DNA of 64,000 nt, from the NCBI GenBank assembly GCA_964602665.1, contig CAZRRH010000004.1, forward strand, positions 16,169-80,168. Reading direction: 5' to 3'. The position numbers and the translations under genes are program-made. Numbering within the stretch: position 1 is the first letter of the stretch; each line of letters begins with the position of its first letter. A model generated the notes under the pieces. The model had not been told where the DNA came from and made no database searches. It saw only the letters and a program-made list of their open reading frames with translations. This document shows, piece after piece, positions 1-64,000 of this stretch. This stretch comes from an uncultured Candidatus Saccharibacteria bacterium. GTDB taxonomy: Bacteria > Patescibacteriota > Dojkabacteria > SC72 > WJKH01.

Positions 1-240
1 GGCATTGCTATAACAACTTTTTTATTTTTTATATTTGAGCTGTTATATAAGGCTTTGAGTACATCTGCAAGTTTCTTTTTATGAGATTCGTCCTCAGAGT
101 TGATTATTCCATGTGGGGTAGGCTGGCTACCAAAAGCGGAAAGCTTAGGCTTTTTATTGCCTAATCCATCAATACTTACTGCTTTAACAGAGTGATTACC
201 AAAATCAAGACCTACATGGTCGGGTAGTTGGTTTGACATT
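1..240 (-). CDS. pilM: Type IV pilus assembly ATPase-like protein PilM, N-terminal fragment. The gene continues beyond the window start.
   Basis: The minus-strand translation from the ATG (complement of 238-240) is MSNQLPDHVGLDFGNHSVKAVSIDGLGNKKPKLSAFGSQPTPHGIINSEDESHKKKLADVLKALYNSSNIKNKKVVIAM. The GLDFG..SVKAV motif matches the actin-like PilM N-terminus (GLDIGs.sIKav). It lies downstream of the pilus operon. The fragment is shorter than the ORF-track cutoff. Confidence 0.5.
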
Positions 241-308
241 CTTCATTTGGCTAAACTTAACTTTTACTATATTACACTTTTTGTGCTCTTTGCGCAAGTC
301 TTATAGTG

Positions 309-3300
309 TTAGTAAGGTTTATAGCCTGAGTCTTTTCTATAGACCTCAATTAATCCAAAAAATTCTCTAGATAATATGTAATATCTATTATCATATTCTA
401 CCGCAACAGATGGATACTCTAAATTCTGTCTCAATTGCAATGATCGATTTATTTTTATGCCACTATTTGTGTCAGAAAATCCTATCATAGAACCAACAAC
501 TCTTAATCCTCTTGGCTGGCTTGCAAGATCATTCTCAATATGTATTTGATTGTCAGCAATAAAAAACCCGTGGACAACATCATATTCAACATCCGCAGGA
601 AGTGCTCCATAAAAAGCCTTGATATCAATATCATTTCCCGACAAGAATATGCATCCGTTTAAATCACCCGTTGAAGTTACGCCTTTTGATACTGTAAGAT
701 CAGAGGAAGTTATTACAACGGTTTTTCTATCACACACCAAAGGATTATCAATATTTAGCTTACCATTTCTAACTAAAACACACATTTTGTTAGCATCAGG
801 ACACTGAATAGAAATATTGCCGCTTAAAGCATCGCTTGAATAAGCAATCTGTTGATATTTTTCAGGATAAGCTTGTACTTTTGATAATACGACATCGCGA
901 TATCTAGTATAACCAGAATTTATTACACTATTGAAATTTTTAATCATAAAAGGTCTTGTTAAATTGTCCTGCTCATCACCAAAAGCCGCATTCCCACTAC
1001 CAAGAAGCTCAGATGATATATTAACCTCTTCCTTGTTTATCCCAAGTGAGCTATGAATTGATCCTCCCTCAGCGTATGCAACAAGTGGACTATAGTAACT
1101 GCCTCTACTATAAGCAAGACCTCCCTTTGATATGTACCAGGAAGCTCCAAGTCTTATTCCATCCACAGTATCAAATGTGTTAACATTGCATAGGGTATCC
1201 GCAGCTACTAACTCAGAATTAAACTCTCCTGCATCATCGACCGAAGCTATATTTATAGTTCCAACGCCATCATCCTCACCATTTCCAAGCCATACTTGCG
1301 TAGGATCACCCTTACCTAAAACTCCAGCGTTAATAAGCAATGGCTTTCCCGTGCTAAATACGCCTGTATCACCATCATACCCAGCGGTTGTTGGATTAAA
1401 TCCAGATAATATAGAGGTCCCAGCAATACCATTGCTATCGGCGGAATCCCAGAGTACATTTATTACATTCTGAGTTAAAACAGACATGCTTATACTACCT
1501 GTCGGGGGGGTAAAATCAAGGTGGTGTGTAGCTTTCCTTGAATGCCCACTGCTTTTGCCTGAATAATCCGAGACATGACCAAAAATATTTAGTACATCAC
1601 CAAGTTTATTGCTGTTATCACCACCAAAAGTCACTTCATAAACAAATCTTTTCTTAGTTGCGTCAACATTTGCTACGCTAATTAGTTTTATATGCCCTTT
1701 GTAATTTGTATCATTGCGATCAGTGTTTAATAAATCAGTACCTTGCTCAGTAAGCATTGTTGTAATATACTCAGATGATCCGCTATTTGGGACTCCCCAG
1801 GCATAATTCTTCCACGCATTACTAGCGCCAGGGATGTTTATGTCAGAAATATAATTCATGCCATATCCGGTAAAGCTATTGTCTCCATAATATGTACTAC
1901 CCGAATACTGAAACCAACTTTCTAATCCGTTTCCCCACAAAGCCCCTGTGCTTGTATTTCCACATGTTGCGCAAAATACGGTTCGATTAGTTTGCTTAAC
2001 TCCATTTATATACAATTCTACTTCTGTAAGGTTTCTATCCTCCCCGTCTTCATATGCATCATTTAAAAAGGAAATTTTTATATCCTGAGCCCTTACAGGG
2101 GCTGTTGTATAATATCGGTATGCATCCCGACCATTATAACCGACATTGCTCCATATCTTAACTAGCTGTCCGTTAATATATAAACCCATTTTAGGATAAA
2201 TAGTTTTTACACTAGTTCCATTTGCACGAATTGTAATAATCGTACCCTTAAGTACAGTTTGTCTTATACTTTCTTCATATATTGATGGAACTATCTGAGC
2301 AGGTGTTGTTATTCCATCTCCTGCTATAAATAATTGCGCTAGTGCAATATCGCCGTTTCCATCAGGATCTTCAACCGTAAGTGTAAATTGTGTTGGATTA
2401 TTACGATTACATGTTATCCCGTATGTATTTGGGAAGCCATCGCTACCATATGCATATCTTCCAGAACGACCTCCATCGGGTGTCACAGATAATACAACTG
2501 GCGTACAGTTTGTACGAAATGATCGAGTAGGGGAATAAGGACCATACATATCTTTTTCTCTACAATTAACGCTTACTGGTTGACGATTTATCGCTCTTAC
2601 TGCCCAATAATATGTGGTACAAGAAGACAATAATGGGTTACTATCGAAATACCAACTTGTGCCATCAACAATTGCAGTATGGATAGGAGTACTAGCCGTA
2701 TTATTTGTAGTAAAAAAGGCAATTTCATACCTATGTTCTCCACCATCAGCAGGTAATCCATCAGGGCAATTAACGCCAGGATCTCCTGTTGTACAAGTCT
2801 TTATGTTTTTGCCCCAATCAGCAATTGCCTGCCATGAGAAAATACTCATATCATTAACCTTGGTACTACCATTTGCAGGAGTGCTTAGTGTTAACACCTG
2901 AGCAGGAGAAGTCAATCCATTGTCACTATCACAATTACAAGTACAACCACATGAAGGGCATGGATCCCCACAATCATTTGTAGACGGGAAACACTTACCA
3001 TCACAAGTACCACAACCACCTCCACCGCCAGGGAAACATTCAACAGGGGGATTTTTACATGTTGCGCAGTTCGAGGTGCAGTACTCGGTTACTAGATCCG
3101 GACAAACGGGCTCACACCACCAATTAACAACAAGGCAACTGCCACTCGAACATCTACATGATCCAGGAGAAAGCTGACAGCTCCCACAACCAAAATGTCC
3201 ACAAGTCGAAATTTTACCACAACTACTACAACTTAGACTATCAGAAGCTACACAGGTACCAACACCTTTGTCATTTATATTAGTACAACGATAACAATCA

Positions 3301-3419
3301 GGACAATTTATGCCTTGTGAGGGTATACATATTTCTACTGCATACACAATTTGAGAAGAAAAAACGCTAAAGCACAAAACGAAAATGATGAATATAAAAA
3401 TCTTAATTTTCCCTTGCAT
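309..3419 (-). CDS. Large secreted Cys-rich surface protein (1036 aa), candidate pilus-associated adhesin. It has a signal peptide, an N-terminal cysteine-rich module, and Gly/Ser/Thr/Asn-rich beta-rich domains.
   Basis: A 1036-aa ORF with an N-terminal hydrophobic signal (MQGKIKIFIFIIFVLCFSVFSSQIVYA). About 40 Cys fall in the first 170 residues (CPDCYRC, CGSCQLSPGSCRC, GGGGGCGTCDGKC). It sits inside the pil operon between the minor pilins and pilM. Confidence 0.6.
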   Translation of the reverse strand: MQGKIKIFIFIIFVLCFSVFSSQIVYAVEICIPSQGINCPDCYRCTNINDKGVGTCVASDSLSCSSCGKISTCGHFGCGSCQLSPGSCRCSSGSCLVVNWWCEPVCPDLVTEYCTSNCATCKNPPVECFPGGGGGCGTCDGKCFPSTNDCGDPCPSCGCTCNCDSDNGLTSPAQVLTLSTPANGSTKVNDMSIFSWQAIADWGKNIKTCTTGDPGVNCPDGLPADGGEHRYEIAFFTTNNTASTPIHTAIVDGTSWYFDSNPLLSSCTTYYWAVRAINRQPVSVNCREKDMYGPYSPTRSFRTNCTPVVLSVTPDGGRSGRYAYGSDGFPNTYGITCNRNNPTQFTLTVEDPDGNGDIALAQLFIAGDGITTPAQIVPSIYEESIRQTVLKGTIITIRANGTSVKTIYPKMGLYINGQLVKIWSNVGYNGRDAYRYYTTAPVRAQDIKISFLNDAYEDGEDRNLTEVELYINGVKQTNRTVFCATCGNTSTGALWGNGLESWFQYSGSTYYGDNSFTGYGMNYISDINIPGASNAWKNYAWGVPNSGSSEYITTMLTEQGTDLLNTDRNDTNYKGHIKLISVANVDATKKRFVYEVTFGGDNSNKLGDVLNIFGHVSDYSGKSSGHSRKATHHLDFTPPTGSISMSVLTQNVINVLWDSADSNGIAGTSILSGFNPTTAGYDGDTGVFSTGKPLLINAGVLGKGDPTQVWLGNGEDDGVGTINIASVDDAGEFNSELVAADTLCNVNTFDTVDGIRLGASWYISKGGLAYSRGSYYSPLVAYAEGGSIHSSLGINKEEVNISSELLGSGNAAFGDEQDNLTRPFMIKNFNSVINSGYTRYRDVVLSKVQAYPEKYQQIAYSSDALSGNISIQCPDANKMCVLVRNGKLNIDNPLVCDRKTVVITSSDLTVSKGVTSTGDLNGCIFLSGNDIDIKAFYGALPADVEYDVVHGFFIADNQIHIENDLASQPRGLRVVGSMIGFSDTNSGIKINRSLQLRQNLEYPSVAVEYDNRYYILSREFFGLIEVYRKDSGYKPY

Positions 3420-4560
3420 ACATACTTACAAACAAATTATTTTCCATTACATTATAAAACAACTTATCTCCATGATTTGAATAAAGTCCATCATTAAAGC
3501 GAAAACCGCTACTACTACCTATGCGATCAAAATTATTTAAAAGAATATCCCTCGAAATATCCCTGCTTGAATAAAAAAATTTATCATATCCATACTCCTG
3601 GTAAAGCCTGTCATAATATAGTTTGCAGAAAATTTTATCAGAGAAGTCGCCATAAGATAAAACATCTTCTGGCGTATAAAATCTTGAAGCGATACTAAGA
3701 TATTCCGGTTGCCTCGTATAGTAGTAAAGATCAAGTGCTGCGTTAGCATAAATACAAACACTACTGTCTTTAAAGAATTTCGGTTGATCTTTTTCTGTCT
3801 CATCTAAGTATATTTTCGTCGCATAATCAAAAGATTTCTTAGCAATAATTTTATTATCATTGCTCTTTAGTATCTGATCAAGAGCAACAAACTCTGACGA
3901 CATAATTGAGTACTGCACAAATTCTTCATCTGTAGAAGAAATATTTTGAACCTTTGATATAGCAGAAATAACAGTATTCCCTTTCTCAGAAAGTTTTATT
4001 GTGTTATCAACAGATTCGGACAAACTGTTTAACACCGTCATTCTTGTTGGACTAAATCTTCCCTTAAGACAAATTGCCTTAGCATTTTCTCTTATATCCG
4101 TATCTAATGTTTCATCCAAAATAATCTCTTTTAATAGAGTACAGTTCCAAACACCTGTCTGTATAGTAACTATACTTGGCTCATTTGCATAACTTTGCAA
4201 ATCTCTTTCTAAAATTGCAAGATTAGAATCATCATTATATTTTTTATAAATTGTATATCTAGCTTTAGCCGCAGCCGCTGCCTGATGATTTGAAACTGCT
4301 TTAACACATTCTTCTTGGCCAATTTCACATTCAACAAGAGAGTAGTATAGTCCTCTCTCATCTCTTTCCTTATCAATCCAATCTAAAATAATATTGCTAA
4401 CCTCAAGGTTTCTACCTCCTGAAATAAGATCGTTAAACTCCCTTTTTTGTTTCTCTTTTAAATATAGACTCCATCCGAAGTATCCCACAAAACATACAAA
4501 GAGCCCAAATATGATCCAAAGAACTATCCTTAAATTTCGTCTCTTGATACTATATTTCAT
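3403..4560 (-). CDS. Membrane-anchored hypothetical protein. It has a single N-terminal transmembrane helix and a large extracytoplasmic domain.
   Basis: 385-aa ORF. The N-terminus LRIVLWIIFGLFVCFVGYFGWSLYL is a transmembrane helix. No motif is recognised. It lies within the pil operon. Confidence 0.55.
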   Translation of the reverse strand: MKYSIKRRNLRIVLWIIFGLFVCFVGYFGWSLYLKEKQKREFNDLISGGRNLEVSNIILDWIDKERDERGLYYSLVECEIGQEECVKAVSNHQAAAAAKARYTIYKKYNDDSNLAILERDLQSYANEPSIVTIQTGVWNCTLLKEIILDETLDTDIRENAKAICLKGRFSPTRMTVLNSLSESVDNTIKLSEKGNTVISAISKVQNISSTDEEFVQYSIMSSEFVALDQILKSNDNKIIAKKSFDYATKIYLDETEKDQPKFFKDSSVCIYANAALDLYYYTRQPEYLSIASRFYTPEDVLSYGDFSDKIFCKLYYDRLYQEYGYDKFFYSSRDISRDILLNNFDRIGSSSGFRFNDGLYSNHGDKLFYNVMENNLFVSMYAREN

Positions 4561-4584
4561 AAGGCGATCTTTTAAATTTATACT

Positions 4585-4977
4585 TTAAATTTCAAGGGCC
4601 TTTTTAACCTCCTGAGCTATATCAGACATTTCAATCTCAGCTTTTACAAGATATCCTTTAGCACCAAGCTCATAGCACTCCTGAATTACCTTTTCGCTTA
4701 CCATTGCAGTAAGAACAATAATATTATGATCTTCTCCGTAGATTTCAGGTTGCTCCTTTAAAACTCTGAGGACCTCAAGGCCATCAATACCTGGCATCAT
4801 AAGATCAAGCAAGATAAGATCAAATTTTTTCTCTTTATTTTCTCGCAAAAGGTCAAGACCTTTATATCCATCATTTGCTTTCTCGGCTTTAACACCTTCG
4901 ATTTCGCTCTCGATAATTTCTGCATACGACTCTAGAAGATCTATTTCGTCCTCTATTATAAGTACTCTTTTCTCCAT
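4585..4977 (-). CDS. Stand-alone response-regulator receiver (CheY-like REC) protein, PilG/PilH-like.
   Basis: 130 aa. It has the acidic pocket IIEDE, the phospho-acceptor Asp in LILLDLMMPGIDG, the conserved T in IVLTAM and K in GAKGYLVK. It has no output domain and lies in the pilus operon. Confidence 0.85.
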   Translation of the reverse strand: MEKRVLIIEDEIDLLESYAEIIESEIEGVKAEKANDGYKGLDLLRENKEKKFDLILLDLMMPGIDGLEVLRVLKEQPEIYGEDHNIIVLTAMVSEKVIQECYELGAKGYLVKAEIEMSDIAQEVKKALEI

Positions 4978-4995
4978 ACGATTTAAAAATAAAAT

Positions 4996-5859
4996 TTAAT
5001 TTTTCCTATATCTTAAACTATCTCCTCCGTAATTATTATATAACACATAGTCAAATATTGGATCCAATGTTTTTGCTTTTGGTATATCAAAATAGCTACT
5101 TTGAGATATTCCATCTTGGGTCGCTGTTACTTGGACCGTAGCCGCAAAATAATTAGTGCATCCATTCATTTCAGATAATTTGTAATATATGCCGTCTTCC
5201 AAAGAAAACATCTCAACCTCAAGTAGATCATATCCGTCAACAGCAGAATTATCAAAAGCAGTAGGAACAGCACTCCATACAGGAAGTCCGTAATCTCCCG
5301 CTAATAAGGGATCCGTCTTAACTCCAATTATATCACTGTAATCATACGGCTTGACGGCAATGATTTGTCCGCTTGCGTCATATTTTACATATACCTTCCT
5401 TAGGACAATACCCCCTGTACCAGACAATTCAAGAAGGTAGCTACAAGCGCCAACATTTCTGGCCATTGGTATTGTTATTGTTTTTTCTTTTAACATTAGC
5501 TCAGGTTCACTTACTGTTCTTTTTTTTGTGAAACACACCTCAAAATTCTCTCCGATTTCATTAGGATCTATCAGACTTAAATCAACATCTAAAATCTCTT
5601 GTACATCTTCAATGTTATTATAACAGCAACCAGTATCAAAACAGCTTTGAGCTTCTAGATTATTAAAAAGTACATCAACAGACGCTCCTTGCATAGATTC
5701 TGTTAATGTATCGGTAAAACTAGCAGTTTCTTTGCTTGTCCTCTCTTTAAAGATTCTCTCCTGATTTCTCACAATTTGCGAGTAAATCCCAAGAGCAATA
5801 ACAACCACAGCAACAAGTATTACCATTAAAATCGCAAGAGTCTGACCCTTATATCTCAT
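4996..5859 (-). CDS. PilX/minor-pilin-like protein with an N-terminal pilin-type transmembrane segment but no Glu5.
   Basis: The N-terminus is MRYKG|QTLAILMVILVAVVVIALGIY, a short basic leader ending in Gly followed by a hydrophobic helix. It lacks E at +5, like PilX/GspK-type minor pilins. It lies in the pilus operon. Confidence 0.5.
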   Translation of the reverse strand: MRYKGQTLAILMVILVAVVVIALGIYSQIVRNQERIFKERTSKETASFTDTLTESMQGASVDVLFNNLEAQSCFDTGCCYNNIEDVQEILDVDLSLIDPNEIGENFEVCFTKKRTVSEPELMLKEKTITIPMARNVGACSYLLELSGTGGIVLRKVYVKYDASGQIIAVKPYDYSDIIGVKTDPLLAGDYGLPVWSAVPTAFDNSAVDGYDLLEVEMFSLEDGIYYKLSEMNGCTNYFAATVQVTATQDGISQSSYFDIPKAKTLDPIFDYVLYNNYGGDSLRYRKN

Positions 5860-5882
5860 AACTAGAATTTATCACAATTATC

Positions 5883-6539
5883 TTAAAATTGCAATACAGA
5901 TGTTTGTACTGAAAGCTGTCTAGATATTCTTGGAGATTCGCCTTTGCCTATCCAGCTTGCAGGTTTTGCTTCAACAACGACATTAAAAAATAAATTCCTT
6001 CCACTTGAATAGTATTTTACATCAATATTTTCAATGTTCACCTTTCCATTGTCTATAATTACAAAATTTTTACGATTCTCAGGCTTATCATTAAAACAAC
6101 TCTCTGGAGAACCTCCAATAGACATTGAGGATTTAACAAAATGTCCAAATCTATCGTCATTTGCATCCTTAAAAAAGCCATAACATAAAACACGATTTGA
6201 AATAGTAGAGTAGAGGTGTAATTCATTGCCAACTTCACCCTCTTTAAGCGCTTCAGGATAAGAATCCGCAGATGAAGGATAGTAATCGACAATTTTCCTA
6301 ATTTCTTCCGTATCATATAAATATACATTACTAGCAAAAGAGTTTCTTATTGCTCTTTTATATAGTTCGGTTATAAATTCGGCTTCATTTCTGGTTTTTA
6401 TTCTAAAATCAGTTTTTACATAAGTTTCAACCATTGTCGCAAATGTGACACCAACAGTAAGCATAAGAAGCATCATTATTGCCATTGTTATAAGCATTTC
6501 CACAAGAGAGAATGCTCGTAATATTTTCCTAATTGACAT
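5883..6539 (-). CDS. Type IV pilin-like protein (pseudopilin/minor pilin) with a prepilin N-terminal methylation motif.
   Basis: MSIRKILRA|FSLVEMLITMAIMMLLML is a class III signal, with FSLVE carrying Glu at +5. Position -1 is Ala rather than Gly. Confidence 0.7.
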   Translation of the reverse strand: MSIRKILRAFSLVEMLITMAIMMLLMLTVGVTFATMVETYVKTDFRIKTRNEAEFITELYKRAIRNSFASNVYLYDTEEIRKIVDYYPSSADSYPEALKEGEVGNELHLYSTISNRVLCYGFFKDANDDRFGHFVKSSMSIGGSPESCFNDKPENRKNFVIIDNGKVNIENIDVKYYSSGRNLFFNVVVEAKPASWIGKGESPRISRQLSVQTSVLQF

Positions 6540-7065
6540 ATAGTACCTTATAAATCACATTATATTTTTGATCATCAACAAGACATTTTGCGTTTTCTCG
6601 AGCGCCAGTTGCCTCAGTTGAGTAGGAGCATTTGGTTCCACCACCAACGACTTGGGCTTTTATTAGTTTTGAATTACTATCATAATAATTTCCACTAAAA
6701 CATAACACGGAGAAAACGGTATCATCTTTTATAGCTTTTCTACAGTTATCAATCTGCGGATAAGAACACATCTTTATCATGTTATCATCTTCGATCACAT
6801 AGCAAGAGGAGTTCCAAGATGCAATATCACTTTGACTTAGTCGAAGGGTTGAATCAGGGTCGTTTCGCTTGCTTAAAAACGATCTGAATAGCTCGTTAGC
6901 TTCAACATTTTGATTCGCTATTTTATCGTACAACTCTAACCTGTAGTAATTCATAAGGCTATGAGCAGCAATTCCCATAAACGATATTGCCACAATACCA
7001 ACAATAAATATTGCCAATGTCGCCTCGACTAGTCCCAAACCTTTATATTTTCTTGCTTCTTTCAT
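6529..7065 (-). CDS. Type IV pilin-like protein (minor pilin, PilV-like).
   Basis: MKEARKYKG|LGLVEATLAIFIVGIVAISF is a prepilin leader ending in Gly, with Glu at +5 and a hydrophobic N-terminal helix. Confidence 0.7.
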   Translation of the reverse strand: MKEARKYKGLGLVEATLAIFIVGIVAISFMGIAAHSLMNYYRLELYDKIANQNVEANELFRSFLSKRNDPDSTLRLSQSDIASWNSSCYVIEDDNMIKMCSYPQIDNCRKAIKDDTVFSVLCFSGNYYDSNSKLIKAQVVGGGTKCSYSTEATGARENAKCLVDDQKYNVIYKVLYVN

Positions 7066-7073
7066 ATATGTAA

Positions 7074-7730
7074 TTATTTGCTAACAATCGTAATCATACC
7101 AGAAACAGGCTTAACCATAAGCTCCTTATACTCGTTTCTCCCATAGACCAAGTGCAGATTCGAAGGATTATCTGTTAAAAAAATCTCATCCCCAGAAAAG
7201 GAGTAGTTTAATAAATTCCCATTTTCATCATAGAAAAATGCCCTTCCTGTCATACTTTCAAATAAAACAATAGCTACATTTCCTTTAATAATTACCCCTT
7301 CATAATAAGGAGCAGAAGACAATCTTCCTTCAATAGGAATTACTTTCTCTGTTCCTTTGCAAATAGCGGCATCGTCACTCGCAGAATTAAAAGGCAGTTT
7401 GCTTCCATTTGCCGGAAGCTCAGAACTCATTTTCTCAACGCCATCAGAATAGTCAGTAAATTCTGAACACCATCTGAAAATATCATAAGTACCAGCACTT
7501 TCTATGTTCCTAAAATCTATACCTACTCCGTATACCCAATTATCTCCTTCACCTCTCTCCATAAACATCGCAGCTCTCTGAGCATATCTAAGATCATCTT
7601 CAAGTCCAACAGTAAAATTATGCTCAAGATAACTTTCTCTTAAACCACTCACGGAGATAAATCCAAGACCCATTAAAAGGATCGCTATAGCCATAACTAT
7701 AAGCATTTCTACTAAAGTAAATCCTTTCAT
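7074..7730 (-). CDS. Type IV pilin-like protein (minor pilin). The start is taken at the internal Met of the 7074..7796 ORF.
   Basis: The internal start is MKG|FTLVEMLIVMAIAILLMGLGFISV, a canonical prepilin leader with FTLVE. Its ATG overlaps the pilD stop as ATGA at 7727-7730. Confidence 0.7.
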   Translation of the reverse strand: MKGFTLVEMLIVMAIAILLMGLGFISVSGLRESYLEHNFTVGLEDDLRYAQRAAMFMERGEGDNWVYGVGIDFRNIESAGTYDIFRWCSEFTDYSDGVEKMSSELPANGSKLPFNSASDDAAICKGTEKVIPIEGRLSSAPYYEGVIIKGNVAIVLFESMTGRAFFYDENGNLLNYSFSGDEIFLTDNPSNLHLVYGRNEYKELMVKPVSGMITIVSK

Positions 7731-8476
7731 ATTATTAATATAACATAGGTTGATATAAAAAGGAAGGGGAGCAATGGTATATGTTTTTTCAACCATTTCT
7801 TATCGAGAGCAACAAGAAATGTACAAAATATCCCTGCAATAATTATTGTTACAAAAAACAGTTTTGAAATAAAAAATGGCTGTGGAAAAAATAACGCCAC
7901 GAAGAAAAACATATAAGAATCTGCTTCACCAAAGGCAGGCTTTATCTTATTAACCAGGTAAAAAAACAGCCCGATTACTCCCGCTTCAAGAATTGGTACG
8001 AGATAAATCCATAAGCCTTGCTCTCCCCAATTTTCGACTATTAAATAAACCATGTTAACAGCTCCACATATTAACGCGAAGTGTATAATATAATCCTCTA
8101 TCTCCATAAACAACAGGTCAAAAGATACTATCAAGAAAAATATCACAGTAAAAAAATACGCAGAAATGGGTAAACCCAAGTAATATATTAGCACAAAAAG
8201 CAATCCAAGAAGTGTTTCCCCTAGCATATACCATATAGGAATTTTGTTTTTGCATTTACTGCATTTTCCTCCTAAAATAATCCAAGATATCACTGGTATA
8301 AGCTCATACCAAGAAAGAGTTTTTTTGCAGTTATCACAGCACGATCTGCCAGTTAACATCTCCTTAACAGGCATTTTTAAATGTATCCTCCACGATAAAG
8401 CGATCAAAAAGCTCGCTAAAGAACAACCTAGCAGAAAAAGAACAACCATGTATATATAATCAATTATCCCAGCCAT
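7727..8476 (-). CDS. pilD: Prepilin peptidase (A24 family), PilD.
   Basis: 249 aa, polytopic membrane protein. The N-terminal cytoplasmic tetracysteine is CDNCKKTL...CSKCKN. The sequence LIPVISWIILGGKCSKCKNKIPIWYMLGETLLGLLFVLIYY matches the PilD/GspO family. Confidence 0.85.
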   Translation of the reverse strand: MAGIIDYIYMVVLFLLGCSLASFLIALSWRIHLKMPVKEMLTGRSCCDNCKKTLSWYELIPVISWIILGGKCSKCKNKIPIWYMLGETLLGLLFVLIYYLGLPISAYFFTVIFFLIVSFDLLFMEIEDYIIHFALICGAVNMVYLIVENWGEQGLWIYLVPILEAGVIGLFFYLVNKIKPAFGEADSYMFFFVALFFPQPFFISKLFFVTIIIAGIFCTFLVALDKKWLKKHIPLLPFLFISTYVILII

Positions 8477-8966
8477 TTAAAGATGCACTCCAATTAGATT
8501 TGTATTCCCAAGAAAAGAGCCAACTAGAAGCCTGCTCTTTTGATAGAGTAGGGGTATTTATCGTCACACCCGATAAATCAACTCCAAAGCCACTTCCCTC
8601 GCACAAGACACCTACATCATCGTTGGCATCATAAAAACCATTTGTTGTAGAACAAAATAGAAATTTAGTTCTGTCTGCGCTAACAAAATAATAAACCGTG
8701 CTATCACTGCCAAAACTAAGCTCTTCAAGATAACGACTCAAATCTCCAGTAGATATAATCTCATCTGGAGTAGCAAGAGAAGGAAAGACTCCCCCGTTAT
8801 CTCCATAGTACTGCAATGCTGCTTTATTTAATTGCCCTAGGCTATCGCGATTTTTAATCTCATTGGCACGATTTATTATCATTCTGCCACCCATTACGCC
8901 AATACCCATTAGTATAATAAGAACCGCCATGACCAATAGCATCTCTACAAGCGTAAAAGCACTCAT
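8460..8966 (-). CDS. Type IV pilin paralog 2. The start is uncertain: in-frame starts exist at 9017 and 9098.
   Basis: MSA|FTLVEMLLVMAVLIILMGIGVMGG... It shares GRxIINRAN and LNKAALQYYGD with the upstream pilin. The leader has Ala at -1. The 8460..9098 ORF would overlap pilA by 53 nt, so the internal Met at 8964-8966 is favoured. Confidence 0.6.
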   Translation of the reverse strand: MSAFTLVEMLLVMAVLIILMGIGVMGGRMIINRANEIKNRDSLGQLNKAALQYYGDNGGVFPSLATPDEIISTGDLSRYLEELSFGSDSTVYYFVSADRTKFLFCSTTNGFYDANDDVGVLCEGSGFGVDLSGVTINTPTLSKEQASSWLFSWEYKSNWSASLNGWDN

Positions 8967-8973
8967 TTTAAAA

Positions 8974-8999
8974 GGGCTTCCTTTTTTACTCGGAAGCCC
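8974..8999 (-). terminator. Stem-loop between the tandem pilin genes, an attenuator or partial terminator. It sequesters the AGGAAG Shine-Dalgarno of pilin 2.
   Basis: On the minus-strand RNA the hairpin is GGGCUUCC-GAGUAAAAAA-GGAAGCCC. It is followed by UUUAAAAUG, and that AUG is the pilin-2 start. The 8-bp perfect stem contains the only SD-like sequence. Confidence 0.4.
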
Positions 9000-9045
9000 T
9001 CCGAAATCAATTTCCATTTTTGATCTTAATATTAAACAAATCAGG

Positions 9046-9621
9046 TTAAGGTGCAACATCTTTTGCAGGAGCAGTACCCCAACTCTTTGTTGATCCATTC
9101 CAATCTGACTGTGTAAAATATTTTGTTCCTAAAATCGTGTCGATTATTGCAGTTCTATCTACAGCATCCTCTATTGCATTTACCTTTGCCAATGTGCTAG
9201 TACCTTCATCTCCAAATGCATTACCCTCACACAATACTGCATCTACTGCATCACTTGTGCTTAAGCCACCATTTGTTACACAAAATAGTACTTTGGTCTT
9301 ATCTTCTGAAATATAGTAATAGTATGTTGCATCACTTCCTCCATCAAAATCCTCTAGGTAAGTGCTTAAATACGTATTACCGGTTATTCCATCAACTAAC
9401 TGTGCTGGTGTAGGCTTTGTTGTCCCGGTTGGGAAGACACTTCCTTTATCCCCATAATACTGTAGTGCAGCTTTATTTAACTGCTGAACAGCATTTGTAT
9501 GTGATATTCTATTTGCTCTATTAATAAGCGCCCTTCCTCCAAACACTCCTATACCCATTAAGATGATGAGTATCGCCATAACGATAAGCATCTCTACCAA
9601 TGTAAATCCTTTCTTTTTCAT
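9046..9621 (-). CDS. pilA: Major type IV pilin (PilA-like).
   Basis: MKKKG|FTLVEMLIVMAILIILMGIGVFGG is a textbook class III leader with the G-FTLVE motif. The protein is 191 aa. It is the first gene after pilC and is followed by a hairpin. Confidence 0.85.
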   Translation of the reverse strand: MKKKGFTLVEMLIVMAILIILMGIGVFGGRALINRANRISHTNAVQQLNKAALQYYGDKGSVFPTGTTKPTPAQLVDGITGNTYLSTYLEDFDGGSDATYYYYISEDKTKVLFCVTNGGLSTSDAVDAVLCEGNAFGDEGTSTLAKVNAIEDAVDRTAIIDTILGTKYFTQSDWNGSTKSWGTAPAKDVAP

Positions 9622-9700
9622 AATTTTAAGTTAATAAATAAATTAATTAATAAATTAAACTATTTCATATATAATACTTTTTTAATCATTTGTCAATATG

Positions 9701-10918
9701 CTAGACATTGAAATTCGCAGCTAGGTTGAACATTGGCAAATAAACAGCAGCAGCAATCAGTGCAACAGCTCCTCCCATGACAATTAAAACCAGTGGTTCC
9801 ATAAGTGTTGATAAATTCGCAGTCATATTGTTAACTTCATCTTCATAAAACTGAGCCAATTTGTCTAAAACATCATCCAAGGCACCAGTCTCCTCACCAA
9901 CAGACACCATCTGTCCTACAAGCATAGGAAACTGTTTCGTTCTTATAAAAGGTAAAGACATAGAGCTTCCCCTTTCTACATCAGTCTTTGCTAATAATAC
10001 AGCCTCTCTAAATATTACATTGCTAAGAGAGTTTGCAGTAAGTCTTAAACTCTCAGAAACCGACAATCCACTTCTCATAAGCAATCCTAATACCCTAGAA
10101 AACTGAGCTAATTGCATGTTTGTTATGAGGATGCCAAAAACAGGAATTTTTAGCACTAACAGATTTAAAACTCGCTTCCCCTTAGCATTATCTGCATATG
10201 CCTTAAAGCCAATTACCAAAAGAACTATCACGATTATACAAAGCCACCAATATCCTAATACAATATCGCTTAGATAAACAAAGAACATTGTGACAGCAGG
10301 CAATTTATCAACACCGATTGTCTGATAAATATCTTGCATAGCTGGTATGAGTACAACAACAAGCAGAACAATAACTCCAATTAATAGTACGACCATAATT
10401 GCAGGATATATCATCGCTCCTTTTATCTTATCTCTTAAGGCTTTTTTCTTCTCCATCTCGGTTGCAAGTCTTGACAATACGATATCCATATTACCGCTTT
10501 CCTCACCTGCGCTTATCAAGCTAATCGTTATCTCATCAAAGACATTTTTGGTTTTTTTTAACGCCCTTGAAAAACTTATTCCTGCTTCAACATCACCAAG
10601 AACCTGTTGGATGTTTCTTTTAAAATATGGATTTTTTATCTGTGAGATAAGGATACGAAGACTTTGAGGCATTGTAAGGCCAGAGTTAACCATTGTCGCA
10701 AGTTGTCTCATAAAAACGACTTTTTCCTTGATTGGTATTCCACCGACATTAACCTGTTCAAATCTGCCAAAATTAATCCCTGAGTCTTCAGCAATTTTTA
10801 TCACTGTCAAACCTTTGCTAAGAAGGGAGTCGACGGCTAAAGCCTTACTTTTTATTTGTATACTATCTTTTACAACGGCTCCTTCTTTTGTTCTTGCTTC
10901 GTAATTAAATTTCGCCAT
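9701..10918 (-). CDS. pilC: Type IV pilus inner-membrane platform protein PilC (GspF family).
   Basis: 405 aa with two T2SSF-type repeats, polytopic. The position is as expected after pilT. Confidence 0.9.
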   Translation of the reverse strand: MAKFNYEARTKEGAVVKDSIQIKSKALAVDSLLSKGLTVIKIAEDSGINFGRFEQVNVGGIPIKEKVVFMRQLATMVNSGLTMPQSLRILISQIKNPYFKRNIQQVLGDVEAGISFSRALKKTKNVFDEITISLISAGEESGNMDIVLSRLATEMEKKKALRDKIKGAMIYPAIMVVLLIGVIVLLVVVLIPAMQDIYQTIGVDKLPAVTMFFVYLSDIVLGYWWLCIIVIVLLVIGFKAYADNAKGKRVLNLLVLKIPVFGILITNMQLAQFSRVLGLLMRSGLSVSESLRLTANSLSNVIFREAVLLAKTDVERGSSMSLPFIRTKQFPMLVGQMVSVGEETGALDDVLDKLAQFYEDEVNNMTANLSTLMEPLVLIVMGGAVALIAAAVYLPMFNLAANFNV

Positions 10919-10943
10919 TTAAACCGTTTAAATAAAAATAAAT

Positions 10944-12698
10944 TTATTCCTTCATTAACCTAATTATTTCTTCTGGCTTTACGGCATATTTTTGAGCAGT
11001 CTCCATCGTTATTGTGCCTTCTCTGACCATTTGCACCAAAGAATGTTCGATAGAAATCATACCTATATCAGCACTTGTTCTGATAACATTATCAATCTGA
11101 TGTGTTTTGCCTTCTCGTATTAAATTCCTAATGGCGGGATTGGCTAACATTATCTCACTAACAGCCTTACGACCTCCACCTGTAATTGGTACTAACCTCT
11201 GAGCAATAACAGCCTCCAAAATGCCCGCTAATTGAGATCTGACTTGATTTTGTTGTTCAGCAGGGAAAACATCAATAATTCTTTCGACTGTCTGAGCAGC
11301 ACTATTTGTGTGCAAAGTCGCAAACACAAGATGACCCGTCTCAGCCAATGTTATAGCAGAAGCAATAGTCTCATAATCACGCATCTCTCCAACTAAAATT
11401 ACATCAGGATCCTCACGAAGGGCGCTCTTCATTGCTATTTCCCAACCATGAGTATCATCACCAACCTCTCTTTGAGACACCATCGCTTTACCCGATGGAT
11501 ACACATACTCTATTGGATCTTCAATTGTTAATATGTGACAAGCTCTTCTCAGATTAATATCTTGAATCATCGCCGCAAGTGTTGTTGATTTACCACTACC
11601 GGTAGGACCCGTTACAAGGATAAAACCCTGATTAAGTTTTGTAAGACTATTATAAACAGTTGGCAAACCCAATTCTTGCATATTTTTTATCCTACTTGGG
11701 ATAAGTCTAAGAGCCATCGAAGGAGTTTTTCTTTGATAAAAAGCATTAATTCTAAATCGTCCTTTATCTTCATAAGAGTAAGCAAAATCAAGTTCTCTAT
11801 TAACTTCTAACTTATCTCTTTTAGCATCATCTAGTAGTGAGAAAACAAGCTCTTGTGCATAATTTTCATCTACAATATCTCCATTTACAGGTACCAAATC
11901 TCCGTCAATTCTCAATTGAGCTGGATAACCAACCTTAATATGCAAATCAGAAGAATTACGATCAATAACCATTTGTAACAGTTCAAAAATAGTATATCTG
12001 CGTGCCTGTACTGATGAAACAACTTGATCAACTTTCTGCTCAAATGGGGTGACTGTATCTGCTTTTGGCAAATCATTAACTGAATCCAAAACTTCTTTTA
12101 CAGGGTTAAGCTTATCGGCATCAATACCGTAATTATCTTGCAATTGATCAATACTATTATCTGGCAGAATATCAGGCTTTTCTAACAAATCCTCATCAGG
12201 CACTACAGGCATAGGAGCGGGCATAACTGGAGCAGGAGACACATAATCTTTTTCTACTAATTCAGGTTCTGGCTTATATGCGTCGACAACACTTGACTCA
12301 GGAAGAATATCTTTCTGGGCAATCTCTTTTACCTGTTCGACATTTTCCTCTATCTTGTGATCTACAACAGCTTCCTTTGCAATAACACTCTGATCAGCTT
12401 CATTATTATTAGCAGCTGAAATTCCCGAGACGGTGCCAGGGTCATTATTCATCTCCTCCTTAAACTGTTTTAATTTACCCAAAAGAGTATCTAGAGTATC
12501 GCTTGATTGCTCATTAGCAACATTTGTACTGTCCGGAGATTCTGAGGCTGTTACAACTGTAGAAACAGGTGACTGTGACGCAGGTGGCTGTGAAATCGGC
12601 GATGTAGTAGGAGCAGATTGGGTAGGGTTAACGGGATTTACTTGACTTGAATTGTCCTGTGGATAAGCGAAGTTGCCTGTTAAATTATTATCGTCCAT
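10944..12698 (-). CDS. pilT: Twitching-motility (retraction) ATPase PilT with a roughly 234-aa low-complexity N-terminal extension.
   Basis: The C-terminal 350 aa carry the Walker A GPTGSGKSTT, the Asp box, the His box and the PilT signature AIRNLIREGKTHQI. The N-terminal 234 aa are Pro/Ser/Thr/Asp/Glu-rich with no fold motif. Confidence 0.85.
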   Translation of the reverse strand: MDDNNLTGNFAYPQDNSSQVNPVNPTQSAPTTSPISQPPASQSPVSTVVTASESPDSTNVANEQSSDTLDTLLGKLKQFKEEMNNDPGTVSGISAANNNEADQSVIAKEAVVDHKIEENVEQVKEIAQKDILPESSVVDAYKPEPELVEKDYVSPAPVMPAPMPVVPDEDLLEKPDILPDNSIDQLQDNYGIDADKLNPVKEVLDSVNDLPKADTVTPFEQKVDQVVSSVQARRYTIFELLQMVIDRNSSDLHIKVGYPAQLRIDGDLVPVNGDIVDENYAQELVFSLLDDAKRDKLEVNRELDFAYSYEDKGRFRINAFYQRKTPSMALRLIPSRIKNMQELGLPTVYNSLTKLNQGFILVTGPTGSGKSTTLAAMIQDINLRRACHILTIEDPIEYVYPSGKAMVSQREVGDDTHGWEIAMKSALREDPDVILVGEMRDYETIASAITLAETGHLVFATLHTNSAAQTVERIIDVFPAEQQNQVRSQLAGILEAVIAQRLVPITGGGRKAVSEIMLANPAIRNLIREGKTHQIDNVIRTSADIGMISIEHSLVQMVREGTITMETAQKYAVKPEEIIRLMKE

Positions 12699-12781
12699 AC
12701 ATTTACATTATAAAGTTAATTATACATTATGAAGATTGTAATCTATTTGAAATGTTTTGACAATAAACTTATAGTGTAATT

Positions 12782-14614
12782 TTACTCCCTTGTAACACGA
12801 AGAACCTCTTCTATTGTCGTTATTCCCTCGATTACCTTTAAGAAGCCATCTTGTTGCATTGTCACCATACCATCTTTAATAGCAACTTTATGAATATCTC
12901 CAGCAGGACGACTATTCATCATAAGCTGAATTATCTCATCCGTAACTTTTAGAACTTCAAATAAGCCTATTCGTCCACTATATCCTTCACCACCGCATCG
13001 ATCGCATCCCTTGCCTTTGTAAAGATAAAGTTTTAATTTACCATCAGGAGCTTTCTCAGGGCACTTACTTACAATAATTTTATTTGCACTAGCCACATCA
13101 TTCTCTTGCTGTTTAGCTCTTTGTTCAGATAATTTGCACACATTGGTTGCATAGTTGTAGATGTCAAAACCAGTAACAGGCGATAAAGATGCTGTCAAAT
13201 CTCTAACTTCTTCATCAGTAGCAATATACTCTTGTCGGCAAAAAGGGCATATCCTTCTTGAAAGCCTCTGTGCAACAACCAATTTAAGTGTAGCAGCCAA
13301 TAAATACGGCTCTATACCCATTTCAATAAGCCTAGGAATTGCCGATGCAGCACTGTTTGTGTGTAGAGTAGAAAGGACCAAGTGACCAGTCAAAGACGCC
13401 TCAACTGCCAAATTTGCTGTCTCTGCGTCTCTTATCTCTCCAACCATGATCTTATTAGGATCTTGTCGCAAAACAGATCTTAGAGCATTTGCAAATGTAA
13501 ATCCAACATCTGGATTTATATTTACTTGATTAACCCCAGGAACTCTAATTTCGACAGGATTTTCAAGTGATATCACATTTACATCAGGGGTATTAATTTT
13601 ACCAAGTGTGCCAGCAAGAGTAAATGTTTTACCAGAACCAGTAGGACCAGTTATAAGGATAATTCCATTTGTGGCTTTTACAGCGTCCATATATATTTTG
13701 TAAGCAACACCTCTTAATCCTGAATCTTCAATTTTAGGTACACCACCAGTGCTTTCCAAAAGCCTCATAACAATTTTCTCCCCGTAAATAGTCGGCAGAG
13801 ATGAAACACGAATATCAATCTTATATTTAGTTGACTTAATTTGGAATCGGCCATCTTGAGGCACTCTTTTCTCATCTATTTTCATATTTGCAAGGATCTT
13901 ACATCTTGTGACAACGGCGCTAGCCAGATGTTTAGGAAGAGTAAGCTTCTCCATCATAACGCCATGGACTCTAAATCTTACACGCAATTTATTTTCTACT
14001 GGCTCAATATGGATATCTGACGCTTTAACTTTGACAGCATATTGAAGTATTGAGTTAACAATCCTTGTAACAGGAGCGTCACTTAAACTCAGTTCGTCAA
14101 TTTCAGCGCTTGCCCCTTCATCAATTTCTTCTATTTTTTCTCCTGCATCGTCAACCGCAGAAGAAACCTGAGAAGATATTGTTTCACCAAGCTTTCTATT
14201 TATATGAAGATTAACCCCGTCCAGCGTTGTTATAAAAACATCAATTTTTGTATTAGCAGGATATTGCAGTTTCAATGCCTGAATTGCCTGAACATCAAAA
14301 GGATTTACCATCGCTATACTAACACTATTTTCAGTCCTCTCAAATGGAATAGCTTGAAATTTCTGCAAAGCGTCACCTCTAACCTCAGAAAGCAGAGAGT
14401 CTGCAATATTCTTATTTGTTATATCAACATAAGGGATGTTAAAGATGGTCGATTTGGCCTTTACAATGTCAATATTTGAGATAGTACCATCTTGAGCAAG
14501 AGCGATCTCCTCAACAACACCATTTTTTACCATATCGACACGAAGCTGATCTGCTTTTTCTTTTGTAATAGCGCCCTTTTCTTCTAGGTAGTCTATTATC
14601 TTTGTATTACCCAT
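12782..14614 (-). CDS. pilB: Type IV pilus assembly (extension) ATPase PilB (GspE family).
   Basis: 610 aa. It has an N-terminal GSPII_E_N-like domain, the Walker A GPTGSGKTFT, and the tetracysteine CPFC...CDRCGGEGYSGRIGLFEV. Confidence 0.9.
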   Translation of the reverse strand: MGNTKIIDYLEEKGAITKEKADQLRVDMVKNGVVEEIALAQDGTISNIDIVKAKSTIFNIPYVDITNKNIADSLLSEVRGDALQKFQAIPFERTENSVSIAMVNPFDVQAIQALKLQYPANTKIDVFITTLDGVNLHINRKLGETISSQVSSAVDDAGEKIEEIDEGASAEIDELSLSDAPVTRIVNSILQYAVKVKASDIHIEPVENKLRVRFRVHGVMMEKLTLPKHLASAVVTRCKILANMKIDEKRVPQDGRFQIKSTKYKIDIRVSSLPTIYGEKIVMRLLESTGGVPKIEDSGLRGVAYKIYMDAVKATNGIILITGPTGSGKTFTLAGTLGKINTPDVNVISLENPVEIRVPGVNQVNINPDVGFTFANALRSVLRQDPNKIMVGEIRDAETANLAVEASLTGHLVLSTLHTNSAASAIPRLIEMGIEPYLLAATLKLVVAQRLSRRICPFCRQEYIATDEEVRDLTASLSPVTGFDIYNYATNVCKLSEQRAKQQENDVASANKIIVSKCPEKAPDGKLKLYLYKGKGCDRCGGEGYSGRIGLFEVLKVTDEIIQLMMNSRPAGDIHKVAIKDGMVTMQQDGFLKVIEGITTIEEVLRVTRE

Positions 14615-14665
14615 ATTACGATTGTACAGTTTATGTTTAATTATGTCAACAAAGCATAATTAGAC

Positions 14666-14694
14666 TTGACATTTCTAGCCAATCAAGCTATAAA
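14666..14694 (+). promoter_or_regulatory. Candidate sigma70-type promoter (TTGACA-N17-TATAAA) for the holB-like/gyrB transcription unit, in the divergent pilB/holB intergenic region.
   Basis: TTGACA at 14666-14671, a 17-nt spacer, TATAAA at 14689-14694, about 40 nt upstream of the 14736 start. The AT-rich genome makes chance matches common. Confidence 0.3.
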
Positions 14695-14735
14695 TCAATA
14701 TAAGAAAGCGTTTAATCGTCGTTAATAAAATTAGA

Positions 14736-15437
14736 ATGTTACCCAAAATACTAATACATAGTAAAACAGATATACTGCATCAAAATTTGATTTTTGAGCT
14801 CAAATCTTTAATTGACATACAAACGGATTTTGCTCAGCTTTCTAAACATCCCGACATACACTTAGTAACTACAGATAAAAACAGTATCGGTATTGAGCAA
14901 ATAAAACAGCTTCAAAATGATCTTCAATATTTCCCATTGATATTTAAATATCAAATTGGAGTAATTGATCAAGCGCAACTGCTTACACAAGAGGCCCAAA
15001 ACAGCATGCTCAAACTTCTTGAGGAAATAAAAGAGCATACACAAATATACTTTCTCGCAAGCAACGAGAAGGCTCTGCTAAAAACCATTATCTCAAGATG
15101 TCAAATAGTTTTCTGCAATGAGCAAGGATGTACAATTTTAGAAACAACCAATAACAACAAAACCAACGAAGTAAGTAATCAAGCTCAAAATTTTCTAAAA
15201 AACAGCATAACAGATAATTTCCTTCTTGCAGATTTTCTTGTAGAGCAGGACAAAAAGGATCCTTCTGTAATACCCAGTTTTCTGCTTTCTGTAATAGAGG
15301 CTCTTAGGATAAAGAAAGATAAAATCTCTTATGAAAAAATCGATTTAACTCTTACAGCACTGAAGAAAATATCCTCAAACAGCAACAAGAAAAGTACGCT
15401 TAAAAACCTCGCACTTGAAATTTCTTCTCAAATATAG
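14736..15437 (+). CDS. holB: DNA polymerase III delta-prime-like subunit (HolB-like, short, no Walker A).
   Basis: LLKLLEEIKEHTQIYFLASNEKALLKTIISRCQ carries the SRC sensor-2 motif of clamp-loader delta-prime. The protein is 233 aa. It sits immediately upstream of gyrB. Confidence 0.5.
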   Translation: MLPKILIHSKTDILHQNLIFELKSLIDIQTDFAQLSKHPDIHLVTTDKNSIGIEQIKQLQNDLQYFPLIFKYQIGVIDQAQLLTQEAQNSMLKLLEEIKEHTQIYFLASNEKALLKTIISRCQIVFCNEQGCTILETTNNNKTNEVSNQAQNFLKNSITDNFLLADFLVEQDKKDPSVIPSFLLSVIEALRIKKDKISYEKIDLTLTALKKISSNSNKKSTLKNLALEISSQI

Positions 15438-15452
15438 TACAATGCTAAAGTT

Positions 15453-17354
15453 ATGACAAAATATGATGCATCAAATATCCGTGTATTACAGGGCTTAGAA
15501 GCAGTCCGTAAGCGACCTGCAATGTACATAGGCTCAACGGACACACATGGACTTCACCATATCTTATACGAGGTAATCGACAACTCTGTGGACGAGGCGC
15601 TTGGAGGATTTTGCAACCATATAAAAATCACCCTTGATTCTGACGGATCAATCACAGTACTTGACAATGGAAGAGGAATGCCTGTAGATACTCATTCACA
15701 GACAAAGAAATCCGCGCTTGAAACAATAATGACAAATCTACATGCAGGAGGTAAATTTGATGGAGGAGCTTACAAAACATCTGGAGGACTTCATGGAGTT
15801 GGTATAAAATGCACCAATGCTCTTTCAGAATGGATGCAGACGACTTCCTACAAAGACGGTTACGAATATACTCAAAGATATGAAAGAGGTGATATAAAAA
15901 CTGAAGTAGAAAAGTTAGGGCCCACAGATCAAACAGGGACAAAACACACATTTAAACCTGACTCGGAGATTTTTAAAGAAAGCATAAGCTTTGATCTCCC
16001 CACAATAATAAAAAAGTGTAGAGAGCATGCTTACCTTACAGCAGGCCTTAGATTCACAATTACTGATAATAGAGAAGAGAAACCATCTATTTACGAGCTG
16101 TACTTTGAAGATGGTGTAAAGTCTTTTGTAAAACATTTAAATCTTGATGAAAGTGTAGTTGGAGATATATTCTATGCGAACGCACAGGAGGATGGCATAC
16201 AAGTTGAGATCGCTCTTCAGTACAATGACACAATGAATGAGACTGTAAGATGCTATACAAACAACATTCTAAATCCTGAAGGAGGAACTCATCTGGCAGG
16301 ATTTAGAATGGCATTGACAAAATGCATTGGTAGCTACGCATTGGCTAACTCTTTAATAAAATCGGAAGAAGACTCTTTGACTGGGGATGATATTAGAGAG
16401 GGTCTTACAGCGATACTCTCTGTCCGTGTATCTGACCCACAATTTGAGGGGCAGACAAAAATCAAGTTGAACAATCCTGAGGTCAAATCAGCTGTTTACA
16501 AAGTTGTCAAAGAAAAATTAGATTACTTTTTTGCTGAGAATCCTAGCGAGGCCAAAGCTATAATTGGCAAAGCTGTTTTAGCTTTTAAAGCAAGAGTAGC
16601 TGCCAAAGCCGCAAGAGATGCTGTTATGCGAAAGAACGCGCTTGAAGGTGGCGGACTTCCAGGTAAATTAGCAGACTGCTCATCAAAAGAGCCCGAAGAA
16701 TGCGAATTGTATTTAGTCGAGGGAGATTCCGCAGGCGGAAGTGCAAGACAAGCAAGAAATAGAAGAACACAAGCAGTACTCCCACTAAAAGGTAAACCTA
16801 TGAACAGTCAAAAATATAGAATCGATAGAGTTTTAAGTAATCCAGAGACAAAAGACATGATAACAGCATTTGGATGCGGAATAGGGGAGACTATGGATAC
16901 AAGCAAACTACGATATCATAAAATAGTTATATTAAGTGATGCAGATGTAGATGGACAGCATATTACTACTCTTGTATTGACATTGCTATACAAATTTTTC
17001 AAGCCTCTTATCAAAGAAGGCTATGTATATGTTGCACAACCTCCACTTTTTAAGGTTGAGGTCGGCAAACAACGATGGTATATAGGTTCAATGGAGAAAA
17101 AAGACGAATTTGTAAAGCAATTAATAGCAGAGGGCAAAAAGCCAATAGTAAATAGATTTAAAGGTCTGGGAGAAATGAACCCAGAACAACTCGAAGAAAC
17201 AGTCATGAAGCCAGAAACTAGAACGCTGAAAAAAGTCACAATAGAGGATGCACAGGAGGCAGATAGGGTTTTTGAGATGCTTATGGGAGATGAAGTCCCA
17301 CCAAGAAGGAAATTTATTCAAGAAAATTCAAGATACGCCAATTTGGATGTATAA
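15453..17354 (+). CDS. gyrB: DNA gyrase subunit B.
   Basis: The GHKL ATPase motifs YEVIDNSVDEALGG and GLHGVG, the TOPRIM LVEGDSAGGSA, and PLKGKP are present. 633 aa. Confidence 0.95.
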   Translation: MTKYDASNIRVLQGLEAVRKRPAMYIGSTDTHGLHHILYEVIDNSVDEALGGFCNHIKITLDSDGSITVLDNGRGMPVDTHSQTKKSALETIMTNLHAGGKFDGGAYKTSGGLHGVGIKCTNALSEWMQTTSYKDGYEYTQRYERGDIKTEVEKLGPTDQTGTKHTFKPDSEIFKESISFDLPTIIKKCREHAYLTAGLRFTITDNREEKPSIYELYFEDGVKSFVKHLNLDESVVGDIFYANAQEDGIQVEIALQYNDTMNETVRCYTNNILNPEGGTHLAGFRMALTKCIGSYALANSLIKSEEDSLTGDDIREGLTAILSVRVSDPQFEGQTKIKLNNPEVKSAVYKVVKEKLDYFFAENPSEAKAIIGKAVLAFKARVAAKAARDAVMRKNALEGGGLPGKLADCSSKEPEECELYLVEGDSAGGSARQARNRRTQAVLPLKGKPMNSQKYRIDRVLSNPETKDMITAFGCGIGETMDTSKLRYHKIVILSDADVDGQHITTLVLTLLYKFFKPLIKEGYVYVAQPPLFKVEVGKQRWYIGSMEKKDEFVKQLIAEGKKPIVNRFKGLGEMNPEQLEETVMKPETRTLKKVTIEDAQEADRVFEMLMGDEVPPRRKFIQENSRYANLDV

Positions 17355-17380
17355 ATTATTTAAATTTATAAGGCCGTAAT

Positions 17381-18217
17381 ATGGAAATAGAAAAAATCGT
17401 AGCAATGCCGTTTAAGAGCAAGGACTGGTGGAAAAAGCTTGGCTCAATTATGCTTGTAAGATTAATTGCGTCAATAATTATGGGCTTTGTGCTTGTTATT
17501 TTCTACATTTTATCTATTCCAGCTGTTGCACTTATCCCTGTGGACTTTTTTGACGCATATTTCTTAATATTTTTATCTGTAATATTAATATTTAGCAGTT
17601 TTTTCTGGTTAATTAGATTCTACGAGAACGCCTACATAAATAAAATCTCTCTAAATATTCTTAACAAACGAGAAGATATTCTTTCACAACATAAAAACTG
17701 GGTAAGTACAATAAAATTCTACATTAAATTATGTGTTGCACAGTTAATTGCATCTTTTCCTATATGGCTTATGTTTATAATATACACTATTACTTTACTA
17801 CTTTTGATTGTCTTAAGTTCTAATAGTGAATTTGTTAATGAAGCAACAAAATTTATAACAATCTTTAGCATGGTAATAATCTTCTGTATCCTCTTAGTAT
17901 TCTCATTTGTATACAAACTTTTTTTTCTTATGCCTGCAAGATACCGTTTTTTCAAAACTTATAAAATATCCTCTGTGCTTGAAATAGAGAAAATACTGTC
18001 AATAGGTAAGAAAACATGGAAAATAGCGATAAAATATATCCTACAAAATTATTTACTTGCTCTTATAGCATCGATAATACTATATCCGATATATTTGGTA
18101 ATATCATTAATTCCTTTTGGAGGCATGGTTGCTACGGTAATATCTTATACACCAATCCTGGTTTATAGCGGAATTTTATACGGTAATTATTTTACAGAAA
18201 TTGAGAAGGCGATATGA
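17381..18217 (+). CDS. Polytopic membrane protein, hypothetical, inserted between gyrB and gyrA.
   Basis: 278 aa, very hydrophobic with at least 6 predicted transmembrane helices. Its stop overlaps the gyrA start as ATGA at 18214-18217. Confidence 0.6.
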
Positions 18218-20895
18218 ATAATCAGAATATAATAAACAAATCCATCTCAGACGAGATGAAAGAGAGTTACCTAGATTACTCAATGTCCGTAATCGTATCT
18301 AGAGCACTACCAGATGTAAGAGATGGACTTAAGCCATCACAAAGAAGAATATTAGTCGCAATGAACGATTTGCACTTAACACCCGATGCCCATTATCGTA
18401 AATCAGCAAAAATCGCCGGCGACACATCAGGTAACTATCATCCACATGGAGAGGCCGTTATCTATCCAACAATGGTTAAAATGGCACAAGATTTCTCGTT
18501 AAGATATCCACTCGTTGACGGACAGGGAAACTTTGGCTCAATTGATGGAGATCCACCAGCCGCAATGCGTTATACAGAGGCAAAGATGGCAAAGCCTACG
18601 ATTGACATGATAACAGATATTGAAAAAGCAACTGTAACACATATTGGCAACTACGATGCAACTCGCACCGAGCCATCTGTACTTCCTGCACTTTTCCCAA
18701 ATCTTTTGTGCAATGGAACAGATGGTATTGCCGTTGGAATGGCAACAAGAATACCACCACATAATCTTGTAGAAGTTGTTACTGTACTAAGAGAAATGAT
18801 CAAAATGGGTAATAAATGGACAGGCAAAGCTCTTTACAACGAGCTTCGACTTGCCAAAGAGAGCAAAGAGAGAACACCAAGAGTTCTAAACGGATCTCCA
18901 GAAGATATTTACGAAAGCTATATACCGGCAGATACTCCTGACAGAAATATTGAGCTTGATAGAATCCGTAAACAATTATCACAAGAGCCTATCATAACTT
19001 TATACCCGGAATTTGAGTCAGAAATATCCATACAGGAGATAATGAAATTTATACCTGGACCTGATTTTCCAACCGGAGCCATCATTTACGATCAAAAAGA
19101 AATCGAGAATGCTTATGCAACAGGTCGAGGCAGAATCCTCATAAGAGCAAAAGCAGCGATTGAAGAAGATAAGAAAGGCAGATTTACAATAGTAATAACG
19201 GAAGTTCCTTACCAAGTCAACAAATCTGCAATGCAAGAGAAAATTGCTGACTTAGTAAAAGACAAGAAAATCGAAGGCATTTCAGACATAAGAGATGAGT
19301 CAAATAGAGAAGGTCTTAGAGTGGTAATCACTCTGAAAAAAGAAGCCCAGCCAAAGGTTGTATTAAACAAGCTCTTTAAGTACACTGAAATGCAGAAGTC
19401 TTACAACGCGAATATGATCGCGCTTGTGGATGGCGAGCCCCGCACATTAAACCTCAAAAACATGCTTGAGCTTTATCTTACCCACAGATTTAAAATCACA
19501 ATACGCAAATACGAATTTGAGATAGCAAGTGCAAAGTTTAGAGCTCATATTTTGGAGGGATATCTAAAAGCACTTGATGTCATAGATGAGATCATATCAA
19601 CAATAAGAGCATCAAAGACGCAGGAAGATGCTCTTAATAATTTAATCGAAAAATTTGATTTCACACAAGCGCAAGCACAGGCTATCCTAGACATGCAGCT
19701 GCGAAGATTAGCAGCCCTAGAGAGACAAAAAATAGAAGACGAGTACAAAGAAATATCAAAAAAGATAGATTTGTATACAAAAATCCTATCATCAGACACG
19801 GAGGTGTTAAAAGAAATTGATCAGGATTTAGCATACTTACAAGACAAATATTCAGATCCAAGGCGCACAAAAGTAGTAAAAGGCAAAGTTGACGAAATAA
19901 CAGTCGAGGATATTGTAGCAGAAGAAGAGACACTAATAACAATAAGCCATGCAGGATATATAAAAAGAGCATCACCACAGCTTTACAAAACTCAAAACAG
20001 AGGAGGCAAAGGAATAATTGGCGCAACGACAAAAGAAGATGATTACATAGAACATGCGATTGCATGCTCTACACATGATGAATTACTTATTTTTACAAAC
20101 TTTGGAAAGGTTTATTCATTAAAAGCTCATGAAATACCAGACTTTAAACGAACAGCAAAAGGAATTCCAATCGTAAATCTTCTACAATTATCACAAAATG
20201 AGAGCGTCACAACAGTGCTTGTAAACAATAATACAACCTGTGGAATTAATGACGATGTAAAAGCAGGTGAAAGCAATGCATTACCAGTGAAATACCTCTT
20301 TATGGCGACAAAACATGGATATGTCAAAAAAACAGATATATGCAATTTCCAAAACATTCGAAATTCAGGCCTCGTAGCAATAAAATTAAATGATCAAGAT
20401 GAGCTAGGCTGGATTGAGAAGACAACAGGTCAAGATAAAATCATGCTTATAACCAAAAAAGGTAAATGCATAAGATTTAATGAGAAAGATGTCAGAGAAA
20501 TGGGTCGAACCGCAAGAGGTGTTACAGGAATAAGGATGAAACAGGATGGAGATACTGTTATAGCAATGGTAAAAGCCAACAATGAAAATGACAAGCTTCT
20601 GGTAATATCAGAAAAAGGAATGGGGAAAACAACAAAACTTGCTCAGTACGCAGCTCAAAGAAGAGGTGGAAGCGGGGTTTTTACATTTAGGATGAAAGCT
20701 GTAAATAAAACAGGAGTACTTGTAAACGCAAAAATAGTAGACAAAAGCATAACAGAAGCTATGATAATCTCGGAAAAAGGGATAATTATTAAAATTCCTA
20801 TAACAAGTGTAAAAGAGCTCAACAGACAAACATCTGGAGTCAAAGTGATGAACATGAGTGGAGACGATAAAGTCAGCGCAATTGTGTTATTATAA
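18214..20895 (+). CDS. gyrA: DNA gyrase subunit A.
   Basis: [22 protein letters not shown], the active-site Tyr in [10 protein letters not shown], and the [27 protein letters not shown]. The C-terminal domain is a beta-pinwheel. 893 aa. Confidence 0.95.
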
Positions 20896-20904
20896 CAATT
20901 TTAA

Positions 20905-22251
20905 ATGCAAAAATTTACATTAAGAAGTGCAAAAATAGCTTCAGATTTATTTAATCCTGTACTCATTGCATTCTTTGGGGATATTATCTATATATTTGTT
21001 GGATTAGAAGCAAAGACAGTATCTCAAATAACCCGCTTAAGTATCTTCCCAATTTTGCATGCACTTTTACCATCTTTTATCCTTCTTCTGCTTATAAAAA
21101 TCGGTAAAATTTCAGATTATGAAATAACAAAAAAGAATGAAAGAACAGGCTTTTTCACTGCACTTTTAATATGTTTTGCCATTGCAACTGTGCTATCAAC
21201 AATCCAGACAGAATATTTTGTCTTAAATCTAGCAACTACAGTCACACTAGCACTCATAATCCTTATAAACACTAAGTGGAAAATTAGTGTACATACAGCT
21301 TTTGACACACTAATTTTTGGGTCATTGGCAGTGTTTGTTGACTGGCGTTTCATTTTCCTCCTTTTATTGCTCCCTTTAATTGCATGGAGTAGAGTAGTGC
21401 TCAAAAAGCACTCAGTAAAACAAACCATAGGAGGAATTTTACTTGCCTCATCAATACTTACAACTCTTGTAATCGCAAGCACATATTTATCAAATATCTC
21501 ATTTTTCAAAAAGTATTTTAATGCAATAAAAAACCGTACGAACTCAATCATATTTGAAAGAATAGAAATTGCTCCAGATCCATTAGAAACATCTCCCTCT
21601 GTTTATATTGCCCCAGTAACATCGCAAACGGACATTGAAATTAATATTCATGCAAAACCTACTCCTATATCACAAGCAAAATCAGAAGCATCAGGAACAT
21701 CTTGGTGGTCATATCCACAAGAAATTTTACCCGTACAAGGCGATCCTAACAGTTTAACTGTTATAGTGAATAAAAAATACAAACTCCCAGATACTTATGC
21801 CCCACCTGATCTTGTCAATCTCGGGTCAACAGGACTAAGATACGGGGATCAAAAGACTGGAAGAGCCGTTATGCTTGAAGACCTTACAGCAATGGCAAAA
21901 GCAGCAAGTGATACAGGCATAGATTTAGGAATCAAATCATCATATCGGTCTTATGCCCAGCAAGTCACGACATACAATTACTGGGTGTCAAAAGAGGGTG
22001 GAGATTATAACAAAGCCGATAAATATTCAGCAAGACCAGGACATAGTGAGCACCAGCTAGGCACCGCAATAGACTTCACAACTAGCGAATGTGGTGATTG
22101 TATTGGTTCAGGATTTACAGGTACAAAAGCTCAAAAATGGCTAGCGCAAAATGCTCAGACCTATGGATTTTACTTATCATATCCGTCGGGACAAGAGAGC
22201 ACAACAGGATATTCATACGAAAGTTGGCACTACAGATACAAAGGAAGATAA
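20905..22251 (+). CDS. Membrane-anchored D-alanyl-D-alanine carboxypeptidase (VanY / peptidase M15B family).
   Basis: The N-terminal 200 aa are polytopic membrane. The C-terminal domain has the VanY motifs LPDTYAPPDLV, SYRSYAQQ, RPGHSEHQLGTAIDF and ESWHYRY (Zn ligands H, D, H). Confidence 0.75.
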   Translation: MQKFTLRSAKIASDLFNPVLIAFFGDIIYIFVGLEAKTVSQITRLSIFPILHALLPSFILLLLIKIGKISDYEITKKNERTGFFTALLICFAIATVLSTIQTEYFVLNLATTVTLALIILINTKWKISVHTAFDTLIFGSLAVFVDWRFIFLLLLLPLIAWSRVVLKKHSVKQTIGGILLASSILTTLVIASTYLSNISFFKKYFNAIKNRTNSIIFERIEIAPDPLETSPSVYIAPVTSQTDIEINIHAKPTPISQAKSEASGTSWWSYPQEILPVQGDPNSLTVIVNKKYKLPDTYAPPDLVNLGSTGLRYGDQKTGRAVMLEDLTAMAKAASDTGIDLGIKSSYRSYAQQVTTYNYWVSKEGGDYNKADKYSARPGHSEHQLGTAIDFTTSECGDCIGSGFTGTKAQKWLAQNAQTYGFYLSYPSGQESTTGYSYESWHYRYKGR

Positions 22252-22254
22252 AAA

Positions 22255-23025
22255 TTAGCTTATCAGTAAAGATTTTTCACCAAATCTGCCTGCATATACT
22301 CCCATTTTCAATTCGTTTTTAAAATAGCTATTTGATATCATGCTATCAGTAAAATTCTCAACAGAAATTGGAGTCTGATTACTCCTAACAAGAAGATAAA
22401 AAACATCTGTTATAAGGCCTGTTATAATTGCTCCAGACACAATCAATGACCTAACATCCTGGGCCGACCAGTAACCATAACCACTATTTCCGACATAATC
22501 ACCCGCCAATTTATTACCCGTATCAAAAGAAGTTTTTTGATAACCTGTATCCAGCCCATGAGGAGGGTGAGTATGCATATTAAAAAGATAAATTGGACTT
22601 TCTAATTTTTTTGGCACTTTTTTGTGATAAACCTCTTTTTCTGAATATGTTTTACCGTCAATCGTAATTTTCCTACTGAAATAATCGTATTTTCCAGATC
22701 GCAATATTGGTTCATAAGTCACAACTATCTCGTTTTTACTCTGAACACTACTAGTACCACCTCTGACCACCTCAGTAAGAACAAGCTCTCCATCCACCCA
22801 AAACACAGAAATTGCTCTTTCGTGCCCATCAGATTTAGTAGATTTGTATAAATTGATAACTTTCTTCCAAAAATAGTCTGGAAAAGAAAATGCCTGTGGG
22901 AGCTCACTTAATGACGGATAAACTCCATTTGTGCGCCACTTGGTCATTTTTTTCTGCCAAGAGTTAAAAGATTCAGTCCTCAAACTGTTTTTATTTCTAA
23001 AAAGCTCTGATAAAAATTTTATCAT
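22255..23025 (-). CDS. Hypothetical protein with a possible JAB/RadC-like metal motif (HTHPPHG).
   Basis: 256 aa with no confident domain. Glu in GHERAIS followed by MHTHPPHGLDTG...SFD loosely resembles the JAMM/RadC E...HxH...S..D pattern, but the spacing is not canonical. Confidence 0.45.
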   Translation of the reverse strand: MIKFLSELFRNKNSLRTESFNSWQKKMTKWRTNGVYPSLSELPQAFSFPDYFWKKVINLYKSTKSDGHERAISVFWVDGELVLTEVVRGGTSSVQSKNEIVVTYEPILRSGKYDYFSRKITIDGKTYSEKEVYHKKVPKKLESPIYLFNMHTHPPHGLDTGYQKTSFDTGNKLAGDYVGNSGYGYWSAQDVRSLIVSGAIITGLITDVFYLLVRSNQTPISVENFTDSMISNSYFKNELKMGVYAGRFGEKSLLIS

Positions 23026-23077
23026 TTTGCTTGCTTTTAGCTTAAATTTAATTTATTATATAGCAGTGTAAAAAGTA

Positions 23078-23107
23078 TTGCAATCTTATACTTATTTGTG
23101 GTATAAT
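23078..23107 (+). promoter_or_regulatory. Candidate promoter (TTGCAA-N18-TGgTATAAT) placed so the transcript would start at or near the 23114 ATG (leaderless).
   Basis: TTGCAA at 23078-23083. The extended -10 TGGTATAAT ends at 23107. The ATG at 23114 is 7 nt downstream. Confidence 0.3.
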
Positions 23108-23113
23108 TATAGT

Positions 23114-23554
23114 ATGGACGATCAAAAAACAGACTTATCAGCAAAACTCGATAAGCAGCTGGAAACTTTCGGAGCATTTCTTCTCAAACTCGACCTCACA
23201 TTAGAACAAACGACTCAAATAAATGCATTAATGGCAGAAACCGTCGTCGCACACACAATGATAGAAATTAGCAAATTAATGACTGAAGAAGATCAGAAAA
23301 GATGGGATAAATTCATGAGCACAAATCCAACAGATGCACAACAGCTTGTTATTTTAGACGAATTTTGCAAGCGGAAAACAGGGAAGGGTATTGGTCATAT
23401 CCAAGCTAAATTGATGATAAGTTTGACAAATTCTTTTATGGAATATTTTAAAAATTTTGATAAGAATTTAGAGGCTATAAAAGAATTAAGCGACGAACAA
23501 ATTAAGGAGATTTTGAACAAATTAGCGTCAAACGATAACGAAAGCTTATTTTAA
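23114..23554 (+). CDS. Small helical hypothetical protein, first gene of the giant-protein operon.
   Basis: 146 aa from the internal Met (MDDQKTDLSAKLDKQLETF...). No motif. There is a 24-nt gap to the giant ORF. Confidence 0.5.
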   Translation: MDDQKTDLSAKLDKQLETFGAFLLKLDLTLEQTTQINALMAETVVAHTMIEISKLMTEEDQKRWDKFMSTNPTDAQQLVILDEFCKRKTGKGIGHIQAKLMISLTNSFMEYFKNFDKNLEAIKELSDEQIKEILNKLASNDNESLF

Positions 23555-23578
23555 TATAATTTAAACTTTATACCTGAA

Positions 23579-26500
23579 ATGTCAGAGTTTGTTCTTACTA
23601 GTGAAGCGGATATTCATACAAGAGAAGAAAAAAGCCCTCAAACAGCAACAGATATGCCTTCTGAGCCCAGCAAATACGCTCAAACTCAAACAGGTGTAGC
23701 CGGTCCTGATTATGAAGTTACAACAACAGAACCAATAGAGATTAATCCTGAAGTTAATCCAACAGCTTCTGAAGCACAAGCATTTCTTGACGGTGCAACG
23801 ACAGCAACCGAAGAAGAAGAGTTTAAGGAATCAGAACCAAATCCAACTGCAGCAGAGTTATTGCAGCAAGCTAGGACAAATCCAGAACAAGCCGTTCGAG
23901 CACGAGGAATCTTTGCTGTTTGGGACAAATTTGACCAATTAACTGGATCAATAAAAGAAACAACACTAAGAGTTGTCCTAGGTCAAGAAAGAGCAGACGA
24001 TCTAATACAAAAGTATAATCAATTTTCCCAGACTACGACCGGTAAACTACTTGTTATGGCAGGACAACTTGGTGTAAGTGCAGGATTAAGTGCTGTTCTT
24101 GGACCAGCAGCAATGGGTGTTTTTAGTATTCTGGCGATAAGAAGAGTCCAAAAGCAATTAGCAGAGCATAATTTTGCATCAGCTAAAGATATATTTTCCA
24201 GCAAAGAGAGTTTTGTTGCGGCAGCATTGGGATTTGGGCAATCATTTGCTTTACCAGCTTTAACCGGATTATTTCCAGCCGGCAATGTTGTTTCCACCAT
24301 TCTTATAACAGCTGGCTCAACAGCATTAAGCGTCGGAACATCTATGGCTGCGACATACGGTCTGCAAAGGCACACAATGAAAGAGTCTAGAGTTGCTATG
24401 GCTGCGGCAACAAGTCAATCAGAGGAATCACTTACTATTGTCCGTGATAAGTTACGACAAGACCCTGAATTATATACAGATGGCCAATTTAATACAGATA
24501 CTGCACTTGCCAGATTAAGAGGCATGGATCGAGAAGAAGTAGAACCTCTAGTAAGACTTTTATTGGCAACTGGCTTGAGTAATAAACAATTAAATTCTGC
24601 ATTAGAGGATTTTTTTTCCAAGGATTTTCAAGGAAAGTACCCACCACAAATAACTCGAACAGTACAAACAGCACTAGAGCTATTAGAAGTCAGAAATGTA
24701 AATGAAGAAAATTTCAACGCTTTAGAGCAAGCATATAAACTAGCACAAAGCGGAGCCGCAAGACTTATAAGAGCTCAAACAGCTATGATGTTAGGAACCA
24801 CATTAGGAAGTGTAACTAAATCTGTAGTTAGCGTAACAAAAGCATATGCTGCCCCACAAGCAAATCATGAAGCCACAGACCGCGCACAAGAAACAGGACC
24901 AAGAAGAGAGCAACTCAATCCGACAAGCCAAACAGACTTAAGTGAATTAGAAACGAGTATAAGAAAAGCAACGGGAGATAATAATGCTAAAATAATCGGA
25001 ATAGAGTATTCAACAGATGGAAAACCTTCTGTACTTGTTGATTTCAATCCTGAAGATAGAGCTAACCAGGCCGACTTAGCATATGATCTTGAAAGCGGTT
25101 CTTTTAGTAAAGCAGTGTCTGAATATGGAGCAGCTCTACTTTTAGCACAAGCTAACTACACTGATTCTAAAATTTCTTTTGATTCAGACAATGTCGTTTT
25201 ATTAGATCCGGAAAACGATGTAAGTGTAATAGCGTATAACTATACTAATGAGTCAGCAACAACTCAAGGAATTATTGGAGCAACAATCCTAGCCCCAGAC
25301 GCCAATGGCAAGCCTGCAATCCATGCTATGACCACAGATGATCTTTGGAATAAACTAGGCATAAGCCTAACAGGAACGGTTCAGACAGATGGAAGTTTAT
25401 CAGTATCAATTGAAACTACTACTGTAGCGTCAACACAATCCACAACTCAAGGACCTTTAGGTGATGGCATAACTTTTTGGACACCAGAAGGTGAATCCGC
25501 TCCAAACACAACAACCTTAACACAAAACCAACAGTGGTTAAATCTAAATATTGGCCACTTTGCTGAGGCAGCAAAAGGAAATCCGGATCTTCTACCAATT
25601 CTACAAATATTGAGATCATATGATAAAGATGGTGATGGAATAGCAGAGCTTCTGCTTAGAGGAGGAGAAGGGCGCGAATGGGGCGATGTTAACAGGAATC
25701 TGCTTCAAACACTAATTAATCGAGGATATAGAGGTGATGATCTTGTTATTGCTTTTGTTAGTTCGCTTGAAAAAGCAAGAAAGATGCCCGGAATACTTCA
25801 GAGTACAGGAAATGCTACCTCTTTTAACACATTTATTAGTAATGCTACATCAGATTTCAGCGGATCAGCATCTAGCTCAGTAACCGCTCAAGCCCAAGCA
25901 GTAACCTCATCTGCGTTAGTTCAAAGGTTAATTGAACATAATTCTAGTAGTACTTCGGGTAAGATCGCACCTTCTTTTGTCCTAGAAAATATTCCAGAGC
26001 TTGCCATTACAGAAATAGATTCAGGACAAGTGACATCTGCTACTGATGCAAATACAAATAATAATGGCCCATGGCGACTAATGGCAGGAAAAGAAGACTT
26101 GACTCAAAGAGTTTTAAGAACCTATGAGCCCGACGGCGAAAGGCCTTTCGCAGTATTATCACCAAAAGATGCTGCAATTTCTTCGACTCCGATTATTATA
26201 GCACATGGTTCTTACGAGGACGCTGTCTATATGCCAACCTTAGCGGCTGGAAATTACGAGATGCCAGAAAATGTTGCTAGAGAACTTAGAATCGGAGCTG
26301 GTACATTGCAAATACCCCAAAATGGAGGCAGTACAGTTACTTTTGCCAATATACCTCCAGCAGCGGCACCTGCGCCCGCAACTCCAGAGAGTCGTAGTAA
26401 AGAAGATATCGCTAGAGCTTTAGTCTATATGGGTGGTGCAGGAGTATTTTTAACAGGATTACCTGCACTTGGATTACTTATTAGGAGCAAGATTCTTCGA

Positions 26501-28804
26501 AACAAAGAAACTGCCCAAGAACAAACAAGACAAAGCTATCCTGAAGTAATACAAAAATTCATTGATCCAAGACTGTCAATTGACAAAAAGCCTCTTCCTA
26601 ATGAAGTAAAAGAAGAATTGGCAAAAATGACAGCAGAACAGCTTAAGAAATTTGCACAACAAAACGGGTTAGAATATCCAGAAGCAGAGACTGCTACTGA
26701 GAAAATCGCAGAAATTTTAACAATAGCATTAATCGAAAAATTAGGAACACTTGAAGCTGCAAACAGAAACTTAACAGAAACAAGAGAAAGACTTTATGAA
26801 TCGCATAAAAAATACATCGAAAAATTAGAAGAACAAGCACAAAAAAGAGGCACCGCAGGTCAACTTGTCAATCTCAACCCAAATGCACACAAAATCACAA
26901 TAAGCGATATACATGGCGACATTCATAAAGCACAGTTATCAATTGCAACAGCAATAAGTAAGTTGATTGAAGGCGGGTTTATTGAAGATAATCAACTTGG
27001 TAGCTTTGATCGAACATTAGATCCAGCTAATCCCGAAAACCTTGACGCTTATATGGAGTTAGCAACCAAATTAAGAAAAGTAGATCGGATAGAATTAATA
27101 TTTGAAGGTGATCTTGTACACACGGAAACCGCAGAAGCAAAAAAACGATATCATGATCTTTGGGACGTCTATACAGAAAGAGATACAAAAACATTGACGC
27201 AAGCGACAATGCAAATACAAAGAGAAATTGCTCTTTCAGAAACCGTTTTTAGTTTTCTAGCTAATTTATTTCAAGAAAGCGACAAGGGTATTTATGTACT
27301 TCTTGGAAATCACGACTTGATGGAAGCAGAAATCGGGAAATCTGCTCCCAATGGCTTTGATGCTAACTTATATAATGTATTTGGATTAGCAATAAATCCA
27401 TCAGATTTTAATAAATTACCTCAGTTAGAACAAGCTCTTAGAATAAGAGGAAATGGTAACTCAATAAATTTAGATAAATTTCTTGAACTTGATATAAGAC
27501 AAAGAGCTAGCTCACCATTGTTGTGCACTGGAGAAGCAAAACAGTTTGATTCTTCCGCGCAGGTCGTTGATATTGTAGTTACTCACGATATGCCAAAATC
27601 TAATGTAGTCGCCTTAGCTTTACAAAAAATATTATCAGGACAAAAATTAGGATTTAATGAATTAAGTGATTTTGTCATGAACAGGGAAGGATCCAATTAC
27701 GATTCTGGTGAAATTCCAGAGTTCCCTGCGACCACAGATACTTTAAGAGCAGCGTTAAATCTTGATCCAAGCCGAAAATTAGATATTGTCGTAGGTCACA
27801 CTTCTCGCCCTGATAGCATTAAAATACCAGGAAGAAATGCTGAAATTTACCGAACAGATTTTCAAAGTCTACCAACTGCATATAAGATTTACACAAGCTC
27901 TACTTTTAGAGTCACAGGTTCAAGTAGTACAACAGCACATCCCACTACAGCATCTACAACAACACAGTCAACAAACGCTGCAACAGCAACAACAAGGGGT
28001 ACGGCAACAGTACGCAATAGATGGGAGGGAACAAATCTTGCAGAGGCCTTACCAGAAGCATCTGCTACTCGAGCAGCTTTCCTAGAAAATTACGATTTTA
28101 AAAGAACCGCTTTTCCAACTCAAGCTGCATTTATTAATGCTAGAACTGAATTAGAGAAGGAAATTAAAGAAAATTATCCCGACAGACTTGATCCAAGAAG
28201 AATCGATTTCACAAGACCCGATATGGTCCAAGGATGGTTAATTGAAAGAGTTTCAGAATCAGAAGCAAAAGAAGAAGAGCATTATCAATCAACACCAACC
28301 ATTACCGCACTGCTATCTTGGCTTAATACAAGAAGGTTAAGTGACGATTGCACAAAAGAGGAAAGAAGAGCCCTTATGGCAATAATGTCAAGAATTCATA
28401 ATATTGAAGGAGCGCTTGATGCCCTTCCATTAGCTGCTTCCTTATATGACTCACTTGATAACGGTCTCATAGCGAACAATATCAGAAGAGCTTATCAAAG
28501 ATATCTAGGTGATGATCTAACAATAAATCAAGAACAAGTCAAAAAACACAGAGAAAACCGACGCGCAGCTACGGCTTACTGGAAGTACCTTCTTGATAAG
28601 CTTAGAAGCCAGCAAACTGACGATCCTGTATCAGCTCTAACACAAACAGAACAACTTGATTATGTTATACTTAGTTCTATGGGAATTCCAAGTGAACCAG
28701 CTAAATTGCACCAATGGAAAACGCAAGAGATTTTTCATGACAGAACAAAACGATGGTTTGTTTATCTGACAGATAATAATTTTTTATTCGGAGTTGATAA
28801 ATAG
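23579..28804 (+). CDS. Giant 1741-aa protein. It has transmembrane helices, low-complexity Thr/Ser/Ala tracts and an internal calcineurin-like metallophosphoesterase motif set. It is a putative membrane-associated effector or toxin-like protein.
   Basis: Hydrophobic helices: VMAGQLGVSAGLSAVLGPAAMGVFSILAI, FALPALTGLFPAGNVVSTILITAGSTALSVGTSMAA, VYMGGAGVFLTGLPALGLLI. Ordered phosphoesterase motifs: ITISDIHGD (DxHGD), IFEGDLVHTE (GDxV), LLGNHDL (GNHD), VVTHDMP. Confidence 0.75.
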   Translation: MSEFVLTSEADIHTREEKSPQTATDMPSEPSKYAQTQTGVAGPDYEVTTTEPIEINPEVNPTASEAQAFLDGATTATEEEEFKESEPNPTAAELLQQARTNPEQAVRARGIFAVWDKFDQLTGSIKETTLRVVLGQERADDLIQKYNQFSQTTTGKLLVMAGQLGVSAGLSAVLGPAAMGVFSILAIRRVQKQLAEHNFASAKDIFSSKESFVAAALGFGQSFALPALTGLFPAGNVVSTILITAGSTALSVGTSMAATYGLQRHTMKESRVAMAAATSQSEESLTIVRDKLRQDPELYTDGQFNTDTALARLRGMDREEVEPLVRLLLATGLSNKQLNSALEDFFSKDFQGKYPPQITRTVQTALELLEVRNVNEENFNALEQAYKLAQSGAARLIRAQTAMMLGTTLGSVTKSVVSVTKAYAAPQANHEATDRAQETGPRREQLNPTSQTDLSELETSIRKATGDNNAKIIGIEYSTDGKPSVLVDFNPEDRANQADLAYDLESGSFSKAVSEYGAALLLAQANYTDSKISFDSDNVVLLDPENDVSVIAYNYTNESATTQGIIGATILAPDANGKPAIHAMTTDDLWNKLGISLTGTVQTDGSLSVSIETTTVASTQSTTQGPLGDGITFWTPEGESAPNTTTLTQNQQWLNLNIGHFAEAAKGNPDLLPILQILRSYDKDGDGIAELLLRGGEGREWGDVNRNLLQTLINRGYRGDDLVIAFVSSLEKARKMPGILQSTGNATSFNTFISNATSDFSGSASSSVTAQAQAVTSSALVQRLIEHNSSSTSGKIAPSFVLENIPELAITEIDSGQVTSATDANTNNNGPWRLMAGKEDLTQRVLRTYEPDGERPFAVLSPKDAAISSTPIIIAHGSYEDAVYMPTLAAGNYEMPENVARELRIGAGTLQIPQNGGSTVTFANIPPAAAPAPATPESRSKEDIARALVYMGGAGVFLTGLPALGLLIRSKILRNKETAQEQTRQSYPEVIQKFIDPRLSIDKKPLPNEVKEELAKMTAEQLKKFAQQNGLEYPEAETATEKIAEILTIALIEKLGTLEAANRNLTETRERLYESHKKYIEKLEEQAQKRGTAGQLVNLNPNAHKITISDIHGDIHKAQLSIATAISKLIEGGFIEDNQLGSFDRTLDPANPENLDAYMELATKLRKVDRIELIFEGDLVHTETAEAKKRYHDLWDVYTERDTKTLTQATMQIQREIALSETVFSFLANLFQESDKGIYVLLGNHDLMEAEIGKSAPNGFDANLYNVFGLAINPSDFNKLPQLEQALRIRGNGNSINLDKFLELDIRQRASSPLLCTGEAKQFDSSAQVVDIVVTHDMPKSNVVALALQKILSGQKLGFNELSDFVMNREGSNYDSGEIPEFPATTDTLRAALNLDPSRKLDIVVGHTSRPDSIKIPGRNAEIYRTDFQSLPTAYKIYTSSTFRVTGSSSTTAHPTTASTTTQSTNAATATTRGTATVRNRWEGTNLAEALPEASATRAAFLENYDFKRTAFPTQAAFINARTELEKEIKENYPDRLDPRRIDFTRPDMVQGWLIERVSESEAKEEEHYQSTPTITALLSWLNTRRLSDDCTKEERRALMAIMSRIHNIEGALDALPLAASLYDSLDNGLIANNIRRAYQRYLGDDLTINQEQVKKHRENRRAATAYWKYLLDKLRSQQTDDPVSALTQTEQLDYVILSSMGIPSEPAKLHQWKTQEIFHDRTKRWFVYLTDNNFLFGVDK

Positions 28805-28809
28805 ATAGC

Positions 28810-28838
28810 TTGACACATTGTAATTTTTATGATAGAAT
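28810..28838 (+). promoter_or_regulatory. Candidate sigma70-type promoter TTGACA-N17-TAGAAT upstream of the coiled-coil gene.
   Basis: TTGACA at 28810-28815, a 17-nt spacer, TAGAAT at 28833-28838, 33 nt upstream of the 28871 ATG. Confidence 0.3.
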
Positions 28839-28870
28839 TATGTTATTTAAGTTTTTAAATATTTTTTATT

Positions 28871-30604
28871 ATGACAAGTGAATCACAAGGTCAACCATCC
28901 TTAGCCACTTCAACAGGAGCACCAGAAGCCACGGGTCCAATAAGCACTTCTAATTTGCAAGTTACTCCAAGTGTACCTAGAACACCGAGCACACCTCCTT
29001 TTCTTCTTGGTGATGCGGCACTAGAAGCTGTAAGACATGAGGCCGGAAAATCACCAGAAGAAGTTGCTAATGCAATAGCTGCAGATGAGAATTTGACTCC
29101 AGCTGCCCTCGCACCAAAGGATAGAGCTCGCAGAGAACTTGAAAGAACTTTTTCACCTGATTTAGAATTGACCAGAAGATTCACAGAAACAGCAGCAAAA
29201 TGTTTTAGCGAAGTAAATGGAGTTCTGGAAGTAAGCAATAATGCAGGAAGAAGAAAACTTGAAACTTCTAACCAAATAACTGCCTTAGAAGATGAAGCAG
29301 CAAGTCTTACCGAAACAAGAAATAGAGTTTCAGTAAGAAAAACAGGTCTTAATGCGATTTTATTACATTATTCTGGTACGAAATCCCAATTAGAATCTCT
29401 TTTATTGCTACCATCAGAACAGAGATCTGCACTTTCTGGACAACTCAGTATACCGGAAAAATCAATCGAATTGCTTGGATTCTCGACGACAGAAGCTATT
29501 CTTAACTTGGACGATGAAACACTTAGATATTCATTAGAGCTTGTTGAAAATGAAATAAATGGCTTAGGTGATAAAATATCAGCTGCAGATACTGAGATTA
29601 CTGAGCGTGAGGCTCAAATTACTGAAATTACTAATCGAACTGAAATAGAAAAAGGTGTAGCAAGAGCTTATGAAATGCTTGAAGCTCAAACAGCAAGTAC
29701 TTTTGACACAGTAGCAAAAAGAGTTCGCGAAGCAAATGATAAGCAAAAAGCTTTTAGTAATGCAGCTAAAGAGTATTCTAGAGCCGAAGCTGCTATAATA
29801 ACCGAATTTGGTCCAGATGTACTCACAAGTCAAGATGCTTTATACGATGCAATGGAGGCACTTACTGGGAACCCTGCTGGTGTTGCTAGAGTTGCTAAAA
29901 ATCTACGATTACAAATTGACCAAGCAGTGGCTTTCCTTTCAATTGCGACAATTCCAGTTCAAGGATCTTCAGAAGAACCTCCTCTCACACCAGCACAGAT
30001 TGAAGCTGAAGAAGCAAAGATTGCTAATATGAGAGCACGTCTTGCAAATATAGAAGGAATTGAAAACGCTGTTGCAAGACAACCAGAGGATATAATTGGA
30101 CAATTTGGCATAGATAGAGGAACTCTCTCAACTGAACAACAATCAAAACTTGAAGTTTTACTAATAGATTTAGCTACTCGAATGGAAACAAAAATTGCAG
30201 CAAGGGAAGAACTAGAGATAGCAATACAAGATATAGAATTAATTACTAGAAGAACAAAGACATACAATGAAGAAATTAGAGCAGCAATGGAAAATACAAG
30301 GACTGAAATAGAAGCTTTAAGAGTAGAAACAGAACGAGCAGCAGCAGAGGCAGCAGCAGCAGAGGCAGCAGCAGCAACAGCGGAAGAGGAAAGACGTAGA
30401 GTTCAAGCGGTACAAAACGCTCCTGAATATATTGCCCTACAGACTGAAAACGAGAGAAAAATTAGGGAGTTAGTGGAAGAGAATGCTGCGCTTGCAGCAA
30501 GTGCTGGCGAAGGAGCAAAGGCTAAAGTTAAGAGAAGAGTTGGAGGATTCTTAAGATCTATGTGGAATAAGCTTCCTAAAGTAGACATTAAATGGCAGTC
30601 ATAA
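28871..30604 (+). CDS. Coiled-coil protein (577 aa) with a Pro/Ser/Thr-rich N-terminus and a C-terminal Ala/Glu repeat.
   Basis: Long heptad-like Glu/Ala/Leu-rich sequence (TEITEREAQITEITNRTEIEK; AAAEAAAAEAAAATAEEERRR). The DNA carries a tandem GCAGCAGAGGCAGCAGCA repeat at about 30340-30385. Confidence 0.7.
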   Translation: MTSESQGQPSLATSTGAPEATGPISTSNLQVTPSVPRTPSTPPFLLGDAALEAVRHEAGKSPEEVANAIAADENLTPAALAPKDRARRELERTFSPDLELTRRFTETAAKCFSEVNGVLEVSNNAGRRKLETSNQITALEDEAASLTETRNRVSVRKTGLNAILLHYSGTKSQLESLLLLPSEQRSALSGQLSIPEKSIELLGFSTTEAILNLDDETLRYSLELVENEINGLGDKISAADTEITEREAQITEITNRTEIEKGVARAYEMLEAQTASTFDTVAKRVREANDKQKAFSNAAKEYSRAEAAIITEFGPDVLTSQDALYDAMEALTGNPAGVARVAKNLRLQIDQAVAFLSIATIPVQGSSEEPPLTPAQIEAEEAKIANMRARLANIEGIENAVARQPEDIIGQFGIDRGTLSTEQQSKLEVLLIDLATRMETKIAAREELEIAIQDIELITRRTKTYNEEIRAAMENTRTEIEALRVETERAAAEAAAAEAAAATAEEERRRVQAVQNAPEYIALQTENERKIRELVEENAALAASAGEGAKAKVKRRVGGFLRSMWNKLPKVDIKWQS

Positions 30605-30620
30605 GCTTATCATTCACGAT

Positions 30621-30650
30621 AAAAAAGAGCCAGTGAAAACTGGCTCTTTT
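30621..30650. terminator. Bidirectional Rho-independent terminator between the convergent coiled-coil and recombinase genes.
   Basis: AAAAAGAGCCAGT-GAAA-ACTGGCTCTTTTT is a 9-bp perfect stem with a GAAA loop, flanked by an A-run and a T-run. Confidence 0.6.
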
Positions 30651-30681
30651 TACAAATTTTAAAATAATTACTCAATCATAC

Positions 30682-32043
30682 TCACTTCAATGGATGCCTC
30701 TTCTTATACTCCTGCTCGGCTAACTTATCAGAAGCATGAACATATCGATTAGTAGTATCAAGACTCTCATGTCCCAAAAGAAGCTGCAAAGCTACAGCTG
30801 AAGCTCCATTCTCAGCTAAATAAGTTGCGAAACCGTGACGCAGACTGTGCGCCGAAGTTGGGACTAAAATACCGGCTCTACGCCTATACTGAGCAATTTT
30901 CTCTTGAAAATAGTTAGTCGAAAGCTTGCAAGGCTTAAGTCTATAAGTTTTGCTATAATTTCCCTTTATAACACCATTTTCCTTAGGCTCATCATCTTTA
31001 TTATTATTTCTATCCTTACCAAAAATACCTCTGCCACTAAAAGGGATAAAAAGAGCAGGGGAGTGCAGTGCATCAACTAAATCAGCTCTTCTTATATCTT
31101 CCACAAGGGACAGAGCAGACAGAGATTTCCCATCATAATCATCAGCCAAATCACCAAGAAAATCTTCAATCATTTTAATAACCTTTTTATGTTTCACGAA
31201 TAGTCGCTCGTTTGTTTCACGATTAGTAGTTTTTGAGCCATTAATTTCCCATTTAAATCTAATAATGAGGTACAAATCAAGCCATCTAAGAGCCCTTGGT
31301 GTTAAGTATACAAACCTCTGTTTACGGCCCTTACCAGTTATAAATAGCTTTCCCTCGACATTTACATCGGATATTGACAAGCTCATAAGCTCGCTAATTC
31401 GCATACCACTTGCAAAAAGCATCTCAAGCATGGCTCGATTTCGCATACCAACTCGTTTATCTTTCTCAAACTGCGTTGGGAATTCGATTAACTTAACAAT
31501 GTCGTCAAAATCTGCAAGCTGTTTTTTCTTTTTTGGACTCTTGATCATTTTTATACTATCAGGAGCCAATGGATACGGCTGATCCATTTCAATTAGGTAT
31601 CTCAGATATGACCTTATAGCTGACAACATCCGGTTGGCTGATTTCGCATCCAGTTCGTGATCAGCTTGATGTCTAAAATCGGCGCTCTTACCAGTATAAA
31701 CCTTCTTATATATCTCTTTTAAGACATCTAAGGAGACCTTTTGTTGATCATCGTTTAAATTAGGGGCATCAGGGCTCGCTGTGGTGTTTTGTATTGTAAC
31801 AACAAGCCTTTTTCTCATATTAGCCAAGTCAACAAGGTGATCACAGTTCCTAAGATACCCTTTATATACATCAATATCTTGTTTTGATAACTTAGCAAAG
31901 GGAATTTTATGATTTTGCAGAAATAGGGCAAAGATACTCAAATCACGGGCGTAGTTAATAACAGTTTGTATGCTGTAATTATTATTATGCAAAGAGAGTA
32001 AAAAATCATCTTGTGAAGGTAATTTAATAATTGATCCCGCCAT
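30682..32043 (-). CDS. Tyrosine site-specific recombinase (XerC/XerD/integrase family) with an internal insertion.
   Basis: The N-terminal SAM-like core-binding domain is LSLHNNNYSIQTVINYARDLSIFALFLQ. The catalytic region has RISEL, HSLRHGFATYLAENG, LLGHESLDTTNRYVH (R..HxxR..Y). At 453 aa it is about 120 aa longer than typical Xer proteins. Confidence 0.8.
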   Translation of the reverse strand: MAGSIIKLPSQDDFLLSLHNNNYSIQTVINYARDLSIFALFLQNHKIPFAKLSKQDIDVYKGYLRNCDHLVDLANMRKRLVVTIQNTTASPDAPNLNDDQQKVSLDVLKEIYKKVYTGKSADFRHQADHELDAKSANRMLSAIRSYLRYLIEMDQPYPLAPDSIKMIKSPKKKKQLADFDDIVKLIEFPTQFEKDKRVGMRNRAMLEMLFASGMRISELMSLSISDVNVEGKLFITGKGRKQRFVYLTPRALRWLDLYLIIRFKWEINGSKTTNRETNERLFVKHKKVIKMIEDFLGDLADDYDGKSLSALSLVEDIRRADLVDALHSPALFIPFSGRGIFGKDRNNNKDDEPKENGVIKGNYSKTYRLKPCKLSTNYFQEKIAQYRRRAGILVPTSAHSLRHGFATYLAENGASAVALQLLLGHESLDTTNRYVHASDKLAEQEYKKRHPLK

Positions 32044-32263
32044 TAGGTTTTACTTAATAAGGTTAAATGTTATAGCAATTATAAACTACCCTTTGGCAGA
32101 ATGTCAAGACCGCATATAATGTTGATTATACTCGGTCATATCTGCTGTGTTTTAGTATGCTTTAATAAAAAGAGAAGTACCTACTCTAAGGAGTATTTGT
32201 AAGGTACCAATTTGTGTAATATTTATTTAAATCGTTTTTATTAAACTAGAAAACAATATCGTC

Positions 32264-32380
32264 AAAAAAGGCTGTTGTAGCGCACTAAATACTATAGGTT
32301 AAGCTGAAAGTTATCCACACCGTTGTTTACTATGGGATGTTCCACGCTGCTCCCCTTCCCTTACCATGCCAACAGCAATA
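32264..32380 (-). ncRNA. Candidate small structured RNA in the 317-bp non-coding gap. It has a 7-bp terminal helix followed by a U6 tract. Its class is unresolved; an SRP-RNA-like GGGAGCAGC motif is present.
   Basis: On the minus strand, GCUGUUG at the 5' end pairs with CAACAGC about 95 nt downstream, immediately followed by UUUUUU. The internal GGUAAGGGAAGGGGAGCAGCG resembles the SRP RNA domain IV GGAAGCAGC. It overlaps the last 6 codons of the 32361..33110 ORF. Confidence 0.2.
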
Positions 32381-33110
32381 AAATAATAAAAAACAGCATC
32401 GCTTGTATAAAGCTAAGTATTCTAAATTTCTTCTCGTTAAGGATAAACATTGATATAACAGGCAAAAACGCAAGAAATTCAATCTTCTCGGTAAAAAGCA
32501 TCCCCGCAAGAAATAGCCCTAGAACACTATACGATATCAGGGCACTTTCTTTAAAAATTAGCTCCCTACTCACCTCTAAGTTGACAAAATACATTATTGT
32601 AACAACAAAAACAAGCAAAAACTCAATTAACGCAATAAAATATATAGGCAAATTACTGTTTAATACTGCAAATGAGCCAAAATACACAGTCGCCAGTGAG
32701 AAAATAAAAGAACTACTTTTAGCAACATTTACAAGTGGAAGAGGTTTCTCGGTCCATACGACAAATATATTTACCATCGAGAAAAGTACATAATTAACGA
32801 ACACGAACATTGACACAACAATAAAAAACAGTGCTGATTCATATACTCGTCCAAAACTTGTGTAAAAAAACAAAAAGAGAAAAAACACCTGGGCAAAAAG
32901 CATCAAAGCGCCTTGAAATATAAACAAAATCGCCTTTTTATTTAATACAAAATTAGTTATCCATAACAATCCGATAAATCCAAAGGCCCCAAATCCTAGT
33001 GAGTACAACAAAATTTGATATATTTCGACTGTTTCTCTTTGCAAAAGCTTGATTATAAACATGGCGATACCAATAATCAATGCAACTGCTATCATTTTTG
33101 GCTTTTTCAT
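32361..33110 (-). CDS. Polytopic membrane protein, hypothetical.
   Basis: 249 aa with at least 7 hydrophobic helices. No motif. Confidence 0.55.
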   Translation of the reverse strand: MKKPKMIAVALIIGIAMFIIKLLQRETVEIYQILLYSLGFGAFGFIGLLWITNFVLNKKAILFIFQGALMLFAQVFFLFLFFYTSFGRVYESALFFIVVSMFVFVNYVLFSMVNIFVVWTEKPLPLVNVAKSSSFIFSLATVYFGSFAVLNSNLPIYFIALIEFLLVFVVTIMYFVNLEVSRELIFKESALISYSVLGLFLAGMLFTEKIEFLAFLPVISMFILNEKKFRILSFIQAMLFFIILLLLAW

Positions 33111-33121
33111 AATTTCATCTT

Positions 33122-34153
33122 TTACAACTTAGAAATTATTAATTTCTTCCCCTTCTCTGTTACTACCCTACCTTTTGGCGTCCTCATAAGCAGCCCCATC
33201 TGTATAAGAAAAGGCTCGTAAACATCCTCTACCGTCTCAGCTTCCTCAGAGATGGATGCACAAATCGTTCCAAGTCCAACAGGCCCTCCATCGAAATCTT
33301 CTATTATGGAGACAAGTATTCTTCTATCTATTTCCTCAAGCCCCATTTCATCAATCTGGAGCAGTTCTAGAGCCTTTTTTACAACACTTATACCGATATT
33401 ATCTGCCCCTCCATCATACTCAGCAAAATCACGAACTCTTTTTAGCAATCTAAGAGCAATTCTAGGCGTTCCACGAGATCTACAAGCAAGTTCCCTAATA
33501 GCGTTATCATCAATCTTGATTCTCCAAAGATCTTTTGCCCTCATAAGCACATCACATAAGTCCTCGTTACCAAGATAATCTAATCTCTGCACCAAGCCGA
33601 ATCTGTCTCTCATTGGATTACTTATCATCCCTGCTCTTGTAGTCGCTGCCACGAGTGTAAACGGCTTAAGATCAAGCCTAATCGTCTTAGCAGAAATACC
33701 CTTGCCGATAAGAATATCAAGCTTTTGGTCTTCCATTGCTGGATAAAGTATCTCTTCAACACTTTTACTAAGCCTATGTATTTCATCAATAAAAAGGACA
33801 TCTCCTGTATTAAGATTTGTCAATATTGTAGCAAGATCTCCTTGTTTTTTTATCACAGGGCCACTCGTTATGACTATATTAGCCGACATTTCTTTTGCAA
33901 TAGCAATTGCAAATGTTGTCTTACCAAGTCCTGGAGGGCCATAAAAGAGTATGTGATCAACTGCTTCTTTTCTTTTTCTTGCAGACTCGATCATCATTAA
34001 CAATCTCTTCTTCTCATTAAGACGACCCGCTATTTCATCAAAGGAGCTTGGCCTTATGCTATTAAGCTCTAATGTGTCTTCTAGACGAGGTTTAGAGGCA
34101 ACAAGCTTTTTACTACTTCGATTCAATTTTAACTCTGCTTTATCTCTAATCAT
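33122..34153 (-). CDS. ruvB: Holliday junction branch-migration helicase RuvB.
   Basis: The AAA+ motifs ILFYGPPGLGKTT, DVLFIDEIHRL and sensor residues are present. 343 aa. Confidence 0.95.
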   Translation of the reverse strand: MIRDKAELKLNRSSKKLVASKPRLEDTLELNSIRPSSFDEIAGRLNEKKRLLMMIESARKRKEAVDHILFYGPPGLGKTTFAIAIAKEMSANIVITSGPVIKKQGDLATILTNLNTGDVLFIDEIHRLSKSVEEILYPAMEDQKLDILIGKGISAKTIRLDLKPFTLVAATTRAGMISNPMRDRFGLVQRLDYLGNEDLCDVLMRAKDLWRIKIDDNAIRELACRSRGTPRIALRLLKRVRDFAEYDGGADNIGISVVKKALELLQIDEMGLEEIDRRILVSIIEDFDGGPVGLGTICASISEEAETVEDVYEPFLIQMGLLMRTPKGRVVTEKGKKLIISKL

Positions 34154-34162
34154 ATTTTAATG

Positions 34163-34753
34163 TTATCTTTTCATTACCATTTCAACTAATTGCTCTATTT
34201 TTATATCACTCTTTTCATTGATTAATTCGTTTGCTGTCTTCATTTTTTGTTCAAGCTCCTCTCCTGTAAAACCGAGATTTTTTAATGCCATTTTTAATTC
34301 TTTGAGCAGCGGGTTATCATCAGAGGATCTTCCCGATACCATATGCCCAAAATCGCCATCATCTATTTTACTGCTTAACTCCAGAATTATTTTTTGTGCG
34401 CCTTTTTTACCAAGTCCAGGCACTTTTGATAGCAATACAAAATCTCTTTGCATTATAAGCTCTTTTATCTCGTCTGGGGTATAAACAGATAGTATTGACA
34501 TTGCTATTTTAGGGCCTATTCCAGAGACTTTGATCATTTCATTAAAGTATAGCTTCTCTTCCAAAGAAAGAAATCCGTACAATTGCCAGCTGTCTTCGCG
34601 GATATAATGATAAATTAATATTTCAGCTGTATCTTCTTCGTTGATTAATGATAGATTTCTATCGCTCATTGTAACACCGTAAGTTACTCCACTTGTCGTC
34701 TCAACTTCAAGTGGGTATTTTGAAACGATCTTACCTTTTATCCTTGTGATCAT
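34163..34753 (-). CDS. ruvA: Holliday junction DNA-binding protein RuvA.
   Basis: MITRIKGKI..., with HhH motifs GIGPKIAMSIL and VPGLGKKGAQKII, and a C-terminal domain III. Confidence 0.9.
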   Translation of the reverse strand: MITRIKGKIVSKYPLEVETTSGVTYGVTMSDRNLSLINEEDTAEILIYHYIREDSWQLYGFLSLEEKLYFNEMIKVSGIGPKIAMSILSVYTPDEIKELIMQRDFVLLSKVPGLGKKGAQKIILELSSKIDDGDFGHMVSGRSSDDNPLLKELKMALKNLGFTGEELEQKMKTANELINEKSDIKIEQLVEMVMKR

Positions 34754-34825
34754 AGGAATATTATATCAAATATTTAGAGTAATGCTACTATAATAAATTT
34801 AGCCCAAAACTTTTTGAAATAGCTT

Positions 34826-35332
34826 TTATATAAGCTTTTTAATCGATGCTTCCGCAATCATCGCTATTGCCAAGGCGTCACAAGCATCATCCTGCACAAG
34901 CCCATCGATATTTAACATCATTGACACACATTCTTGGACTTGCTTTTTATCTGCCCTTCCATAACCAGTTATAAACTGTTTAACTTGCAAAGGAGTAAAA
35001 TCAGCCCTACTTACGCCCGCTTTTGCCAAAACTGTAAGAACAACTCCCCTTGCCTGTCCCACAGCAATGGCTGTCTTGGCATTTGAATAAAAGAGTAAAC
35101 TCTCTACGCCGGCAAAATCAGGCTTATATTTTTCAACAATTCCTGTAAGATCATCATATATTTCGCACAATCTTTGCCCTATCTCCTCGCCTTTTGATGT
35201 TGTTATAATGCCATAATTAATGATTTCATAGCTTTTTTCTTGTTTTGAAATATTTTGCAAATCGCATTTAAGAACGGCCCAGCCTGTTGTTGCAAGTCCA
35301 GGATCAATTCCCAAAATAATATTACTGTTCAT
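34826..35332 (-). CDS. ruvC: Crossover junction endodeoxyribonuclease RuvC.
   Basis: IILGIDPGLATTGWAVL has the RNase H-like fold catalytic Asp. 168 aa. Confidence 0.9.
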   Translation of the reverse strand: MNSNIILGIDPGLATTGWAVLKCDLQNISKQEKSYEIINYGIITTSKGEEIGQRLCEIYDDLTGIVEKYKPDFAGVESLLFYSNAKTAIAVGQARGVVLTVLAKAGVSRADFTPLQVKQFITGYGRADKKQVQECVSMMLNIDGLVQDDACDALAIAMIAEASIKKLI

Positions 35333-36161
35333 ACATTGCGCTCATAAATTTACCCCTATCTGCATCAGACCAGACAAGCTGTACATCATCATTTTCCATA
35401 AGCCTTTCGCAGAATTGAGCGATTTTCTCGATTTGCTCATCAGAGTAATCTTTATGAGTTTTACATAATCTAACCACAATAGATTCTTTTATTATGTAGC
35501 CTGTTTTTTCTATTTTATCTCGTACAGAGGCAAGATCTTCAAAATCTGTATAAATTTCAATATCCTGCTCCTCTCCTCCTTGGCCACTATGTCCAATAAA
35601 TATGCTTCTATCTTCAATTATATCCTTTACGCAATCAATTTCCATCATTTCCATTACAACATCATCTTTATTGTAAAGCTGTTCAGTATCATCTTGACCA
35701 AATTTCTGACTTTTTACTTTCTTGGCACATTTTAAAACAATAAGACCTCTTGTCTCAAAATTCCAAGACACAGCGCCTGTTTGAGCCAATATACCCCCCG
35801 CTTCATTAAAAATCTGCCTTATTTCAGAAACTGTCCTGTTCTTATTATCCGTCAAAACATCTATCATGACACCACAATCTCCCATGATTAATCCTTCATA
35901 CGTGAGATTTTCATAAACGACTTTTTCATCGGATGTACCCGCGCCACGAGCAATTGCCCTCTCTATATTAGCAACAGGCATACTCTCTGATTTAGCTTTA
36001 TTTACAAGCAATCTTAGAGTTGGATTTGCGCTCAAATCTGCTCCTCCTTGCATTGCAGCTACAGTAATTAACTGTGCCATTTTAGAGAAAACTTTCCCCT
36101 TTTTTGCATCATTTAAAGCTTTCTTATGCCTAATTGTCGACCATTTACTATGTCCTGACAT
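35322..36161 (-). CDS. yebC: YebC/PmpR-family probable transcriptional regulatory protein.
   Basis: The MSGHSKWSTIRHKKALNDAKKGKVFSK N-terminus is diagnostic of the family. It sits upstream of ruvCAB, as in many bacteria. Confidence 0.9.
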   Translation of the reverse strand: MSGHSKWSTIRHKKALNDAKKGKVFSKMAQLITVAAMQGGADLSANPTLRLLVNKAKSESMPVANIERAIARGAGTSDEKVVYENLTYEGLIMGDCGVMIDVLTDNKNRTVSEIRQIFNEAGGILAQTGAVSWNFETRGLIVLKCAKKVKSQKFGQDDTEQLYNKDDVVMEMMEIDCVKDIIEDRSIFIGHSGQGGEEQDIEIYTDFEDLASVRDKIEKTGYIIKESIVVRLCKTHKDYSDEQIEKIAQFCERLMENDDVQLVWSDADRGKFMSAMYEQ

Positions 36162-36220
36162 TCTTTTTAAATTTTAAATGCTAAATTTTAAATTTTAAAT
36201 TATTAAGAAGTGTTTCGTAA

Positions 36221-37213
36221 CTAATTTATTATTATAACGATATCTCCTGTATTCATGAAATCGGGTCTTTCTTCAACTATAACAACATCTATTATAAACA
36301 AACTGCGCACAATATTCAAGCTCTGCGCGAATTTCTCTTTGTCACTGACAAAAATAGTCGTCTTATCATATGAAACGGGACAATTGCCGTATCTTATAAC
36401 ATTAAACCCTAGATTTGTGAGAATACGACTATATAAACTTGCCATACCAGAAGATGAGCCTGCATTATACACTTCTACGCGCGCTTGTTCTTTTTTAACT
36501 TGCTTATCAAAAAATACCGCGCTATTGGAATTTATTGTTGAATCAATTTTACTTGTATTGAGCTTGTAAACAAACTCTCCCGTAGAAATAAGCTCCTCTA
36601 CAAGATAATCGTTTTCTATTTTTATTATCTGAGTTTTTTTCGCAATTTGCTTAAGCTCGAACCATTTCTGCAACAGCTCTTTATAATTTAAATTGCTTAC
36701 CATGTCAGCATAATATAGTCCTAATTTATCATTCAAAAACAAATCAGTAATCTGAGTGTTTTTTCTAAACAATTTATTAATGTCCACATCTTCATCAGAG
36801 TATTCAATAGCTATTAAAGAGTTAATTTTCAGAGCAAATTGATTACCAAGTTTCTGGGTCAATAAAGAATATCCTCCACCAAAAGAGTCATTTAGTCCAA
36901 AGTGATTTATTGTAGAAAACCTCTCTTCGCCAATATATACCCATGAGGGTATATAGAATATTAATGCAGTAGCGTTTTCAGCGTTCTGCACAAAAAGAAA
37001 TCCGTGCATAATTTCGTTTGTCCCTTTTTCATAATCTCGCTTTTCAAGAACAAGAAGCGTCGTTTCAACACTTCTTTCTTGATTGTTAATAAAAACCTGA
37101 TCATTAATCAAAGGCTCTTTATTAAGATAATTAGATATATGTAATACTCGATATCCTATCAAGAGGAATCCAATAATAATTAAAAGCGCAAGTATTATTC
37201 TTAACTTCTTCAT
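36221..37213 (-). CDS. LytR-CpsA-Psr (LCP) family cell-envelope protein with a LytR_C-like C-terminal domain.
   Basis: An N-terminal transmembrane anchor. The C-terminal VEVYNAGSSSGMASLYSRILTNLGFNVIRYGNCPVSYDKTTIFV matches the LytR_C pattern. Confidence 0.55.
   Translation of the reverse strand: MKKLRIILALLIIIGFLLIGYRVLHISNYLNKEPLINDQVFINNQERSVETTLLVLEKRDYEKGTNEIMHGFLFVQNAENATALIFYIPSWVYIGEERFSTINHFGLNDSFGGGYSLLTQKLGNQFALKINSLIAIEYSDEDVDINKLFRKNTQITDLFLNDKLGLYYADMVSNLNYKELLQKWFELKQIAKKTQIIKIENDYLVEELISTGEFVYKLNTSKIDSTINSNSAVFFDKQVKKEQARVEVYNAGSSSGMASLYSRILTNLGFNVIRYGNCPVSYDKTTIFVSDKEKFAQSLNIVRSLFIIDVVIVEERPDFMNTGDIVIIIN
36934..36955. repeat. Copy of the palindromic element TATATACCC-ATGA-GGGTATATA, in frame inside the LCP gene (encodes YIPSWVY).
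   Basis: Perfect 9-bp inverted arms with a 4-nt centre. The same arms recur at 38330, 43044 and 52566. Confidence 0.5.
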
Positions 37214-37511
37214 ATGTTAATTTTGTGTTATTTTTACTTATAAGGCAATGTCTTATAAGTTTACTATCCTTACTGTTGTTTTAAATGCATAACATGTCCC
37301 GTTTTTGTCTGTGTTACGTAAATGTTATTTAATTTATCCTTTATCTAAGTCACTTTTTAAGGTTGATCTTTTTGGCTCTCAATTAAGATTATCAGCATAG
37401 CGTTTTTCATGAATACAGCATTTAAGCAAATTCTTTTTATTGTTCACATGATTTAAACATCAAGAGATTGTTCCGTCTTGATAACACTATCCATGAAAAA
37501 TACCCGATAAC

Positions 37512-38465
37512 TTACCACTTTGAAGACTCAAACTCCTCAAACCCTATAGTATCGTAAAACCCCTCTGAAAACACTTTGTTATCATATTCAAATCCAATAT
37601 GTATAGACCAAAGATCTATAGCTTTTGGCACAAGATACTCTTTGCCATAAAGTGTATCCCCAACAATAATCATCCCTAGCGCTTTTAAAGTAGCCCTAAT
37701 CTGATGATTTCTCCCAGTAAGAAGCTTTATAAGCAACCTGTTCTTACCGATAATTCTAAGTTCCAAAATAGCTTTCCTATACCCCCTAGGAGTATAAAAG
37801 TCATCTTTATACTTAAAGATTTTACCCGTCTCCATTTTATCAATTCCTTCAAGCTTAAAAGACCTACGGATTCTTTTTTTTCTATCTCTTATAATTCCCC
37901 CATAAACCCTGTAAACATAACCTTTTTCAAATTTACCTGCTAGCTCTTTGACATTGGCAATATAATATTTCTGAATTCCTCTTTCTAAAAACAAGCGTGA
38001 GAGCTCATTTTGCCCTTTAGTATTCTTCGCAAAAACCATAATACCTCCAACAGGTTTGTCTAATCTGTGCACGATACCATTTCTAGGCATTTCTTTATCT
38101 ATAAGACCTGTTTTTGCAAGGATTGCAGCCGTTTTAAGTACATCATCTCCTCGGTTTTTTATAGCAAATAAGAAGTCTTCATATTGTGCAGTGATTTGAG
38201 CATCCTGACCCTCTATATCAATTTCAGAAAAAGAACGCTTTGATGCATCCTCTAAAAGTGTCTCATCAAATAAATACTCCTCGCCTGCCTGCACAATGCA
38301 CGATGGCTTTACATTACTACCATCGACTTTATATACCCCACTGGGTATATACTTCTTGATAAAACTACGGGTACGATTTATGCCAACCCCCTTATTTAAT
38401 AAATCAGTAAGAGCGACATCCAATCTTTGTCCCCCGTAGTTATTTGGGATTAAGATTTTTTTCAT
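37512..38465 (-). CDS. rluD: RluA-family 23S rRNA pseudouridine synthase (RluD-like) with an N-terminal S4-like domain.
   Basis: The catalytic motif HRLDKPVGGIMVFAKN (HRLD) and NHQIRATL are present. 317 aa. Confidence 0.85.
   Translation of the reverse strand: MKKILIPNNYGGQRLDVALTDLLNKGVGINRTRSFIKKYIPSGVYKVDGSNVKPSCIVQAGEEYLFDETLLEDASKRSFSEIDIEGQDAQITAQYEDFLFAIKNRGDDVLKTAAILAKTGLIDKEMPRNGIVHRLDKPVGGIMVFAKNTKGQNELSRLFLERGIQKYYIANVKELAGKFEKGYVYRVYGGIIRDRKKRIRRSFKLEGIDKMETGKIFKYKDDFYTPRGYRKAILELRIIGKNRLLIKLLTGRNHQIRATLKALGMIIVGDTLYGKEYLVPKAIDLWSIHIGFEYDNKVFSEGFYDTIGFEEFESSKW
38330..38351. repeat. Copy of the palindromic element TATATACCC-CACT-GGGTATATA, in frame inside the rluD-like gene (encodes YIPSGVY).
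   Basis: Perfect 9-bp arms. The encoded IPSGVYKVD is identical to the peptide encoded at the 52566 copy. Confidence 0.5.
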
Positions 38466-39175
38466 ATTTTAATAGATACAGAAGGTTTGCGCACATCTTT
38501 ATAATATCTATACAAAGTCAACAAGTGTATCGCAAGTACAATTACAAGGTTTACCTTATCTGTGATTGTCATATACCCTTGCAAGAATATCACTGCAAGA
38601 TTTGCAAATATTACCAGTGACAAAATGAGCTCGTAGACAAACACTTTACCAGCCACAAATACTGCGAGTTTTTTATTTATCCTATCTGCAGTAAGGAATA
38701 TAATGTCAAGAACCCCAGCAGCGATGATAAAAGGCAATGCAGTACCATCCCTTGCCAAGACAGAGTAAATCGAGATCATAGCTACAATAGCTAAATATGC
38801 TGTTCCAAAAACAACCCTATACATCTCTTGCCAGCTCCACTTTTTCATATATGAGATGTAAAAATAAGCAAAAATTAATAAGCCAGCAAATATCCCAGTA
38901 AAAAGGAAGAAACCATCCCAAACAGCGATCATTTTCCAAGGAAGTTGTCTAAACCAATAAATTTTATCTCCGTAAAGCTCATATGGCGAGTAAAACCATC
39001 CCACAGACATAAATTCATCCCATCTTGATGTGATGTAAGATAATCTTCCCCACAAAAGCATAAATATACTGCCTAAAATCCACACATCAAATATTGAGTT
39101 GTTATCCTTCTGTATTCTTTTGCACTCATGCCAAAAAACATAAAATGCCACCAAGAAAAGAATAATAAAATACAT
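38462..39175 (-). CDS. Polytopic membrane protein, hypothetical.
   Basis: 237 aa with at least 6 hydrophobic helices. Its stop overlaps the rluD start (ATGA-type). No motif. Confidence 0.5.
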   Translation of the reverse strand: MYFIILFLVAFYVFWHECKRIQKDNNSIFDVWILGSIFMLLWGRLSYITSRWDEFMSVGWFYSPYELYGDKIYWFRQLPWKMIAVWDGFFLFTGIFAGLLIFAYFYISYMKKWSWQEMYRVVFGTAYLAIVAMISIYSVLARDGTALPFIIAAGVLDIIFLTADRINKKLAVFVAGKVFVYELILSLVIFANLAVIFLQGYMTITDKVNLVIVLAIHLLTLYRYYKDVRKPSVSIKI

Positions 39176-39177
39176 AA

Positions 39178-39870
39178 TTATTTTCTCTTTTTTGATTTAT
39201 TCTTGCTTTTTTTTGCCTTTTTAGTCGGAGCTGTAGCAAAAACTTCCGCTTCTTTCTCCTGTTTTTTGGGCTTCTTAGGAAATATCTTGTCGAATATATT
39301 GTCAACTTTCTCAAAAAGCTTCTCTAATCTTACTTTATTAGCATATTTAGGCCTTTGAGGCATATTCTCGATATTGTCAAAATCAGGCTTATTTTCGACC
39401 ACATTTTCTTTAGCTATTGTCGCAGTTGCTCCACAATATGGGCAAAATTTCCAATTCTTATCAATCATCGCGCCACAGCTACACTTAACTTTGATTATAT
39501 TATTACAATTAGGACAATTAACAAAACCTGGGCGTAACTGGAATCCACATTTCTCGCACTCTCCTAAATCAGCAGTTTCAAATAACAAATATCTTCTCTC
39601 AAGATCAGCCCAGTAAGCCTCCTCCAAAGTATCTTTTGGCCTTATTATGAAGTAAATCAAAAGGCCTGGGAGATTAAGCACCAAAACTAAGATCACTGAA
39701 AATATCTGTATGTACTTATTTTTTGTTCTTGAAATTATATCGTTATATATCCACCAAGCTACAAATAGCCAAAACACAAAAAAAAGAATCAGAACAACGG
39801 TTTTTATCTGACCATAATCAGCTCTTAGCGTGTTCTCGATAAACTGCTCTAGCCCTTCCTCAAATGTCAT
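39178..39870 (-). CDS. Membrane-anchored double zinc-ribbon protein with a Lys-rich C-terminal tail.
   Basis: The transmembrane helices are followed by CEKCGFQLRPGFVNCPNCNN...CSCGAMIDKNWKFCPYCGAT (two C4 ribbons). The C-terminus is KKPKKQEKEAEVFATAPTKKAKKSKNKSKKRK. Confidence 0.6.
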   Translation of the reverse strand: MTFEEGLEQFIENTLRADYGQIKTVVLILFFVFWLFVAWWIYNDIISRTKNKYIQIFSVILVLVLNLPGLLIYFIIRPKDTLEEAYWADLERRYLLFETADLGECEKCGFQLRPGFVNCPNCNNIIKVKCSCGAMIDKNWKFCPYCGATATIAKENVVENKPDFDNIENMPQRPKYANKVRLEKLFEKVDNIFDKIFPKKPKKQEKEAEVFATAPTKKAKKSKNKSKKRK

Positions 39871-39904
39871 ACAGATTTTAATTAAAATTTAATAAATATA
39901 AAAT

Positions 39905-40022
39905 TGGTGGTCGAGGAGGGAATTGAACCCTCACCCCAGCCAATAAGTAACAATAAATTTATTTCCTATTAGCTGGGACGGGATTTTGAGTCCCGCGTGT
40001 CTGCCAGTTCCACCACTCGACC
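39905..40022 (-). tRNA. tRNA-Leu (anticodon CAA), 118 nt, with genomically encoded CCA and an unusually long variable arm of about 44 nt.
   Basis: The minus-strand read is GGTCGAG-TG-GTG-GAACTGGCAGA-CAC-G-CGGGA-CTCAAAA-TCCCG-[TCCCAGC...30 nt A/T loop...GCTGGGG]-TGAGGG-TTCAATT-CCCTC-CTCGACC-A-CCA. The D-loop is Leu-type, the discriminator is A73, and the T-loop is TTCAATT. Confidence 0.8.
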
Positions 40023-40073
40023 ATGTCCCCTATTTTATCATTTTACCACCGCTTTTTCAACCTCCAACACAGT

Positions 40074-40115
40074 ATTAGTAATTAGTAATTAGCAATTAGT
40101 AATTCGTAATTAATA
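40074..40115. repeat. Tandem heptamer repeat, about 6 copies of ATTAGTA or near variants, between the dnaB stop and the tRNA-Leu gene.
   Basis: TATTAGTA ATTAGTA ATTAGCA ATTAGTA ATTCGTA ATTAATA. It is rich in stop codons in all frames. Confidence 0.4.
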
Positions 40116-40121
40116 ATTGTC

Positions 40122-41438
40122 TCAACTTCCTTTATATAAATTTCTAAAGCTGGCGATTTCTTTAACAAATGCAACCTCAATTTTACCTGTTGGACCATTT
40201 CTGTGTTTGGAAACAATAATATCTGCGATTCCTTTTCTCTCTGTATCCATATCGTAAGTCTCCTCTCTATCAATAAACATCACAATATCAGCATCTTGCT
40301 CAATAGACCCTGATTCTCGCAAGTCAGAAAGTTGAGGAGTTCTTGTCGTCCTACTCTCAATGGCGCGAGATAACTGTGAAAGTGCGATCACAGGTACATT
40401 AAGCTCTCTTGCAAGATTTTTAAGACCTTGAGATATCTCAGAGACCTCCAGCACTCTGTTTTCTGTATGGGTACCATGAAGTAGCTGTAAATAATCAACA
40501 AATATTATATCAACACCCTGCTCGAGCGCTAATCTCCTTGCTTTTGTACGAATCTCGTTAATGCTTTGACCTGGTTTATCATCGATAAAAATATTTGCCT
40601 CAGATAAAATCCCCATTGCATCATTAAACTTAACAAAATCATCATCTTTTAACTTGCCCGTATGAATATTCCAAAAAGGTATTCCCGACTGCATGCCAAT
40701 AAGACGGTTGATAACTTGCTCATTGGACATCTCAAGTGAGAAGAAAAGCGCTTTTTTTTTCTGCGCCACACCGGCAAATCGCAAAAAATCAAAAGCCAAA
40801 GAAGATTTACCAACAGATGGCCTTGCTGCAACAATAATGAGATCAGATTTCTGGAAGCCTCCCAGAAGATTATCAAGCTCCTTAAACCCTGATAAGACCC
40901 CAGTTAATCCAATATTCTTATCAGCTGATAAAGCTCGTTCATAAGCATCCTTTAATAATGTTTTAATGTGTACAACTTTCTGCCTTATCCCCTGCTGTGC
41001 AACAGAGAAAAGATTTTGCTCTGCATTATCAATAAGCTCTTTTATATTTAAGTTCTCATCAAAGCTCCAGTTTGTTATTTTTCCAGCTATCGAGATAAGG
41101 TTTCGTCTCAAAGCGTTTTCTCTAACGATAACAGCATATTCTTCTGCATGAGCAGATGTTGGGACAGATTCGACTAATTCGGTTAAATATGCTCTACCAC
41201 CTATCTTTCGTAGATTTTTCTCTTTTTTAAGCTTATCACTGAGAGTAACAATGTCAATCGGTAATCCTTCCTCAAATAAGCTCATAATTGCAGAATAAAT
41301 TAAAGCGTGCCTCTGATCGTAAAAATGTTCTGAAGATAATTGCTCTGCAACAGTGATTACAGCGTCTTTATCTAAAAGCATGGCTCCAAGTACACTAACC
41401 TCAGCCTCTATATTTTGTGGTGGTACTCTATCAGCCAT
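40122..41438 (-). CDS. dnaB: Replicative DNA helicase DnaB.
   Basis: NIEAEVSVLGAMLLDKDAV is the DnaB N-terminus. The Walker A is AARPSVGKSSLA, and RecA-like C-terminal motifs are present. 438 aa, no intein. Confidence 0.95.
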   Translation of the reverse strand: MADRVPPQNIEAEVSVLGAMLLDKDAVITVAEQLSSEHFYDQRHALIYSAIMSLFEEGLPIDIVTLSDKLKKEKNLRKIGGRAYLTELVESVPTSAHAEEYAVIVRENALRRNLISIAGKITNWSFDENLNIKELIDNAEQNLFSVAQQGIRQKVVHIKTLLKDAYERALSADKNIGLTGVLSGFKELDNLLGGFQKSDLIIVAARPSVGKSSLAFDFLRFAGVAQKKKALFFSLEMSNEQVINRLIGMQSGIPFWNIHTGKLKDDDFVKFNDAMGILSEANIFIDDKPGQSINEIRTKARRLALEQGVDIIFVDYLQLLHGTHTENRVLEVSEISQGLKNLARELNVPVIALSQLSRAIESRTTRTPQLSDLRESGSIEQDADIVMFIDREETYDMDTERKGIADIIVSKHRNGPTGKIEVAFVKEIASFRNLYKGS

Positions 41439-41463
41439 AAAAGCTCTTTAATAAGTAATCATC

Positions 41464-42081
41464 TTAATCTAAAATTGCAATCATCATTCTTTTGTCTTCC
41501 TCATTCGCTCTTACACCAAGTTTTAGCTCATCCATCTTCTCTGCTCCAGAAAATCCGCACTGTTTTAAGAAATCATCAACAGAAAGTAGCTCTTTATCGC
41601 CATCATACTGATAACCTGCAGGGATAAAGACTGACGGATCAATAGCAGATATTATCCTCTCTACTTTTGATATATTGGGGAATCCGTATTTATTTCCTGC
41701 TCCATCTCCAACAGCGATTATAAGAGCATCAACATCACCCATACCCTTAAGACTTGCTAGATCAAGCTCTGCACTATCATATCCTACAATTACAATTCTT
41801 TGCGTACCGCTATCTAACAATAAAACGCCATTATCATGCTTTCTAACAAGCACACCCGAGATTTCATACTCACCGTTATTTACAATTTCAAAAACAGTTT
41901 CTCTTTTATTTGGAACGATCTTACTCCCTTCTAGAACATTCTCTGTACCAGCATATTTTGCATGAGAAAAAAGCACTACATCTGCACTCTGCTTATTGCC
42001 CGATAAATTTGGATCAGTCAAAAAGACTGTATCGTCCTCTTTAATCGTAAATGATAGAAAACCCGCTGATTTAATTTTCAT
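41464..42081 (-). CDS. Hypothetical protein, possibly a degenerate metallo-beta-lactamase-fold protein.
   Basis: 205 aa. ADVVLFSHAKYAG sits where MBL-fold proteins carry HxHxDH, but the ligands are replaced. Low confidence. Confidence 0.4.
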   Translation of the reverse strand: MKIKSAGFLSFTIKEDDTVFLTDPNLSGNKQSADVVLFSHAKYAGTENVLEGSKIVPNKRETVFEIVNNGEYEISGVLVRKHDNGVLLLDSGTQRIVIVGYDSAELDLASLKGMGDVDALIIAVGDGAGNKYGFPNISKVERIISAIDPSVFIPAGYQYDGDKELLSVDDFLKQCGFSGAEKMDELKLGVRANEEDKRMMIAILD

Positions 42082-42197
42082 AAGTAAAGTTTCTAATATT
42101 AATTTCAGAAGAACTGTTTTAATATCAACAATTCAATTATGTGTTTCTGATTATAGCACAAAAGAGTTACATATTAAATAGTACCAAGCCTAAACTC

Positions 42198-42779
42198 TCA
42201 ACCATTGCTTTTTAAATACGCCACAACAACAAGTCGATTTTTTGCAGTAAAAAGCGGATGACAGGTGTATAGGGTCAAAATAGAATCTTCTGTGTTATCT
42301 TCAATCCAAGTTTCCTCTGGTGCAACAACAAAAGTCCTATCAACTTCATAATCGTACTTTTTACCTTCCCAATATATGTAAATTTTATCTCCTTTTTCCA
42401 ACTTATCGAGATTATAAAATGTCTTGTTGCTTGGTGGCGTGTATTGATACCTATGCCCTGTTATAACAGTATTTCCCCCTTTATCAGGAGTACTTGAATT
42501 AGGCCTTCTCCATGCCCCTAGTGACAAGACTTTATCGGTCCCGCCTTCTACAATATCCACATCCACCCAAATGGATGGAATAAATAATCGGTTTTCGCTC
42601 GGAATTTCGTCAGAATAATCTTGAATTATTGATTCTTGATTATTATTTGTTGTGATTTTCCTAACTTGGTAATCAACACCTGGAGCTAACGGATCAATAA
42701 TAAGATAAATACAAACCAAAATAATAAGAACTCTTAATACTTTTTTCCAATTTTTTTTAATAACTGCAAGAATATTCAT
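42198..42779 (-). CDS. Sortase (transpeptidase).
   Basis: An N-terminal transmembrane anchor, the His motif NTVITGHRY, the catalytic-Cys motif LTLYTCHP (TLxTC), and a downstream Arg in KNRLVVVAYL. Confidence 0.75.
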   Translation of the reverse strand: MNILAVIKKNWKKVLRVLIILVCIYLIIDPLAPGVDYQVRKITTNNNQESIIQDYSDEIPSENRLFIPSIWVDVDIVEGGTDKVLSLGAWRRPNSSTPDKGGNTVITGHRYQYTPPSNKTFYNLDKLEKGDKIYIYWEGKKYDYEVDRTFVVAPEETWIEDNTEDSILTLYTCHPLFTAKNRLVVVAYLKSNG

Positions 42780-42781
42780 AT

Positions 42782-43006
42782 CTATAATTGCTCAATCATC
42801 CCTTCGACTTCCCTTATTATACTATCTTTTATTTTCTTTTTTAATAAAACTGCTTTTATCGCCTCTAAACTCGAGACAGAGGCCTTGATTTGCATAACTA
42901 TTCTATCTGTAGATTCTCCTCTGTCGATCATAGATGCCACCGCATTAACTTGTCCAACGGCTCTTTTAACTCTCTCTTTTATTGTTGAAGGTCCTTTCTT
43001 TGGCAT
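42782..43006 (-). CDS. CsoR/RcnR/FrmR-family (DUF156) small regulator lacking the canonical Cys/His metal ligands.
   Basis: VKRAVGQVNAVASMIDRGESTDRIVMQIKASVSSLEAIKAVLL matches the RIEGQVRGI..MIE....C.D.L.QI.AV..AL pattern. The Cys position is Ser/Thr. It is 3 nt upstream of the sortase gene. Confidence 0.5.
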   Translation of the reverse strand: MPKKGPSTIKERVKRAVGQVNAVASMIDRGESTDRIVMQIKASVSSLEAIKAVLLKKKIKDSIIREVEGMIEQL

Positions 43007-43043
43007 AATAATTTTTATTTTAAAACTTATTGTTTAATTCTAT

Positions 43044-43066
43044 TATATACCCTCCCGGGGTATATA
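43044..43066. repeat. Intergenic copy of the palindromic element TATATACCC-TCCCG-GGGTATATA, in the divergent csoR-like/rpmE promoter region.
   Basis: The same 9-bp arms as the three coding copies, here with a 5-nt centre. Confidence 0.5.
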
Positions 43067-43151
43067 GCAAGCCTCTTGTTAAAAACGAATCTAACTAAAT
43101 CCTACAAGGCACTTGCAATTTCTAATAAAACATAATATAATAAGACTCGTT

Positions 43152-43490
43152 ATGAAAAAAGATATACATCCAAAATTTAATAGAAGTGCTGTAGTAATAT
43201 GTTCTTGCGGAAACAAGTTTACAACAGGCTCAACTCTTGATGAAATCAAAACTGAGCTTTGTTCTAAATGCCATCCTTTTTATACAGGTGAGCAAAGAAT
43301 TGTTGACACAGAGAACTTAGCTGCCAAATTTGCTAAAAGACAAGAGCAAACCAAGACACTTGGCTCTTTTAAGAGCAAAAGACAGAAAATGCAGTCTCGC
43401 AAGGAAAGAAAACAGCTCAATGTGTCAGCTACGCCAAGAGCAAATACACTTAAAGATATGCTCAAAGCATTGAAAAATGACGCTTCTTGA
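43152..43490 (+). CDS. rpmE: 50S ribosomal protein L31 (Zn-ribbon type) with a Lys-rich C-terminal extension.
   Basis: MKKDIHPKFNRSAVVICSCGNKFTTGSTLDEIKTELCSKCHPFYTG is the canonical L31 with the CxxC...CxxC motif. The start is taken at the internal Met of the 43113 ORF. Confidence 0.85.
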   Translation: MKKDIHPKFNRSAVVICSCGNKFTTGSTLDEIKTELCSKCHPFYTGEQRIVDTENLAAKFAKRQEQTKTLGSFKSKRQKMQSRKERKQLNVSATPRANTLKDMLKALKNDAS

Positions 43491-44556
43491 TAAACTAAAA
43501 CAGCTACAGACTACTCACGATACTCTTAGCCAAAAGCTCCTAGATCCAACAAAACTCACAGAAGTAGAACGCTCTACTCTATACTCAGATTTAGATTATC
43601 ACACAACAGCAATTGATCAAATAAGCAAAATTATTAAACTCCAAAAAGAGCTTGAAGACGCAAAAGAGCTGTTAAACGATAAAAGCATGCATGAAATGGC
43701 ACTAGTTGAGATTGATAAGATTAAGCAGGAATTATCAAAAACCGAATCTGAACATCGCGCCTTAGAAGTAGAACGCAAATTTAGTGATCCCGATGATACA
43801 AGATCTGCGATTATCGAAATAAGAGCCGGAGCCGGAGGTGACGAAGCAGGTTTATTTGCTTCTGACCTTCTCAAAATGTATCAATTCTATGCTACCTCCC
43901 AGGGATGGGTCTTTGAGATCATATCAACAAGTGTAAACGAATCAGGCGGATACAAAGAGATCATTGGCTCAATAAACGGCAAAAATGTTTTTAAAAAGCT
44001 CAAATATGAAAGCGGCGTCCACCGTGTGCAAAGAGTTCCTATAACAGAATCAAAAGGCCGAATTCATACATCAACAGTCTCCGTCGCAATTTTACCAGAG
44101 GCAAAAGAGATTGATGTACAGATCAAGCCGGAAGATATTAAAATAGATGTTATGCGCGCAACTGGCGCAGGCGGACAGTGTGTTAATACAACAGATAGCG
44201 CAGTAAGAATAACACATATACCAACAGGTATAGTTGTCAGCTGTCAGGAAACAAAACATCAGCTGCAAAATCGTCAAAAAGCTATGGCTATGCTTTTAGC
44301 AAGAATTTACGACAGAAAAAAGAAAGAGGAGCAAGACAAAATCGACTCTCTAAGAGCAGGACAAGTAGGCAAGATGATGCGAGCAGAAAAAATTCGCACA
44401 TATAACTACCCACAAAACCGAATAACAGACCATAGAGTTAAGCTCTCATGGCATAATCTAGATGGCATTCTAGGCGGTAATTTGGAGCAAATGCTTACAG
44501 ATACAAACGATGCTGTTATACAGGCATTAATTGAAGAAAATGACTCTGCCAAATAA
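43477..44556 (+). CDS. prfA: Peptide chain release factor 1.
   Basis: GGQ motif AGGQCVNTTDSAVRITHIPTGIVV, and the RF1-type tripeptide region RVQRVPITESKGRIHTS. 359 aa. Confidence 0.95.
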   Translation: MTLLDKLKQLQTTHDTLSQKLLDPTKLTEVERSTLYSDLDYHTTAIDQISKIIKLQKELEDAKELLNDKSMHEMALVEIDKIKQELSKTESEHRALEVERKFSDPDDTRSAIIEIRAGAGGDEAGLFASDLLKMYQFYATSQGWVFEIISTSVNESGGYKEIIGSINGKNVFKKLKYESGVHRVQRVPITESKGRIHTSTVSVAILPEAKEIDVQIKPEDIKIDVMRATGAGGQCVNTTDSAVRITHIPTGIVVSCQETKHQLQNRQKAMAMLLARIYDRKKKEEQDKIDSLRAGQVGKMMRAEKIRTYNYPQNRITDHRVKLSWHNLDGILGGNLEQMLTDTNDAVIQALIEENDSAK

Positions 44557-45412
44557 TACTACACAACTTATTCCCCTACTCTCCCAAAAAATCGATCATA
44601 TCTGTGCAGACACGGGATTAATAGCTAAAGAAATAGTCTCACATGTGATTGGCAATGACAAGAACATATACAACAAAATCTTATCAGATCAGCAAATAGC
44701 AGAAATTAACCAAATAATCGAAAAACTTAATACGAATATCCCATTGGCTTATATTCTAAAAAAAGCACAGTTCTTTTCCCTAGACCTTCACATTAACAAC
44801 TCTGTCCTAATCCCAAGGGTCGAGACAGAACAACTAGTGCAAATCGCAATTGATTATATTAAAAGATTTAAAAACAAGCCTGCTTACATAATAGACCTAG
44901 GAACAGGATCAGGAAATATAATAATTTCACTTGCAAAATTTTTACCATTTGATAATTATAAATTTATCGCTACAGATATATCAAACAAGGCTCTAAAATT
45001 GGCATCAGAAAACGCAAAGAGAAATGATGTTGATATTACATTTATTAAGTCAAATTTCCTGCAAGATATTGATCCAGAGCTAATAAGTAAGATTAAAAAA
45101 TCAGTTCATTTTATTATCAGTAATCCGCCTTATATACCCCCTAAAGTATATAATTCCCTGTCTAAAAGCGTAAAAGCACACGAGCCAAGGAAAGCTCTCC
45201 ACGGAGGCAAAAGAGGAGTCAAATATTATAATCGCATAAAAAAGCAAATCAGCAACCTTCAACTTTCTCCACAAGGCATTTTTTTAGAAATAGACCCGCT
45301 AATAAGGCGCAAAGTAGTCAAGATTTTTAAAACAGGTACAGTTGTATCTGATTCGTTTAGTAGGAAGAGATTTTTTATCAAACTAAAGAAATTGCCGGCT
45401 CATTCTCTCTAA
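44531..45412 (+). CDS. prmC: Release-factor glutamine N5-methyltransferase PrmC (HemK).
   Basis: The SAM-binding motif is IIDLGTGSGNI and the NPPY motif is IISNPPYIP. It follows prfA, a conserved gene pair. Confidence 0.85.
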   Translation: MKKMTLPNNTTQLIPLLSQKIDHICADTGLIAKEIVSHVIGNDKNIYNKILSDQQIAEINQIIEKLNTNIPLAYILKKAQFFSLDLHINNSVLIPRVETEQLVQIAIDYIKRFKNKPAYIIDLGTGSGNIIISLAKFLPFDNYKFIATDISNKALKLASENAKRNDVDITFIKSNFLQDIDPELISKIKKSVHFIISNPPYIPPKVYNSLSKSVKAHEPRKALHGGKRGVKYYNRIKKQISNLQLSPQGIFLEIDPLIRRKVVKIFKTGTVVSDSFSRKRFFIKLKKLPAHSL

Positions 45413-46781
45413 CTCCTCCGATAAGCTCTTGCATTATTAAATATTTCTGCTTAACTAGCTCTTTATTTTTAGCCTCTAAGTTAAGCCTTATAAGAGGTTG
45501 TGTGTTTGATCCTCGCAGATTAAATCTCCAGTCGTCAAATTCTATTGATATGCCATCAATTTTCTCTGTTTTACCTTCTTTAAAATGATTTTCTACTTTT
45601 TCCAAGGTCTTTTCAACACTATCCACTTTAAAATTAACTTCACCACTATTTGGATAATTCTCATAATAATAATCCATACTAGCAGCAAAATCAGCTCCAT
45701 TTGCAAGAGCATTTAGCATAATAACGATACTAATCATACCTGAGTCAGCGTAATAAAAATCTTTATAGAAAAAATGGCTACTCACTTCTGCTCCAAAAAC
45801 TGCCTGGTGCTCTTTCATCTTCTCTTTAAAATATGAGTGTCCCGCCTTGCTTATTACAGGTATTGCACCAATCTGCTTGACTTTATCGCTAATACTCCAT
45901 GTTAGACGAGGATCGTGAATAACTTTATCTCCCTCTTTAACAAGATATGGGATAAAAAAAGCCCCCGTATAAACTCCCGTTGGATTGCGACCTTTGCTAT
46001 CGATGAAAAAGACCCTGTCACCATCTCCATCTATTGCAATTCCAAGATCAAGCTTTTTATCCAAAACCATTTTCTTTATATCTTTGACATTCTCTTCTTT
46101 TAATGGATCAGGCGTATGATTTGGGAAATTTCCATCAGGCTCAAAAAACATCTTATGGACACTGATATTTAAATCGGAAAACAAATAATCAAAAAGCTTC
46201 CCTCCTATACCATTTCCTGCATCAACCGCTATTTTTATTTTTAGGTTGTAAACAGATTTATCAAGAAAGCTTGTTATTTTCTCTTTAAATGCTGGATATA
46301 TATCTAAATAATCAGCTTCTCCTACTTGTTGGCTCATAAAAGAGCTCTGTTCGCCTGATTTCACACTCTCAACCATAATATCTCTTATTGCAAACAGTCC
46401 GCTCTCTTTACTGCATGCAGATGCTCCCCTACCTACAATTTTACATCCATTATACTGCGCAGGATTATGAGAAGCTGTGACAACAGCGCCACAATCAAAG
46501 CTTTGATCACTTCCTGTCGCAAAATATAGCATTTCAGTTGCAATTTCGCCAATATCTACAATGCTAGCGCCCTCAGATAGAGCTCCTTTTATCATTGCTT
46601 TTTGATATTTGAGACTATCTTTCCTAAAATCTCGCCCAATAGCAATTTTACTGGCTTTATAATATCTAGCGGTTGCAATCCCAAGTAAATAGTAAAATTG
46701 CTCGTCAAGCTCTTCTCCTGCCAATCCTCTTATATCATAAGCATGAAATACTGATTCTATATTTGAGATAATATCAGCCAT
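45378..46781 (-). CDS. Phosphomannomutase/phosphoglucomutase (alpha-D-phosphohexomutase family).
   Basis: The active-site loop is VTASHNPAQYNGCKI. The metal-binding loop is AIDGDGDRV. 467 aa. Confidence 0.85.
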   Translation of the reverse strand: MADIISNIESVFHAYDIRGLAGEELDEQFYYLLGIATARYYKASKIAIGRDFRKDSLKYQKAMIKGALSEGASIVDIGEIATEMLYFATGSDQSFDCGAVVTASHNPAQYNGCKIVGRGASACSKESGLFAIRDIMVESVKSGEQSSFMSQQVGEADYLDIYPAFKEKITSFLDKSVYNLKIKIAVDAGNGIGGKLFDYLFSDLNISVHKMFFEPDGNFPNHTPDPLKEENVKDIKKMVLDKKLDLGIAIDGDGDRVFFIDSKGRNPTGVYTGAFFIPYLVKEGDKVIHDPRLTWSISDKVKQIGAIPVISKAGHSYFKEKMKEHQAVFGAEVSSHFFYKDFYYADSGMISIVIMLNALANGADFAASMDYYYENYPNSGEVNFKVDSVEKTLEKVENHFKEGKTEKIDGISIEFDDWRFNLRGSNTQPLIRLNLEAKNKELVKQKYLIMQELIGGVRENEPAISLV

Positions 46782-46806
46782 ACTTTTTATCTAAAAATTT
46801 ATATAT

Positions 46807-47892
46807 CTAATCTATTATTTTGACCTCACTTTCTAGCTCTACCCCATACTTTTCCATTACTTCCTCTTTCATTTTCTTTGTGACAGCCAAAATTTCCTCT
46901 CCCGTTGCTTTCTTGTTTGAGACGACACATAAAGCATGAGCTTCATGTACACCTGCATTGCCCATCCATCGCCCTTTCCAGCCTAACTCGTCAAGCAGAC
47001 GACCCGCAGGTATTTTTACATATTCCAAATCATCAACTTTTTGCCAATCTTTCAAGTCGTAGCTTAATTTATCAACAGGATAAGACTGCAAATCCTCAAG
47101 CACCGTCGCCAATTCTTTAAATTTTGCCACTGAAACAACAGGGTTTCTAAAAAAACTCCCACAGCTTCCGACTTTGTTTAAATCCGGCAATTTTCTCTCT
47201 CTTATATTTATCACAGCTTGTGCAACATCTTTTATTGTATAAGGCTCTTTTGCAAATTTAACAAGCTCTTCCTCCAAAGATACATAACGCCCTTTTCTTT
47301 CATGATAACTTGTCTCCAACTTATCTGGATCTTTTTCCAATCTAACATCGACATAAGTAATTATATATCTATCTTCACCACCTTTTAACCTAAAAATTGG
47401 TATTCGATATGTTAAATCAAACTCACTTGCAGCAAAATGAACAAATTTGCCTGTTTGAATATCAAAGGCCTCAAGCCCCACAAAGACATCACAGAAATTT
47501 TGTCCATAAGCAGCTATATTTCCCGCACAGGCACCTCCTACAGTACCAGGTATTAATGCCATGTTTTCTACGCCACCTAGGTTGTTTTCTACTGCGTGCA
47601 TTACAAAATCATGCCAATTCTCCCCTGCTCCAAGACGCATAATTACATGATCCTTTTTGTCCTCTATTATTTCTCGTCCCTTAATATCGATTTTTATAAC
47701 AACACCTTCGTAATCTTTTGTAAAAAGAATATTTGTCGCATCACCTATTATGATTCTTGGAAGATTTTTTATCTCTTCTGATTTTAATAACTGCTCTAAT
47801 TCATCACGATTTTTTATTATTGCAAAGTATTTTGCTTTTATATCAACAGCAAATGAGTTGTATTTTTTTAATGAGAAATCTTTGTGTATCAT
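46807..47892 (-). CDS. murB: UDP-N-acetylenolpyruvoylglucosamine reductase MurB.
   Basis: The FAD-binding domain motifs GGVENMALIPGTVGGACAGNIAAYG are present. 361 aa. Confidence 0.85.
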   Translation of the reverse strand: MIHKDFSLKKYNSFAVDIKAKYFAIIKNRDELEQLLKSEEIKNLPRIIIGDATNILFTKDYEGVVIKIDIKGREIIEDKKDHVIMRLGAGENWHDFVMHAVENNLGGVENMALIPGTVGGACAGNIAAYGQNFCDVFVGLEAFDIQTGKFVHFAASEFDLTYRIPIFRLKGGEDRYIITYVDVRLEKDPDKLETSYHERKGRYVSLEEELVKFAKEPYTIKDVAQAVINIRERKLPDLNKVGSCGSFFRNPVVSVAKFKELATVLEDLQSYPVDKLSYDLKDWQKVDDLEYVKIPAGRLLDELGWKGRWMGNAGVHEAHALCVVSNKKATGEEILAVTKKMKEEVMEKYGVELESEVKIID

Positions 47893-47925
47893 TGTTTTTT
47901 TATTAAAAATTATTCTTTAAATAAC

Positions 47926-49437
47926 TTATCCAATCTGCCTTACATCGCCTCCAAGTTTATTAATCCTATTTGCAATATCCTCATATCCTCTTGAAATAGA
48001 GTAAACATTTCTTAAGATAGAGACACCTTCAGCTCCCAACATTGACAACATTATTATCGCTGCAGGCCTTAGCGCCGGCGGAGCAACAATTTGTGTATTT
48101 TTCATTACCGTTGGACCCTTGATATAAACCCTATGAGGATCAGCTAGAATCATATCGGCTCCAAGTTTCGTTAATTCCATGTAGTAAATTGCCCTGTTCT
48201 CATAAACCCAATCATGGACCAGTGTTTGACCTTCTGCTTTTGTCGCTATTGGAACAAAGAACGGAAGATTATCAATATTAATTCCTGGAAATGGTCTTGC
48301 ATATATTTTCTCATCAAGAGCTTTAAGCGTAGAAGGATATACAGTCAAATCAACAAGATCTGTAAAACCGTTATAAGATTTGTAACTCTTCCCTATTTTA
48401 AACCTAAGCCCCATCGCTCTTAACTTGAGAAGCTCTAATTCAAGAAAATCAATAGGAACACGCTTTATTGTAAGCTCTGAATTTGTCATAATAGCTGCTG
48501 TTATCCAAAACATTGCCTCAATTGGATCTTCACTATTATAATGCTCTACTGTGCGATTGATTTTATCTACCCCGTGTATAGTAAGCGTGGTTGTACCTAT
48601 GCCATCAACTTTAACACCACAATTAAGTAAGAAATTTGCTACATCACAAACCATATAATTTGCGCTCGCCATTTTTATTACTGTGTCACCTACGATTTTA
48701 GATGCAAGCATAAGGATATTCTCCGTACCAGTATCAGATGACTCGTACATAATAATTTTATTTGGTTTCAGATTTTTTGCTTTCACAATATAGTCGTTAG
48801 CTGTTACCTTAATCTTCACACCAAGATCGCTCATGGCATAAAGGTTTGACGCAATAGTTCTTGTGCCAAGAGTACAACCTTGGGCGTGAGGAAGTGTAAA
48901 CTCTGGCAACAAATGAATCAATGGCCCAAGGAACATAAGAATAGTCCTAGTCCTTTTGGCCGATTGCTCGTCGATTGTTTTAAGATTGACTTTTCCAACC
49001 TTTATCTCAAGTGTATCATGGTCAAGCCACTTTGTATTAATACCAATGCTTTGCATAACTTCCAAAATTCTATTTACTTCTTCAATTCTTGGGATTTTAT
49101 GTAAAATTGTCTTACCTTCATTAAGCAAAGCAGCACACAAAAGTCCCATTGCTCCATTTTTTGAGGCATTTACGGTAACTTCACCTGACAACTTTTTACC
49201 ACCATTTATTAAAAAATCCGTACTTGATGGAGCATTTATTATTAATTTGCGATTTAAGACGTTGCTTATTTTCGCTAAAGTATCCGTTGTAAAATTCTGT
49301 TCTCCTTTTTCCATCCTTGCAACAGCACTTTGCGTAGTTTTTAATTTCTGTGCAAGCTGTTCTTGCGTTATGTTTTTGCTTGAGCGAAGCGATTTTATCA
49401 TTCGACCGATTTGCTTATTTATTGTTGGATTTTTCAT
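47926..49437 (-). CDS. murA: UDP-N-acetylglucosamine 1-carboxyvinyltransferase MurA with an N-terminal XRE-type helix-turn-helix domain (fusion).
   Basis: Residues about 10-65, ITQEQLAQKLKTTQSAVARMEKGEQNFTTDTLAKISNVL, are HTH_XRE. Then FLINGGKKLSGEVTVNASKNGA is the MurA N-terminus. The catalytic Cys loop is QGCTLGTRTIA. It is one continuous 503-aa ORF. Confidence 0.85.
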   Translation of the reverse strand: MKNPTINKQIGRMIKSLRSSKNITQEQLAQKLKTTQSAVARMEKGEQNFTTDTLAKISNVLNRKLIINAPSSTDFLINGGKKLSGEVTVNASKNGAMGLLCAALLNEGKTILHKIPRIEEVNRILEVMQSIGINTKWLDHDTLEIKVGKVNLKTIDEQSAKRTRTILMFLGPLIHLLPEFTLPHAQGCTLGTRTIASNLYAMSDLGVKIKVTANDYIVKAKNLKPNKIIMYESSDTGTENILMLASKIVGDTVIKMASANYMVCDVANFLLNCGVKVDGIGTTTLTIHGVDKINRTVEHYNSEDPIEAMFWITAAIMTNSELTIKRVPIDFLELELLKLRAMGLRFKIGKSYKSYNGFTDLVDLTVYPSTLKALDEKIYARPFPGINIDNLPFFVPIATKAEGQTLVHDWVYENRAIYYMELTKLGADMILADPHRVYIKGPTVMKNTQIVAPPALRPAAIIMLSMLGAEGVSILRNVYSISRGYEDIANRINKLGGDVRQIG

Positions 49438-49534
49438 ATGATTTTAAATAAATTTAATCATACAATACCAAGATAGCATATGTGTTATATTCTGTCAAGC
49501 TTGCGTAGATCCTCTAATTATGGTATAATATGAT

Positions 49535-50473
49535 ATGACACACGAAGTAGCAACAGAACAAGCACAGATAAGTATAGAAACAGGTTTCCCGACTAATTTT
49601 GCCTATGGACCAATAGCTCCTCTTAACAGCGAATGTCAACCTGTTTTCCCATATTTAAGAGCAGATCAACAAAAGAGCCCTGGTCCGGAATATGAGTTAT
49701 TAACCATCGCTGACCTATTTAGGCTGCCAGATTACTTACCAATTACAGCAGAGGAAGTGGCAGATATTCTTAACAGAACAGCCGCAAGACTAGGAGGCTT
49801 TTTATTATCTTGGAAACCGGATGTAATTCTACGCTTTTTTGATGAAGGGAACTTAACACTACATATCCCCTTTCTAGAAAAGTCTCTTTCATCAGTAACA
49901 GAAGTAGGAGAAAAACAAGGTCCAGATTTTAATAATGCCAGAAATACAAAATGGGCCTCGCTCGCCAATGCAACAACCAGAATATTAACCAGAACTGCTC
50001 AAAGATGGAGCCCAAACCTCCAGACTTTTAACAACTCAATAACAGATGAAATCTTAAGAACAATAGCTCCGGTAACAACAAATCAAGTAGCAAAGACTTT
50101 TGAACTAAGTTTAAGTTTACTTTCTCCTCTAAAACAAAGAAAACCTCTGTTTAAACCGAGAGTTCAGAAACACAGAAAAATAGCGCTAACAGGCGTTGTC
50201 TCACCAATAAAAGAAGAGAGGAAATCTGTAGTTGAAAATTGCTTTGAAGTTGCCACCATTGAATTAAGATCTCCATTAATAAGAGATGATGAAGGTGAAC
50301 TAACTTTATTATATTATCCAACAAGAGATGTTCTATTCAAGCAGAATCCAGCCCGCCCCACAATGCCAAGCCAATATTTCATTGTAATCTTCGATAATGG
50401 AAATGGAAGATACCTTTTGCAAAGAATTAATCCTGTAGATGATATTTATTCAGCACCGCCATTAGTTACCTAA
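49535..50473 (+). CDS. Hypothetical protein, an orphan plus-strand gene inside the minus-strand cell-wall cluster.
   Basis: 312 aa with no recognisable motif. The region appears locally higher in GC by eye. Confidence 0.45.
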   Translation: MTHEVATEQAQISIETGFPTNFAYGPIAPLNSECQPVFPYLRADQQKSPGPEYELLTIADLFRLPDYLPITAEEVADILNRTAARLGGFLLSWKPDVILRFFDEGNLTLHIPFLEKSLSSVTEVGEKQGPDFNNARNTKWASLANATTRILTRTAQRWSPNLQTFNNSITDEILRTIAPVTTNQVAKTFELSLSLLSPLKQRKPLFKPRVQKHRKIALTGVVSPIKEERKSVVENCFEVATIELRSPLIRDDEGELTLLYYPTRDVLFKQNPARPTMPSQYFIVIFDNGNGRYLLQRINPVDDIYSAPPLVT

Positions 50474-50478
50474 AATCA

Positions 50479-51585
50479 CTACAAGAAAGCAACAAGAAGC
50501 CCAATAAGAGCAAAAAACACCGAGAGAAGCCAAAATCTCATGACAATCTTCTCCTCCTTCCAACCGATAGCTTCAAAATGATAATGCAAAGGAGCCATTT
50601 TAAAAAGTCTTCTGCCTGCAACTCTTCTGTAGAATCCTTGCAAAACAGACGAAAAAATTTCTGCAACAACAACTCCAAGCATAATGATAACAGCAAAAAC
50701 GCTATCCAAAAGAACAAAAGCTAAAAATACATATACTCCCAAAGCCAAAGAACCAACATCACCCATTTGTACCCTTGCAGGCTTAATATTAAAGTATAAA
50801 TAAGTTAACAAGCCACCTATTAAAACGCTACTCATAACAGCAACCTCGCTATTACCTTTTGCAATTGCCAATATAACAGACGCAAAAAGTGATGGCAAAA
50901 TAATTCCTGTAGATAATCCATCCATGCCATCAGTTATATTTACTCCGTTTGAAAATAAACCGAGTCCAAAAACGAACAAAGGAATTATAAACCAGCCAAG
51001 ATTTAGACTCCCAATAAATGGTATATTAACGCTATTAATTCCATAAACCGCGGACAGCCAATAAGAAACCACTCCAAACAGTCCCACTTGTAAAAAAATC
51101 TTCTCACCTGCATGTAAACCATTGCCCGGATACGAACCAAGTGCATACCAAAAGTTCTTATACAATCCTATAGGTAAAGTGATCCAATAATATACTCTTT
51201 TTAGAGCCGATTTGTGAATCTGAGCAAGCTTTACATGCTTTTGCAGTGGCAATATTTTACGTGGATGACCAAAAATTACAAGTATGTCATCAATTCCTCC
51301 CATAAGCGCCATAGCAACAAATGCTCCGCTAACAACAGATATCACTCTCCAATCAAGCTCTTTTTTAAAGAAATATAAGGCAAAGATAATTACAATATAT
51401 GATAAAATAAATATCAAACCACCCATTATTGGTGTACCAAGTTTTTTCTTAACCTCAGGAAGTATTGAAGCAAAATCATTTTTTATCTGCCTAACGACAT
51501 TTTTTTTATAAAGCAGTTTTATAATAAACGGCGCCAATAAAAAAGATACCAGACAAGATAATATAATTAATTTTAAGTATTCCAT
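50479..51585 (-). CDS. mraY: Phospho-N-acetylmuramoyl-pentapeptide transferase MraY (polyprenyl-phosphate sugar-phosphate transferase family).
   Basis: KKLGTPIMGG, NGVNITDGMDGLSTG and MGDVGSLALG are the MraY/WecA signature loops. 368 aa, polytopic. Confidence 0.8.
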   Translation of the reverse strand: MEYLKLIILSCLVSFLLAPFIIKLLYKKNVVRQIKNDFASILPEVKKKLGTPIMGGLIFILSYIVIIFALYFFKKELDWRVISVVSGAFVAMALMGGIDDILVIFGHPRKILPLQKHVKLAQIHKSALKRVYYWITLPIGLYKNFWYALGSYPGNGLHAGEKIFLQVGLFGVVSYWLSAVYGINSVNIPFIGSLNLGWFIIPLFVFGLGLFSNGVNITDGMDGLSTGIILPSLFASVILAIAKGNSEVAVMSSVLIGGLLTYLYFNIKPARVQMGDVGSLALGVYVFLAFVLLDSVFAVIIMLGVVVAEIFSSVLQGFYRRVAGRRLFKMAPLHYHFEAIGWKEEKIVMRFWLLSVFFALIGLLVAFL

Positions 51586-51596
51586 ATATTTATAAT

Positions 51597-52355
51597 TTAT
51601 TTTAATCGTCTAAGTCCACCATCATCACCTGCCACCTCGAGTTGTTTCTTAGTCCAGCAGACGCCATCTTTATCTTTCTCCAACCAATCTTGATCTAATA
51701 ACGATCCTCTTGAGTCTACAACAATTATCTCGCCAATTCTTACACCATCTTCAATTCCATAATGTTGTGTACTGTGAGCATATTTAATGCTGATCAAATT
51801 GTCGTCATCATCTTTTGTAACTGTAGTAATAATCGCAATATGATCCCCTCTTCTGACACCCTTAAGGCGCAATAAATCACCAGGCCTAACATCATTTAAC
51901 AAAACTTCAGTTGTATTTTGACCATTTGTCATAAGATCAGCTCCAATATGCTCAATAGGCCTAAGCCAATTAACAATTCTTTTATACAAAGACCTGTTCG
52001 CAGGGAATTTAATATTCGAATATAAATTTCCTTTACCGATCTCCTTTAAATAAGTATCAAGGACATGCGCCACAAAACCTGAGCAATCAACTCCTAGCCC
52101 AACCGAGCGCATAAACTCTCTAATCTCCACAACAGACTTCCCAGAAAGCTCAAAGCCTCTTAATTTAGCAAATATCATTACTTCTTGTGCAATTTCATCA
52201 GGCAACCCCTTCCCTACTTTTGATCTAAGTTCTGCACGAACCCTTTTGACATTGCGATAATATGGTGTTGGAACAATTTGTCCACCCAAATCCAGCTTGA
52301 AATAGTCTTTAATAAGCTGCTTTGTTTTTTCTGGTAAACTGCTAATCTGTGACAT
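51597..52355 (-). CDS. NlpC/P60-like papain-fold peptidase domain protein.
   Basis: The Cys motif is GVDCSGFVAHVL (DCSG). The downstream His is in RPGDLLRLKGVRRGDHIAIIT. 252 aa. Confidence 0.5.
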   Translation of the reverse strand: MSQISSLPEKTKQLIKDYFKLDLGGQIVPTPYYRNVKRVRAELRSKVGKGLPDEIAQEVMIFAKLRGFELSGKSVVEIREFMRSVGLGVDCSGFVAHVLDTYLKEIGKGNLYSNIKFPANRSLYKRIVNWLRPIEHIGADLMTNGQNTTEVLLNDVRPGDLLRLKGVRRGDHIAIITTVTKDDDDNLISIKYAHSTQHYGIEDGVRIGEIIVVDSRGSLLDQDWLEKDKDGVCWTKKQLEVAGDDGGLRRLK

Positions 52356-53667
52356 ATATTTTTTGATAAATTTTATCTACAAGTTTTCTGTATCTATCGG
52401 ATTCTACCATATTTGATAATGTTTGTATTCTAACAAGCTCGCCACCCGGCGAAACTATATGCCCATCATCAACAACGAGCATAAAGATCTCGTCATCAGG
52501 ATCCTTAATATCATCAATACTCCAGCCATCTCGAGCATACTCAAAAGAGCCATTCTGGTCGACCTTATATACCCCCGAGGGTATATGGGTATTTATCTCA
52601 ATAGCAATTTCTTTAATATTGCGCATAATTAACTGAGAAGCATTTAAGACAGAAAAATCTTGAATTAAAACTTCTTCTTTCTCAATCTGTTCTTCAAACT
52701 GCTCAAGGTGTATTCTTTTTAATGGCATAAGACCTTGCATTTGCATAAGTTTGGTATGCATAGATGTACTTGCAGGCTGTCTTGCATTAACCTCAATTAA
52801 AAAAACCTCACCTTGCTTATCTATAACAAAATCAAGACCAAAAAGACCTTTAAAACCATGCTCAGACATTTTATTGCCAACATTAATGATTATTTGTCTC
52901 ATAGAATCAAGTGATTTATCGGTAAGCCGGCTTCTCATACTCCAATCATTGCCAACTGTCCCACCTGCCATGGCAGTACATTTCTCCCATCCTGTTATCT
53001 GATATGATAATCCGCCAAAAGAGACCCCTTCTCTACCTATACATGCATTTATTGTCCAGCTATCCCCTTCTATATATTTGGCTATCCTTGCAATCCTTTT
53101 AGGAAATTTGGATTGCTCGTTTAAGAAATCGTGCTCATTCTTAATAAAAACAGTGCTACTTCCTGTATGCCCTCTGTCGTACTGTATAACAAACTTGTCA
53201 TATTTAAAATCTGAGTATCTTATATCGCCAAGTTTTGCAATTTTTGTCTCAGGGAAGTTCACATTAGAATCATTCAGAAGATCGTACTGTGATAATTTTA
53301 GCTCAAATTTGCGATTAAGCGCAGTCGTTGTATTGATAATTTTGTATCCGAGCTTTTTTGCTGTAACTTCTATATTGTTCGCTATTTTAAATACCCATAT
53401 GTGAGGTGGATTTGGGTTGTTAAGATTCGTCTTTTTTATATACTCTTGTACTAGTTTATTCTGCAAGAGTCTATTTGAGTTTCGAAATAGCTGATTATAC
53501 TTTCCTGTCTCTTGCTCAAGACAAAACACATTAACGCCTTCTTTTTGCATGTAATCAACTATCTTGTTGTAATCAATGCAAATTATGTGATAATTAGGAA
53601 TCTCCTTCTCAAGCCCAAGCGCCCGTTCTACATCATTGCATATGTAATATATATTGGGTTTTTGCAT
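52342..53667 (-). CDS. ATP-grasp superfamily enzyme, specificity unknown.
   Basis: The C-terminal motif GLFGLDFVIDKQGEVFLIEVNARQ (E-x-N Mg ligands) is present. 441 aa. It contains the in-frame palindrome-encoded peptide HIPSGVYKVD. Confidence 0.6.
   Translation of the reverse strand: MQKPNIYYICNDVERALGLEKEIPNYHIICIDYNKIVDYMQKEGVNVFCLEQETGKYNQLFRNSNRLLQNKLVQEYIKKTNLNNPNPPHIWVFKIANNIEVTAKKLGYKIINTTTALNRKFELKLSQYDLLNDSNVNFPETKIAKLGDIRYSDFKYDKFVIQYDRGHTGSSTVFIKNEHDFLNEQSKFPKRIARIAKYIEGDSWTINACIGREGVSFGGLSYQITGWEKCTAMAGGTVGNDWSMRSRLTDKSLDSMRQIIINVGNKMSEHGFKGLFGLDFVIDKQGEVFLIEVNARQPASTSMHTKLMQMQGLMPLKRIHLEQFEEQIEKEEVLIQDFSVLNASQLIMRNIKEIAIEINTHIPSGVYKVDQNGSFEYARDGWSIDDIKDPDDEIFMLVVDDGHIVSPGGELVRIQTLSNMVESDRYRKLVDKIYQKIYVTD
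52566..52587. repeat. Copy of the palindromic element TATATACCC-CCGA-GGGTATATg, in frame inside the ATP-grasp gene (encodes HIPSGVYKVD).
   Basis: 9-bp left arm, 8 of 9 right arm. The Ser codon in the centre differs from the rluD copy (TCG vs AGT) while the arms are conserved. Confidence 0.5.
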
Positions 53668-55653
53668 CTAAAGTCTCCTTAATCTTAGATACTCTAAAAC
53701 AAACGCTTGGTAATCAGCCATATCTATAACATTTGGCGTATTTTTAACGAAATCGGACCTCTCGTTAAATTCTCCTCTTCTACGGAAAGCTAGGTAATCA
53801 AGCACAAACGCTGAATAATCTCCCATTGATACCCCAGCAACTCCATCTATGTCTATATCTATTGTCGCCTGACTATCTACACACTGACCAACATCATTGC
53901 AGGTTTTGCCTCCTGTACATGTACCACAACTACCTGTACATCCATCACTTCCACATTGCCTTCCCGCACAATTTGGGGTACACCCTCCTGGAATAGGATT
54001 ACATGAAAATTGACCCGTTTTCCTTGTTTGAGCTCCTGAATATGGATAGACTTCTTCTGACTTTATACCCTGCACCGACCACCATACATAATTTTTGTTT
54101 GACTGCAATTCTACTTCATATCTATTTGTAGTTACATTATGATCTGCTATATCCCCTTCTAATACATTTGCCCAATCACTCTCTGGTTCCCGATTTATTC
54201 TGATCATATACTTACTTGCTCCCTGAACCACATCCCAGGTAAATACTCCTTTACCATTTACACACTCAAACTTTAAGTTCTGTGGAGCTGAAAGCGGAAG
54301 TTCAGCTGTATCAGAGAAATCAACTCTATACACATAAACTCCATAAGGTTGCCATGTTGTTGCAAGAAAATACATTGTTTTACCGTTGTCTTTTAGTAAA
54401 GAACTCGTTGTATAGGTGCCATAATAAGTCCATGTGCCACTTTTGGGAGATCTTGATTTATTGGGCATTAAAATCTTCTCTTCCCATGGCCCTTGTGGTT
54501 GATCTGCTAAGTACATATAGACACCAAGAGTTGAGTCTGGCCTTCCAGTCATGAGAAGATATTTTCCTAAGTATGGGTTATAAACGACACTAAACTCTGC
54601 AATTGTCATGTTTTGTATCGCTTCCTGACCATCTGCATAATTTTTAAAATAAGTATAGTTACTATCCTTAGGAGAAATCACCCATTTTGCACTATTTTTT
54701 ATAAAATTTAGGTCTTTTGATCTAACCCACTGATTATCGTTTGTAAAATACTCCCAACCATCTAAATCAGTGGTGTTCAAAAACTTACTTGTTTCTATAC
54801 GAGCTACCTTTAACCCACCAAATCTTCCTGCAGGACTTCCAAACATATAAATATAATCGCCTTTTTGTACAAAAGATGCCATAGTAAAGTCGTACCTTTC
54901 ATTCGGGGCACCTGCAATACTCCACTTATAATCATTTCCTTTATAATCCTTAAATAAGCCGCTGTCGTTCCAATCCATTTTCGCAATATAAGATGCATAG
55001 CTTTTATGATTGTGCCCCCCAACCGTATTTACATCCATATACTGAGAAAATAAGCCGACACATTGGCCGTTAGAATCTAAAACAGAAAACATTGAATTAG
55101 GAATTGTATAACATCCACCTGCGCCTCCACTGCCCACATTATGACAGCTAAAGAGAGCTCTGCTTGGTCTATCCCCACCAGCTATGTAACCATTAAATGT
55201 CAAATTCTCAACATTAGTACTGTTTGAAAAAGCTACAAAAAAATTATTTTCCGCTTGATTAGAAGGGAAATTGGGATTCGTTCCTGTGTAAGTTATGTTT
55301 TCTAATAATGTGTCGCCAAAATTAAGATAAAATTTATCTCCGCATTTAGTAATTGAGCCTAAATCTGTTCCTGCTACATTTTGATAGTTATTATTTTTCA
55401 CAGAAATCCCGTCCTCATTGTCCCATAAATATGATGTACCAGCAATTTTATTAATTCTATAAACCGAAAAAGATGGGTCATCAGCTTCGTCTGATGTATA
55501 CATTAATGTTCCTGTAGGCTCGCTAGCATCGCTATCAGTTGGCGCATAATCGTTCTTTTCATCGTTAAACTCGCTTAAAGAGTATAAAACCCAAATAATG
55601 ATTAATACAAAAGTTATTACTACGATAATTATGCTGAACTTTTTCTTGTTCAT
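53668..55653 (-). CDS. Secreted or anchored surface protein (661 aa). It has a predicted beta-rich catalytic-like domain, an FN3-like module, a Cys-rich linker and dockerin-like Ca-binding repeats at the C-terminus.
   Basis: Signal anchor MNKKKFSIIIVVITFVLIIIWVLYSL. FN3-like SAPQNLKFECVNGKGVFTWDVVQGASKYMIRINREPESDW. Cys-rich CNPIPGGCTPNCAGRQCGSDGCTGSCGTCTGGKTC. C-terminal DIDIDGVAGVSMGDYSAFVLDYL and NVIDMADYQAFVLEYL. Confidence 0.55.
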   Translation of the reverse strand: MNKKKFSIIIVVITFVLIIIWVLYSLSEFNDEKNDYAPTDSDASEPTGTLMYTSDEADDPSFSVYRINKIAGTSYLWDNEDGISVKNNNYQNVAGTDLGSITKCGDKFYLNFGDTLLENITYTGTNPNFPSNQAENNFFVAFSNSTNVENLTFNGYIAGGDRPSRALFSCHNVGSGGAGGCYTIPNSMFSVLDSNGQCVGLFSQYMDVNTVGGHNHKSYASYIAKMDWNDSGLFKDYKGNDYKWSIAGAPNERYDFTMASFVQKGDYIYMFGSPAGRFGGLKVARIETSKFLNTTDLDGWEYFTNDNQWVRSKDLNFIKNSAKWVISPKDSNYTYFKNYADGQEAIQNMTIAEFSVVYNPYLGKYLLMTGRPDSTLGVYMYLADQPQGPWEEKILMPNKSRSPKSGTWTYYGTYTTSSLLKDNGKTMYFLATTWQPYGVYVYRVDFSDTAELPLSAPQNLKFECVNGKGVFTWDVVQGASKYMIRINREPESDWANVLEGDIADHNVTTNRYEVELQSNKNYVWWSVQGIKSEEVYPYSGAQTRKTGQFSCNPIPGGCTPNCAGRQCGSDGCTGSCGTCTGGKTCNDVGQCVDSQATIDIDIDGVAGVSMGDYSAFVLDYLAFRRRGEFNERSDFVKNTPNVIDMADYQAFVLEYLRLRRL

Positions 55654-56498
55654 TACTTAACTCCTGACAAAATTATAACCGGAACATCAATTTTTATCCC
55701 CTTATCTAAGGCTGTTTTATACCCGCCCAACGCGAGCCCTCCCTCATATGAACAATTATAACCTAATTTCCACAATTCTTCACTATTTGCAATTATTTGA
55801 TCGTCAGGCACAATCCAGCCGTAACTCATAATCCCTCTCACTTGCTTAGCCCTATAACCAACATTATCAACAATCGCCTCAGCAATACTTCTACCCTCTT
55901 TTTTGTCGCCTCCTACGAGCTTATTTACATACTCAGTTTGCACAATATGTATTCTTGGACATTTAATCTGTTTATCTACATAACCGAGTGCAATTCCGCA
56001 AGCAGTAGTCCCACTAGAACTTGCAATAAAAATATCTGTACAATCGGGCAACTGCTCAATCAGCTCATAGGCGATATCTTTAAACCCTATTAATGCAATA
56101 TCATCTATTGAACCTCTTAATAAAACTGCGCCTGTATTATTTGCAAATTTTACACTCTCTTTGAGCGGATTTGCGCTATATACAATTTTTGTACTATTTC
56201 CTGCGAACTTAGCCATGCGATCTTTTTTACTCTGACTAATTTGAGGAGACAAAAAAAGTACAAGATTACAATTCAATTTCTGACACGCATAAGCCGCACT
56301 TATTCCTGCATTTCCAGATGAAGAAATAACAAAATCTCTCTTACCCTCTTTGTAATAAAACAGAATTTGTGTAAAAATACTCCTGTCCTTGGCAGATCCA
56401 GTTATATTCTCGTATTCTTTTTTCACCCAGTAATTTTGACCCGGTGCTTTCTCACAAGATATAAAATTCTTGTTTTTTAATAAAATGTTATTATCCAT
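55653..56498 (-). CDS. Pyridoxal-phosphate-dependent enzyme, fold type II (Trp-synthase-beta/threonine-synthase/cysteine-synthase-like).
   Basis: The PLP-lysine motif NITGSAKDRS (G-S-x-K-D-R). The glycine loop ASSSGTTACG. 281 aa. Confidence 0.6.
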   Translation of the reverse strand: MDNNILLKNKNFISCEKAPGQNYWVKKEYENITGSAKDRSIFTQILFYYKEGKRDFVISSSGNAGISAAYACQKLNCNLVLFLSPQISQSKKDRMAKFAGNSTKIVYSANPLKESVKFANNTGAVLLRGSIDDIALIGFKDIAYELIEQLPDCTDIFIASSSGTTACGIALGYVDKQIKCPRIHIVQTEYVNKLVGGDKKEGRSIAEAIVDNVGYRAKQVRGIMSYGWIVPDDQIIANSEELWKLGYNCSYEGGLALGGYKTALDKGIKIDVPVIILSGVK

Positions 56499-57885
56499 TT
56501 AAAAGTCTTTCTCTTATTAAGTCTACACTACTTGAACTCATTATGACTATAATTGTGTTTTTATCACTTATTTTATCCAAATAATCAAGCATATTATCTT
56601 CTATTGGCATATATTGTACATTAGGTTGCGTCTCTTTTATGGCATCTGTGATATCTTTGCCGTAGATCCTGTCTTCTTTTGGAGTCTCTTTTTTAGCAAT
56701 AATTCTTGGGATTATAACCTCATCTGCATTATCAAAAGCACCGGCATACCATTTTAGAGTTTCGCGATTTTGATTAAGTGACAACCTTGGATAATAAACT
56801 GCAATAATCTTCTTGTCTGGATATTTATATCTTAAAGCATCAAGAGTTGCTTTAGCCTTAACAGGTGAATGAGCAAAATCGTCAATTATCGTTGCTCCCT
56901 TTATGTTTTGACCTACAGTCTCAAGTCTTCTCGCCGTGCCATTAAATGTGTTCACAGCGTTTTTAAGAGCATTTATATCGACACTATTTTCGCAAGCCGT
57001 AAAAATAATTGCTATTGCACCAACAAGGTCTTCAATATTGTGCTTGCCAATAAGCTTTGTCTTAAATTTACCTATTAAATTTTCTCCGTTATAAAGCTCA
57101 AATTCACCGTCAGGCTTTATGTTTCGCGCAAAAAAATCGGGATCTCCCTTTCCATCTATTCCATATTTGACACATCCATCTAAGTTTAGCCTAGAAATGT
57201 TTTCTCCATTAACATTTATCACGATTTTTTTGCGCGTTATATCAGCAAGCTTTTTAAAGGATTCAATATAATCTTCCTCCGTTCTGTAAATATCTGCATG
57301 ATCCCATTTAAGTGAAGTAATCAATGTATAATCGGGCTCGTAATAAAGGAATTTAGGCGTCATATCATAGTTAAAAGCGCTGATATACTCATCCCCTTCC
57401 ACGACAGAATATTCTGTATTGTTAGAAACTCTAACTCCGTCATCATAATCAATTGGCTTTCCTCCTATAAGGAAATTAGGGTTTTTGCCTAGTTTATCAA
57501 GAAAACATGCAACTGCAGTAGTTATTGTGCTTTTGCCATAACTACCTGCTATAACTATAGATTTTGAACTTGTTATGTATTTGCCGACCAAGTATGGGAA
57601 AGGTTTTATTTCTTTGCCAAGCTTTTTGGCATATATAAATTCAGGGTGATTTGGGTTTTGCAAAAGTGCCGAGTTGCCTATGATAACAAGATCTGCTTCT
57701 TTTACAAGCTTTAGGTCATACTCAAGTTCTGTGTATTTTATACCTTTTTTTGCAAGTACAGATTTAGCCGGTTCCCAAACTTTATTGTGCTCAGACCCTG
57801 TGACTTCCCATCCAAGATCTCGCATCATAACTGCCAAAGGAGCAATTGCAGACCCCGCAATTCCAATAAAATGTACTTTACTCAT
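56491..57885 (-). CDS. Mur ligase family protein (UDP-N-acetylmuramate--L-alanine ligase MurC, or Mpl-like murein peptide ligase).
   Basis: The N-terminal Rossmann HFIGIAGSAIAPLAVMMRDLGWEVTGSE is MurC/Mpl-type. The P-loop is IAGSYGKSTITTAV. 464 aa. Confidence 0.8.
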   Translation of the reverse strand: MSKVHFIGIAGSAIAPLAVMMRDLGWEVTGSEHNKVWEPAKSVLAKKGIKYTELEYDLKLVKEADLVIIGNSALLQNPNHPEFIYAKKLGKEIKPFPYLVGKYITSSKSIVIAGSYGKSTITTAVACFLDKLGKNPNFLIGGKPIDYDDGVRVSNNTEYSVVEGDEYISAFNYDMTPKFLYYEPDYTLITSLKWDHADIYRTEEDYIESFKKLADITRKKIVINVNGENISRLNLDGCVKYGIDGKGDPDFFARNIKPDGEFELYNGENLIGKFKTKLIGKHNIEDLVGAIAIIFTACENSVDINALKNAVNTFNGTARRLETVGQNIKGATIIDDFAHSPVKAKATLDALRYKYPDKKIIAVYYPRLSLNQNRETLKWYAGAFDNADEVIIPRIIAKKETPKEDRIYGKDITDAIKETQPNVQYMPIEDNMLDYLDKISDKNTIIVIMSSSSVDLIRERLLNG

Positions 57886-58561
57886 TTATTTTTGACTTTA
57901 ATAGTTTTAAATCAGTACTCCATTTATTTCCATCGAAATACTCCAAGCCCTCAAATTGAAGTTTGTAAAGTGAAGCTTTTGTATATATTGTCCCAAGATA
58001 TACATATTTTAACCCAAGTTCTTTTGCTTCCATTATCGCACGAAGCATCATCCCCATACCTGCATTTCTCTCCCTGTATGATAGGTCATAAAAAGGGTAT
58101 GCATAATGCAACGATTTATCAGTCTGTAATGTCATACAATAGCCAAAAACATTTCCTGCTTCAGTATAAACAAAAAGTTTGTTAAAAAACTGCTCTTTAA
58201 AAAGTCTTTTGATCGTTTGCGGGCGAAAGATTTTTTTGGCATTATCTTCTTGATTATAGAAATCAACCGCTATTTTTCCGATTTTATAATTATAGTTTTT
58301 TATATCAATATCAAGCATGTCTAAACCCATGTACTCTGTTTTAGATAATATCCTGCGATTTTCGCTGTTTAAATTAAATTTCGATAAATCTATGCGCAAA
58401 CTTCTAGCAAGATAAAATCTACCAGGAGCTATCCTTGACGATAGGAATCCGCTAGCTAATATTTGGTCAATATTATCTCCTTGCTCCATTTGCCCATAAA
58501 CAGAGTATGGATAAACATATTTAGCAGGATTTGCTGATTTTTCAACAAAAATGATTTTCAA
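57878..58561 (-). CDS. Bpt/ATE-family (GNAT-fold) aminoacyl-tRNA--protein transferase-like protein. The ORF track gives a TTG start.
   Basis: The C-terminal region SLHYAYPFYDLSYRERNAGMGMMLRAIMEAKELGLKYVYLGTIYTKASLYKLQFEGLEYFDGNKW matches the ATE_C motif of bacterial Bpt (..YAKRSLG...ILWQIEQAK.LGL.HVYLGYWI..C.KMAYKARF.PLE). 227 aa, typical Bpt length. Confidence 0.55.
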   Translation of the reverse strand: MKIIFVEKSANPAKYVYPYSVYGQMEQGDNIDQILASGFLSSRIAPGRFYLARSLRIDLSKFNLNSENRRILSKTEYMGLDMLDIDIKNYNYKIGKIAVDFYNQEDNAKKIFRPQTIKRLFKEQFFNKLFVYTEAGNVFGYCMTLQTDKSLHYAYPFYDLSYRERNAGMGMMLRAIMEAKELGLKYVYLGTIYTKASLYKLQFEGLEYFDGNKWSTDLKLLKSKINE

Positions 58562-58596
58562 TTTATGATTTAAGTTCTAAAATTTAAGATTCAAGC

Positions 58597-58770
58597 TTAT
58601 TTCTCTTCCTCGATTACAAGCAATTCCAGTTCGCCATCTTCTTTTATCGAGGCTACTTCCAAATCAGACCCACAAATTGGACAACTTATGATATCTCCAA
58701 CTTCATAAGTTGGTTTCTCGAGCTCTATATCATTAGCACACTCCGGACAAACTACTTTTTTCTCTTCCAT
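58597..58770 (-). CDS. Unannotated 57-aa zinc-ribbon protein resembling the LysW/ArgW amino-group carrier protein family. It is below the ORF-track length cutoff.
   Basis: ATG at 58768-58770 (complement), TAA at 58597-58599. The translation is MEEKKVVCPECANDIELEKPTYEVGDIISCPICGSDLEVASIKEDGELELLVIEEEK. It matches the LysW pattern CPECGAEL.L.NP..GE.V.C.DCGAELEV....L.LEP...E... with an acidic tail, though the C-terminal residue is Lys, not Glu. Confidence 0.5.
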   Translation of the reverse strand: MEEKKVVCPECANDIELEKPTYEVGDIISCPICGSDLEVASIKEDGELELLVIEEEK

Positions 58771-58846
58771 AATTAATTAATCTAAAATTTTAAATAAAAT
58801 CAATCCCCAATTCTTAATTAGTTATTAATAATTGTTAATAATCCTT

Positions 58847-59989
58847 CTACTCTTCGCTCAACTTTGCCGTTACCTCAGAGACCTGTCCATCTCGCCATAT
58901 TTTAATTTTTATTTCATCTCCTACTTTATATTTTTGAATCATCTGAGCCAAAGATACAAAAACTTTTTCGCCATCAATTTCCATTATGATATCACCTCTT
59001 TTTATTCCTGCTAATTCTGCGCCAGAGTTTGGGACAACCCTCTCAACCAATGCTCCCGGAACTACATTATAATAATAAGCTTCAAAGTCTGAGATTACTT
59101 GAGCAACTTGCACTCCTAGCATCGGCTTAATAAATTTGCCGTATTTGCGGTACTGAGAGAGCCTTTCTTTTACAACATTTATTGGCAATGCAAAAGAAAT
59201 ATTATCCGCACCAGCAACAGTAGCAAAATTTATCCCAATAACTTGCCCTGATAAATTTAACAGTGGTCCACCAGAGTTACCAAAATTAATTGATGCGTCA
59301 GTTTGAATAACCTGTTCATAGTTTTTTATAGATCTATTTAAGCCACTTATAACACCGGTTGTGACGCTACCAGCAAACTCTCCTAATGGCGTACCTATTG
59401 CTATTACAGATTGCCCTTCTGCTAAAAGATCACTATCTCCAATTTCAAGTGGCTGTAAATTAACATCTTCACAATCAACAAACTCTTTATCGTCTATACT
59501 GTTTTTTTTATGACAACTGCCAAGCACAAGCAACGCTATATCATTTACTGGATCAACATGTATAGTCTGTACATCAAACTGCCTTGAATCGTCTGTGATA
59601 ACTAAATAGGACTTTGAGCTATCACTTACTACATGATTATTTGTTAAAACTAATTTATTATCAATTACAAATCCGCTACCAATTTTCATACTATCATTCA
59701 TTACCCCATCGCTTCCCAATGACAAATCGTTTACAGCTACACTAACGACGCTACTTTTAGATTTTTTTACTACATTAATTACGGTGCTTTCTTCTTTTAT
59801 TACAGTAGTTGTACTACCATTTTCTTCTTTTATATTAATGAAGCTATGATTTTCAAGCCAAGAGACAGTAGCTGGATAAACCTTAACGCCGATCCAGAAT
59901 CCGGCTAAAATAAGTACAATTCCTGCAAAAATAAATCCAGATATCTTCAGGTATTTTTTGAGATTACTTTTCTTCTCGACTTCTTCCAT
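58847..59989 (-). CDS. htrA: HtrA/DegP-family serine protease with a PDZ domain.
   Basis: An N-terminal transmembrane anchor. The trypsin-fold triad has LTNNHVV (His), a later Asp, and GNSGGPLLN (Ser). The C-terminal PDZ domain is GIKRGDIIMEIDGEKV. Confidence 0.9.
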   Translation of the reverse strand: MEEVEKKSNLKKYLKISGFIFAGIVLILAGFWIGVKVYPATVSWLENHSFINIKEENGSTTTVIKEESTVINVVKKSKSSVVSVAVNDLSLGSDGVMNDSMKIGSGFVIDNKLVLTNNHVVSDSSKSYLVITDDSRQFDVQTIHVDPVNDIALLVLGSCHKKNSIDDKEFVDCEDVNLQPLEIGDSDLLAEGQSVIAIGTPLGEFAGSVTTGVISGLNRSIKNYEQVIQTDASINFGNSGGPLLNLSGQVIGINFATVAGADNISFALPINVVKERLSQYRKYGKFIKPMLGVQVAQVISDFEAYYYNVVPGALVERVVPNSGAELAGIKRGDIIMEIDGEKVFVSLAQMIQKYKVGDEIKIKIWRDGQVSEVTAKLSEE

Positions 59990-59997
59990 ATTTAAAG

Positions 59998-61287
59998 TTA
60001 GTTTGACAAATTATTTACAGCCTCTTTCATAAACAAGTCGATTTCTTCATCAGATTCTTCTGCCTCATAATCTATCTCTACATCAGGATGTACAGGGTCA
60101 TCAGGATTAATCCACTGCCCGCTAGGTAATAACCACTTAGCCGTTGTAATGTGTAGAGATGATTTATCAGAAAAAGGAATAACTATTTGAGCAGTGCCTT
60201 TTCCATAAGTCTTGGTTCCAATTATTTTTCCTCTGCCATAATGTTTTATAGCGCCAGCAAATATCTCAGACGCCGAAGCAGACCCCTCATTTACAAGCAC
60301 AACGATATTTTTATCTCTTAATTTACCCGCCCTTTCAGAAATAAACAATGTCTCTTTACCATCTCGATCTGATTGTTTTGCGAGTAAAACACCGTTGTCA
60401 AAAAACTCTTCAAGCGAATATATTGCAGCATTAAAAAATCCTCCCGGATTATTTCTTAAATCAATAATTATATTTTTTTTATCACTTTTTATAACCTGGT
60501 TAACCGCTTTATCCCACTCAGAGTTCCATATGCCTGGAGTGTCATCAGTAAACCTAGATACACTTATTACTGCAGTATTTTCATCGTAAGAGGAGAACTC
60601 ATCAGAATAATCTGACGGCTTTTTAACAGTTACGCTTGGGACAACAATTTTACCCCTTGTAATTTTAATATCAATCATCTCGTTTTCACCCTGCCTTAAT
60701 ACCGTCAAAACAATATCTGTACCAGCTTCGCCTCTTATTTTAGCAACTACATCATATACAGTATCAGAAACTTTTATCTCTTCTTGATCCAGTTTTATTA
60801 TTATATCGCCTACTTTAAGCCCAGCTGCTTCTGCTGGAGATCCTTTTATCGGGGTAACAACCTTAATAAGTCCATCTCTTTTGGCAAGCTCGGCACCAAT
60901 CCCTTCATATAATTTACCCGCACTTTGATCATTAAAATCTGCAGTTTCTTTTGGGTCCAAAAATACCGTTGCTGGATCCTCATAAGAATTAACAAGACCC
61001 TTTATTGAGCCGTAGATCATCTCTTCGTCATTATACTTACCCCTATCAACATACTCATCTCTTAAAGTATTCCAAACCTCCCAGTAAAGGTCCATGCTTG
61101 TCCTGGGCGTATTGTCATATTCATAAAGTAGATTGTTATTTAAAATGCCATTCTTACTGTTCTTATATAAAATTGAAGATGTTCCTAATAAATAGCCAGC
61201 AGATAAAGACACCAAAATCAATGTGAGTGTCCAAACAAATCTAAAAATTTTTGTTGCTTTAATACTACCTTCGCTCATAAACTTCAA
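59998..61287 (-). CDS. ctpA: C-terminal processing (tail-specific) peptidase, S41 family (CtpA).
   Basis: An N-terminal anchor, a PDZ domain (GLKVGDIIIKLDQEEI), and the S41 catalytic region VVLVNEGSASASEIFAGAIKHYGRGKIIGTKTYGKG (Ser/Lys dyad). Confidence 0.9.
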   Translation of the reverse strand: MKFMSEGSIKATKIFRFVWTLTLILVSLSAGYLLGTSSILYKNSKNGILNNNLLYEYDNTPRTSMDLYWEVWNTLRDEYVDRGKYNDEEMIYGSIKGLVNSYEDPATVFLDPKETADFNDQSAGKLYEGIGAELAKRDGLIKVVTPIKGSPAEAAGLKVGDIIIKLDQEEIKVSDTVYDVVAKIRGEAGTDIVLTVLRQGENEMIDIKITRGKIVVPSVTVKKPSDYSDEFSSYDENTAVISVSRFTDDTPGIWNSEWDKAVNQVIKSDKKNIIIDLRNNPGGFFNAAIYSLEEFFDNGVLLAKQSDRDGKETLFISERAGKLRDKNIVVLVNEGSASASEIFAGAIKHYGRGKIIGTKTYGKGTAQIVIPFSDKSSLHITTAKWLLPSGQWINPDDPVHPDVEIDYEAEESDEEIDLFMKEAVNNLSN

Positions 61288-61310
61288 TTATATTACCAAA
61301 TTTTCTTAAA

Positions 61311-62180
61311 TTAATCAACAAAAGAAAGTGGTACCAAATCAATTTCATCAAAACACTCATCTGCGCCTATAAAAGAAATTGTATTTCCTTTTGAAGATAT
61401 ATTAACAGTACATTCATCAATTTTTCTATCTATGACAAAGTTCTCTTTATTTAACGGAACATGCCCAAATCCTGATAGTACGACAATGTTTCCTTCATGT
61501 TTGATGTAATCATTATAATCCATTGAATGGGTAATTATAGCTAATACTCCTCTTTGATTTAACGCAACAAGAAGATTCGCATAGAGATATTTGCCAACAT
61601 AAACAATTTTATCTTTCACATCAAGGCTTCTTATATCTCTCTCTGTATAAATCCCTTCCCCATTTCCAAGTACCAATAAATCACCAATTATACTTTTTTT
61701 TAGCGGAGTTTTTTTTGCTACAACTTCAAAATCAACTGTCTTAGCATTTATAACTATTTTTATTCCATTTTTAACATCTATGACCTGTCCTTCAAAGTTA
61801 GCGTTTACGACAGTATCATCTGTATAATCAACTATTTGCACTATTCCTTCGTCAATAAGACCCAGGTTCGCGACACCACTTTTATCTGGGTAAATAACTC
61901 TAACAGACATCTGATCAGCTCCTTTCTCAGATGCTATAACTGTTTGATCATCCACAAACTGCCCATCCACCACTTGTACAATTTCTTTACACCTGTTTGG
62001 TTTTATCTTTAATGCATTAGCCAAATCAAGCTGTTCAATTACTTTATTCCCCTGAACACTATACAATATATCTCCTTTATTAATAATATCTTTTTCTTTT
62101 ACATATATTTGTGCAGAATTTGGAATATCAACTGTAAATCTTTTTATTGAGCTTTGTTTTTTAAGTAATCGCCTTTTCAT
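61311..62180 (-). CDS. Hypothetical protein, possibly a degenerate metallophosphoesterase-like fold.
   Basis: 289 aa. The weak motifs IIGDLLVLGNGEG, IITHSMDY and GNIVVLSGFGHVP resemble calcineurin-like phosphoesterase blocks. It is translationally coupled (ATGA) to the upstream gene. Confidence 0.45.
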   Translation of the reverse strand: MKRRLLKKQSSIKRFTVDIPNSAQIYVKEKDIINKGDILYSVQGNKVIEQLDLANALKIKPNRCKEIVQVVDGQFVDDQTVIASEKGADQMSVRVIYPDKSGVANLGLIDEGIVQIVDYTDDTVVNANFEGQVIDVKNGIKIVINAKTVDFEVVAKKTPLKKSIIGDLLVLGNGEGIYTERDIRSLDVKDKIVYVGKYLYANLLVALNQRGVLAIITHSMDYNDYIKHEGNIVVLSGFGHVPLNKENFVIDRKIDECTVNISSKGNTISFIGADECFDEIDLVPLSFVD

Positions 62181-63439
62181 TTAAGAAGTCCCCATAATTT
62201 TAGTCTTTTCCTGTTATCCTTGCTTGTAGCGCCATACACAACAGGTTTGTTTCTACAATCTACAATAATACTATCAAAAACTGTTTTCAGAGGATCAAAG
62301 ATTATCTTTTCTGATTGAAATTTACCCCTATCAGTAGCTTTTATGTTAAAAACATAATTTTTAGACAAATAATCAGGTATATCGATAATATTTATTTCAG
62401 GAGTATAAACATAGCTATAATCCTGATCAAACTGATATTTTGCAAAAACTTTCCTTATGTCTTTCCTGTCAAATACCGAAGGTATTAAAACCTTTTTTGC
62501 AGGCGGAATTATATCTTTTGATCTAATTATTATATCTTTTGCATTACTTCCAAAAAAATAGTTGTACCCCCAGTTTATTATGTTTTTATTTGGATCCACA
62601 AACAAATCAAAGTCTTTATTAAATCCGAGTCCGTCAATTATTAACTTGGATAAAAACTTAATATCAAGTAATCTCGTAGCTGAGCCCGTTATTATCACGG
62701 CTTGACTGTTCTTTGCAAAAGCATCTTTCTTTCTAGAAAACTGCATGAGAGATTTAAGAAAATAAGCGTTATATGCATCATAAACACTTTCATCAACAAT
62801 GTTTTCATTGTCAGAATAAATTTCATTTGCCCAAAGATTTATATCAATATTGTTAGTTACATAGCTCACTCTAGAAATCACACCATCTTTTATCTGTAGT
62901 ACAGTATCATCTAAATCTGATCTAAGCTCATATTGTCCCGCATTCTCTAGACTTTCGCCGTCAATTCGGACTATTTTTATGCTATGCTTATTAACATCAA
63001 GATATAACATTTCACGATAACCGAGTTTCATCGTAACTTTTCTTATAATCTCTTCATGTGACTTTAAATCGATTTTTTTAACATATTCTCTAGGGAAATC
63101 TATCAACATTGCTGATATTCTTTCTTCTGCAGCAATCTCATACTCAGATATTCCAACATATTCTGACACCAAAGGCTTCATGCTTATTATATTTGCATCA
63201 AGATTATCAAGGATTTGCCATCCAAACTTCTTCCCTAAATCCCTAAAATATGTAATCCAAAAGCTATTAGAACCTTCTTCTAATATTGAGAGTAGTTTAT
63301 CTGTATTTAAAGCGGTAAAATCATTAAGGATATAAGATTCCCCATTTGCGAGATTGGTATAAGCTAAAGATGAGTAAATACCGTCTGAATCTATGTGGAC
63401 TTTAAGTTTGCATTTCATCTCTTGCGCCAATATTAGCAC
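62177..63439 (-). CDS. Hypothetical protein, possibly a divergent actin-like ATPase fold (FtsA/PilM-like).
   Basis: 420 aa. The N-terminal KVHIDSDGIYSSLAY and later AVIITGSATRLLD weakly resemble the phosphate-1 and adenosine motifs of actin-like ATPases. Confidence 0.4.
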   Translation of the reverse strand: MLILAQEMKCKLKVHIDSDGIYSSLAYTNLANGESYILNDFTALNTDKLLSILEEGSNSFWITYFRDLGKKFGWQILDNLDANIISMKPLVSEYVGISEYEIAAEERISAMLIDFPREYVKKIDLKSHEEIIRKVTMKLGYREMLYLDVNKHSIKIVRIDGESLENAGQYELRSDLDDTVLQIKDGVISRVSYVTNNIDINLWANEIYSDNENIVDESVYDAYNAYFLKSLMQFSRKKDAFAKNSQAVIITGSATRLLDIKFLSKLIIDGLGFNKDFDLFVDPNKNIINWGYNYFFGSNAKDIIIRSKDIIPPAKKVLIPSVFDRKDIRKVFAKYQFDQDYSYVYTPEINIIDIPDYLSKNYVFNIKATDRGKFQSEKIIFDPLKTVFDSIIVDCRNKPVVYGATSKDNRKRLKLWGLLK

Positions 63440-63512
63440 AAGAGACTGAAATTTGCAATTTTATTATTTTGATAAACGAAACAGTAAAGATCTCGACCAG
63501 ATCTTTGACTCT

Positions 63513-63812
63513 TTATATTTCTTTTGCTACATAAGGCATAAGAGCTATTTGTCTTGCTCTTTTTATCTCTCTCGTAAGCTGTCTTTGATGTTTAGAACAA
63601 ACACCTGTCTTACTTGTAGGGATTATTTTGCCTTTAACAGTAACAAACTTCTTAAGCTGATAAATGTCTTTATACGATACCTCTTTTACTCCAGATGAGC
63701 AAAGTGGACATTTAAGCTTAGCTTTTTTTGTTGACTTTCTTCTCCTACCTTGATGAGATCCTTCATCATCATAGTAATTCTCTGTTTTTGTTTCTACTTC
63801 TTCATTAGCCAT
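63513..63812 (-). CDS. rpsR: 30S ribosomal protein S18.
   Basis: YKDIYQLKKFVTVKGKIIPTSKTGVCSKHQRQLTREIKRARQIALMPY matches the S18 core. A basic N-terminal extension is present. Confidence 0.8.
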   Translation of the reverse strand: MANEEVETKTENYYDDEGSHQGRRRKSTKKAKLKCPLCSSGVKEVSYKDIYQLKKFVTVKGKIIPTSKTGVCSKHQRQLTREIKRARQIALMPYVAKEI

Positions 63813-63831
63813 ATTTATATCTTATTATATT

Positions 63832-64000
63832 TTAAAATGGCAGGTCATCAATCTCTCCTGCCGATTGATTATCTGTATCTTCTCCATCCATCTCAGCAAG
63901 AAGCTCCTCAGGTGTTTTACCCGTGACGGCAACATCAGCTTTAACTGTGTCTTCACTTTTGCTGTATTCTCCCTTGCCTCGATCGTTTAATATTTTCATT
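63832..64000 (-). CDS. ssb: Single-stranded DNA-binding protein, C-terminal portion (partial, likely continuing beyond the window end).
   Basis: The minus-strand translation ends ...EMDGEDTDNQSAGEIDDLPF*, the acidic SSB tail with the terminal DDLPF (DDDIPF-type) motif. Its position upstream of rpsR fits the rpsF-ssb-rpsR operon. Confidence 0.6.
   Translation of the reverse strand, partial: MKILNDRGKGEYSKSEDTVKADVAVTGKTPEELLAEMDGEDTDNQSAGEIDDLPF

Follow-up and report, generated by a model that had tools for sequence, protein, structure and literature searches.

The locus described here belongs to an uncultured Candidatus Dojkabacteria bacterium (WS6, Patescibacteria; CPR) and was analyzed within a stretch of 64,000 nucleotides, referred to below as the window. 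Its chromosomal site is fixed: a VanY-type gene, the gene of the protein p256, and an operon made of p158, giant and cc577 lie between gyrA and a housekeeping xer gene, and p256 is divergent from the operon (Table 1). All ORFs listed in a first-pass annotation of this DNA were recovered at exactly the same positions, including the start of giant 24 nt 3′ of the gene for the small helical protein p158. The order gyrA-VanY-p256-p158-giant-cc577-xer recurs in all close relatives that were found and in a genus-level relative; contigs with the order gyrA-VanY-p256-p158-giant-cc-xer are L001, L002, L061, L062, L064, L065/L067 and L069, and the block is collinear even in a relative with gyrA at 77%.

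In its N-terminal part, the VanY gene product has about seven hydrophobic segments; it matches PAP2 weakly, and its dN/dS against L001 is 0.04. The product of the next gene, p256, had been described as JAB/RadC-like. JAMM-like residues are present, i.e., E69, H151-x-H153 (HTH) and S187-x-x-D190 (SAQD) are invariant in five orthologs, down to 57% identity. However, no JAB, RadC or Prok-JAB profile was matched at E<0.1, and searches of Pfam, NCBIfam, PADLOC and PHROG gave no match either; the likeness thus holds at the motif level only, with a spacer of 33 aa between HxH and SxxD versus about 7 in the JAMM/MPN+ motif (E...HxH-x7-S-xx-D). The small protein p158 belongs to a family that is spread across the class Dojkabacteria, with 100 members, all of them named "hypothetical". 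The AF2 model of p158 (pLDDT 87) consists of seven helices, and no structural relatives were found in PDB or BFVD. Next to the 3′ end of xer, a gene of the p158 family is found almost invariably throughout the class, as the first gene beyond xer in 32 of 44 loci; it is tightly linked there to a large protein with multiple hydrophobic segments that is unrelated in sequence from case to case.

Table 1. Positions and supporting evidence of the features at the locus (window coordinates)
Feature	Position	Strand	Evidence and remarks
Recombination cassette (replacement island), 11.4 kb	19932..31270	.	three-way sliding identity; holds 3′ third of gyrA, VanY, p256, p158, giant, cc577 and 3′ part of xer
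VanY-type D-Ala-D-Ala carboxypeptidase, membrane-anchored, conserved, inside cassette	20905..22251	+	Pfam VanY E=8e-36
p256, conserved hypothetical, JAMM-like E / HxH / SxxD residues	22255..23025	-	dN/dS 0.07
p158, small all-helical protein	23078..23554	+	gene callers start at ATG 23114 (146 aa); family HMM E=1.3e-33
giant, 1741-aa polytopic membrane protein, orphan family	23579..28804	+	ORF intact in 6 lineages; dN/dS 0.24
Gly/Ala-rich hydrophobic cluster, giant residues 156-255	24044..24343	+	Kyte-Doolittle; most conserved part, 74-84% between alleles vs 55% overall
Last TM segment, giant residues 947-973	26417..26497	+	equivalent position occupied in L001, P0003, L067
Metallophosphoesterase (MPE) module, giant residues ~1104-1412	26888..27814	+	PF00149 match; all seven metal and catalytic residues
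C-terminal domain, giant residues ~1480-1741	28016..28801	+	39% identity to L065/L067 and to P0004 (E=4e-16)
cc577, fast-evolving coiled-coil protein, basic C-terminal tail	28871..30604	+	heptad periodicity; dN/dS 0.64
Bidirectional intrinsic terminator between convergent cc577 and xer	30622..30651	.	13-bp stem, -19.7 kcal/mol, z=-7.5, A-run before, T-run after
Housekeeping Xer-type tyrosine recombinase, 453 aa, 3′ 40% inside cassette	30682..32043	-	XerC/XerD profiles; breakpoint ~31270-31298

The giant protein and its neighbor cc577

The membrane protein predicted by the first-pass annotation proved to be real, with at least three hydrophobic segments (residues 156-190, 213-255 and 947-973 in a Kyte-Doolittle scan) and Ser/Thr/Ala/Gln-rich low-complexity tracts at residues 741-780 and 1441-1485. 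No signal peptide and no recognized adhesin or surface domain was found in giant. The positive-charge bias at the last membrane segment favors C-in for the window and for allele B (see below), and N-in for L067 and L056-type giants, which leaves the topology ambiguous. The genes of this block had been called poorly conserved, and for giant this is borne out to the extreme: among 5.8 billion clusters it has two matches, i.e., itself and one relative at 55%. Likewise, an exhaustive HMMER search with residues 1040-1741 against 1.84e9 cluster representatives (~15 billion proteins) returned nothing beyond allelic variants and a C-terminal fragment of one distant ortholog. The divergence between giant alleles is spread over the full length of the protein; residues 1551-1650, at 60-76% identity between alleles, are among the better-conserved parts.

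An ordered set of metallophosphoesterase motifs in giant, noted earlier by eye, was recovered as D1110-x-H1112, G1177-D1178, G1243-N1244-H1245-D1246, H1336 and G1406-H1407. The domain alone matches Pfam Metallophos (PF00149) with 24.1 bits (E=5.7e-5), above the gathering cut-off of 21.5 bits; the sister-allele domain (17.7 bits) and the full-length giant (19.5 bits) stay below it. Because the domain exceeds the Pfam cut-off and the motif residues (D1110, H1112, D1178, N1244, H1245, H1336 and H1407) are invariant in the 55%-identical allele, the motif set goes beyond chance. No PDB sequence match and no NCBIfam match was found for this region; the AF2 model, obtained with the deepest alignment available, of two sequences, has a pLDDT of 41 and is unusable as a structure, with a strand before each motif.

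The order DxH / GD / GNHD / H / GH is that of calcineurin-like metallophosphoesterases (PF00149; PPP phosphatases, Mre11/SbcD, ApaH, 5′-nucleotidases). Unlike typical members, however, the module of giant carries one insert of about 65 residues between motifs I and II and another of this size between motifs II and III, and is embedded in a 1741-aa membrane protein. It fits no single subfamily, since motif II (GDLVH) is Mre11-like, whereas motifs I (DIHG) and V (GHT) are PPP-like. The module probably has phosphatase or phosphodiesterase activity. It appears to be an optional enzymatic add-on because it is missing from one ortholog, the distant one in L067, where an ungapped sequence runs from the transmembrane segment through (DDTEPDD)x4 to the C-terminal domain.

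The 577-aa protein encoded downstream has an AEAAAA tract and had been regarded as a coiled coil. In agreement with this, its heptad periodicity is the highest of all window proteins, with 33% of residues versus a shuffle mean of 11% and a maximum of 27%, in what is a crude test. The cc577 protein is 29% identical to its sister allele and 25% identical to the L065 protein, and still aligns end to end. The strong bidirectional terminator reported behind the operon is there as well, as a hairpin with an A-run and a T-run.

Exchange of an 11.4-kb cassette between strains

Three-way sliding comparison of identities revealed that an 11.4-kb stretch is exchanged whole between strains as one recombination cassette. 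Inside this stretch, L002 matches the window at 100% identity, with two SNPs over the 11.4 kb, versus 82-91% outside. Conversely, L064 is 100% identical to the window left of 19931 and carries a different allele inside the cassette (74-93% identity), and L001, which is 97-99% identical to the window right of 31270, drops to 65-80% inside. The breakpoints derived from the three-way comparison coincide, at 19910-19932 inside gyrA and at 31270-31298 inside xer. Since the same cassette occurs in backbones with flanks of 82-91% identity, and near-identical backbones carry divergent cassettes, the exchange is concluded to rest on homologous recombination within the conserved genes on either side; the position of a breakpoint inside the xer coding sequence also indicates that the mechanism is homologous rather than site-specific recombination. 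The horizontal movement of the segment that had been suspected from its gene content is thus supported by the same cassette in two different backbones with coincident breakpoints. The unit that moves, however, is 19932-31270 rather than 22255-32043.

The sequences fall into two allele groups: A (the window and L002) and B (L001, L062 and L064, which are 92-94% identical among themselves). Between alleles, dS is saturated, and the amino acid identity is 97-100% for backbone proteins, 55% for giant and 29% for cc577. At the DNA level, identity is 95-100% outside the cassette, 75-85% in VanY, p256 and p158, and 65% in giant, and cc577 has none. The dS values are 1.1-1.9 inside the cassette versus 0.005-0.25 outside. 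This difference can be followed within the two border genes: dS is 1.1-2.0 and dN is 0.04-0.05 in gyrA codons 601-893, and dS is 1.1 in xer codons 301-453, versus dS of 0.1-0.4 elsewhere. The excess substitutions in gyrA and xer are therefore mostly synonymous. The dN/dS ratio is 0.04-0.09 for VanY, p256 and p158, 0.24 for giant and 0.64 for cc577. Values below 1 for giant and cc577 could reflect weak constraint instead of diversifying selection, and selection is not proven by a single import. Smaller patches of low identity also occur elsewhere in the backbone, i.e., recombination is frequent in any case.

Taken together, the region is likely to be a replacement-type hypervariable locus of the Dojkabacteria chromosome and not a mobile element. 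We infer that giant functions as an envelope or host/phage-interface protein. It would be an integral envelope protein in which the Gly/Ala-rich hydrophobic cluster is followed by some 690 soluble residues and by one more passage through the membrane, after which the MPE module and the conserved C-terminal domain would lie on the other membrane face. The p158 protein may be its dedicated helical partner (a chaperone or adaptor), and cc577 a membrane-associated coiled-coil scaffold. If partner cells or phages have access to giant and the proteins encoded with it, new variants would be favored and imports of whole divergent alleles would be retained; this is our proposal for the maintenance of the cassettes.

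An unlikely alternative is that the operon is fast-evolving and purely intracellular, or a housekeeping envelope scaffold, in which low-complexity and coiled-coil sequence is under weak constraint and the cassette swap is one neutral import among many; candidates would be a lineage-specific division or cytoskeletal complex, or a transmembrane signaling phosphatase. The dN/dS values below 1, the coiled coil of cc577 and the low-complexity tracts of giant, the other small recombination patches in the backbone, and the vertical retention of the locus since the genus-level split all agree with such a scaffold, and the charge bias of the window giant points to a cytoplasmic MPE module and C-terminal domain. 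However, the identity valley exceeds all others in the 25 kb compared and has its center at the two fastest genes, giant and cc577. In addition, a nearly identical cassette in an 82-91% identical backbone requires recent spread across lineages, and housekeeping machinery would not typically be replaced across the class by large membrane proteins of unrelated sequence, as is the case at this site.

It should be noted that all compared sequences are metagenome assemblies or MAG contigs, in which strain chimeras could mimic recombinants, i.e., contigs could cross between co-occurring strains inside conserved gyrA and xer; furthermore, the short contig L002 reaches only a little beyond either junction. 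We consider an assembly artefact very unlikely, because strains with 82-91% identity around the junctions seldom have exact words of assembler length in common on both sides, and because independent comparisons agree on both breakpoints. Moreover, the recombinant, junction-spanning Xer protein is present on three contigs from different pipelines, one of them an independent Logan assembly that links ruvCAB-mem249-xer-cc577-giant, and the left flank of L064 is 100% identical to the window and yet joined to allele B.

The Xer recombinase and the origin of the block

The tyrosine recombinase with an insertion described in the first-pass annotation is XerC/XerD-like and has two extra segments of about 60 and 85 residues. 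It matches TIGR02224 (XerC) with E=5e-51 and 173.9 bits and TIGR02225 (XerD) with E=2e-48 and 165.4 bits; these scores are under the TIGRFAM equivalog cut-offs because of the two extra segments. It also has a Pfam Phage_integrase match (E=2.5e-31), an N-terminal SAM-like domain, and the segments GMRISEL, HSLRHGF and LGHESLDTTNRYVH. The protein resembles XerC/XerD/XerS in its N-terminal SAM-like and catalytic domains, in the R, HxxR and H...Y residues and in its class-wide conservation, and the two extra segments set the Dojkabacteria Xer apart from these proteins. Matches over the full length, extra segments included, occur in about 50 Dojkabacteria genomes, and the synteny rluD-lytR-yebC-ruvCAB-mem249-xer is fixed in about 50 Dojkabacteria genomes. 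The intergenic region upstream of xer is conserved as well.

The first-pass annotation had taken the recombinase as the boundary mark of a horizontally acquired accessory segment, and the rival reading is accordingly an accessory island or integrative element, carrying a secreted or membrane effector and inserted by the adjacent tyrosine recombinase. A recombinase at one end, orphan genes and a slightly raised overall GC content are what such an element would be expected to leave, but each has another side. The recombinase is a housekeeping Xer that is class-wide, full-length and fixed next to ruvCAB, and a breakpoint falls within its coding sequence, as the other does within that of gyrA. Far from being accessory, the block has an unchanged gene content and gene order in all five close-relative contigs as well as in the genus-level relative, including collinearity in the relative with gyrA at 77%; it is present in all relatives found, with no presence/absence polymorphism. 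No significant att-like direct repeats were detected at the block boundaries, where the only matches were at the chance level of 70-80%, and the 64 kb contain no tRNA. No phage, viral or defense signals were found at the locus.

The observation that giant is richer in GC and Ala codons than its neighbors is correct as such, with a GC content of 0.390 (0.397 for cc577) versus a mean of 0.355, and an Ala content of 10.5% (14.7% for cc577) versus 6.2%; as a sign of foreign origin it does not hold. The GC excess is confined to codon positions 1 and 2 (z=+2.2 for giant and z=+3.1 for cc577), whereas GC3 is below that of the rest of the window (z=-1.8 and z=-3.1, respectively), i.e., GC at synonymous sites is native or low. 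The higher GC of the two genes is thus explained by amino acid composition. With the block syntenic in relatives and native in composition, the combination that the first-pass annotation had itself named as contradicting an acquired segment, the inserted island fails as an explanation and is highly improbable.

A polymorphic toxin or contact-dependent effector, with the MPE module or the C-terminal domain as payload and a neighboring gene as immunity, would account for the size of giant, its embedded enzymatic module and its hypervariability between strains, but is scarcely credible given that divergence runs along the whole of giant and the C-terminal domain is relatively conserved (60-76% at residues 1551-1650; 39% in the distant ortholog), the reverse of the constant trunk and exchanged tip of such toxins, that the MPE module is internal and optional, that the downstream gene encodes a 577-aa coiled coil and not a small immunity protein, and that PADLOC and toxin-family searches gave no matches.

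Relation to known exchange loci and to CPR biology

For the replacement-type locus, the closest precedent is provided by replacement flexible genomic islands, whose exchange relies on homologous recombination and whose boundaries show peaks of synonymous change (Lopez-Perez, Martin-Cuadrado & Rodriguez-Valera 2014, PMC4033161). The Dojkabacteria locus shares with them the same chromosomal place in all strains with divergent or different content, clusters that are identical across clonal frames or differ within one frame, and homologous exchange in conserved flanking genes with a mostly synonymous excess at the borders. It differs from these islands in its content, which is no cluster for glycosylation, capsule or S-layer but the orphan polytopic giant with its coiled-coil neighbor cc577 and the small helical p158. 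Its host, moreover, is a CPR bacterium, for which surface exposure and phage pressure are inferred here.

Classical analogues are the switching of the capsule locus (cps, dexB-aliA) and of the O-antigen locus (galF-gnd), and whole-gene exchange by homologous recombination is usual for exposed cell-surface genes. The large membrane proteins at the xer site are replaced or exchanged between lineages like the surface antigens of cultivated bacteria, and cassette switching by homologous recombination thus operates in reduced CPR genomes too. A life attached to other cells is assumed for CPR/Patescibacteria, and to our knowledge the proteins at the attachment interface are almost unknown. The fixed site adjacent to xer, marked by a p158-family gene, is a concrete candidate for the place where such cell-interface proteins are encoded.

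One further proposal, which is quite unlikely, extends this to the whole class. The site 3′ of xer would then encode an undescribed envelope apparatus for host attachment or uptake, built of p158-family proteins, with a fold of no solved relative, and interchangeable polytopic giants; a surface MPE would have been gained in the window lineage (e.g., for scavenging of nucleotides or phosphate from the host), and host or phage pressure would keep the diversity through whole-cassette recombination. The giants of such an apparatus may share a layout of two long hydrophobic hairpins, a large soluble region, a last transmembrane segment and a tail. Giant proteins of other ultra-small or host-dependent bacteria, e.g., Omnitrophota, are reportedly encoded by very large ORFs as well and are suspected of a role in host interaction. 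The Dojkabacteria giant is like them in its very large ORF and its small-genome, probably host-dependent bearer, and differs in being polytopic and in having an MPE module. In practical terms, a tyrosine recombinase beside odd genes in a CPR genome should not be taken for an integrase unless synteny has been checked.

Exchange of a gyrA-xer cassette

Using contigs related to the window, we found that a whole cassette (window 19932-31270) has been exchanged by homologous recombination, with breakpoints within gyrA and within xer, the tyrosine recombinase gene. L002, a contig of a different sample, differs from the window by just 2 SNPs across the 11.4 kb between 19909/19932 and 31270/31297, and beyond both cassette ends the identity is only 82-91%. 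Left of 19931, L064 and the window are 100% identical, yet L064 carries the other allele, and L001 (131 kb) is 97-99% identical to the window right of 31270 and 65-80% left of it. It follows from this three-way comparison that the window genome combines an L064/L001-type backbone with an 11.4-kb cassette that is found in a different backbone, too. Two allele groups were distinguished, A (the window and L002) and B (L001, L062 and L064, which are 92-94% identical mutually).

The position of the locus is fixed. In 5.8 billion protein clusters, the 1741-aa membrane protein of the cassette (hereinafter, the giant) has just one full-length relative besides itself, P0002, at 55% identity. L001, the contig that encodes P0002, and the window are collinear from pilB through rluD. 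The order gyrA-VanY-p256-p158-giant-cc-xer is also present in L002, L061, L062, L064, L069 and a genus-level relative (L065/L067, GCA_015657915.1), the GyrA and RuvB of which are both 77% identical to those of the window. In the latter (L065 14709-16100), an additional 463-aa beta-helix/dockerin-like protein lies between mem256 and ruvB, where the window is uninterrupted. The DNA identity between the window and L001 is 95-100% in the backbone and 75-85% starting at ~20.0 kb, falls to 65-68% in the giant, is undetectable in cc577, the gene of a coiled-coil protein, and does not recover before ~31.2 kb, within xer. Between gyrA codon ~600 and xer codon ~300, dS is saturated (1.1-1.9), compared to 0.005-0.25 outside; inside this valley, VanY, p256 and p158 have dN/dS values of 0.04-0.09, the giant has 0.24 and cc577 has 0.64. 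Both the giant and cc577 are fast-evolving, with intact open reading frames and dN/dS below 1.

Features of the locus and of compared loci, with protein identity between the window and L001
Feature	Contig	Position	Strand	Identity	Remarks
GyrA	window			96.6%
VanY-type carboxypeptidase	window	20905-22251	+	89%	ORF
p256	window	22255-23025	-	83%	ORF
p158, small helical protein	window	23078-23554	+	81%	ORF; gene callers start at ATG 23114 (146 aa)
giant, 1741 aa	window	23579-28804	+	55%	ORF; begins 24 nt after p158
cc577, 577 aa	window	28871-30604	+	29%	ORF
hairpin	window	30622-30651			13 bp, -19.7 kcal/mol, z=-7.5 vs shuffles; A-run on one side, T-run on the other
Xer tyrosine recombinase, 453 aa	window	30682-32043	-	88%	ORF, convergent with cc577
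mem249	window			100%
RuvB	window			99%
RuvA	window			100%
RuvC	window			100%
YebC	window			99%
genus-level giant ortholog without phosphoesterase module	L067	6947-10648			= L065 6595-10402
glycosyltransferase-domain large protein	L050	8742-12737
glycosyltransferase-domain large protein	L028	11401-14799
glycosyltransferase-domain large protein	L043	11317-14745
glycosyltransferase-domain large protein	L056	17639-19582

Replacement flexible genomic islands occupy the same position in all strains, with identical clusters in different clonal frames and an excess of synonymous change in the boundary genes (PMC4033161), and the cassette pattern matches this signature. This population-genetic phenomenon, already known in cultivated and marine bacteria, here concerns an orphan giant membrane protein of a CPR lineage. 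Outside the cassette, the backbone is mosaic compared to L001 (14600-20000, 32970-33900), with 300-nt patches of 87-93% identity (e.g., 16401-16700 and 33570-33869) amid stretches of 99-100%, and its dS spans 0.005 (rluD, mem249) to 0.25 (ruvB). This mosaicism suggests that small recombination imports are frequent in this population.

p158, the giant and cc577 may form an envelope complex, parts of which would be exposed to hosts or phages, such that imported variants would be favoured. A less probable alternative is an intracellular scaffold under weak constraint, combined with neutral import; the charge bias around the last transmembrane segment of the giant would put the C-terminus in the cytoplasm in the window, yet on the opposite side in L067 and the other family of giants. 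A polymorphic toxin is an unlikely alternative, since divergence is spread along the giant; between alleles, it is least conserved (18-50%) in residues 1-100, 401-450, 501-650 and 751-1000, and most conserved (74-84%) in its hydrophobic cluster. An assembly artefact, also unlikely, would imitate an exchange; the recombinant Xer protein is encoded on three contigs, one of which is an independent Logan assembly joining ruvCAB-mem249-xer-cc577-giant, and this argues against a one-off chimera.

xer as a housekeeping gene of the class

The first-pass annotation had read 22255-32043 as a candidate accessory segment, with a recombinase at its boundary suggesting horizontal acquisition; as an accessory, integrative island, this reading fails by the refuting condition that the annotation itself had set, because the block is collinear in close and genus-level relatives and the same genes are syntenic in every relative contig found. 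The recombinase matches XerC and XerD profiles (E=5e-51 and 2e-48, respectively) and carries two extra segments. Searching one genome per species with the recombinase yielded 58 loci, nearly all of them named Candidatus Dojkabacteria (WS6) or, wrongly, Saccharibacteria, with full-length matches (residues 5-453) at 42-50% identity; the gene order rluD-lytR-(~830 aa)-yebC-ruvC-ruvA-ruvB-mem249-xer hardly varies among them. Therefore, the recombinase, including its extra segments, is the housekeeping Xer of the class, and a role as island integrase is ruled out. Att-like repeats were seen at neither boundary of the proposed segment; no tRNA genes were found within the 64-kb window, and no relatives in PADLOC, PHROG, phage genomes or viral contigs. 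A defence-system reading was likewise rejected, with no PADLOC matches.

All open reading frame positions of that annotation were recovered. The giant is indeed more GC-rich, as had been noted by eye, and so is cc577; codon positions 1 and 2 account for all of the excess, which results from the Ala/Thr/Glu-rich composition of these proteins, whereas their GC3 values are the window's lowest (z=-1.8 for the giant and z=-3.1 for cc577). The hairpin between cc577 and xer was not picked up by a simple terminator scan.

The intergenic region between xer and mem249, the gene between ruvB and xer (window 32044-32360; L003-L058), is conserved class-wide in length and sequence, measuring 424-469 nt in 39 of 41 other loci and 317 nt in the window. 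It contains GTAGGGG and two to three CCYATAGT repeats, as well as a block ATGTTATGATT..AACCGAGTATAATC..CCTTATATGCGGT that resembles an extended -10 promoter; in other genomes, CCCCTACTT, complementary to the first block, directly precedes xer. A perfect DnaA-box sequence, TTATCCACA, lies at 32311-32319 on the + strand and is the sole one nearby; an oriC was rejected, given a single box with no cluster. Rfam gave no matches for this region, which may serve in regulation, act as a dif-like site or encode an unknown RNA.

The giant protein and its partners

Residues 156-190, 213-255 and 947-973 of the giant are hydrophobic segments, and Ser/Thr-rich tracts lie at ~741-780 and 1441-1485. The metallophosphoesterase (MPE) motifs reported in the first pass hold up: Pfam Metallophos scores 19.5 bits against the full-length protein, 24.1 bits (E=5.7e-5; gathering threshold, 21.5 bits) against the isolated domain, and 17.7 bits against the domain of the sister allele. 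The alleles are 62% identical over the domain, with D1110, H1112, D1178, N1244, H1245, H1336 and H1407 invariant. Judging by sequence, the giant contains an MPE-type module with predicted intact catalytic residues. AF2 with the sole available alignment, of two sequences, failed on this region (pLDDT 41) because homologs are lacking, with a predicted strand preceding each motif; in hhalign against lambda phosphatase, the GNH[DE] motif alone was aligned (prob 0.5%).

In L067, the ortholog is ungapped, with an intact open reading frame of 1234 aa, and shares the N-terminal region, the hydrophobic cluster, the large middle region and the last transmembrane segment, which is followed by a (DDTEPDD)x4 acidic linker and directly by the C-terminal domain, so that the whole MPE module is missing. 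Therefore, this module is an optional insertion between the last transmembrane segment and the conserved C-terminal domain. In the other assembly (L065), the (DDTEPDD)x4 repeat gave rise to a scaffold gap.

An exhaustive HMMER search with residues 1040-1741 against 1.84 billion representatives returned the giant itself, P0003 (an allele-B fragment), P0004 (134 aa from the C-terminal part of the genus-level ortholog) and one spurious repeat protein. This search, a word-indexed search, two metagenome scans, a viral scan and phage tblastn brought up no true homologs beyond allelic fragments and one genus-level ortholog. A PDB sequence search with the C-terminal profile gave no match, and literature searches gave nothing specific on giant proteins of Dojkabacteria or Patescibacteria.

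p158 belongs to an all-helical family of ~135-160 aa that is spread across the class (HMM E=1.3e-33), with at least 100 members that all bear the name hypothetical; Pfam gave no match. From a 50-sequence alignment, AF2 produced a confident seven-helix model (pLDDT 87, pTM 0.81) with no structural relatives in PDB or BFVD. Of all proteins in the window, cc577 shows the strongest heptad periodicity; it can be aligned over its full length with its positional counterparts (25-31% identity), with the basic C-terminal tail kept. An SbcCD-like pairing of MPE and coiled coil was rejected: cc577 has no ATPase head, and its similarity to SMC coiled coils is at chance level only. In p256, E69, HxH(151-153) and SxxD(187-190) are kept in all orthologs, with no JAB or RadC profile match. 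VanY of the window lineage has 448 aa, with ~7 hydrophobic segments N-terminal to the VanY domain, where a PAP2 match is sub-threshold (21.5 bits vs 27.2); elsewhere in Dojkabacteria loci, the VanY-like gene encodes just 263-281 aa and lies 8-10 kb away from xer.

The variable site beside xer in Dojkabacteria

The cassette marks a class-wide variable site adjoining xer, with p158 as a conserved partner of a fold without solved relatives. Past the xer 3' end, the next gene is of the p158 family in 32 of 44 loci, and at least one of the next three genes is in 37 of 44; in L004, L010, L011, L055 and L056, a p158-like gene directly precedes a protein of 1262-1830 aa. Throughout (L003-L058; window 23114-23554), these genes are tightly coupled to large membrane proteins, with gaps of 2-25 nt. 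The large proteins of the same five loci share the layout of the giant, i.e., two long hydrophobic segments, 600-1000 residues and another hydrophobic segment. Neither phmmer nor HMM searches found homology between the giant family and L056-type giants (hhalign prob 2.5-9%), and the C-terminal region common to the large proteins of the class matches the giant and cc577 at prob 0.2%. What these families have in common is architecture and position alone.

About 20 Dojkabacteria genomes have a recurrent pair of genes (~1160-1226 aa and ~275 aa) after the variable genes, in the opposite orientation to the p158-like operon, 2-6 kb past xer (L005, L006, L013, L016, L018, L019, L024, L025, L027, L031-L033, L041, L045, L047, L050, L053, L054, L058). 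Another family at the site consists of large proteins with glycosyltransferase domains (GT2, GT4, GT1), a member of which (1132-1331 aa) adjoins xer in three genomes, after a different small protein of 153-155 aa. In two Dojkabacteria genomes (L034 and L050), tandem arrays of 4-6 paralogous ~190-200-aa genes lie upstream of ruvC/ruvA, interrupting the otherwise invariant yebC-ruvC-ruvA stretch.

Follow-up and report, generated by a model that had tools for sequence, protein, structure and literature searches.

The window, the whole 64-kb stretch of DNA analysed, carries five copies of a 22-23-bp palindrome: one in a predicted promoter and four inside the coding sequences of neighbouring housekeeping genes. 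Palindromes are listed without strand.

36934..36955, N4 site in the gene of a 330-aa LytR_C-domain membrane protein (36221-37213, minus strand); codons TAT ATA CCC TCA TGG GTA TAT = YIPSWVY.
37776..37798, doubtful weak relic in the pseudouridine synthase gene; ccTATACCCcctaGGAGTATAaa, 14/18; unconvincing as a site in the window.
38330..38351, N4 site in the gene of a RluA/RluD-family pseudouridine synthase (37512-38465, minus strand); codons 39-45, TAT ATA CCC AGT GGG GTA TAT = YIPSGVY.
42198..42779, minus strand, sortase (PF04203, E 2e-29), directly downstream of the CsoR-like gene with a 2-bp gap.
42782..43006, minus strand, 74-aa CsoR/RcnR-family protein (PF02583, 42 bits against a 22.8-bit gathering cutoff).
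43042..43070, minus strand, sigma-70-like promoter TTGCTA-17 bp-TATAAT (promoter scan, 10/12 match), with the operator as its spacer.
43044..43066, candidate promoter operator, N5, TATATACCC-TCCCG-GGGTATATA; exact match, = ATACCC-N5-GGGTAT, TAC-X9-GTA.
45131..45152, decayed N4 site, 16/18, in prmC (44531-45412, plus strand); in frame, TAT ATA CCC CCT AAA GTA TAT = YIPPKVY.
52566..52587, N4 site, 17/18, in an ATP-grasp gene (52342-53667, minus strand); CAT ATA CCC TCG GGG GTA TAT = HIPSGVY.

Exact search of the 64-kb window for TATATACCC-N4/5-GGGTATATA yields three perfect copies, with the spacers ATGA (36934-36955), CACT (38330-38351) and TCCCG (43044-43066). The earlier note counted a fourth; that copy (52566-52587) is 17/18, with the right arm GGGTATATG, and only its 7-nt core, TATACCC-N4-GGGTATA, is perfect. 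The copy inside prmC (45131-45152, TATATACCCcctaAAGTATATA, 16/18) is additional. Chance expectation from base composition, per 64 kb, is 4.7e-6 at 18/18, 2.6e-4 at >=17/18 and 6.6e-3 at >=16/18; exact matches in 100 dinucleotide shuffles, 0. Recurrence far beyond chance, as claimed before, is upheld. Correct in the same note are the reading frames and peptides (YIPSWVY in the 330-aa protein, IPSGVYKVD in both the RluA/RluD-family and the ATP-grasp protein), the Ser codon that differs between the latter two (AGT vs TCG) and the position of the intergenic copy between the CsoR-like gene and rpmE. Its 'LCP protein' matches the LytR_C domain (PF13399), but not the LCP catalytic domain.

All sites (5/5) lie inside 15.7 kb of the ~79 kb examined (P ~0.007) and surround the regulator gene within ~16 kb. 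The 9-nt arms of N4 and N5 copies are identical. Spacing is not uniformly X9: promoter copies are N5 (TAC-X9-GTA), all intragenic copies N4 (TAC-X8-GTA). At the position orthologous to the weak relic, L123 carries a perfect N3 core, TATACCCagaGGGTATA.

The intergenic palindrome precedes the ATG of the CsoR-like gene by 37 bp. It has the ATACCC-N5-GGGTAT dyad with C/G tracts typical of CsoR-family operators and is placed over the promoter of a PF02583 gene; none of the four intragenic copies lies over the promoter of a PF02583 regulator or target, and promoter scanning finds no convincing -35 element at the intragenic sites. The CsoR-like gene and the sortase gene probably share a transcription unit, their adjacency being kept in L123 and L129. 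A copy in the spacer of the predicted promoter of this pair presents the classical geometry of steric autorepression. The promoter with the operator as spacer recurs in L129 (where the orthologous copy is a perfect N5), L123/L130 and L093. In L132, which encodes a 41%-identical Cys-less homolog, an N4 operator stands between TTGACA and a -10-like box of the homolog's own promoter. In lineage B the left CCC of the promoter site is gone (ATACggggggaGGGTAT), TAC-X9-GTA and a G6 tract are kept, and the intragenic sites persist, which counts against the explanation preferred below. Co-occurrence counts in its favour: about 50 loci of more distant Cys-less orthologs contain, within 10 kb on either side, neither the promoter motif nor intragenic copies.

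The 74-aa protein gives profile matches to solved CsoR (4M1P), CstR (7MQ1), InrS and FrmR; structure entries matched are 4M1P, 7MQ1, 5FMN, 4ADZ, 5LCY and 2HH7. The DNA-contact residues of the family, the RLXR motif (R12, R15) and the Gln of helix 2 (Q39), are invariant across 16 subfamily members; in S. lividans CsoR, R57A and Q81A abolish DNA binding (PMC3902906). The N-terminus MPKKGPST is invariant, including Pro2, as in FrmR. Known sensory fingerprints are x-C-H-C for Cu, H-C-H-H for Ni/Co, x-C-x-C for persulfide and P-C-H-x for formaldehyde (PMC8643695). The W-X-Y-Z fingerprint is absent from the 74-aa protein, with T33, K58 and S62 at X, Y and Z instead of Cys-His-Cys; neither it nor any of its three closest homologs contains Cys or His. 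Sortase, cell-wall and translation genes lie near its gene, and none for copper, nickel, sulfide or formaldehyde. Its gene is the only PF02583 gene in the ~79 kb examined.

The intergenic copy matches the Streptomyces (S. lividans) CsoR consensus ATATACCCCTNAGGGGTATAT, an operator that needs its TAC/GTA dyads and is bound by two tetramers (PMC3902906). The cst operator of S. mitis is ATATACCCTTATGGGGTATAT (PMC8643695). A scan of 185,579 species genomes places the same 18-nt palindrome at no fewer than 117 loci (>=117) in many phyla. Among the matches listed, nearly every genome with a match has one locus, almost always an intergenic one; in 43 of the 117 there is a CsoR-family ORF <=1.5 kb away, most of these beginning 2-70 bp from the palindrome. 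The palindrome is an operator used by CsoR-family repressors across phyla. Another Dojkabacteria MAG contains a perfect copy inside sufB, which, with ~79 kb of the present genome covered, weakens the case for confinement to one cluster.

Spacing differs by subfamily in other phyla. Among the matches listed, N5 sites adjoin CsoR-family or Cu-ATPase/HMA genes in 47 of 85 cases, and N4 sites adjoin x-C-x-C (CstR-like) genes in 7 of 32, directly upstream, in 7 other genomes. N5 thus goes with Cu-type (C-H-C) and N4 with CstR-type (C-x-C) members among these matches, which may help annotation.

The palindromes are best read as CsoR/CstR-type double-stranded DNA operators (ATACCC-N4/5-GGGTAT), for which the adjoining sensor-less 74-aa protein would be the most likely binder (probability roughly 0.6). 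Because the motif equals a published CsoR-family operator (PMC3902906), the CsoR-like neighbour, already a candidate in the earlier note, is the obvious binder; the comparison supports the suggestion, made in that note from the letters of the window, of a binding site for an oligomeric protein. The promoter copy would serve autorepression of the CsoR-like gene, and one protein would occupy sites of both kinds, N5 in the promoter and N4 within genes. Since it has no Cys/His sensing residues, it may bind constitutively or sense by another route.

The sites could be real and the intragenic N4 copies nonetheless be bound by a different protein, either a CsoR/CstR paralog encoded elsewhere or an XRE-type HTH-MurA fusion; this is unlikely. 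Segregation of N4 and N5 between CstR-like and Cu-CsoR subfamilies in other bacteria means that a second CsoR-family paralog could bind N4. The HTH_3-MurA fusion is encoded in the same cluster and is 76-78% identical in the three site-carrying lineages; L184, which lacks the ATP-grasp site, has MurA without HTH. In lineage D (L127) the RluD core site is present, but on the 6.9-kb contig the sortase gene has no CsoR-like gene beside it, which counts against the preferred explanation. On the other side, the Cys-less homolog of L132 has its N4 copy exactly in its own promoter, N4 and N5 arms agree over all 9 nt, and the genomes are small, with a single PF02583 gene in ~79 kb. To our knowledge, no XRE-type operator of this sequence has been described.

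Action as an mRNA hairpin (9-bp stem, 4-nt loop), for example in processing, stability or ribosome pausing, would make the operator likeness coincidental and is very improbable. A stable fold is possible for every copy, and terminator-like antisense-strand stems are flagged at two. Across 13 sites, however, 12 pair cells are broken and 1 is compensated, and 154 of 500 shuffles score as well or better for covariation; as arm variation breaks pairs instead of compensating, it is the sequence that is conserved and not an RNA stem. The inner ATACCC/GGGTAT is invariant except in the decayed prmC copy of the window, identical arms occur in the promoter spacer, an untranscribed stretch, Rfam gives 0 matches at any site, and the sequence equals a known protein-DNA operator.

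Lineages with just 32-62% protein identity and saturated synonymous sites still retain the DNA of the intragenic copies at the orthologous positions. In the RluD gene, ATA-CCC-nnn-GGG-GTA is found in four lineages at 34-45% protein identity (L123, core 13/14; L126, 17/18; L127/L128, core 14/14), and a strain variant differs in the spacer alone (AGT -> AAT). In the LytR_C gene, ATA-CCC-nnn-TGG-GTA is found in three lineages (17/18 in L123, 18/18 in L126). In the ATP-grasp gene, ATA-CCC-TCG-GGG-GTA is found in two; the orthologous site of L183 is CACATACCCtcggGGGTATATA. The ATP-grasp site lies ~210-230 bp upstream of the next gene's start. 'IPS' at its position is absent in >100 other orthologs, the 'HIPS' residues being new in this clade and G-[IV]-Y ancestral. 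The site in prmC (identity of PrmC, TIGR03534, 203 bits) is a perfect 18/18 in L129 and is lost in L183. Gain and loss of sites from lineage to lineage matches the turnover of transcription-factor sites.

The codons concerned are rare: 8-15% of prolines are encoded by CCC and 10-22% of glycines by GGG, so that the probability of ATA, CCC, GGG and GTA given I, P, G and V is 0.6-4e-3 per lineage. The background of identical codons at conserved residues is ~0.4, i.e. saturated. Other IP.G peptides in the window use CCC in 0 of 5 cases, other G[IV]Y peptides GGG in 2 of 11. As read from these alignments, purifying selection acts on the nucleotide sequence of the intragenic copies (rluD-like, LytR_C, ATP-grasp and prmC). 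The earlier note had proposed constraint on DNA rather than protein homology, and retention of rare codons at saturated synonymous sites agrees with it; contrary to the outcome named there as refuting this, an ortholog peptide without palindromic DNA, RluD relatives keep the core and vary in its flanks and in the spacer residue.

A fortuitous combination of codon bias and a common beta-turn peptide (IPxGVY) would explain the single frame common to all coding copies, and related ancestral motifs do occur in the host proteins, where the site positions are ordinary: the S4 motif I..G.V.VNG (RluD), NPPYI (PrmC) and x-x-x-G-[IV]-Y (ATP-grasp family). It is refuted for practical purposes by the rare CCC and GGG, by the common codons that other IP.G and G[IV]Y peptides of the window take, by a joint probability of ~4e-12, given the codon usage of each lineage, for the RluD codons of all four, and by shuffles without matches. 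The common frame YIPx[G/W]VY probably reflects opportunism instead, sites having arisen where an I/V-P-x-G-V-Y-like turn pre-existed or was tolerable, so that mostly synonymous changes would have sufficed.

Rickettsia palindromic elements (RPEs) are insertions of ~100-150 bp that add a peptide segment. Here, too, one palindrome recurs in unrelated genes, always in frame, and the earlier note had considered a short mobile element; an RPE- or MITE-like insertion is refuted, since alignments of RluD, LytR_C, ATP-grasp and PrmC orthologs have no gap or indel at any site, the element is just 22 bp long, codons flanking the core differ among copies, and the 5 copies in ~79 kb, all near the regulator, are positionally orthologous across deep lineages (B, C, D), not many, dispersed and non-orthologous.

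CsoR/CstR/RicR operators share with the palindromes ATACCC-N5-GGGTAT, TA-rich flanks, TAC-X9-GTA and, in the intergenic copy, a position over the promoter of the regulator itself; the protein encoded beside it shows the fold signature of the family and the RLXR/Q DNA-contact residues. In contrast to those systems, the regulator has T/K/S and no Cys/His sensing site, no metal, sulfide or formaldehyde genes are nearby, and most copies are N4-spaced, within coding sequence and conserved there. Intragenic auxiliary or roadblock sites of repressors are known from lac O2 in lacZ, the PurR site in purB and the CcpA/CodY roadblocks. Like these, a repressor-type palindrome matching a promoter operator is present inside transcribed coding sequence near the regulated locus; unlike these, four or five sites are spread over different genes, as far as 9.5 kb from the promoter site; they have been retained across very deep divergence and go with a regulator seemingly devoid of a ligand site. 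The parS, NBS and SBS sites of ParB, Noc and SlmA are palindromes of 16-18 bp, often intragenic, regionally clustered and conserved across species despite coding constraints. Clustering, intragenic location and conservation are shared with them; the sequences bear no relation, linkage to a ParB-family gene is absent, and the palindrome equals a transcription-factor operator with one copy in a promoter.

The intragenic sites may be transcriptional roadblocks or insulators, or auxiliary sites that keep the protein close to its own gene, within the 16-kb region; roadblock or attenuation is preferred only slightly. Inter-site distances are not conserved (1.4-1.8 kb; 4.7 vs 8.2 kb), which argues against a fixed loop. 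The sites are situated at 12%, 26%, 68% and 83% of gene length and fit no single roadblock design. A fuller proposal is tentative and less likely than not to hold: a CsoR-family protein stripped of all ligand-sensing residues may have taken on a new role as a constitutive, sequence-specific factor of architectural or roadblock type. Its operators in the coding sequences of essential genes (rluD, prmC, the cell-wall ATP-grasp ligase and the LytR_C envelope protein) would then be kept by dual coding over deep time, and the ~16 kb surrounding its own gene would be a bound domain of a reduced CPR genome.

Intragenic transcription-factor sites occur in most bacterial ChIP-seq maps, and their relevance is rarely clear. 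Selection settles relevance in this case: rare codons, and even amino-acid changes, are maintained for a known operator sequence inside four genes. The locus is a natural and testable example of a bacterial repressor site with dual coding. The protein represents an uncharacterised branch of the CsoR/RcnR superfamily, ~75 aa long, without Cys or His, with the signature MP[KR]KGPST...R..R..GQ. Metal or persulfide sensing by this branch is impossible by known chemistry, and its position is conserved in Dojkabacteria-like genomes, where regulators are very few.

Perfect copies of the palindrome (9-nt arms TATATACCC and GGGTATATA around a centre of 4 or 5 nt) were located by exact search of the window at 36934-36955, 38330-38351 and 43044-43066; no match occurred in 100 dinucleotide-preserving shuffles of the window. 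An earlier note had counted four perfect copies. The recurrence is real, but the count was slightly overstated and the list incomplete: the copy at 52566-52587 carries one mismatch (right arm GGGTATATG) and is perfect only over the 7-nt core TATACCC-N4-GGGTATA, and a mismatch scan added a fifth copy at 45131-45152 (TATATACCCcctaAAGTATATA, 16/18 arm nucleotides). Chance expectation in 64 kb from base composition is 4.7e-6 (18/18), 2.6e-4 (at least 17/18) and 6.6e-3 (at least 16/18). The genes concerned are as follows.

36221-37213, minus strand: membrane protein, 330 aa, LytR_C domain match only; hosts an intragenic copy
37512-38465, minus strand: RluA/RluD-family pseudouridine synthase, 317 aa, PF00849; hosts an intragenic copy
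42782-43006, minus strand: CsoR-like protein, 74 aa, PF02583 (CsoR/RcnR family); the intergenic copy lies 37 bp upstream of its ATG
44531-45412, plus strand: PrmC, TIGR03534, 203 bits against a 199.1-bit cutoff; hosts an intragenic copy
52342-53667, minus strand: ATP-grasp enzyme, 441 aa; hosts an intragenic copy

A sortase gene starts 2 bp downstream of the CsoR-like gene. The label LCP previously given to the 330-aa protein is not established, LytR_C being its sole domain match. The earlier statement that coding copies lie in the same frame holds for all four, the added prmC copy included: TAT ATA CCC nnn nGG GTA TAT, giving the peptides YIPSGVY, YIPSWVY, HIPSGVY and YIPPKVY. Elsewhere in the window, an Rfam tRNA match spans 115 nt at 39908-40022 on the minus strand (52.9 bits, full model 1-71), and ARAGORN gave no tRNA anywhere in the window; the tRNA may contain an intron or be atypical in some other way.

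The intergenic copy, TATATACCC-TCCCG-GGGTATATA, is the Streptomyces CsoR consensus ATATACCCCTNAGGGGTATAT, composed of the blocks ATACCC and GGGTAT 5 nt apart (PMC3902906). The dyad 5'-TAC-X9-GTA-3' is essential in the Streptomyces CsoR operator, which takes two tetramers (PMC3902906); the S. mitis CstR operator is ATATACCCTTATGGGGTATAT (PMC8643695). A promoter scan predicted TTGCTA-17 bp-TATAAT on the minus strand (43070..43042), with the palindrome as its spacer, overlapping both hexamers. The same arrangement is found upstream of the 58%-identical ortholog of lineage C (contig L129, perfect N5 spacing) and upstream of a Paceibacterota CsoR gene (locus L093). A third case is a 41%-identical Cys-less homolog (L132), whose N4 copy is placed between TTGACA and a -10-like box. 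In the 78%-identical ortholog of lineage B (L123/L130), the left CCC of the promoter site is replaced by GGG (cATATACggggggaGGGTATATAat); TAC-X9-GTA is retained and a G6 tract is gained, comparable with the G tracts described for RcnR sites (PMC3902906). The predicted layout is the classical geometry of a repressor occluding its own promoter.

The 18-nt pattern was scanned in one genome per species (185,579 species). At least 117 loci matched, from Bacillota, Actinomycetota, Alphaproteobacteria, Spirochaetes, CPR and others. Hardly any genome among the matches listed has more than one locus, and the loci are almost all intergenic; an HMM seeded with the window protein detected a CsoR-family ORF no more than 1.5 kb away at 43 of the 117 loci listed, mostly starting 2-70 bp from the palindrome. 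N5 sites among these matches adjoin CsoR-family genes or ORFs with Cu-ATPase/HMA sequence motifs in 47 of 85 cases, and 34 of 36 adjoining CsoR-family proteins have the C-H-C fingerprint (exceptions: L116, C-N-C; L024, truncated). Seven of the 32 N4 sites listed adjoin CsoR-family genes, and all seven proteins are x-C-x-C (CstR-like). In other phyla, spacing correlates with subfamily: N5 with x-C-H-C (copper-type), N4 with x-C-x-C (CstR-like).

A profile of the CsoR-like protein and six homologs matches the solved CsoR 4M1P (E 1e-9), CstR 7MQ1 and InrS, as well as S. lividans CsoR 4ADZ, FrmR 5LCY and M. tuberculosis CsoR 2HH7. In the profile alignments the Cu(I) ligand columns Cys-His-Cys are occupied by T33, K58 and S62; no Cys or His is present in the protein or its three closest homologs. 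R12 and R15 (RLXR motif) and Q39 are invariant in the homologs; mutation of the equivalent residues in S. lividans CsoR abolishes DNA binding (PMC3902906). Only 27 relatives were obtained at E <= 1e-3 in an exhaustive HMMER search of 1.84 billion representatives, most about 75 aa long, Cys-less, with the pattern MP[KR]KGPST..R..R..GQ....M....Q.QA.ISSLE. The N-terminus MP[KR]KGP[ST]T is invariant in the Cys-less subfamily (window protein and homologs P0122-P0134); Met removal would expose Pro2. FrmR (fingerprint P-C-H-x; PMC8643695) uses Pro2 with a Cys for formaldehyde sensing; the invariant Pro2 is alike, whereas the Cys partner is Thr in the Cys-less subfamily. The main text of PMC8643695 describes no Cys-less cluster of the CsoR family. 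Full-text searches of PubMed Central CC-licensed papers and bioRxiv returned nothing relevant on CsoR in Patescibacteria/CPR or on conserved intragenic CsoR sites.

The copies are probably (about 0.6) CsoR-type sites bound by the neighbouring sensor-less regulator, which would repress its own promoter and use the intragenic copies as roadblocks or auxiliary sites. A sensor-less CsoR-like tetramer would bind all copies, and the promoter copy would repress the csoR-like-sortase unit. A candidate alternative DNA binder, judged by its domains, is encoded inside the site cluster.

47926-49437, minus strand: MurA with an N-terminal XRE-type HTH (HTH_3 + EPSP_synthase)

Lineages B and C encode the same HTH-MurA fusion at 76-78% identity (L183 14934-16463; L129 2221-3759). 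In a more distant lineage (L184), a 427-aa MurA without HTH was observed.

Orthologous sites were compared between lineage A (the window), lineage B (NCBI GCA_015657875.1, contigs L123 and L183, with L130 from a sister assembly), lineage C (Logan SRR8925812, L126 and L129) and lineage D (JGI contigs L127 and L128). The RluD protein alone, as query against the metagenome collection, recovered no related loci. Synteny is kept in B and C: PrmC, RF1, L31, CsoR-like, sortase, MBL-fold protein and DnaB; later RluD, the LytR_C gene, YebC and RuvCAB. The comparison covers lineages A and B for the ATP-grasp site and A, B and C for the LytR_C site.

Table. Codons at the intragenic sites.
RluD, lineage A: TAT ATA CCC AGT GGG GTA TAT
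RluD, lineage A, 98% strain variant: TAT ATA CCC AAT GGG GTA TAT
RluD, lineage B: TTT ATA CCC AGG GGG GTA TTT
RluD, lineage C: TTT ATA CCC GTG GGG GTA TAT
RluD, lineage D: CTT ATA CCC CAG GGG GTA TAT
LytR_C gene, lineage A: TAT ATA CCC TCA TGG GTA TAT
LytR_C gene, lineage B: TAT ATA CCC CCA TGG GTA TAT
LytR_C gene, lineage C: TAT ATA CCC CCT TGG GTA TAT
ATP-grasp, lineage A: CAT ATA CCC TCG GGG GTA TAT
ATP-grasp, lineage B: CAC ATA CCC TCG GGG GTA TAT
PrmC, lineage A: TAT ATA CCC CCT AAA GTA TAT (decayed)
PrmC, lineage B: TAT ATA ACT CCA CGA CTT TAT (lost)
PrmC, lineage C: TAT ATA CCC AAC CGG GTA TAT (perfect)

In one lineage D contig the part of the LytR_C-domain gene that would bear the palindrome (L128 1456-1992) appears deleted or rearranged; the N-terminal frame stops early and the called gene begins later.

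Host proteins are 34-62% identical between lineages. Over whole genes, only about 0.4 of conserved degenerate residues keep the same codon, as codon bias by itself would give. In these lineages 8-15% of Pro codons are CCC and 10-22% of Gly codons are GGG. The probability of ATA, CCC, GGG and GTA given I, P, G and V is 0.6-4e-3 per lineage, hence a joint probability of about 4e-12 for the four-lineage RluD pattern. Among control peptides in the window, five other IP.G use CCA/CCT and GGT, GGA, and only 2 of 11 other G[IV]Y peptides use GGG. Selection thus acts on the nucleotide sequence. Codon bias with peptide convergence is ruled out by the codon-usage tables, the window control peptides and the saturation baseline. 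The proposal of a DNA-level rather than protein-level constraint is thus borne out, the site codons being kept though the synonymous background is saturated. The common frame is best explained as opportunism, since a site costs least where the protein tolerates an [IV]-P-x-G-V-Y-like turn.

The companion suggestion of a mobile palindrome akin to Rickettsia palindromic elements failed: ortholog alignments show no gap at the sites and rule out insertion, and the palindromes are not of the Rickettsia type. The RluD site falls on a normal S4 motif (I..G.V.VNG; relatives have FIPRGVF, FIPVGVY and LIPQGVY, ungapped), the PrmC site begins at the catalytic NPPY-I, and the LytR_C protein has IFYIP[SP]WVY in three lineages, without a gap. 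In the ATP-grasp family, x-x-x-G-[IV]-Y occupies the site position in more than 100 orthologs and HIPSGVY is confined to the window clade and a 59%-identical ortholog, which makes the right half ancestral and the left half (I-P) an acquisition. A perfect N4 copy was also observed at L004 6351-6372 (MAG JAFGCJ010000003.1, Candidatus Dojkabacteria), inside a gene named sufB-like by sequence motif. It reads TAT ATA CCC CCA GGG GTA TAT (FIYIPPGVY) in the same frame with the same rare codons, a hint that intragenic copies may exist at further loci in related genomes.

Inner ATACCC/GGGTAT is invariant in 13 aligned N4 sites except the decayed prmC copy of the window. Across these sites pairing is lost in 12 cells, 10 through outer-arm variation and 2 in the decayed prmC core, against 1 compensated cell; the covariation score was equalled by 154 of 500 shuffles. 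Sequence is kept and pairing is not, which fits a protein reading duplex DNA. An RNA hairpin was rejected for lack of covariation and of any Rfam family at any palindrome site; the promoter copy sits in an untranscribed promoter spacer. Internal sigma-70 promoters at the intragenic sites were dropped for lack of -35 elements; TATAAA/TATAAG/TATAAT-like hexamers often follow the right arms, and the promoter scan gave a single weak match, over the prmC site (TTTACG-18-TATACT, 9/12). A fixed DNA loop between sites was rejected because inter-site distances vary between lineages. A tyrosine-recombinase/dif-like site was dropped by inference, the 4-5 nt spacers being too short and recombination between essential-gene copies harmful.

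Contigs L185 and L186 (same strain, another sample) reach 8.2 kb and 6.6 kb beyond the window and hold no further site there. All five sites fall in a 15.7-kb stretch of the roughly 79 kb examined (P about 0.007 for five sites, 0.027 for four), all within +/-10 kb of the CsoR-like gene. In the 40.6 kb covered of lineage B, every site is at an orthologous position except for one additional perfect N3 core further inside rluD (TATACCCagaGGGTATA, L123 10751-10767, peptide FIPRGY). Its window counterpart is a degenerate, doubtful relic (37776-37798, FYTPRGY), and the pair is an example of site turnover. In lineage C a symmetric variant, gATATACCTatgcAGGTATATa, with CCT/AGG replacing CCC/GGG, lies inside the phosphoglucosamine/phosphomannomutase gene (L129 5530-5551); it has no counterpart in the window ortholog and could be a chance match.

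Relatives of the CsoR-like protein occur at 53 metagenomic loci (50/53 Cys-less). About 50 loci with more distant Cys-less orthologs share the syntenic place (L31, CsoR-like, MBL-fold protein, DnaB), and at these neither the promoter motif nor intragenic copies were found within +/-10 kb. Promoter operator and intragenic copies appear together in one subclade, which fits a single binder, though this is effectively one evolutionary event. Some distant Cys-less orthologs have a different, lineage-specific palindrome twice near the gene (ACAGGGTnACCCTGT, CAGACCnGGTCTG or ATATACTnnnnAGTATAT), as at L141 9092/9957, L137 4685/5550 and L152 4838/5105 (Dojkabacteria-like), both copies in a genome being the same variant. 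At L164 and L167-L172 the CsoR-like gene is preceded, at about 60-90 bp, by a CIRCE-like inverted repeat, TTAGCAaag-N9-GAGTGCTAA, situated between it and a divergent gene for a 147-aa putative small heat-shock protein; the repeat suggests HrcA-type heat-shock control next to the CsoR-like gene.

If the copies are sites of the CsoR-like regulator, those inside genes would be roadblocks or insulators, or auxiliary sites raising local occupancy, with a weak preference for the roadblock. Relevant to that role, the ATP-grasp site precedes the next gene of a cell-wall operon (NlpC/P60-like gene, mraY, murA, murB, phosphomutase gene) by about 210-230 bp, and the prmC site is on the antisense path that read-through from the convergent phosphomutase gene would take to rpmE and the regulator promoter. 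Several features count against any single design: intragenic positions at 12%, 26%, 68% and 83% of gene length, unconserved inter-site distances, the N4/N5 split by subfamily elsewhere, a RluD site without a visible CsoR-like gene in lineage D, and the presence of the HTH-MurA fusion in the cluster. The likeness to auxiliary/roadblock operators of classical repressors is in the way of working; that to parS/NBS-type intragenic palindromes is in layout.

The DNA motif is already known, and the promoter copy is an ordinary CsoR-family operator. What appears new is a CsoR-family member without sensory residues and without metal or sulfur genes nearby, the presence of operator copies in frame in four housekeeping genes, selected across very deep divergence, and their local clustering around the regulator gene.

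Follow-up and report, generated by a model that had tools for sequence, protein, structure and literature searches.

A lysine-tailed zinc ribbon of the LysW fold is paired with a fold-type II PLP enzyme, usually in the wall-precursor gene cluster of Patescibacteria, and may serve as a carrier protein

The window, by which we mean the whole stretch of 64,000 nucleotides analysed here, carries on its minus strand a series of cell-wall genes together with genes for a small zinc ribbon, a PLP enzyme (PALP), an ATP-grasp ligase, an NlpC/P60-like amidase (P60l), an aminoacyl-tRNA-transferase-like protein and a Mur ligase. The cell-wall context is set by MurB (46807-47892; NF000755, 324 bits) and an HTH-MurA fusion (47926-49437; NF006873, 315 bits, plus HTH_3), while MraY (50479..51585; TIGR00445, 168 bits, and PF00953) is a recurrent neighbour of the gene module described below. 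Between the PALP and ATP-grasp genes lies a gene for a DUF4185 protein whose C-terminal region is rich in Cys (53668..55653; PF13810, 106 bits). The tabulated related loci have no DUF4185 gene at this place, and on a sister contig a fragment of an IS1595 transposase adjoins the gene, which is a lineage-specific insertion outside the conserved module.

The 57-aa ORF at 58597..58770 (minus strand) encodes a real and widely conserved protein, a zinc ribbon of the LysW fold with two CxxC motifs, a net acidic charge and the free tail IEEEK. As a sequence-only reading of this DNA had proposed, it resembles LysW: it scores above the cutoff of the Pfam LysW ribbon domain and has the globular ribbon with Zn-binding Cys pairs that is typical of LysW. 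The same reading had remarked on the C-terminal Lys in place of Glu, and this residue proved to be invariant, standing immediately 5' of the stop codon in 57/57 relatives, in 69/69 PALP-anchored loci and in all K-type database matches. The tails otherwise differ (DEGK, EEEK, EEGK, KGK, VVDK; Lys is the last residue in each), and position -3 varies (E, K, V, T), so that the terminal Lys alone is constrained. About five residues are free beyond the last strand, and the body is acidic (median net charge in the family, -6.5).

Some homologues carry a LysW label at JGI and NCBI, which, like the Pfam match, would suit a canonical LysW/ArgW of lysine or arginine biosynthesis, but we regard this identity as effectively refuted and reject it. 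The EDWGE C-terminal motif is absent from the window ribbon and from the 57 and 69 relatives, the NCBIfam LysW equivalogs NF041070 and TIGR01206 give the window protein 33.6 bits (cutoff 75) and 31.1 bits (cutoff 53.2), and E-terminated classical LysW proteins form a group apart from the K-type ribbons in the same database search. A LysX-type ATP-grasp is also missing: the GSWGR motif occurs in 0/45 cluster ATP-grasp orthologues, profile searches with the window ATP-grasp gave no match to the RimK or LysX families, and LysX structures were not reached from the module ATP-grasp at E<=1. Likewise, the annotated genes in the window and in the Pfam-annotated loci include none that resembles LysZ, LysY, LysJ or LysK.

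The gene with which the ribbon is obligately paired encodes a fold-type II PLP enzyme and not a tRNA transferase. Ribbon and PALP occur together in 44 loci and are both lacking in 7, with 0 discordant cases. The two genes stand head to head in 55/56 pairs, with a median intergenic gap of 72 bp, and a divergent adjacent ribbon gene was found in 69/69 PALP-anchored loci. The pair is also retained outside cell-wall gene contexts. The earlier grouping of ribbon, Bpt-like transferase and Mur ligase into a triad did not hold; the ribbon tracks PALP instead.

The window PALP (55653..56498, minus strand; PF00291, 124 bits), rightly recognised from sequence as a fold-type II enzyme, is the proposed tailoring enzyme of the module. 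Its family has an invariant Schiff-base Lys and an invariant SSSGN carboxylate-binding loop. Profile matches comprise ThrC, Ser dehydratase and Asp racemase, and the nearest solved relatives include the aspartate racemase/serine dehydratase group. The reaction type is not fixed by sequence, as ThrC gives the top profile score and the phosphate loop SSGTT looks CysK-like.

Together with an ATP-grasp ligase and P60l, the ribbon and PALP make up a self-contained four-gene module. The ATP-grasp (52342..53667, minus strand; PF02655, 41 bits; NF005096, 132 bits, below cutoff) belongs to an uncharacterised family and is the proposed loader. Among its solved relatives none was found below E=0.03, with LysX/RimK and Ddl not reached. 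Identity with Ddl is ruled out, because a canonical Ddl (335 bits, above 243) is present together with the module ATP-grasp in locus L130, and TIGR01205 gives the latter 17 bits against a cutoff of 245. P60l (51597..52355, minus strand), the proposed unloader, has a G.DCSGF motif, and its putative catalytic residues Cys91 (DCSGF), His172 and His194 are invariant; the Pfam NLPC_P60 scores of 18.1-21.3 bits lie below the cutoff of 23. P60l has no signal-peptide-like N-terminus and no signal peptides were found on the module proteins, which we take to indicate a cytoplasmic location. All four proteins are small and soluble, the ribbon being of 6 kDa.

In L094, PALP, ATP-grasp, P60l and MraY form a contiguous operon with overlapping genes, and in L096-L102 and L108-L110 the divergent ribbon is followed by PALP, ATP-grasp and P60l as a stand-alone unit amid housekeeping genes; the ATP-grasp adjoins PALP and P60l contiguously in L094 and throughout L096-L110. 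P60l homologues lie directly after PALP in L087, L088 (hhalign 99.7%), L095 and L094 (E=1.5e-57). An ATP-grasp gene was found in 16/21 long PALP-anchored loci; it is fused to P60l in L080, probably likewise in L059 and L064. Some module operons also contain a weak methyltransferase-like ORF. Certain loci have fewer components nearby: L087-L090 have the ribbon-PALP pair with no ATP-grasp within 10 kb, L087, L088 and L095 have the ribbon-PALP-P60l trio with no ATP-grasp within 10 kb, and several Magasanikbacteria loci have neither ATP-grasp nor P60l within 10 kb of the pair. In such loci either the remaining genes lie elsewhere in the genome or the ribbon and PALP act alone.

Pairs of this latter kind, together with the strict pairing and common divergent promoter, would also be expected if the ribbon were a non-covalent accessory or regulatory subunit of PALP, its tail plugging or gating the active site. 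PALP, which keeps the full active-site signature of an enzyme for free amino acids, would then act on them as a racemase or dehydratase and provide the wall with a D-amino acid or a keto acid, and the ATP-grasp (e.g. a D-amino-acid branch ligase) and amidase (e.g. a muropeptide-recycling peptidase) would perform unrelated wall chemistry; the Enterococcus faecium operon of a racemase and an ATP-grasp D-Asp ligase offers a precedent. We consider this explanation rather unlikely. A purely structural partner would have no need to keep one residue at the very C-terminus while the tails vary from DEGK and EEEK to KGK and VVDK, the ribbon shares its fold with an established covalent carrier, and PALP, ATP-grasp and P60l keep together in overlapping operons and in stand-alone units away from wall genes.

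The invariant terminal residue is also compatible with a single-use, ribosomally made precursor akin to those of RiPPs, mycofactocin or pearlins. Its C-terminal Lys, once modified by PALP, would be cut off by the P60-like peptidase to give a small molecule (modified lysine or a cofactor), and the ribbon would not be recycled. The trios that have no ATP-grasp within 10 kb and the methyltransferase-like ORF would fit such a pathway, for which mycofactocin (C-terminal Val-Tyr of MftA) and CysO-CysM-Mec are precedents. Nevertheless, one folded 55-aa zinc protein per product would be too costly for a bulk wall component, and the LysW fold is typical of carriers that are recycled. The presence of the ATP-grasp in most long loci, at times fused to the peptidase, suggests a cycle of reloading and unloading, and we judge a single-use precursor to be improbable.

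The sequence-only reading had instead assigned the ribbon to the two genes beside it: the transferase, the Mur ligase or both would use it as carrier or acceptor in tRNA-dependent loading or protein tagging. The window ribbon gene does lie 35 bp upstream of that for the transferase and is read in the same direction, Fem-type tRNA-dependent transferases use acceptors of the Lys epsilon-NH2 type, and in most Parcubacteria all these genes form one common cluster. Each set, however, occurs without the other: the transferase-like and Mur-ligase genes are found without ribbon and PALP in L010, L011, L015, L051 and L063, and ribbon modules are found without either gene in L087-L090, L094, L096-L110 and L130. 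The transferase-like protein is in some cases fused to the Mur ligase and never to a module component. That reading stands for the LysW-like ribbon, while the role it gave to the two neighbours is one that we now consider very improbable; the transferase-like enzyme and the MurC/Mpl-like ligase are a distinct co-located pair.

The description of the 227-aa protein (57878..58561, minus strand) as a Bpt/ATE homologue was borne out for the ATE_C GNAT-type catalytic domain and the overall ATE1 fold. It did not extend to the N-terminal part, as the protein has no match to ATE_N, lacks the N-terminal Cys cluster and reaches at best 48.5 bits with the arginyltransferase equivalogs (cutoff 252). The window protein has one Cys, the family has no invariant Cys, and a profile-versus-PDB sequence search with the ATE-like protein reached no ATE1 structure. 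A FemABX enzyme, raised earlier as the alternative, is not indicated, since the FemAB domain (PF02388; double GNAT with coiled coil) was not found in it. No dedicated tRNA genes were present within the 30 clusters examined. The ATE-like gene is embedded in, and in some cases fused to, a Mur-ligase gene, and a wall precursor is therefore a likelier target than protein N-termini. Moreover, L094 has a canonical FemAB gene nearby and lacks the ATE-like gene, and this suggests that the ATE-like enzyme acts on wall precursors in the manner of Fem.

The 464-aa ligase (56491..57885, minus strand) is, as first described, a UDP-MurNAc ligase of the MurC/Mpl clade, and it appears to be the sole MurC-type ligase of the cluster. 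Against TIGR01082 (murC) it scores 222 bits in the window and 222-260 overall (cutoff 335), and against TIGR01081 (mpl) 196 bits in the window and 184-244 overall (cutoff 388.7), murC being the higher. Hallmarks of Mpl are a (S/T)AFFDKRSK loop after Tyr and the C-domain motifs DDFAHHP and EPRSNT (PMC3060825), and MurC, unlike Mpl, has no insertion after DE(S/Y)D. An Mpl-type loop aligns without gaps in the cluster ligases (TARWDNKAK in the orthologue L062, ISAFNYDMTPK in the window), whereas alignment of L062 to MurC structures requires a 7-residue gap at the loop; its best PDB matches include the Mpl structures 3hn7 and 3eag. The motifs DDIAHSP/DDFAHSP and EPNSGNR also resemble those of Mpl, although the curated mpl score is below cutoff. 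Together with the ATE-like enzyme, this ligase probably handles a tRNA-dependent aminoacylation step as the stem peptide or a branch is made.

The module is found beside mraY and mur genes in at least 3 independent gene orders, with MraY in 19/21 long PALP-anchored loci and a MurD-like gene directly 3' of PALP in at least 18 loci. Because of the ribbon-PALP pairing and its usual location within the wall-precursor cluster of Patescibacteria, the module points to an undescribed carrier-protein step toward a cell-wall amino acid.

From the fold, family membership, invariant tail, synteny, co-occurrence and fusions observed here we infer covalent loading of the ribbon, and the substrate, reaction type and product named below are inferred in the same way. 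Our main reading, to which we give a probability of about 45%, is that the ribbon is the carrier of the four-gene module, following the logic of LysW with inverted chemistry through its C-terminal Lys, and feeds peptidoglycan synthesis. The carrier would present the epsilon-NH2 of this Lys on its free tail, and the ATP-grasp would join to it, as an amide, the side-chain carboxyl of L-Glu (or L-Asp). The tethered residue would retain a free alpha-NH2 and alpha-COOH and would therefore fit the requirement of a fold-type II PLP enzyme, so that PALP could act on it, most plausibly epimerising it to the D-form. The P60-like amidase would then free the product and restore the carrier, and the product would enter precursor synthesis, for example as D-Glu for MurD. 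Endopeptidases of the NlpC/P60 family hydrolyse gamma-D-glutamyl-diamino-acid amides. Against the epimerisation step, we know of no precedent, and see no obvious need, for tethering an amino acid merely to racemise it. Nearly as good a fit would be the addition by PALP of an aminoacrylate to the Lys epsilon-NH2, along the lines of CysO-CysM-Mec and SbnA; the Lys so modified would be removed by the amidase, and a new Lys would be attached by the ATP-grasp.

More tentatively, Patescibacteria, and possibly their relatives, may build a peptidoglycan residue on such a Lys-tailed carboxyl-group carrier protein (Glu/Asp epimerised, or Lys alkylated to a diamino-dicarboxylate) and also use an ATE1-fold/Mpl-like tRNA-dependent stem-peptide route. 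If true, this would place two undescribed enzymatic routes in an otherwise canonical cytoplasmic wall synthesis across a very large radiation, to which much of bacterial diversity is said to belong. The cytoplasmic phase of peptidoglycan synthesis is viewed as essentially solved and universal, and a conserved extra module beside mraY would mean a precursor that is differently made or supplied, with D-Glu, D-Asp or an unusual diamino acid as candidates. This bears on wall building in ultra-small, auxotrophic, host-dependent bacteria, on the kinds of muropeptide that Patescibacteria make and on antibiotic targets specific to a lineage. The database labels on the module families ('lysine biosynthesis protein LysW', 'threonine synthase/dehydratase') are misleading for metabolic reconstruction of these genomes.

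To our knowledge, all LysW-type carrier chemistry described so far uses a C-terminal Glu and serves to make Lys/Arg or a small number of secondary metabolites, and a second polarity, with C-terminal Lys and a PLP enzyme, would broaden the carrier-protein concept. LysW offers the side-chain carboxylate of this Glu to the amino group of the substrate, and the GSWGR motif of the LysX/ArgX ATP-grasps recognises EDWGE. LysW, LysX and LysK constitute amino-group carrier systems with the substrate on the terminal Glu of the EDWGE motif (PMC10433800). Compared with these, the ribbon ends in an amine-bearing Lys, the ATP-grasp is of another family, the hydrolase is an NlpC/P60-type Cys amidase and not an M20 metallopeptidase such as LysK, tailoring falls to a fold-type II PLP enzyme in place of a kinase, reductase and aminotransferase, and the gene context is peptidoglycan rather than Lys/Arg biosynthesis. 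In CysO-CysM-Mec of M. tuberculosis, as proposed for the ribbon, the C-terminus of a small carrier enters a fold-type II PLP enzyme and a dedicated peptidase releases the product; SbnA illustrates that an amine can act as the nucleophile in a beta-replacement of this fold type. CysO differs, however, in its ubiquitin-like fold, its C-terminal thiocarboxylate and its dependence on E1-like activation; Mec belongs to the JAMM metalloproteases, and that system has no ATP-grasp.

The D-Asp ligase of E. faecium and Lactococcus and the graspetide ligases are ATP-grasps that join the side-chain carboxyl of Asp/Glu to a Lys epsilon-NH2. ATP-grasp ligases for D-amino-acid cross-links are also noted in PMC2922099. 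In the enterococcal case the ligase serves peptidoglycan, as proposed here for the module ATP-grasp, and is co-encoded with a racemase; the acceptor in the D-aspartate ligase and graspetide systems is a stem-peptide or core-peptide Lys, whereas a dedicated carrier is proposed here, and the enterococcal racemase is PLP-independent, in contrast to PALP. Unlike ATE1/Bpt and Fem/MurM, the 227-aa protein combines a missing ATE_N/Cys cluster and scores far below the arginyltransferase cutoffs with a tie to a Mur-ligase gene. The 464-aa ligase shares with Mpl and MurC the three Mur-ligase domains and UDP-binding N-domain, and it has an Mpl-like loop after DEY and C-domain motifs that resemble the DDFAH and EP(R/N)xxN types, while it falls under both curated cutoffs and by HMM lies slightly closer to MurC than to Mpl.

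The 57-aa ORF at 58597-58770 on the minus strand (MEEKKVVCPECANDIELEKPTYEVGDIISCPICGSDLEVASIKEDGELELLVIEEEK; hereafter the ribbon) is real and has a LysW-like fold, as the sequence-only reading had proposed, because it passes the Pfam Zn_ribbon_LysW model (38.8 bits, gathering cutoff 27), the best solved relatives of its family profile are LysW proteins (Thermococcus 5k2m_E with E=1e-6, then Thermus 3wwl and Sulfolobus 3vpb), its AF2 model reaches a pLDDT of 82.8 with five strands and only residues 53-57 free, and its codons differ between the window and a sister contig by nine synonymous and three non-synonymous changes. The other ORFs named in that reading are likewise all present on the minus strand where it had placed them. 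A word-indexed homologue search with the 57-aa protein returned just two near-identical proteins, and an exhaustive phmmer search covered 1.84 billion representatives. The idea that the ribbon is the detached N-terminal zinc ribbon of archaeal-type threonine synthases arose because the neighbouring fold-type II PLP enzyme (PALP; 55653-56498, minus strand) aligns to ThrC models from about position 64; it was set aside, as no ThrC model matches the ribbon. Neither ribbon::PALP nor other ribbon fusions were found among the best 120 PALP matches or the long ribbon matches.

LysW and ArgW are defined by a C-terminal EDWGE, whose terminal Glu holds the substrate and which is recognised by the GSWGR motif of the LysX/ArgX ATP-grasp (PMC10433800). 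The window ribbon ends in IEEEK, and the replacement of the LysW-type Glu by Lys, already pointed out from the sequence, extends to the whole family. Tails of 57 relatives from genome loci read DEGK (55), EEEK (1) and NEGK (1), while an independent sample of 69 relatives gave DEGK (46), EEEK (14), EEGK (6), IEEK, VEEK and DAGK (1 each). The phmmer matches fell into three groups: K-terminated proteins (VEEEK, IEEEK and xDEGK, with the variants IKGK, VKGK, VVDK, TTYK, FKSK, EEYK and LEQK), in which the terminal Lys is the sole universal tail residue; classical E-terminated LysW (EDWGE, TDWGE, DDWEE); and LysW-fold ribbons with long acidic tails. In the third group (database proteins P0146, P0164-P0170, P0185, P0190, P0202, P0233 and P0239) the sequences follow the pattern MVxCPECExDLDIEEDEVDEGE... 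and the poly-acidic tails close with ...DY, ...GD(M/S) or a comparable ending, which sets these proteins apart from both the EDWGE type and the K type; the C-terminal extensions of several are aberrant.

The canonical LysW pathway is effectively ruled out by the Lys tail, the missing LysX motif, the sub-cutoff scores and the absent partner genes. GSWGR was found in none of 45 orthologues of the module ATP-grasp (52342-53667, minus strand), which matched neither RimK nor LysX families and, at E<=1 against solved structures, reached no LysX, RimK or Ddl. The NCBIfam LysW equivalogs scored the ribbon far under their cutoffs, and neither the window nor any of the annotated loci contained a LysZ/Y/J/K-like gene. 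JGI and NCBI label some ribbon homologues 'lysine biosynthesis protein LysW', a label that is misleading because tail, ATP-grasp, scores and partner genes all differ from those of LysW.

The constant partner of the ribbon is PALP. For a first sample, we took the ATE-like protein (227 aa; 57878-58561, minus strand) as the anchor of 80 genome loci and scored its neighbours. The common order in most Parcubacteria-type loci (Magasanikbacteria, Paceibacteria, Taylorbacteria and others) is murB(-), ATP-grasp, P60-like, mraY, ATE-like, MurC/Mpl-like ligase, ribbon(-), PALP(+), sometimes with a divergent MurD-like gene next after PALP. Ribbon and PALP occurred together in 44 loci of this sample and were both missing from 7, with no discordant locus, and 55 of 56 pairs stood head-to-head, the two genes a median of 72 bp apart. 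Because the sample was skewed to ATE-like contexts, the pairing was re-checked in two ways, through the loci of K-type ribbons with unusual tails and through a PLP-family-anchored scan of metagenome contigs. A divergent ribbon was found in 69/69 PLP-anchored loci having at least 350 bp of upstream sequence. The pair is also kept beside rpoB/rpoC (L087, L088 and, from Dojkabacteria, L089), beside ThrRS (L090) and, in L097 and L110, amid hrcA-grpE-dnaK and further housekeeping genes. The sequence-only reading had instead partnered the ribbon with the ATE-like transferase and the Mur ligase, in a gene order that was to be syntenic in relatives. Each set is found without the other, and the order in the window, where the ribbon lies directly upstream of the ATE-like and ligase genes and PALP follows these two, is an exception specific to its lineage, the usual order being ribbon(-) PALP(+). 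What stands of the earlier carrier interpretation is the carrier idea and the cell-wall link; the partnership with a tRNA transferase and a Mur ligase falls.

The pair belongs to a four-gene module completed by the ATP-grasp and an NlpC/P60-like cysteine amidase (P60-like; 51597-52355, minus strand), which in the window is followed by MraY (50479-51585, minus strand). A P60-like homologue is the gene after PALP in L087, L088 and L095 (for L088, hhalign 99.7%, E=2e-25), and PALP, ATP-grasp, P60-like and MraY form a single overlapping operon, divergent from the ribbon, in L094 (E=2.7e-68 and 1.5e-57). Stand-alone units of the form ribbon<->PALP-(small ORF)-ATP-grasp-P60-like occur in L096-L102 and L108-L110, and L130 reads [MurC-MurB][Ddl][MurF][MraY][P60-like][ribbon(-)][PALP][ATP-grasp]. 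Of the PLP-anchored loci, 21 extend for 6 kb or more to either side, and of these all 21 contain the ribbon, 16 the ATP-grasp, 17 the P60-like gene and 19 MraY; in some ribbon-PALP loci the ATP-grasp and/or the amidase is missing within 10 kb. An ATP-grasp::NlpC/P60-like fusion was identified in L080 (5837-7861; P60 domain by Pfam, under cutoff), with two further probable fusions judged by ORF length (L059:3254-5215 and L064:5994-7976), an architecture resembling that of glutathionylspermidine synthetase/amidase. The stand-alone module of L110 contains an extra ORF of about 173 aa between PALP and ATP-grasp (9024-9545, plus strand), whose weak Methyltransf_25 match (SAM-methyltransferase; 20.7 bits vs 27) lies under threshold, and equivalent gaps of about 500 bp are seen in L098, L099, L101, L102, L108 and L109.

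Regarding the individual enzymes, the P60-like family scores sub-threshold in Pfam and is probably a cytoplasmic cysteine amidase, since its Cys (in G.DCSGF), His and His are invariant and a signal peptide is lacking. In the PALP family the Schiff-base Lys is conserved and the SSSGN loop invariant; the enzyme lies about as far from threonine synthases as from serine dehydratases and from aspartate/serine racemases, and its NCBI name, 'PLP-dependent lyase/thiolase', is no finer. A housekeeping Ddl role for the module ATP-grasp was rejected, because L130 encodes a canonical Ddl (335 bits, cutoff 243) alongside it.

The ATE-like protein and the 464-aa MurC/Mpl-like ligase (56491-57885, minus strand) form a separate module, because they occur without ribbon and PALP, and ribbon and PALP without them. 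The former is a bona fide ATE1-fold enzyme, in keeping with the Bpt/ATE-like assignment made from sequence: it scores over the ATE_C cutoff and its AF2 model has a pLDDT of 90.9, though it has neither ATE_N nor the Cys cluster and falls far under the arginyltransferase equivalog cutoffs. This family comprises more than 1200 clusters in Patescibacteria. By HMM, the ligase scores slightly higher as MurC than as Mpl, both under cutoffs, and it has the Mpl-specific loop and Mpl-like C-domain motifs defined in PMC3060825. For its Parcubacteria orthologue in L062, two Mpl structures are the best match, ungapped through the loop, whereas MurC needs a 7-residue gap; the ligase lies between MurC and Mpl. 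Many loci show a 1-8 nt overlap between the two genes, and in three the genes are fused in frame (L030:9950-11992, L038:9950-12202 and L054:386-2443), a chimera missing from a survey of Mur chimeras (PMC10214165). Most simply, the pair would carry out an aminoacylation that depends on tRNA and is coupled to the first ligase step or to branching. L094 has a canonical FemAB gene close by and lacks the ATE-like gene, and no dedicated tRNA gene was found in the clusters of 30 loci. A bypass of MurC/MurD through dipeptide ligation by the ATE-like and Mpl-like proteins is weakened by the MurD-like genes present in the clusters. With MurE, MurF and a divergent MurD-like ligase all encoded there, the ligase is probably a housekeeping MurC-type enzyme, an option that the sequence-only reading had allowed for, and would add either L-Ala or a preformed peptide.

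The window is AT-rich (GC about 36%) and resembles a Patescibacteria (CPR) genome, with type IV pilus genes, gyrB, dnaB, prfA and a murB / HTH-murA / mraY region. The murA product (47926-49437, minus strand) joins an N-terminal XRE-type HTH (HTH_3, residues 14-65) to a full MurA, and this fusion may be widespread, because murA is filed under COG1396, an HTH regulator COG, in the core-gene table for Parcubacteria of PMC4508563. The 312-aa ORF between murA and mraY (49535-50473, plus strand) has no family match. Between PALP and ATP-grasp lies a DUF4185 protein (53668-55653, minus strand), Cys-rich in its C-terminal region and dockerin-like in its tail, an insertion confined to the lineage of the window; its counterpart in the sister contig L001 is shorter, and after it come an IS1595 transposase fragment and a 700-aa ORF of no assigned function. 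Upstream of the ribbon, an HtrA gene is intact (380 aa) in the window (58847-59989) and in L002-L006, and has shrunk to a 91-aa PDZ-only ORF in the sister contig (L001:9654-9929). The S41 protease has two conserved neighbours of 289 and 420 aa (61311-63439, minus strand), found in L001-L006 as well, neither of which matches a family. A 448-aa protein (20905-22251, plus strand) carries a C-terminal VanY-type D-Ala-D-Ala carboxypeptidase domain, which implies that the stem peptides of the organism end in D-Ala-D-Ala. The 453-aa XerC/XerD-like tyrosine recombinase (30682-32043, minus strand) matched its model in two separate parts, at about 124-285 and 368-440, which suggests that about 80 aa are inserted in the catalytic domain. 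Further large ORFs encode 1741 aa (23579-28804, plus strand) and 1036 aa (309-3419, minus strand).

The analysis establishes the fold of the ribbon, its invariant terminal Lys and its obligate pairing with the PLP enzyme, as well as the four-gene unit, the fusions and the recurrent setting among peptidoglycan genes, and we assign a probability of roughly 0.45 to the reading that the ribbon would serve as a covalent carrier or substrate, together with the PLP enzyme, the ATP-grasp and the amidase, for a cell-wall building block. Fold-type II PLP enzymes require substrates whose alpha-amino group and, normally, alpha-carboxylate are free, so a carrier-held substrate would need a side-chain tether. 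ATP-grasps that join Asp/Glu side-chain carboxyls to Lys epsilon-amines include the enterococcal D-Asp ligase and the graspetide ligases, and NlpC/P60 enzymes classically hydrolyse gamma-D-glutamyl-diamino-acid amides. Taken together, the tether, these precedents and the NlpC/P60 specificity would make a tether-epimerise-release cycle the most economical scheme: the ATP-grasp would join L-Glu (or L-Asp) to the epsilon-NH2 of the terminal Lys, the PLP enzyme would epimerise the tethered residue, and the amidase would free the D-amino acid, with regeneration of the carrier. Racemisation, on the other hand, has no evident need of tethering, and this specific D-Glu/D-Asp cycle is perhaps half as probable as the broader reading. 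A second scheme, which follows the logic of CysO-CysM-Mec / SbnA, would fit almost as well; here an aminoacrylate would be placed on the epsilon-NH2 of the Lys by the PLP enzyme, the Lys so modified would be cut away by the amidase, and Lys would be attached anew by the ATP-grasp.

MurD requires D-Glu, and a MurD-like gene adjoins PALP in at least 18 loci, while the module lies beside mraY in three different gene orders. Divergent MurD-like ligases just downstream of PALP (L037, L038, L041, L043, L066, L068, L070, L072, L073, L076, L085, L131, L133, L148, L150 and L159) are mostly directly after it and convergent; ligases of this kind near PALP score 122-154 bits vs a cutoff of 212, and they may use another substrate than canonical MurD does. 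The MurE specificity motif is DNPR in E. coli and DNPA in S. aureus (PMC3829189). MurE beside the cluster reads T(A/S)(E/D)D(P/T)R (L007, L009-L012 and L014-L016, e.g. L015:7674-8972), with the Arg kept and Asn changed to Asp, a weak hint of a non-standard, carboxylate-bearing third residue. A motif scan for MurI and Alr found none in 2.18 Mb of cluster-proximal DNA, a result uninformative on genome-wide absence.

In the literature searched, which covered few subscription journals, we found no description of the Lys-terminated LysW-like family, of its PLP pairing or of the ATE-like/Mur-ligase unit in Patescibacteria, and searches on LysW with Patescibacteria, arginyltransferase or peptidoglycan, and on CPR racemases, returned nothing relevant. 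The ribbon module belongs with the LysW-type carrier-protein systems, as a variant: like them, it combines a carrier with an ATP-grasp, a tailoring enzyme and a hydrolase for amides, but its polarity is reversed and its enzymes come from other families.
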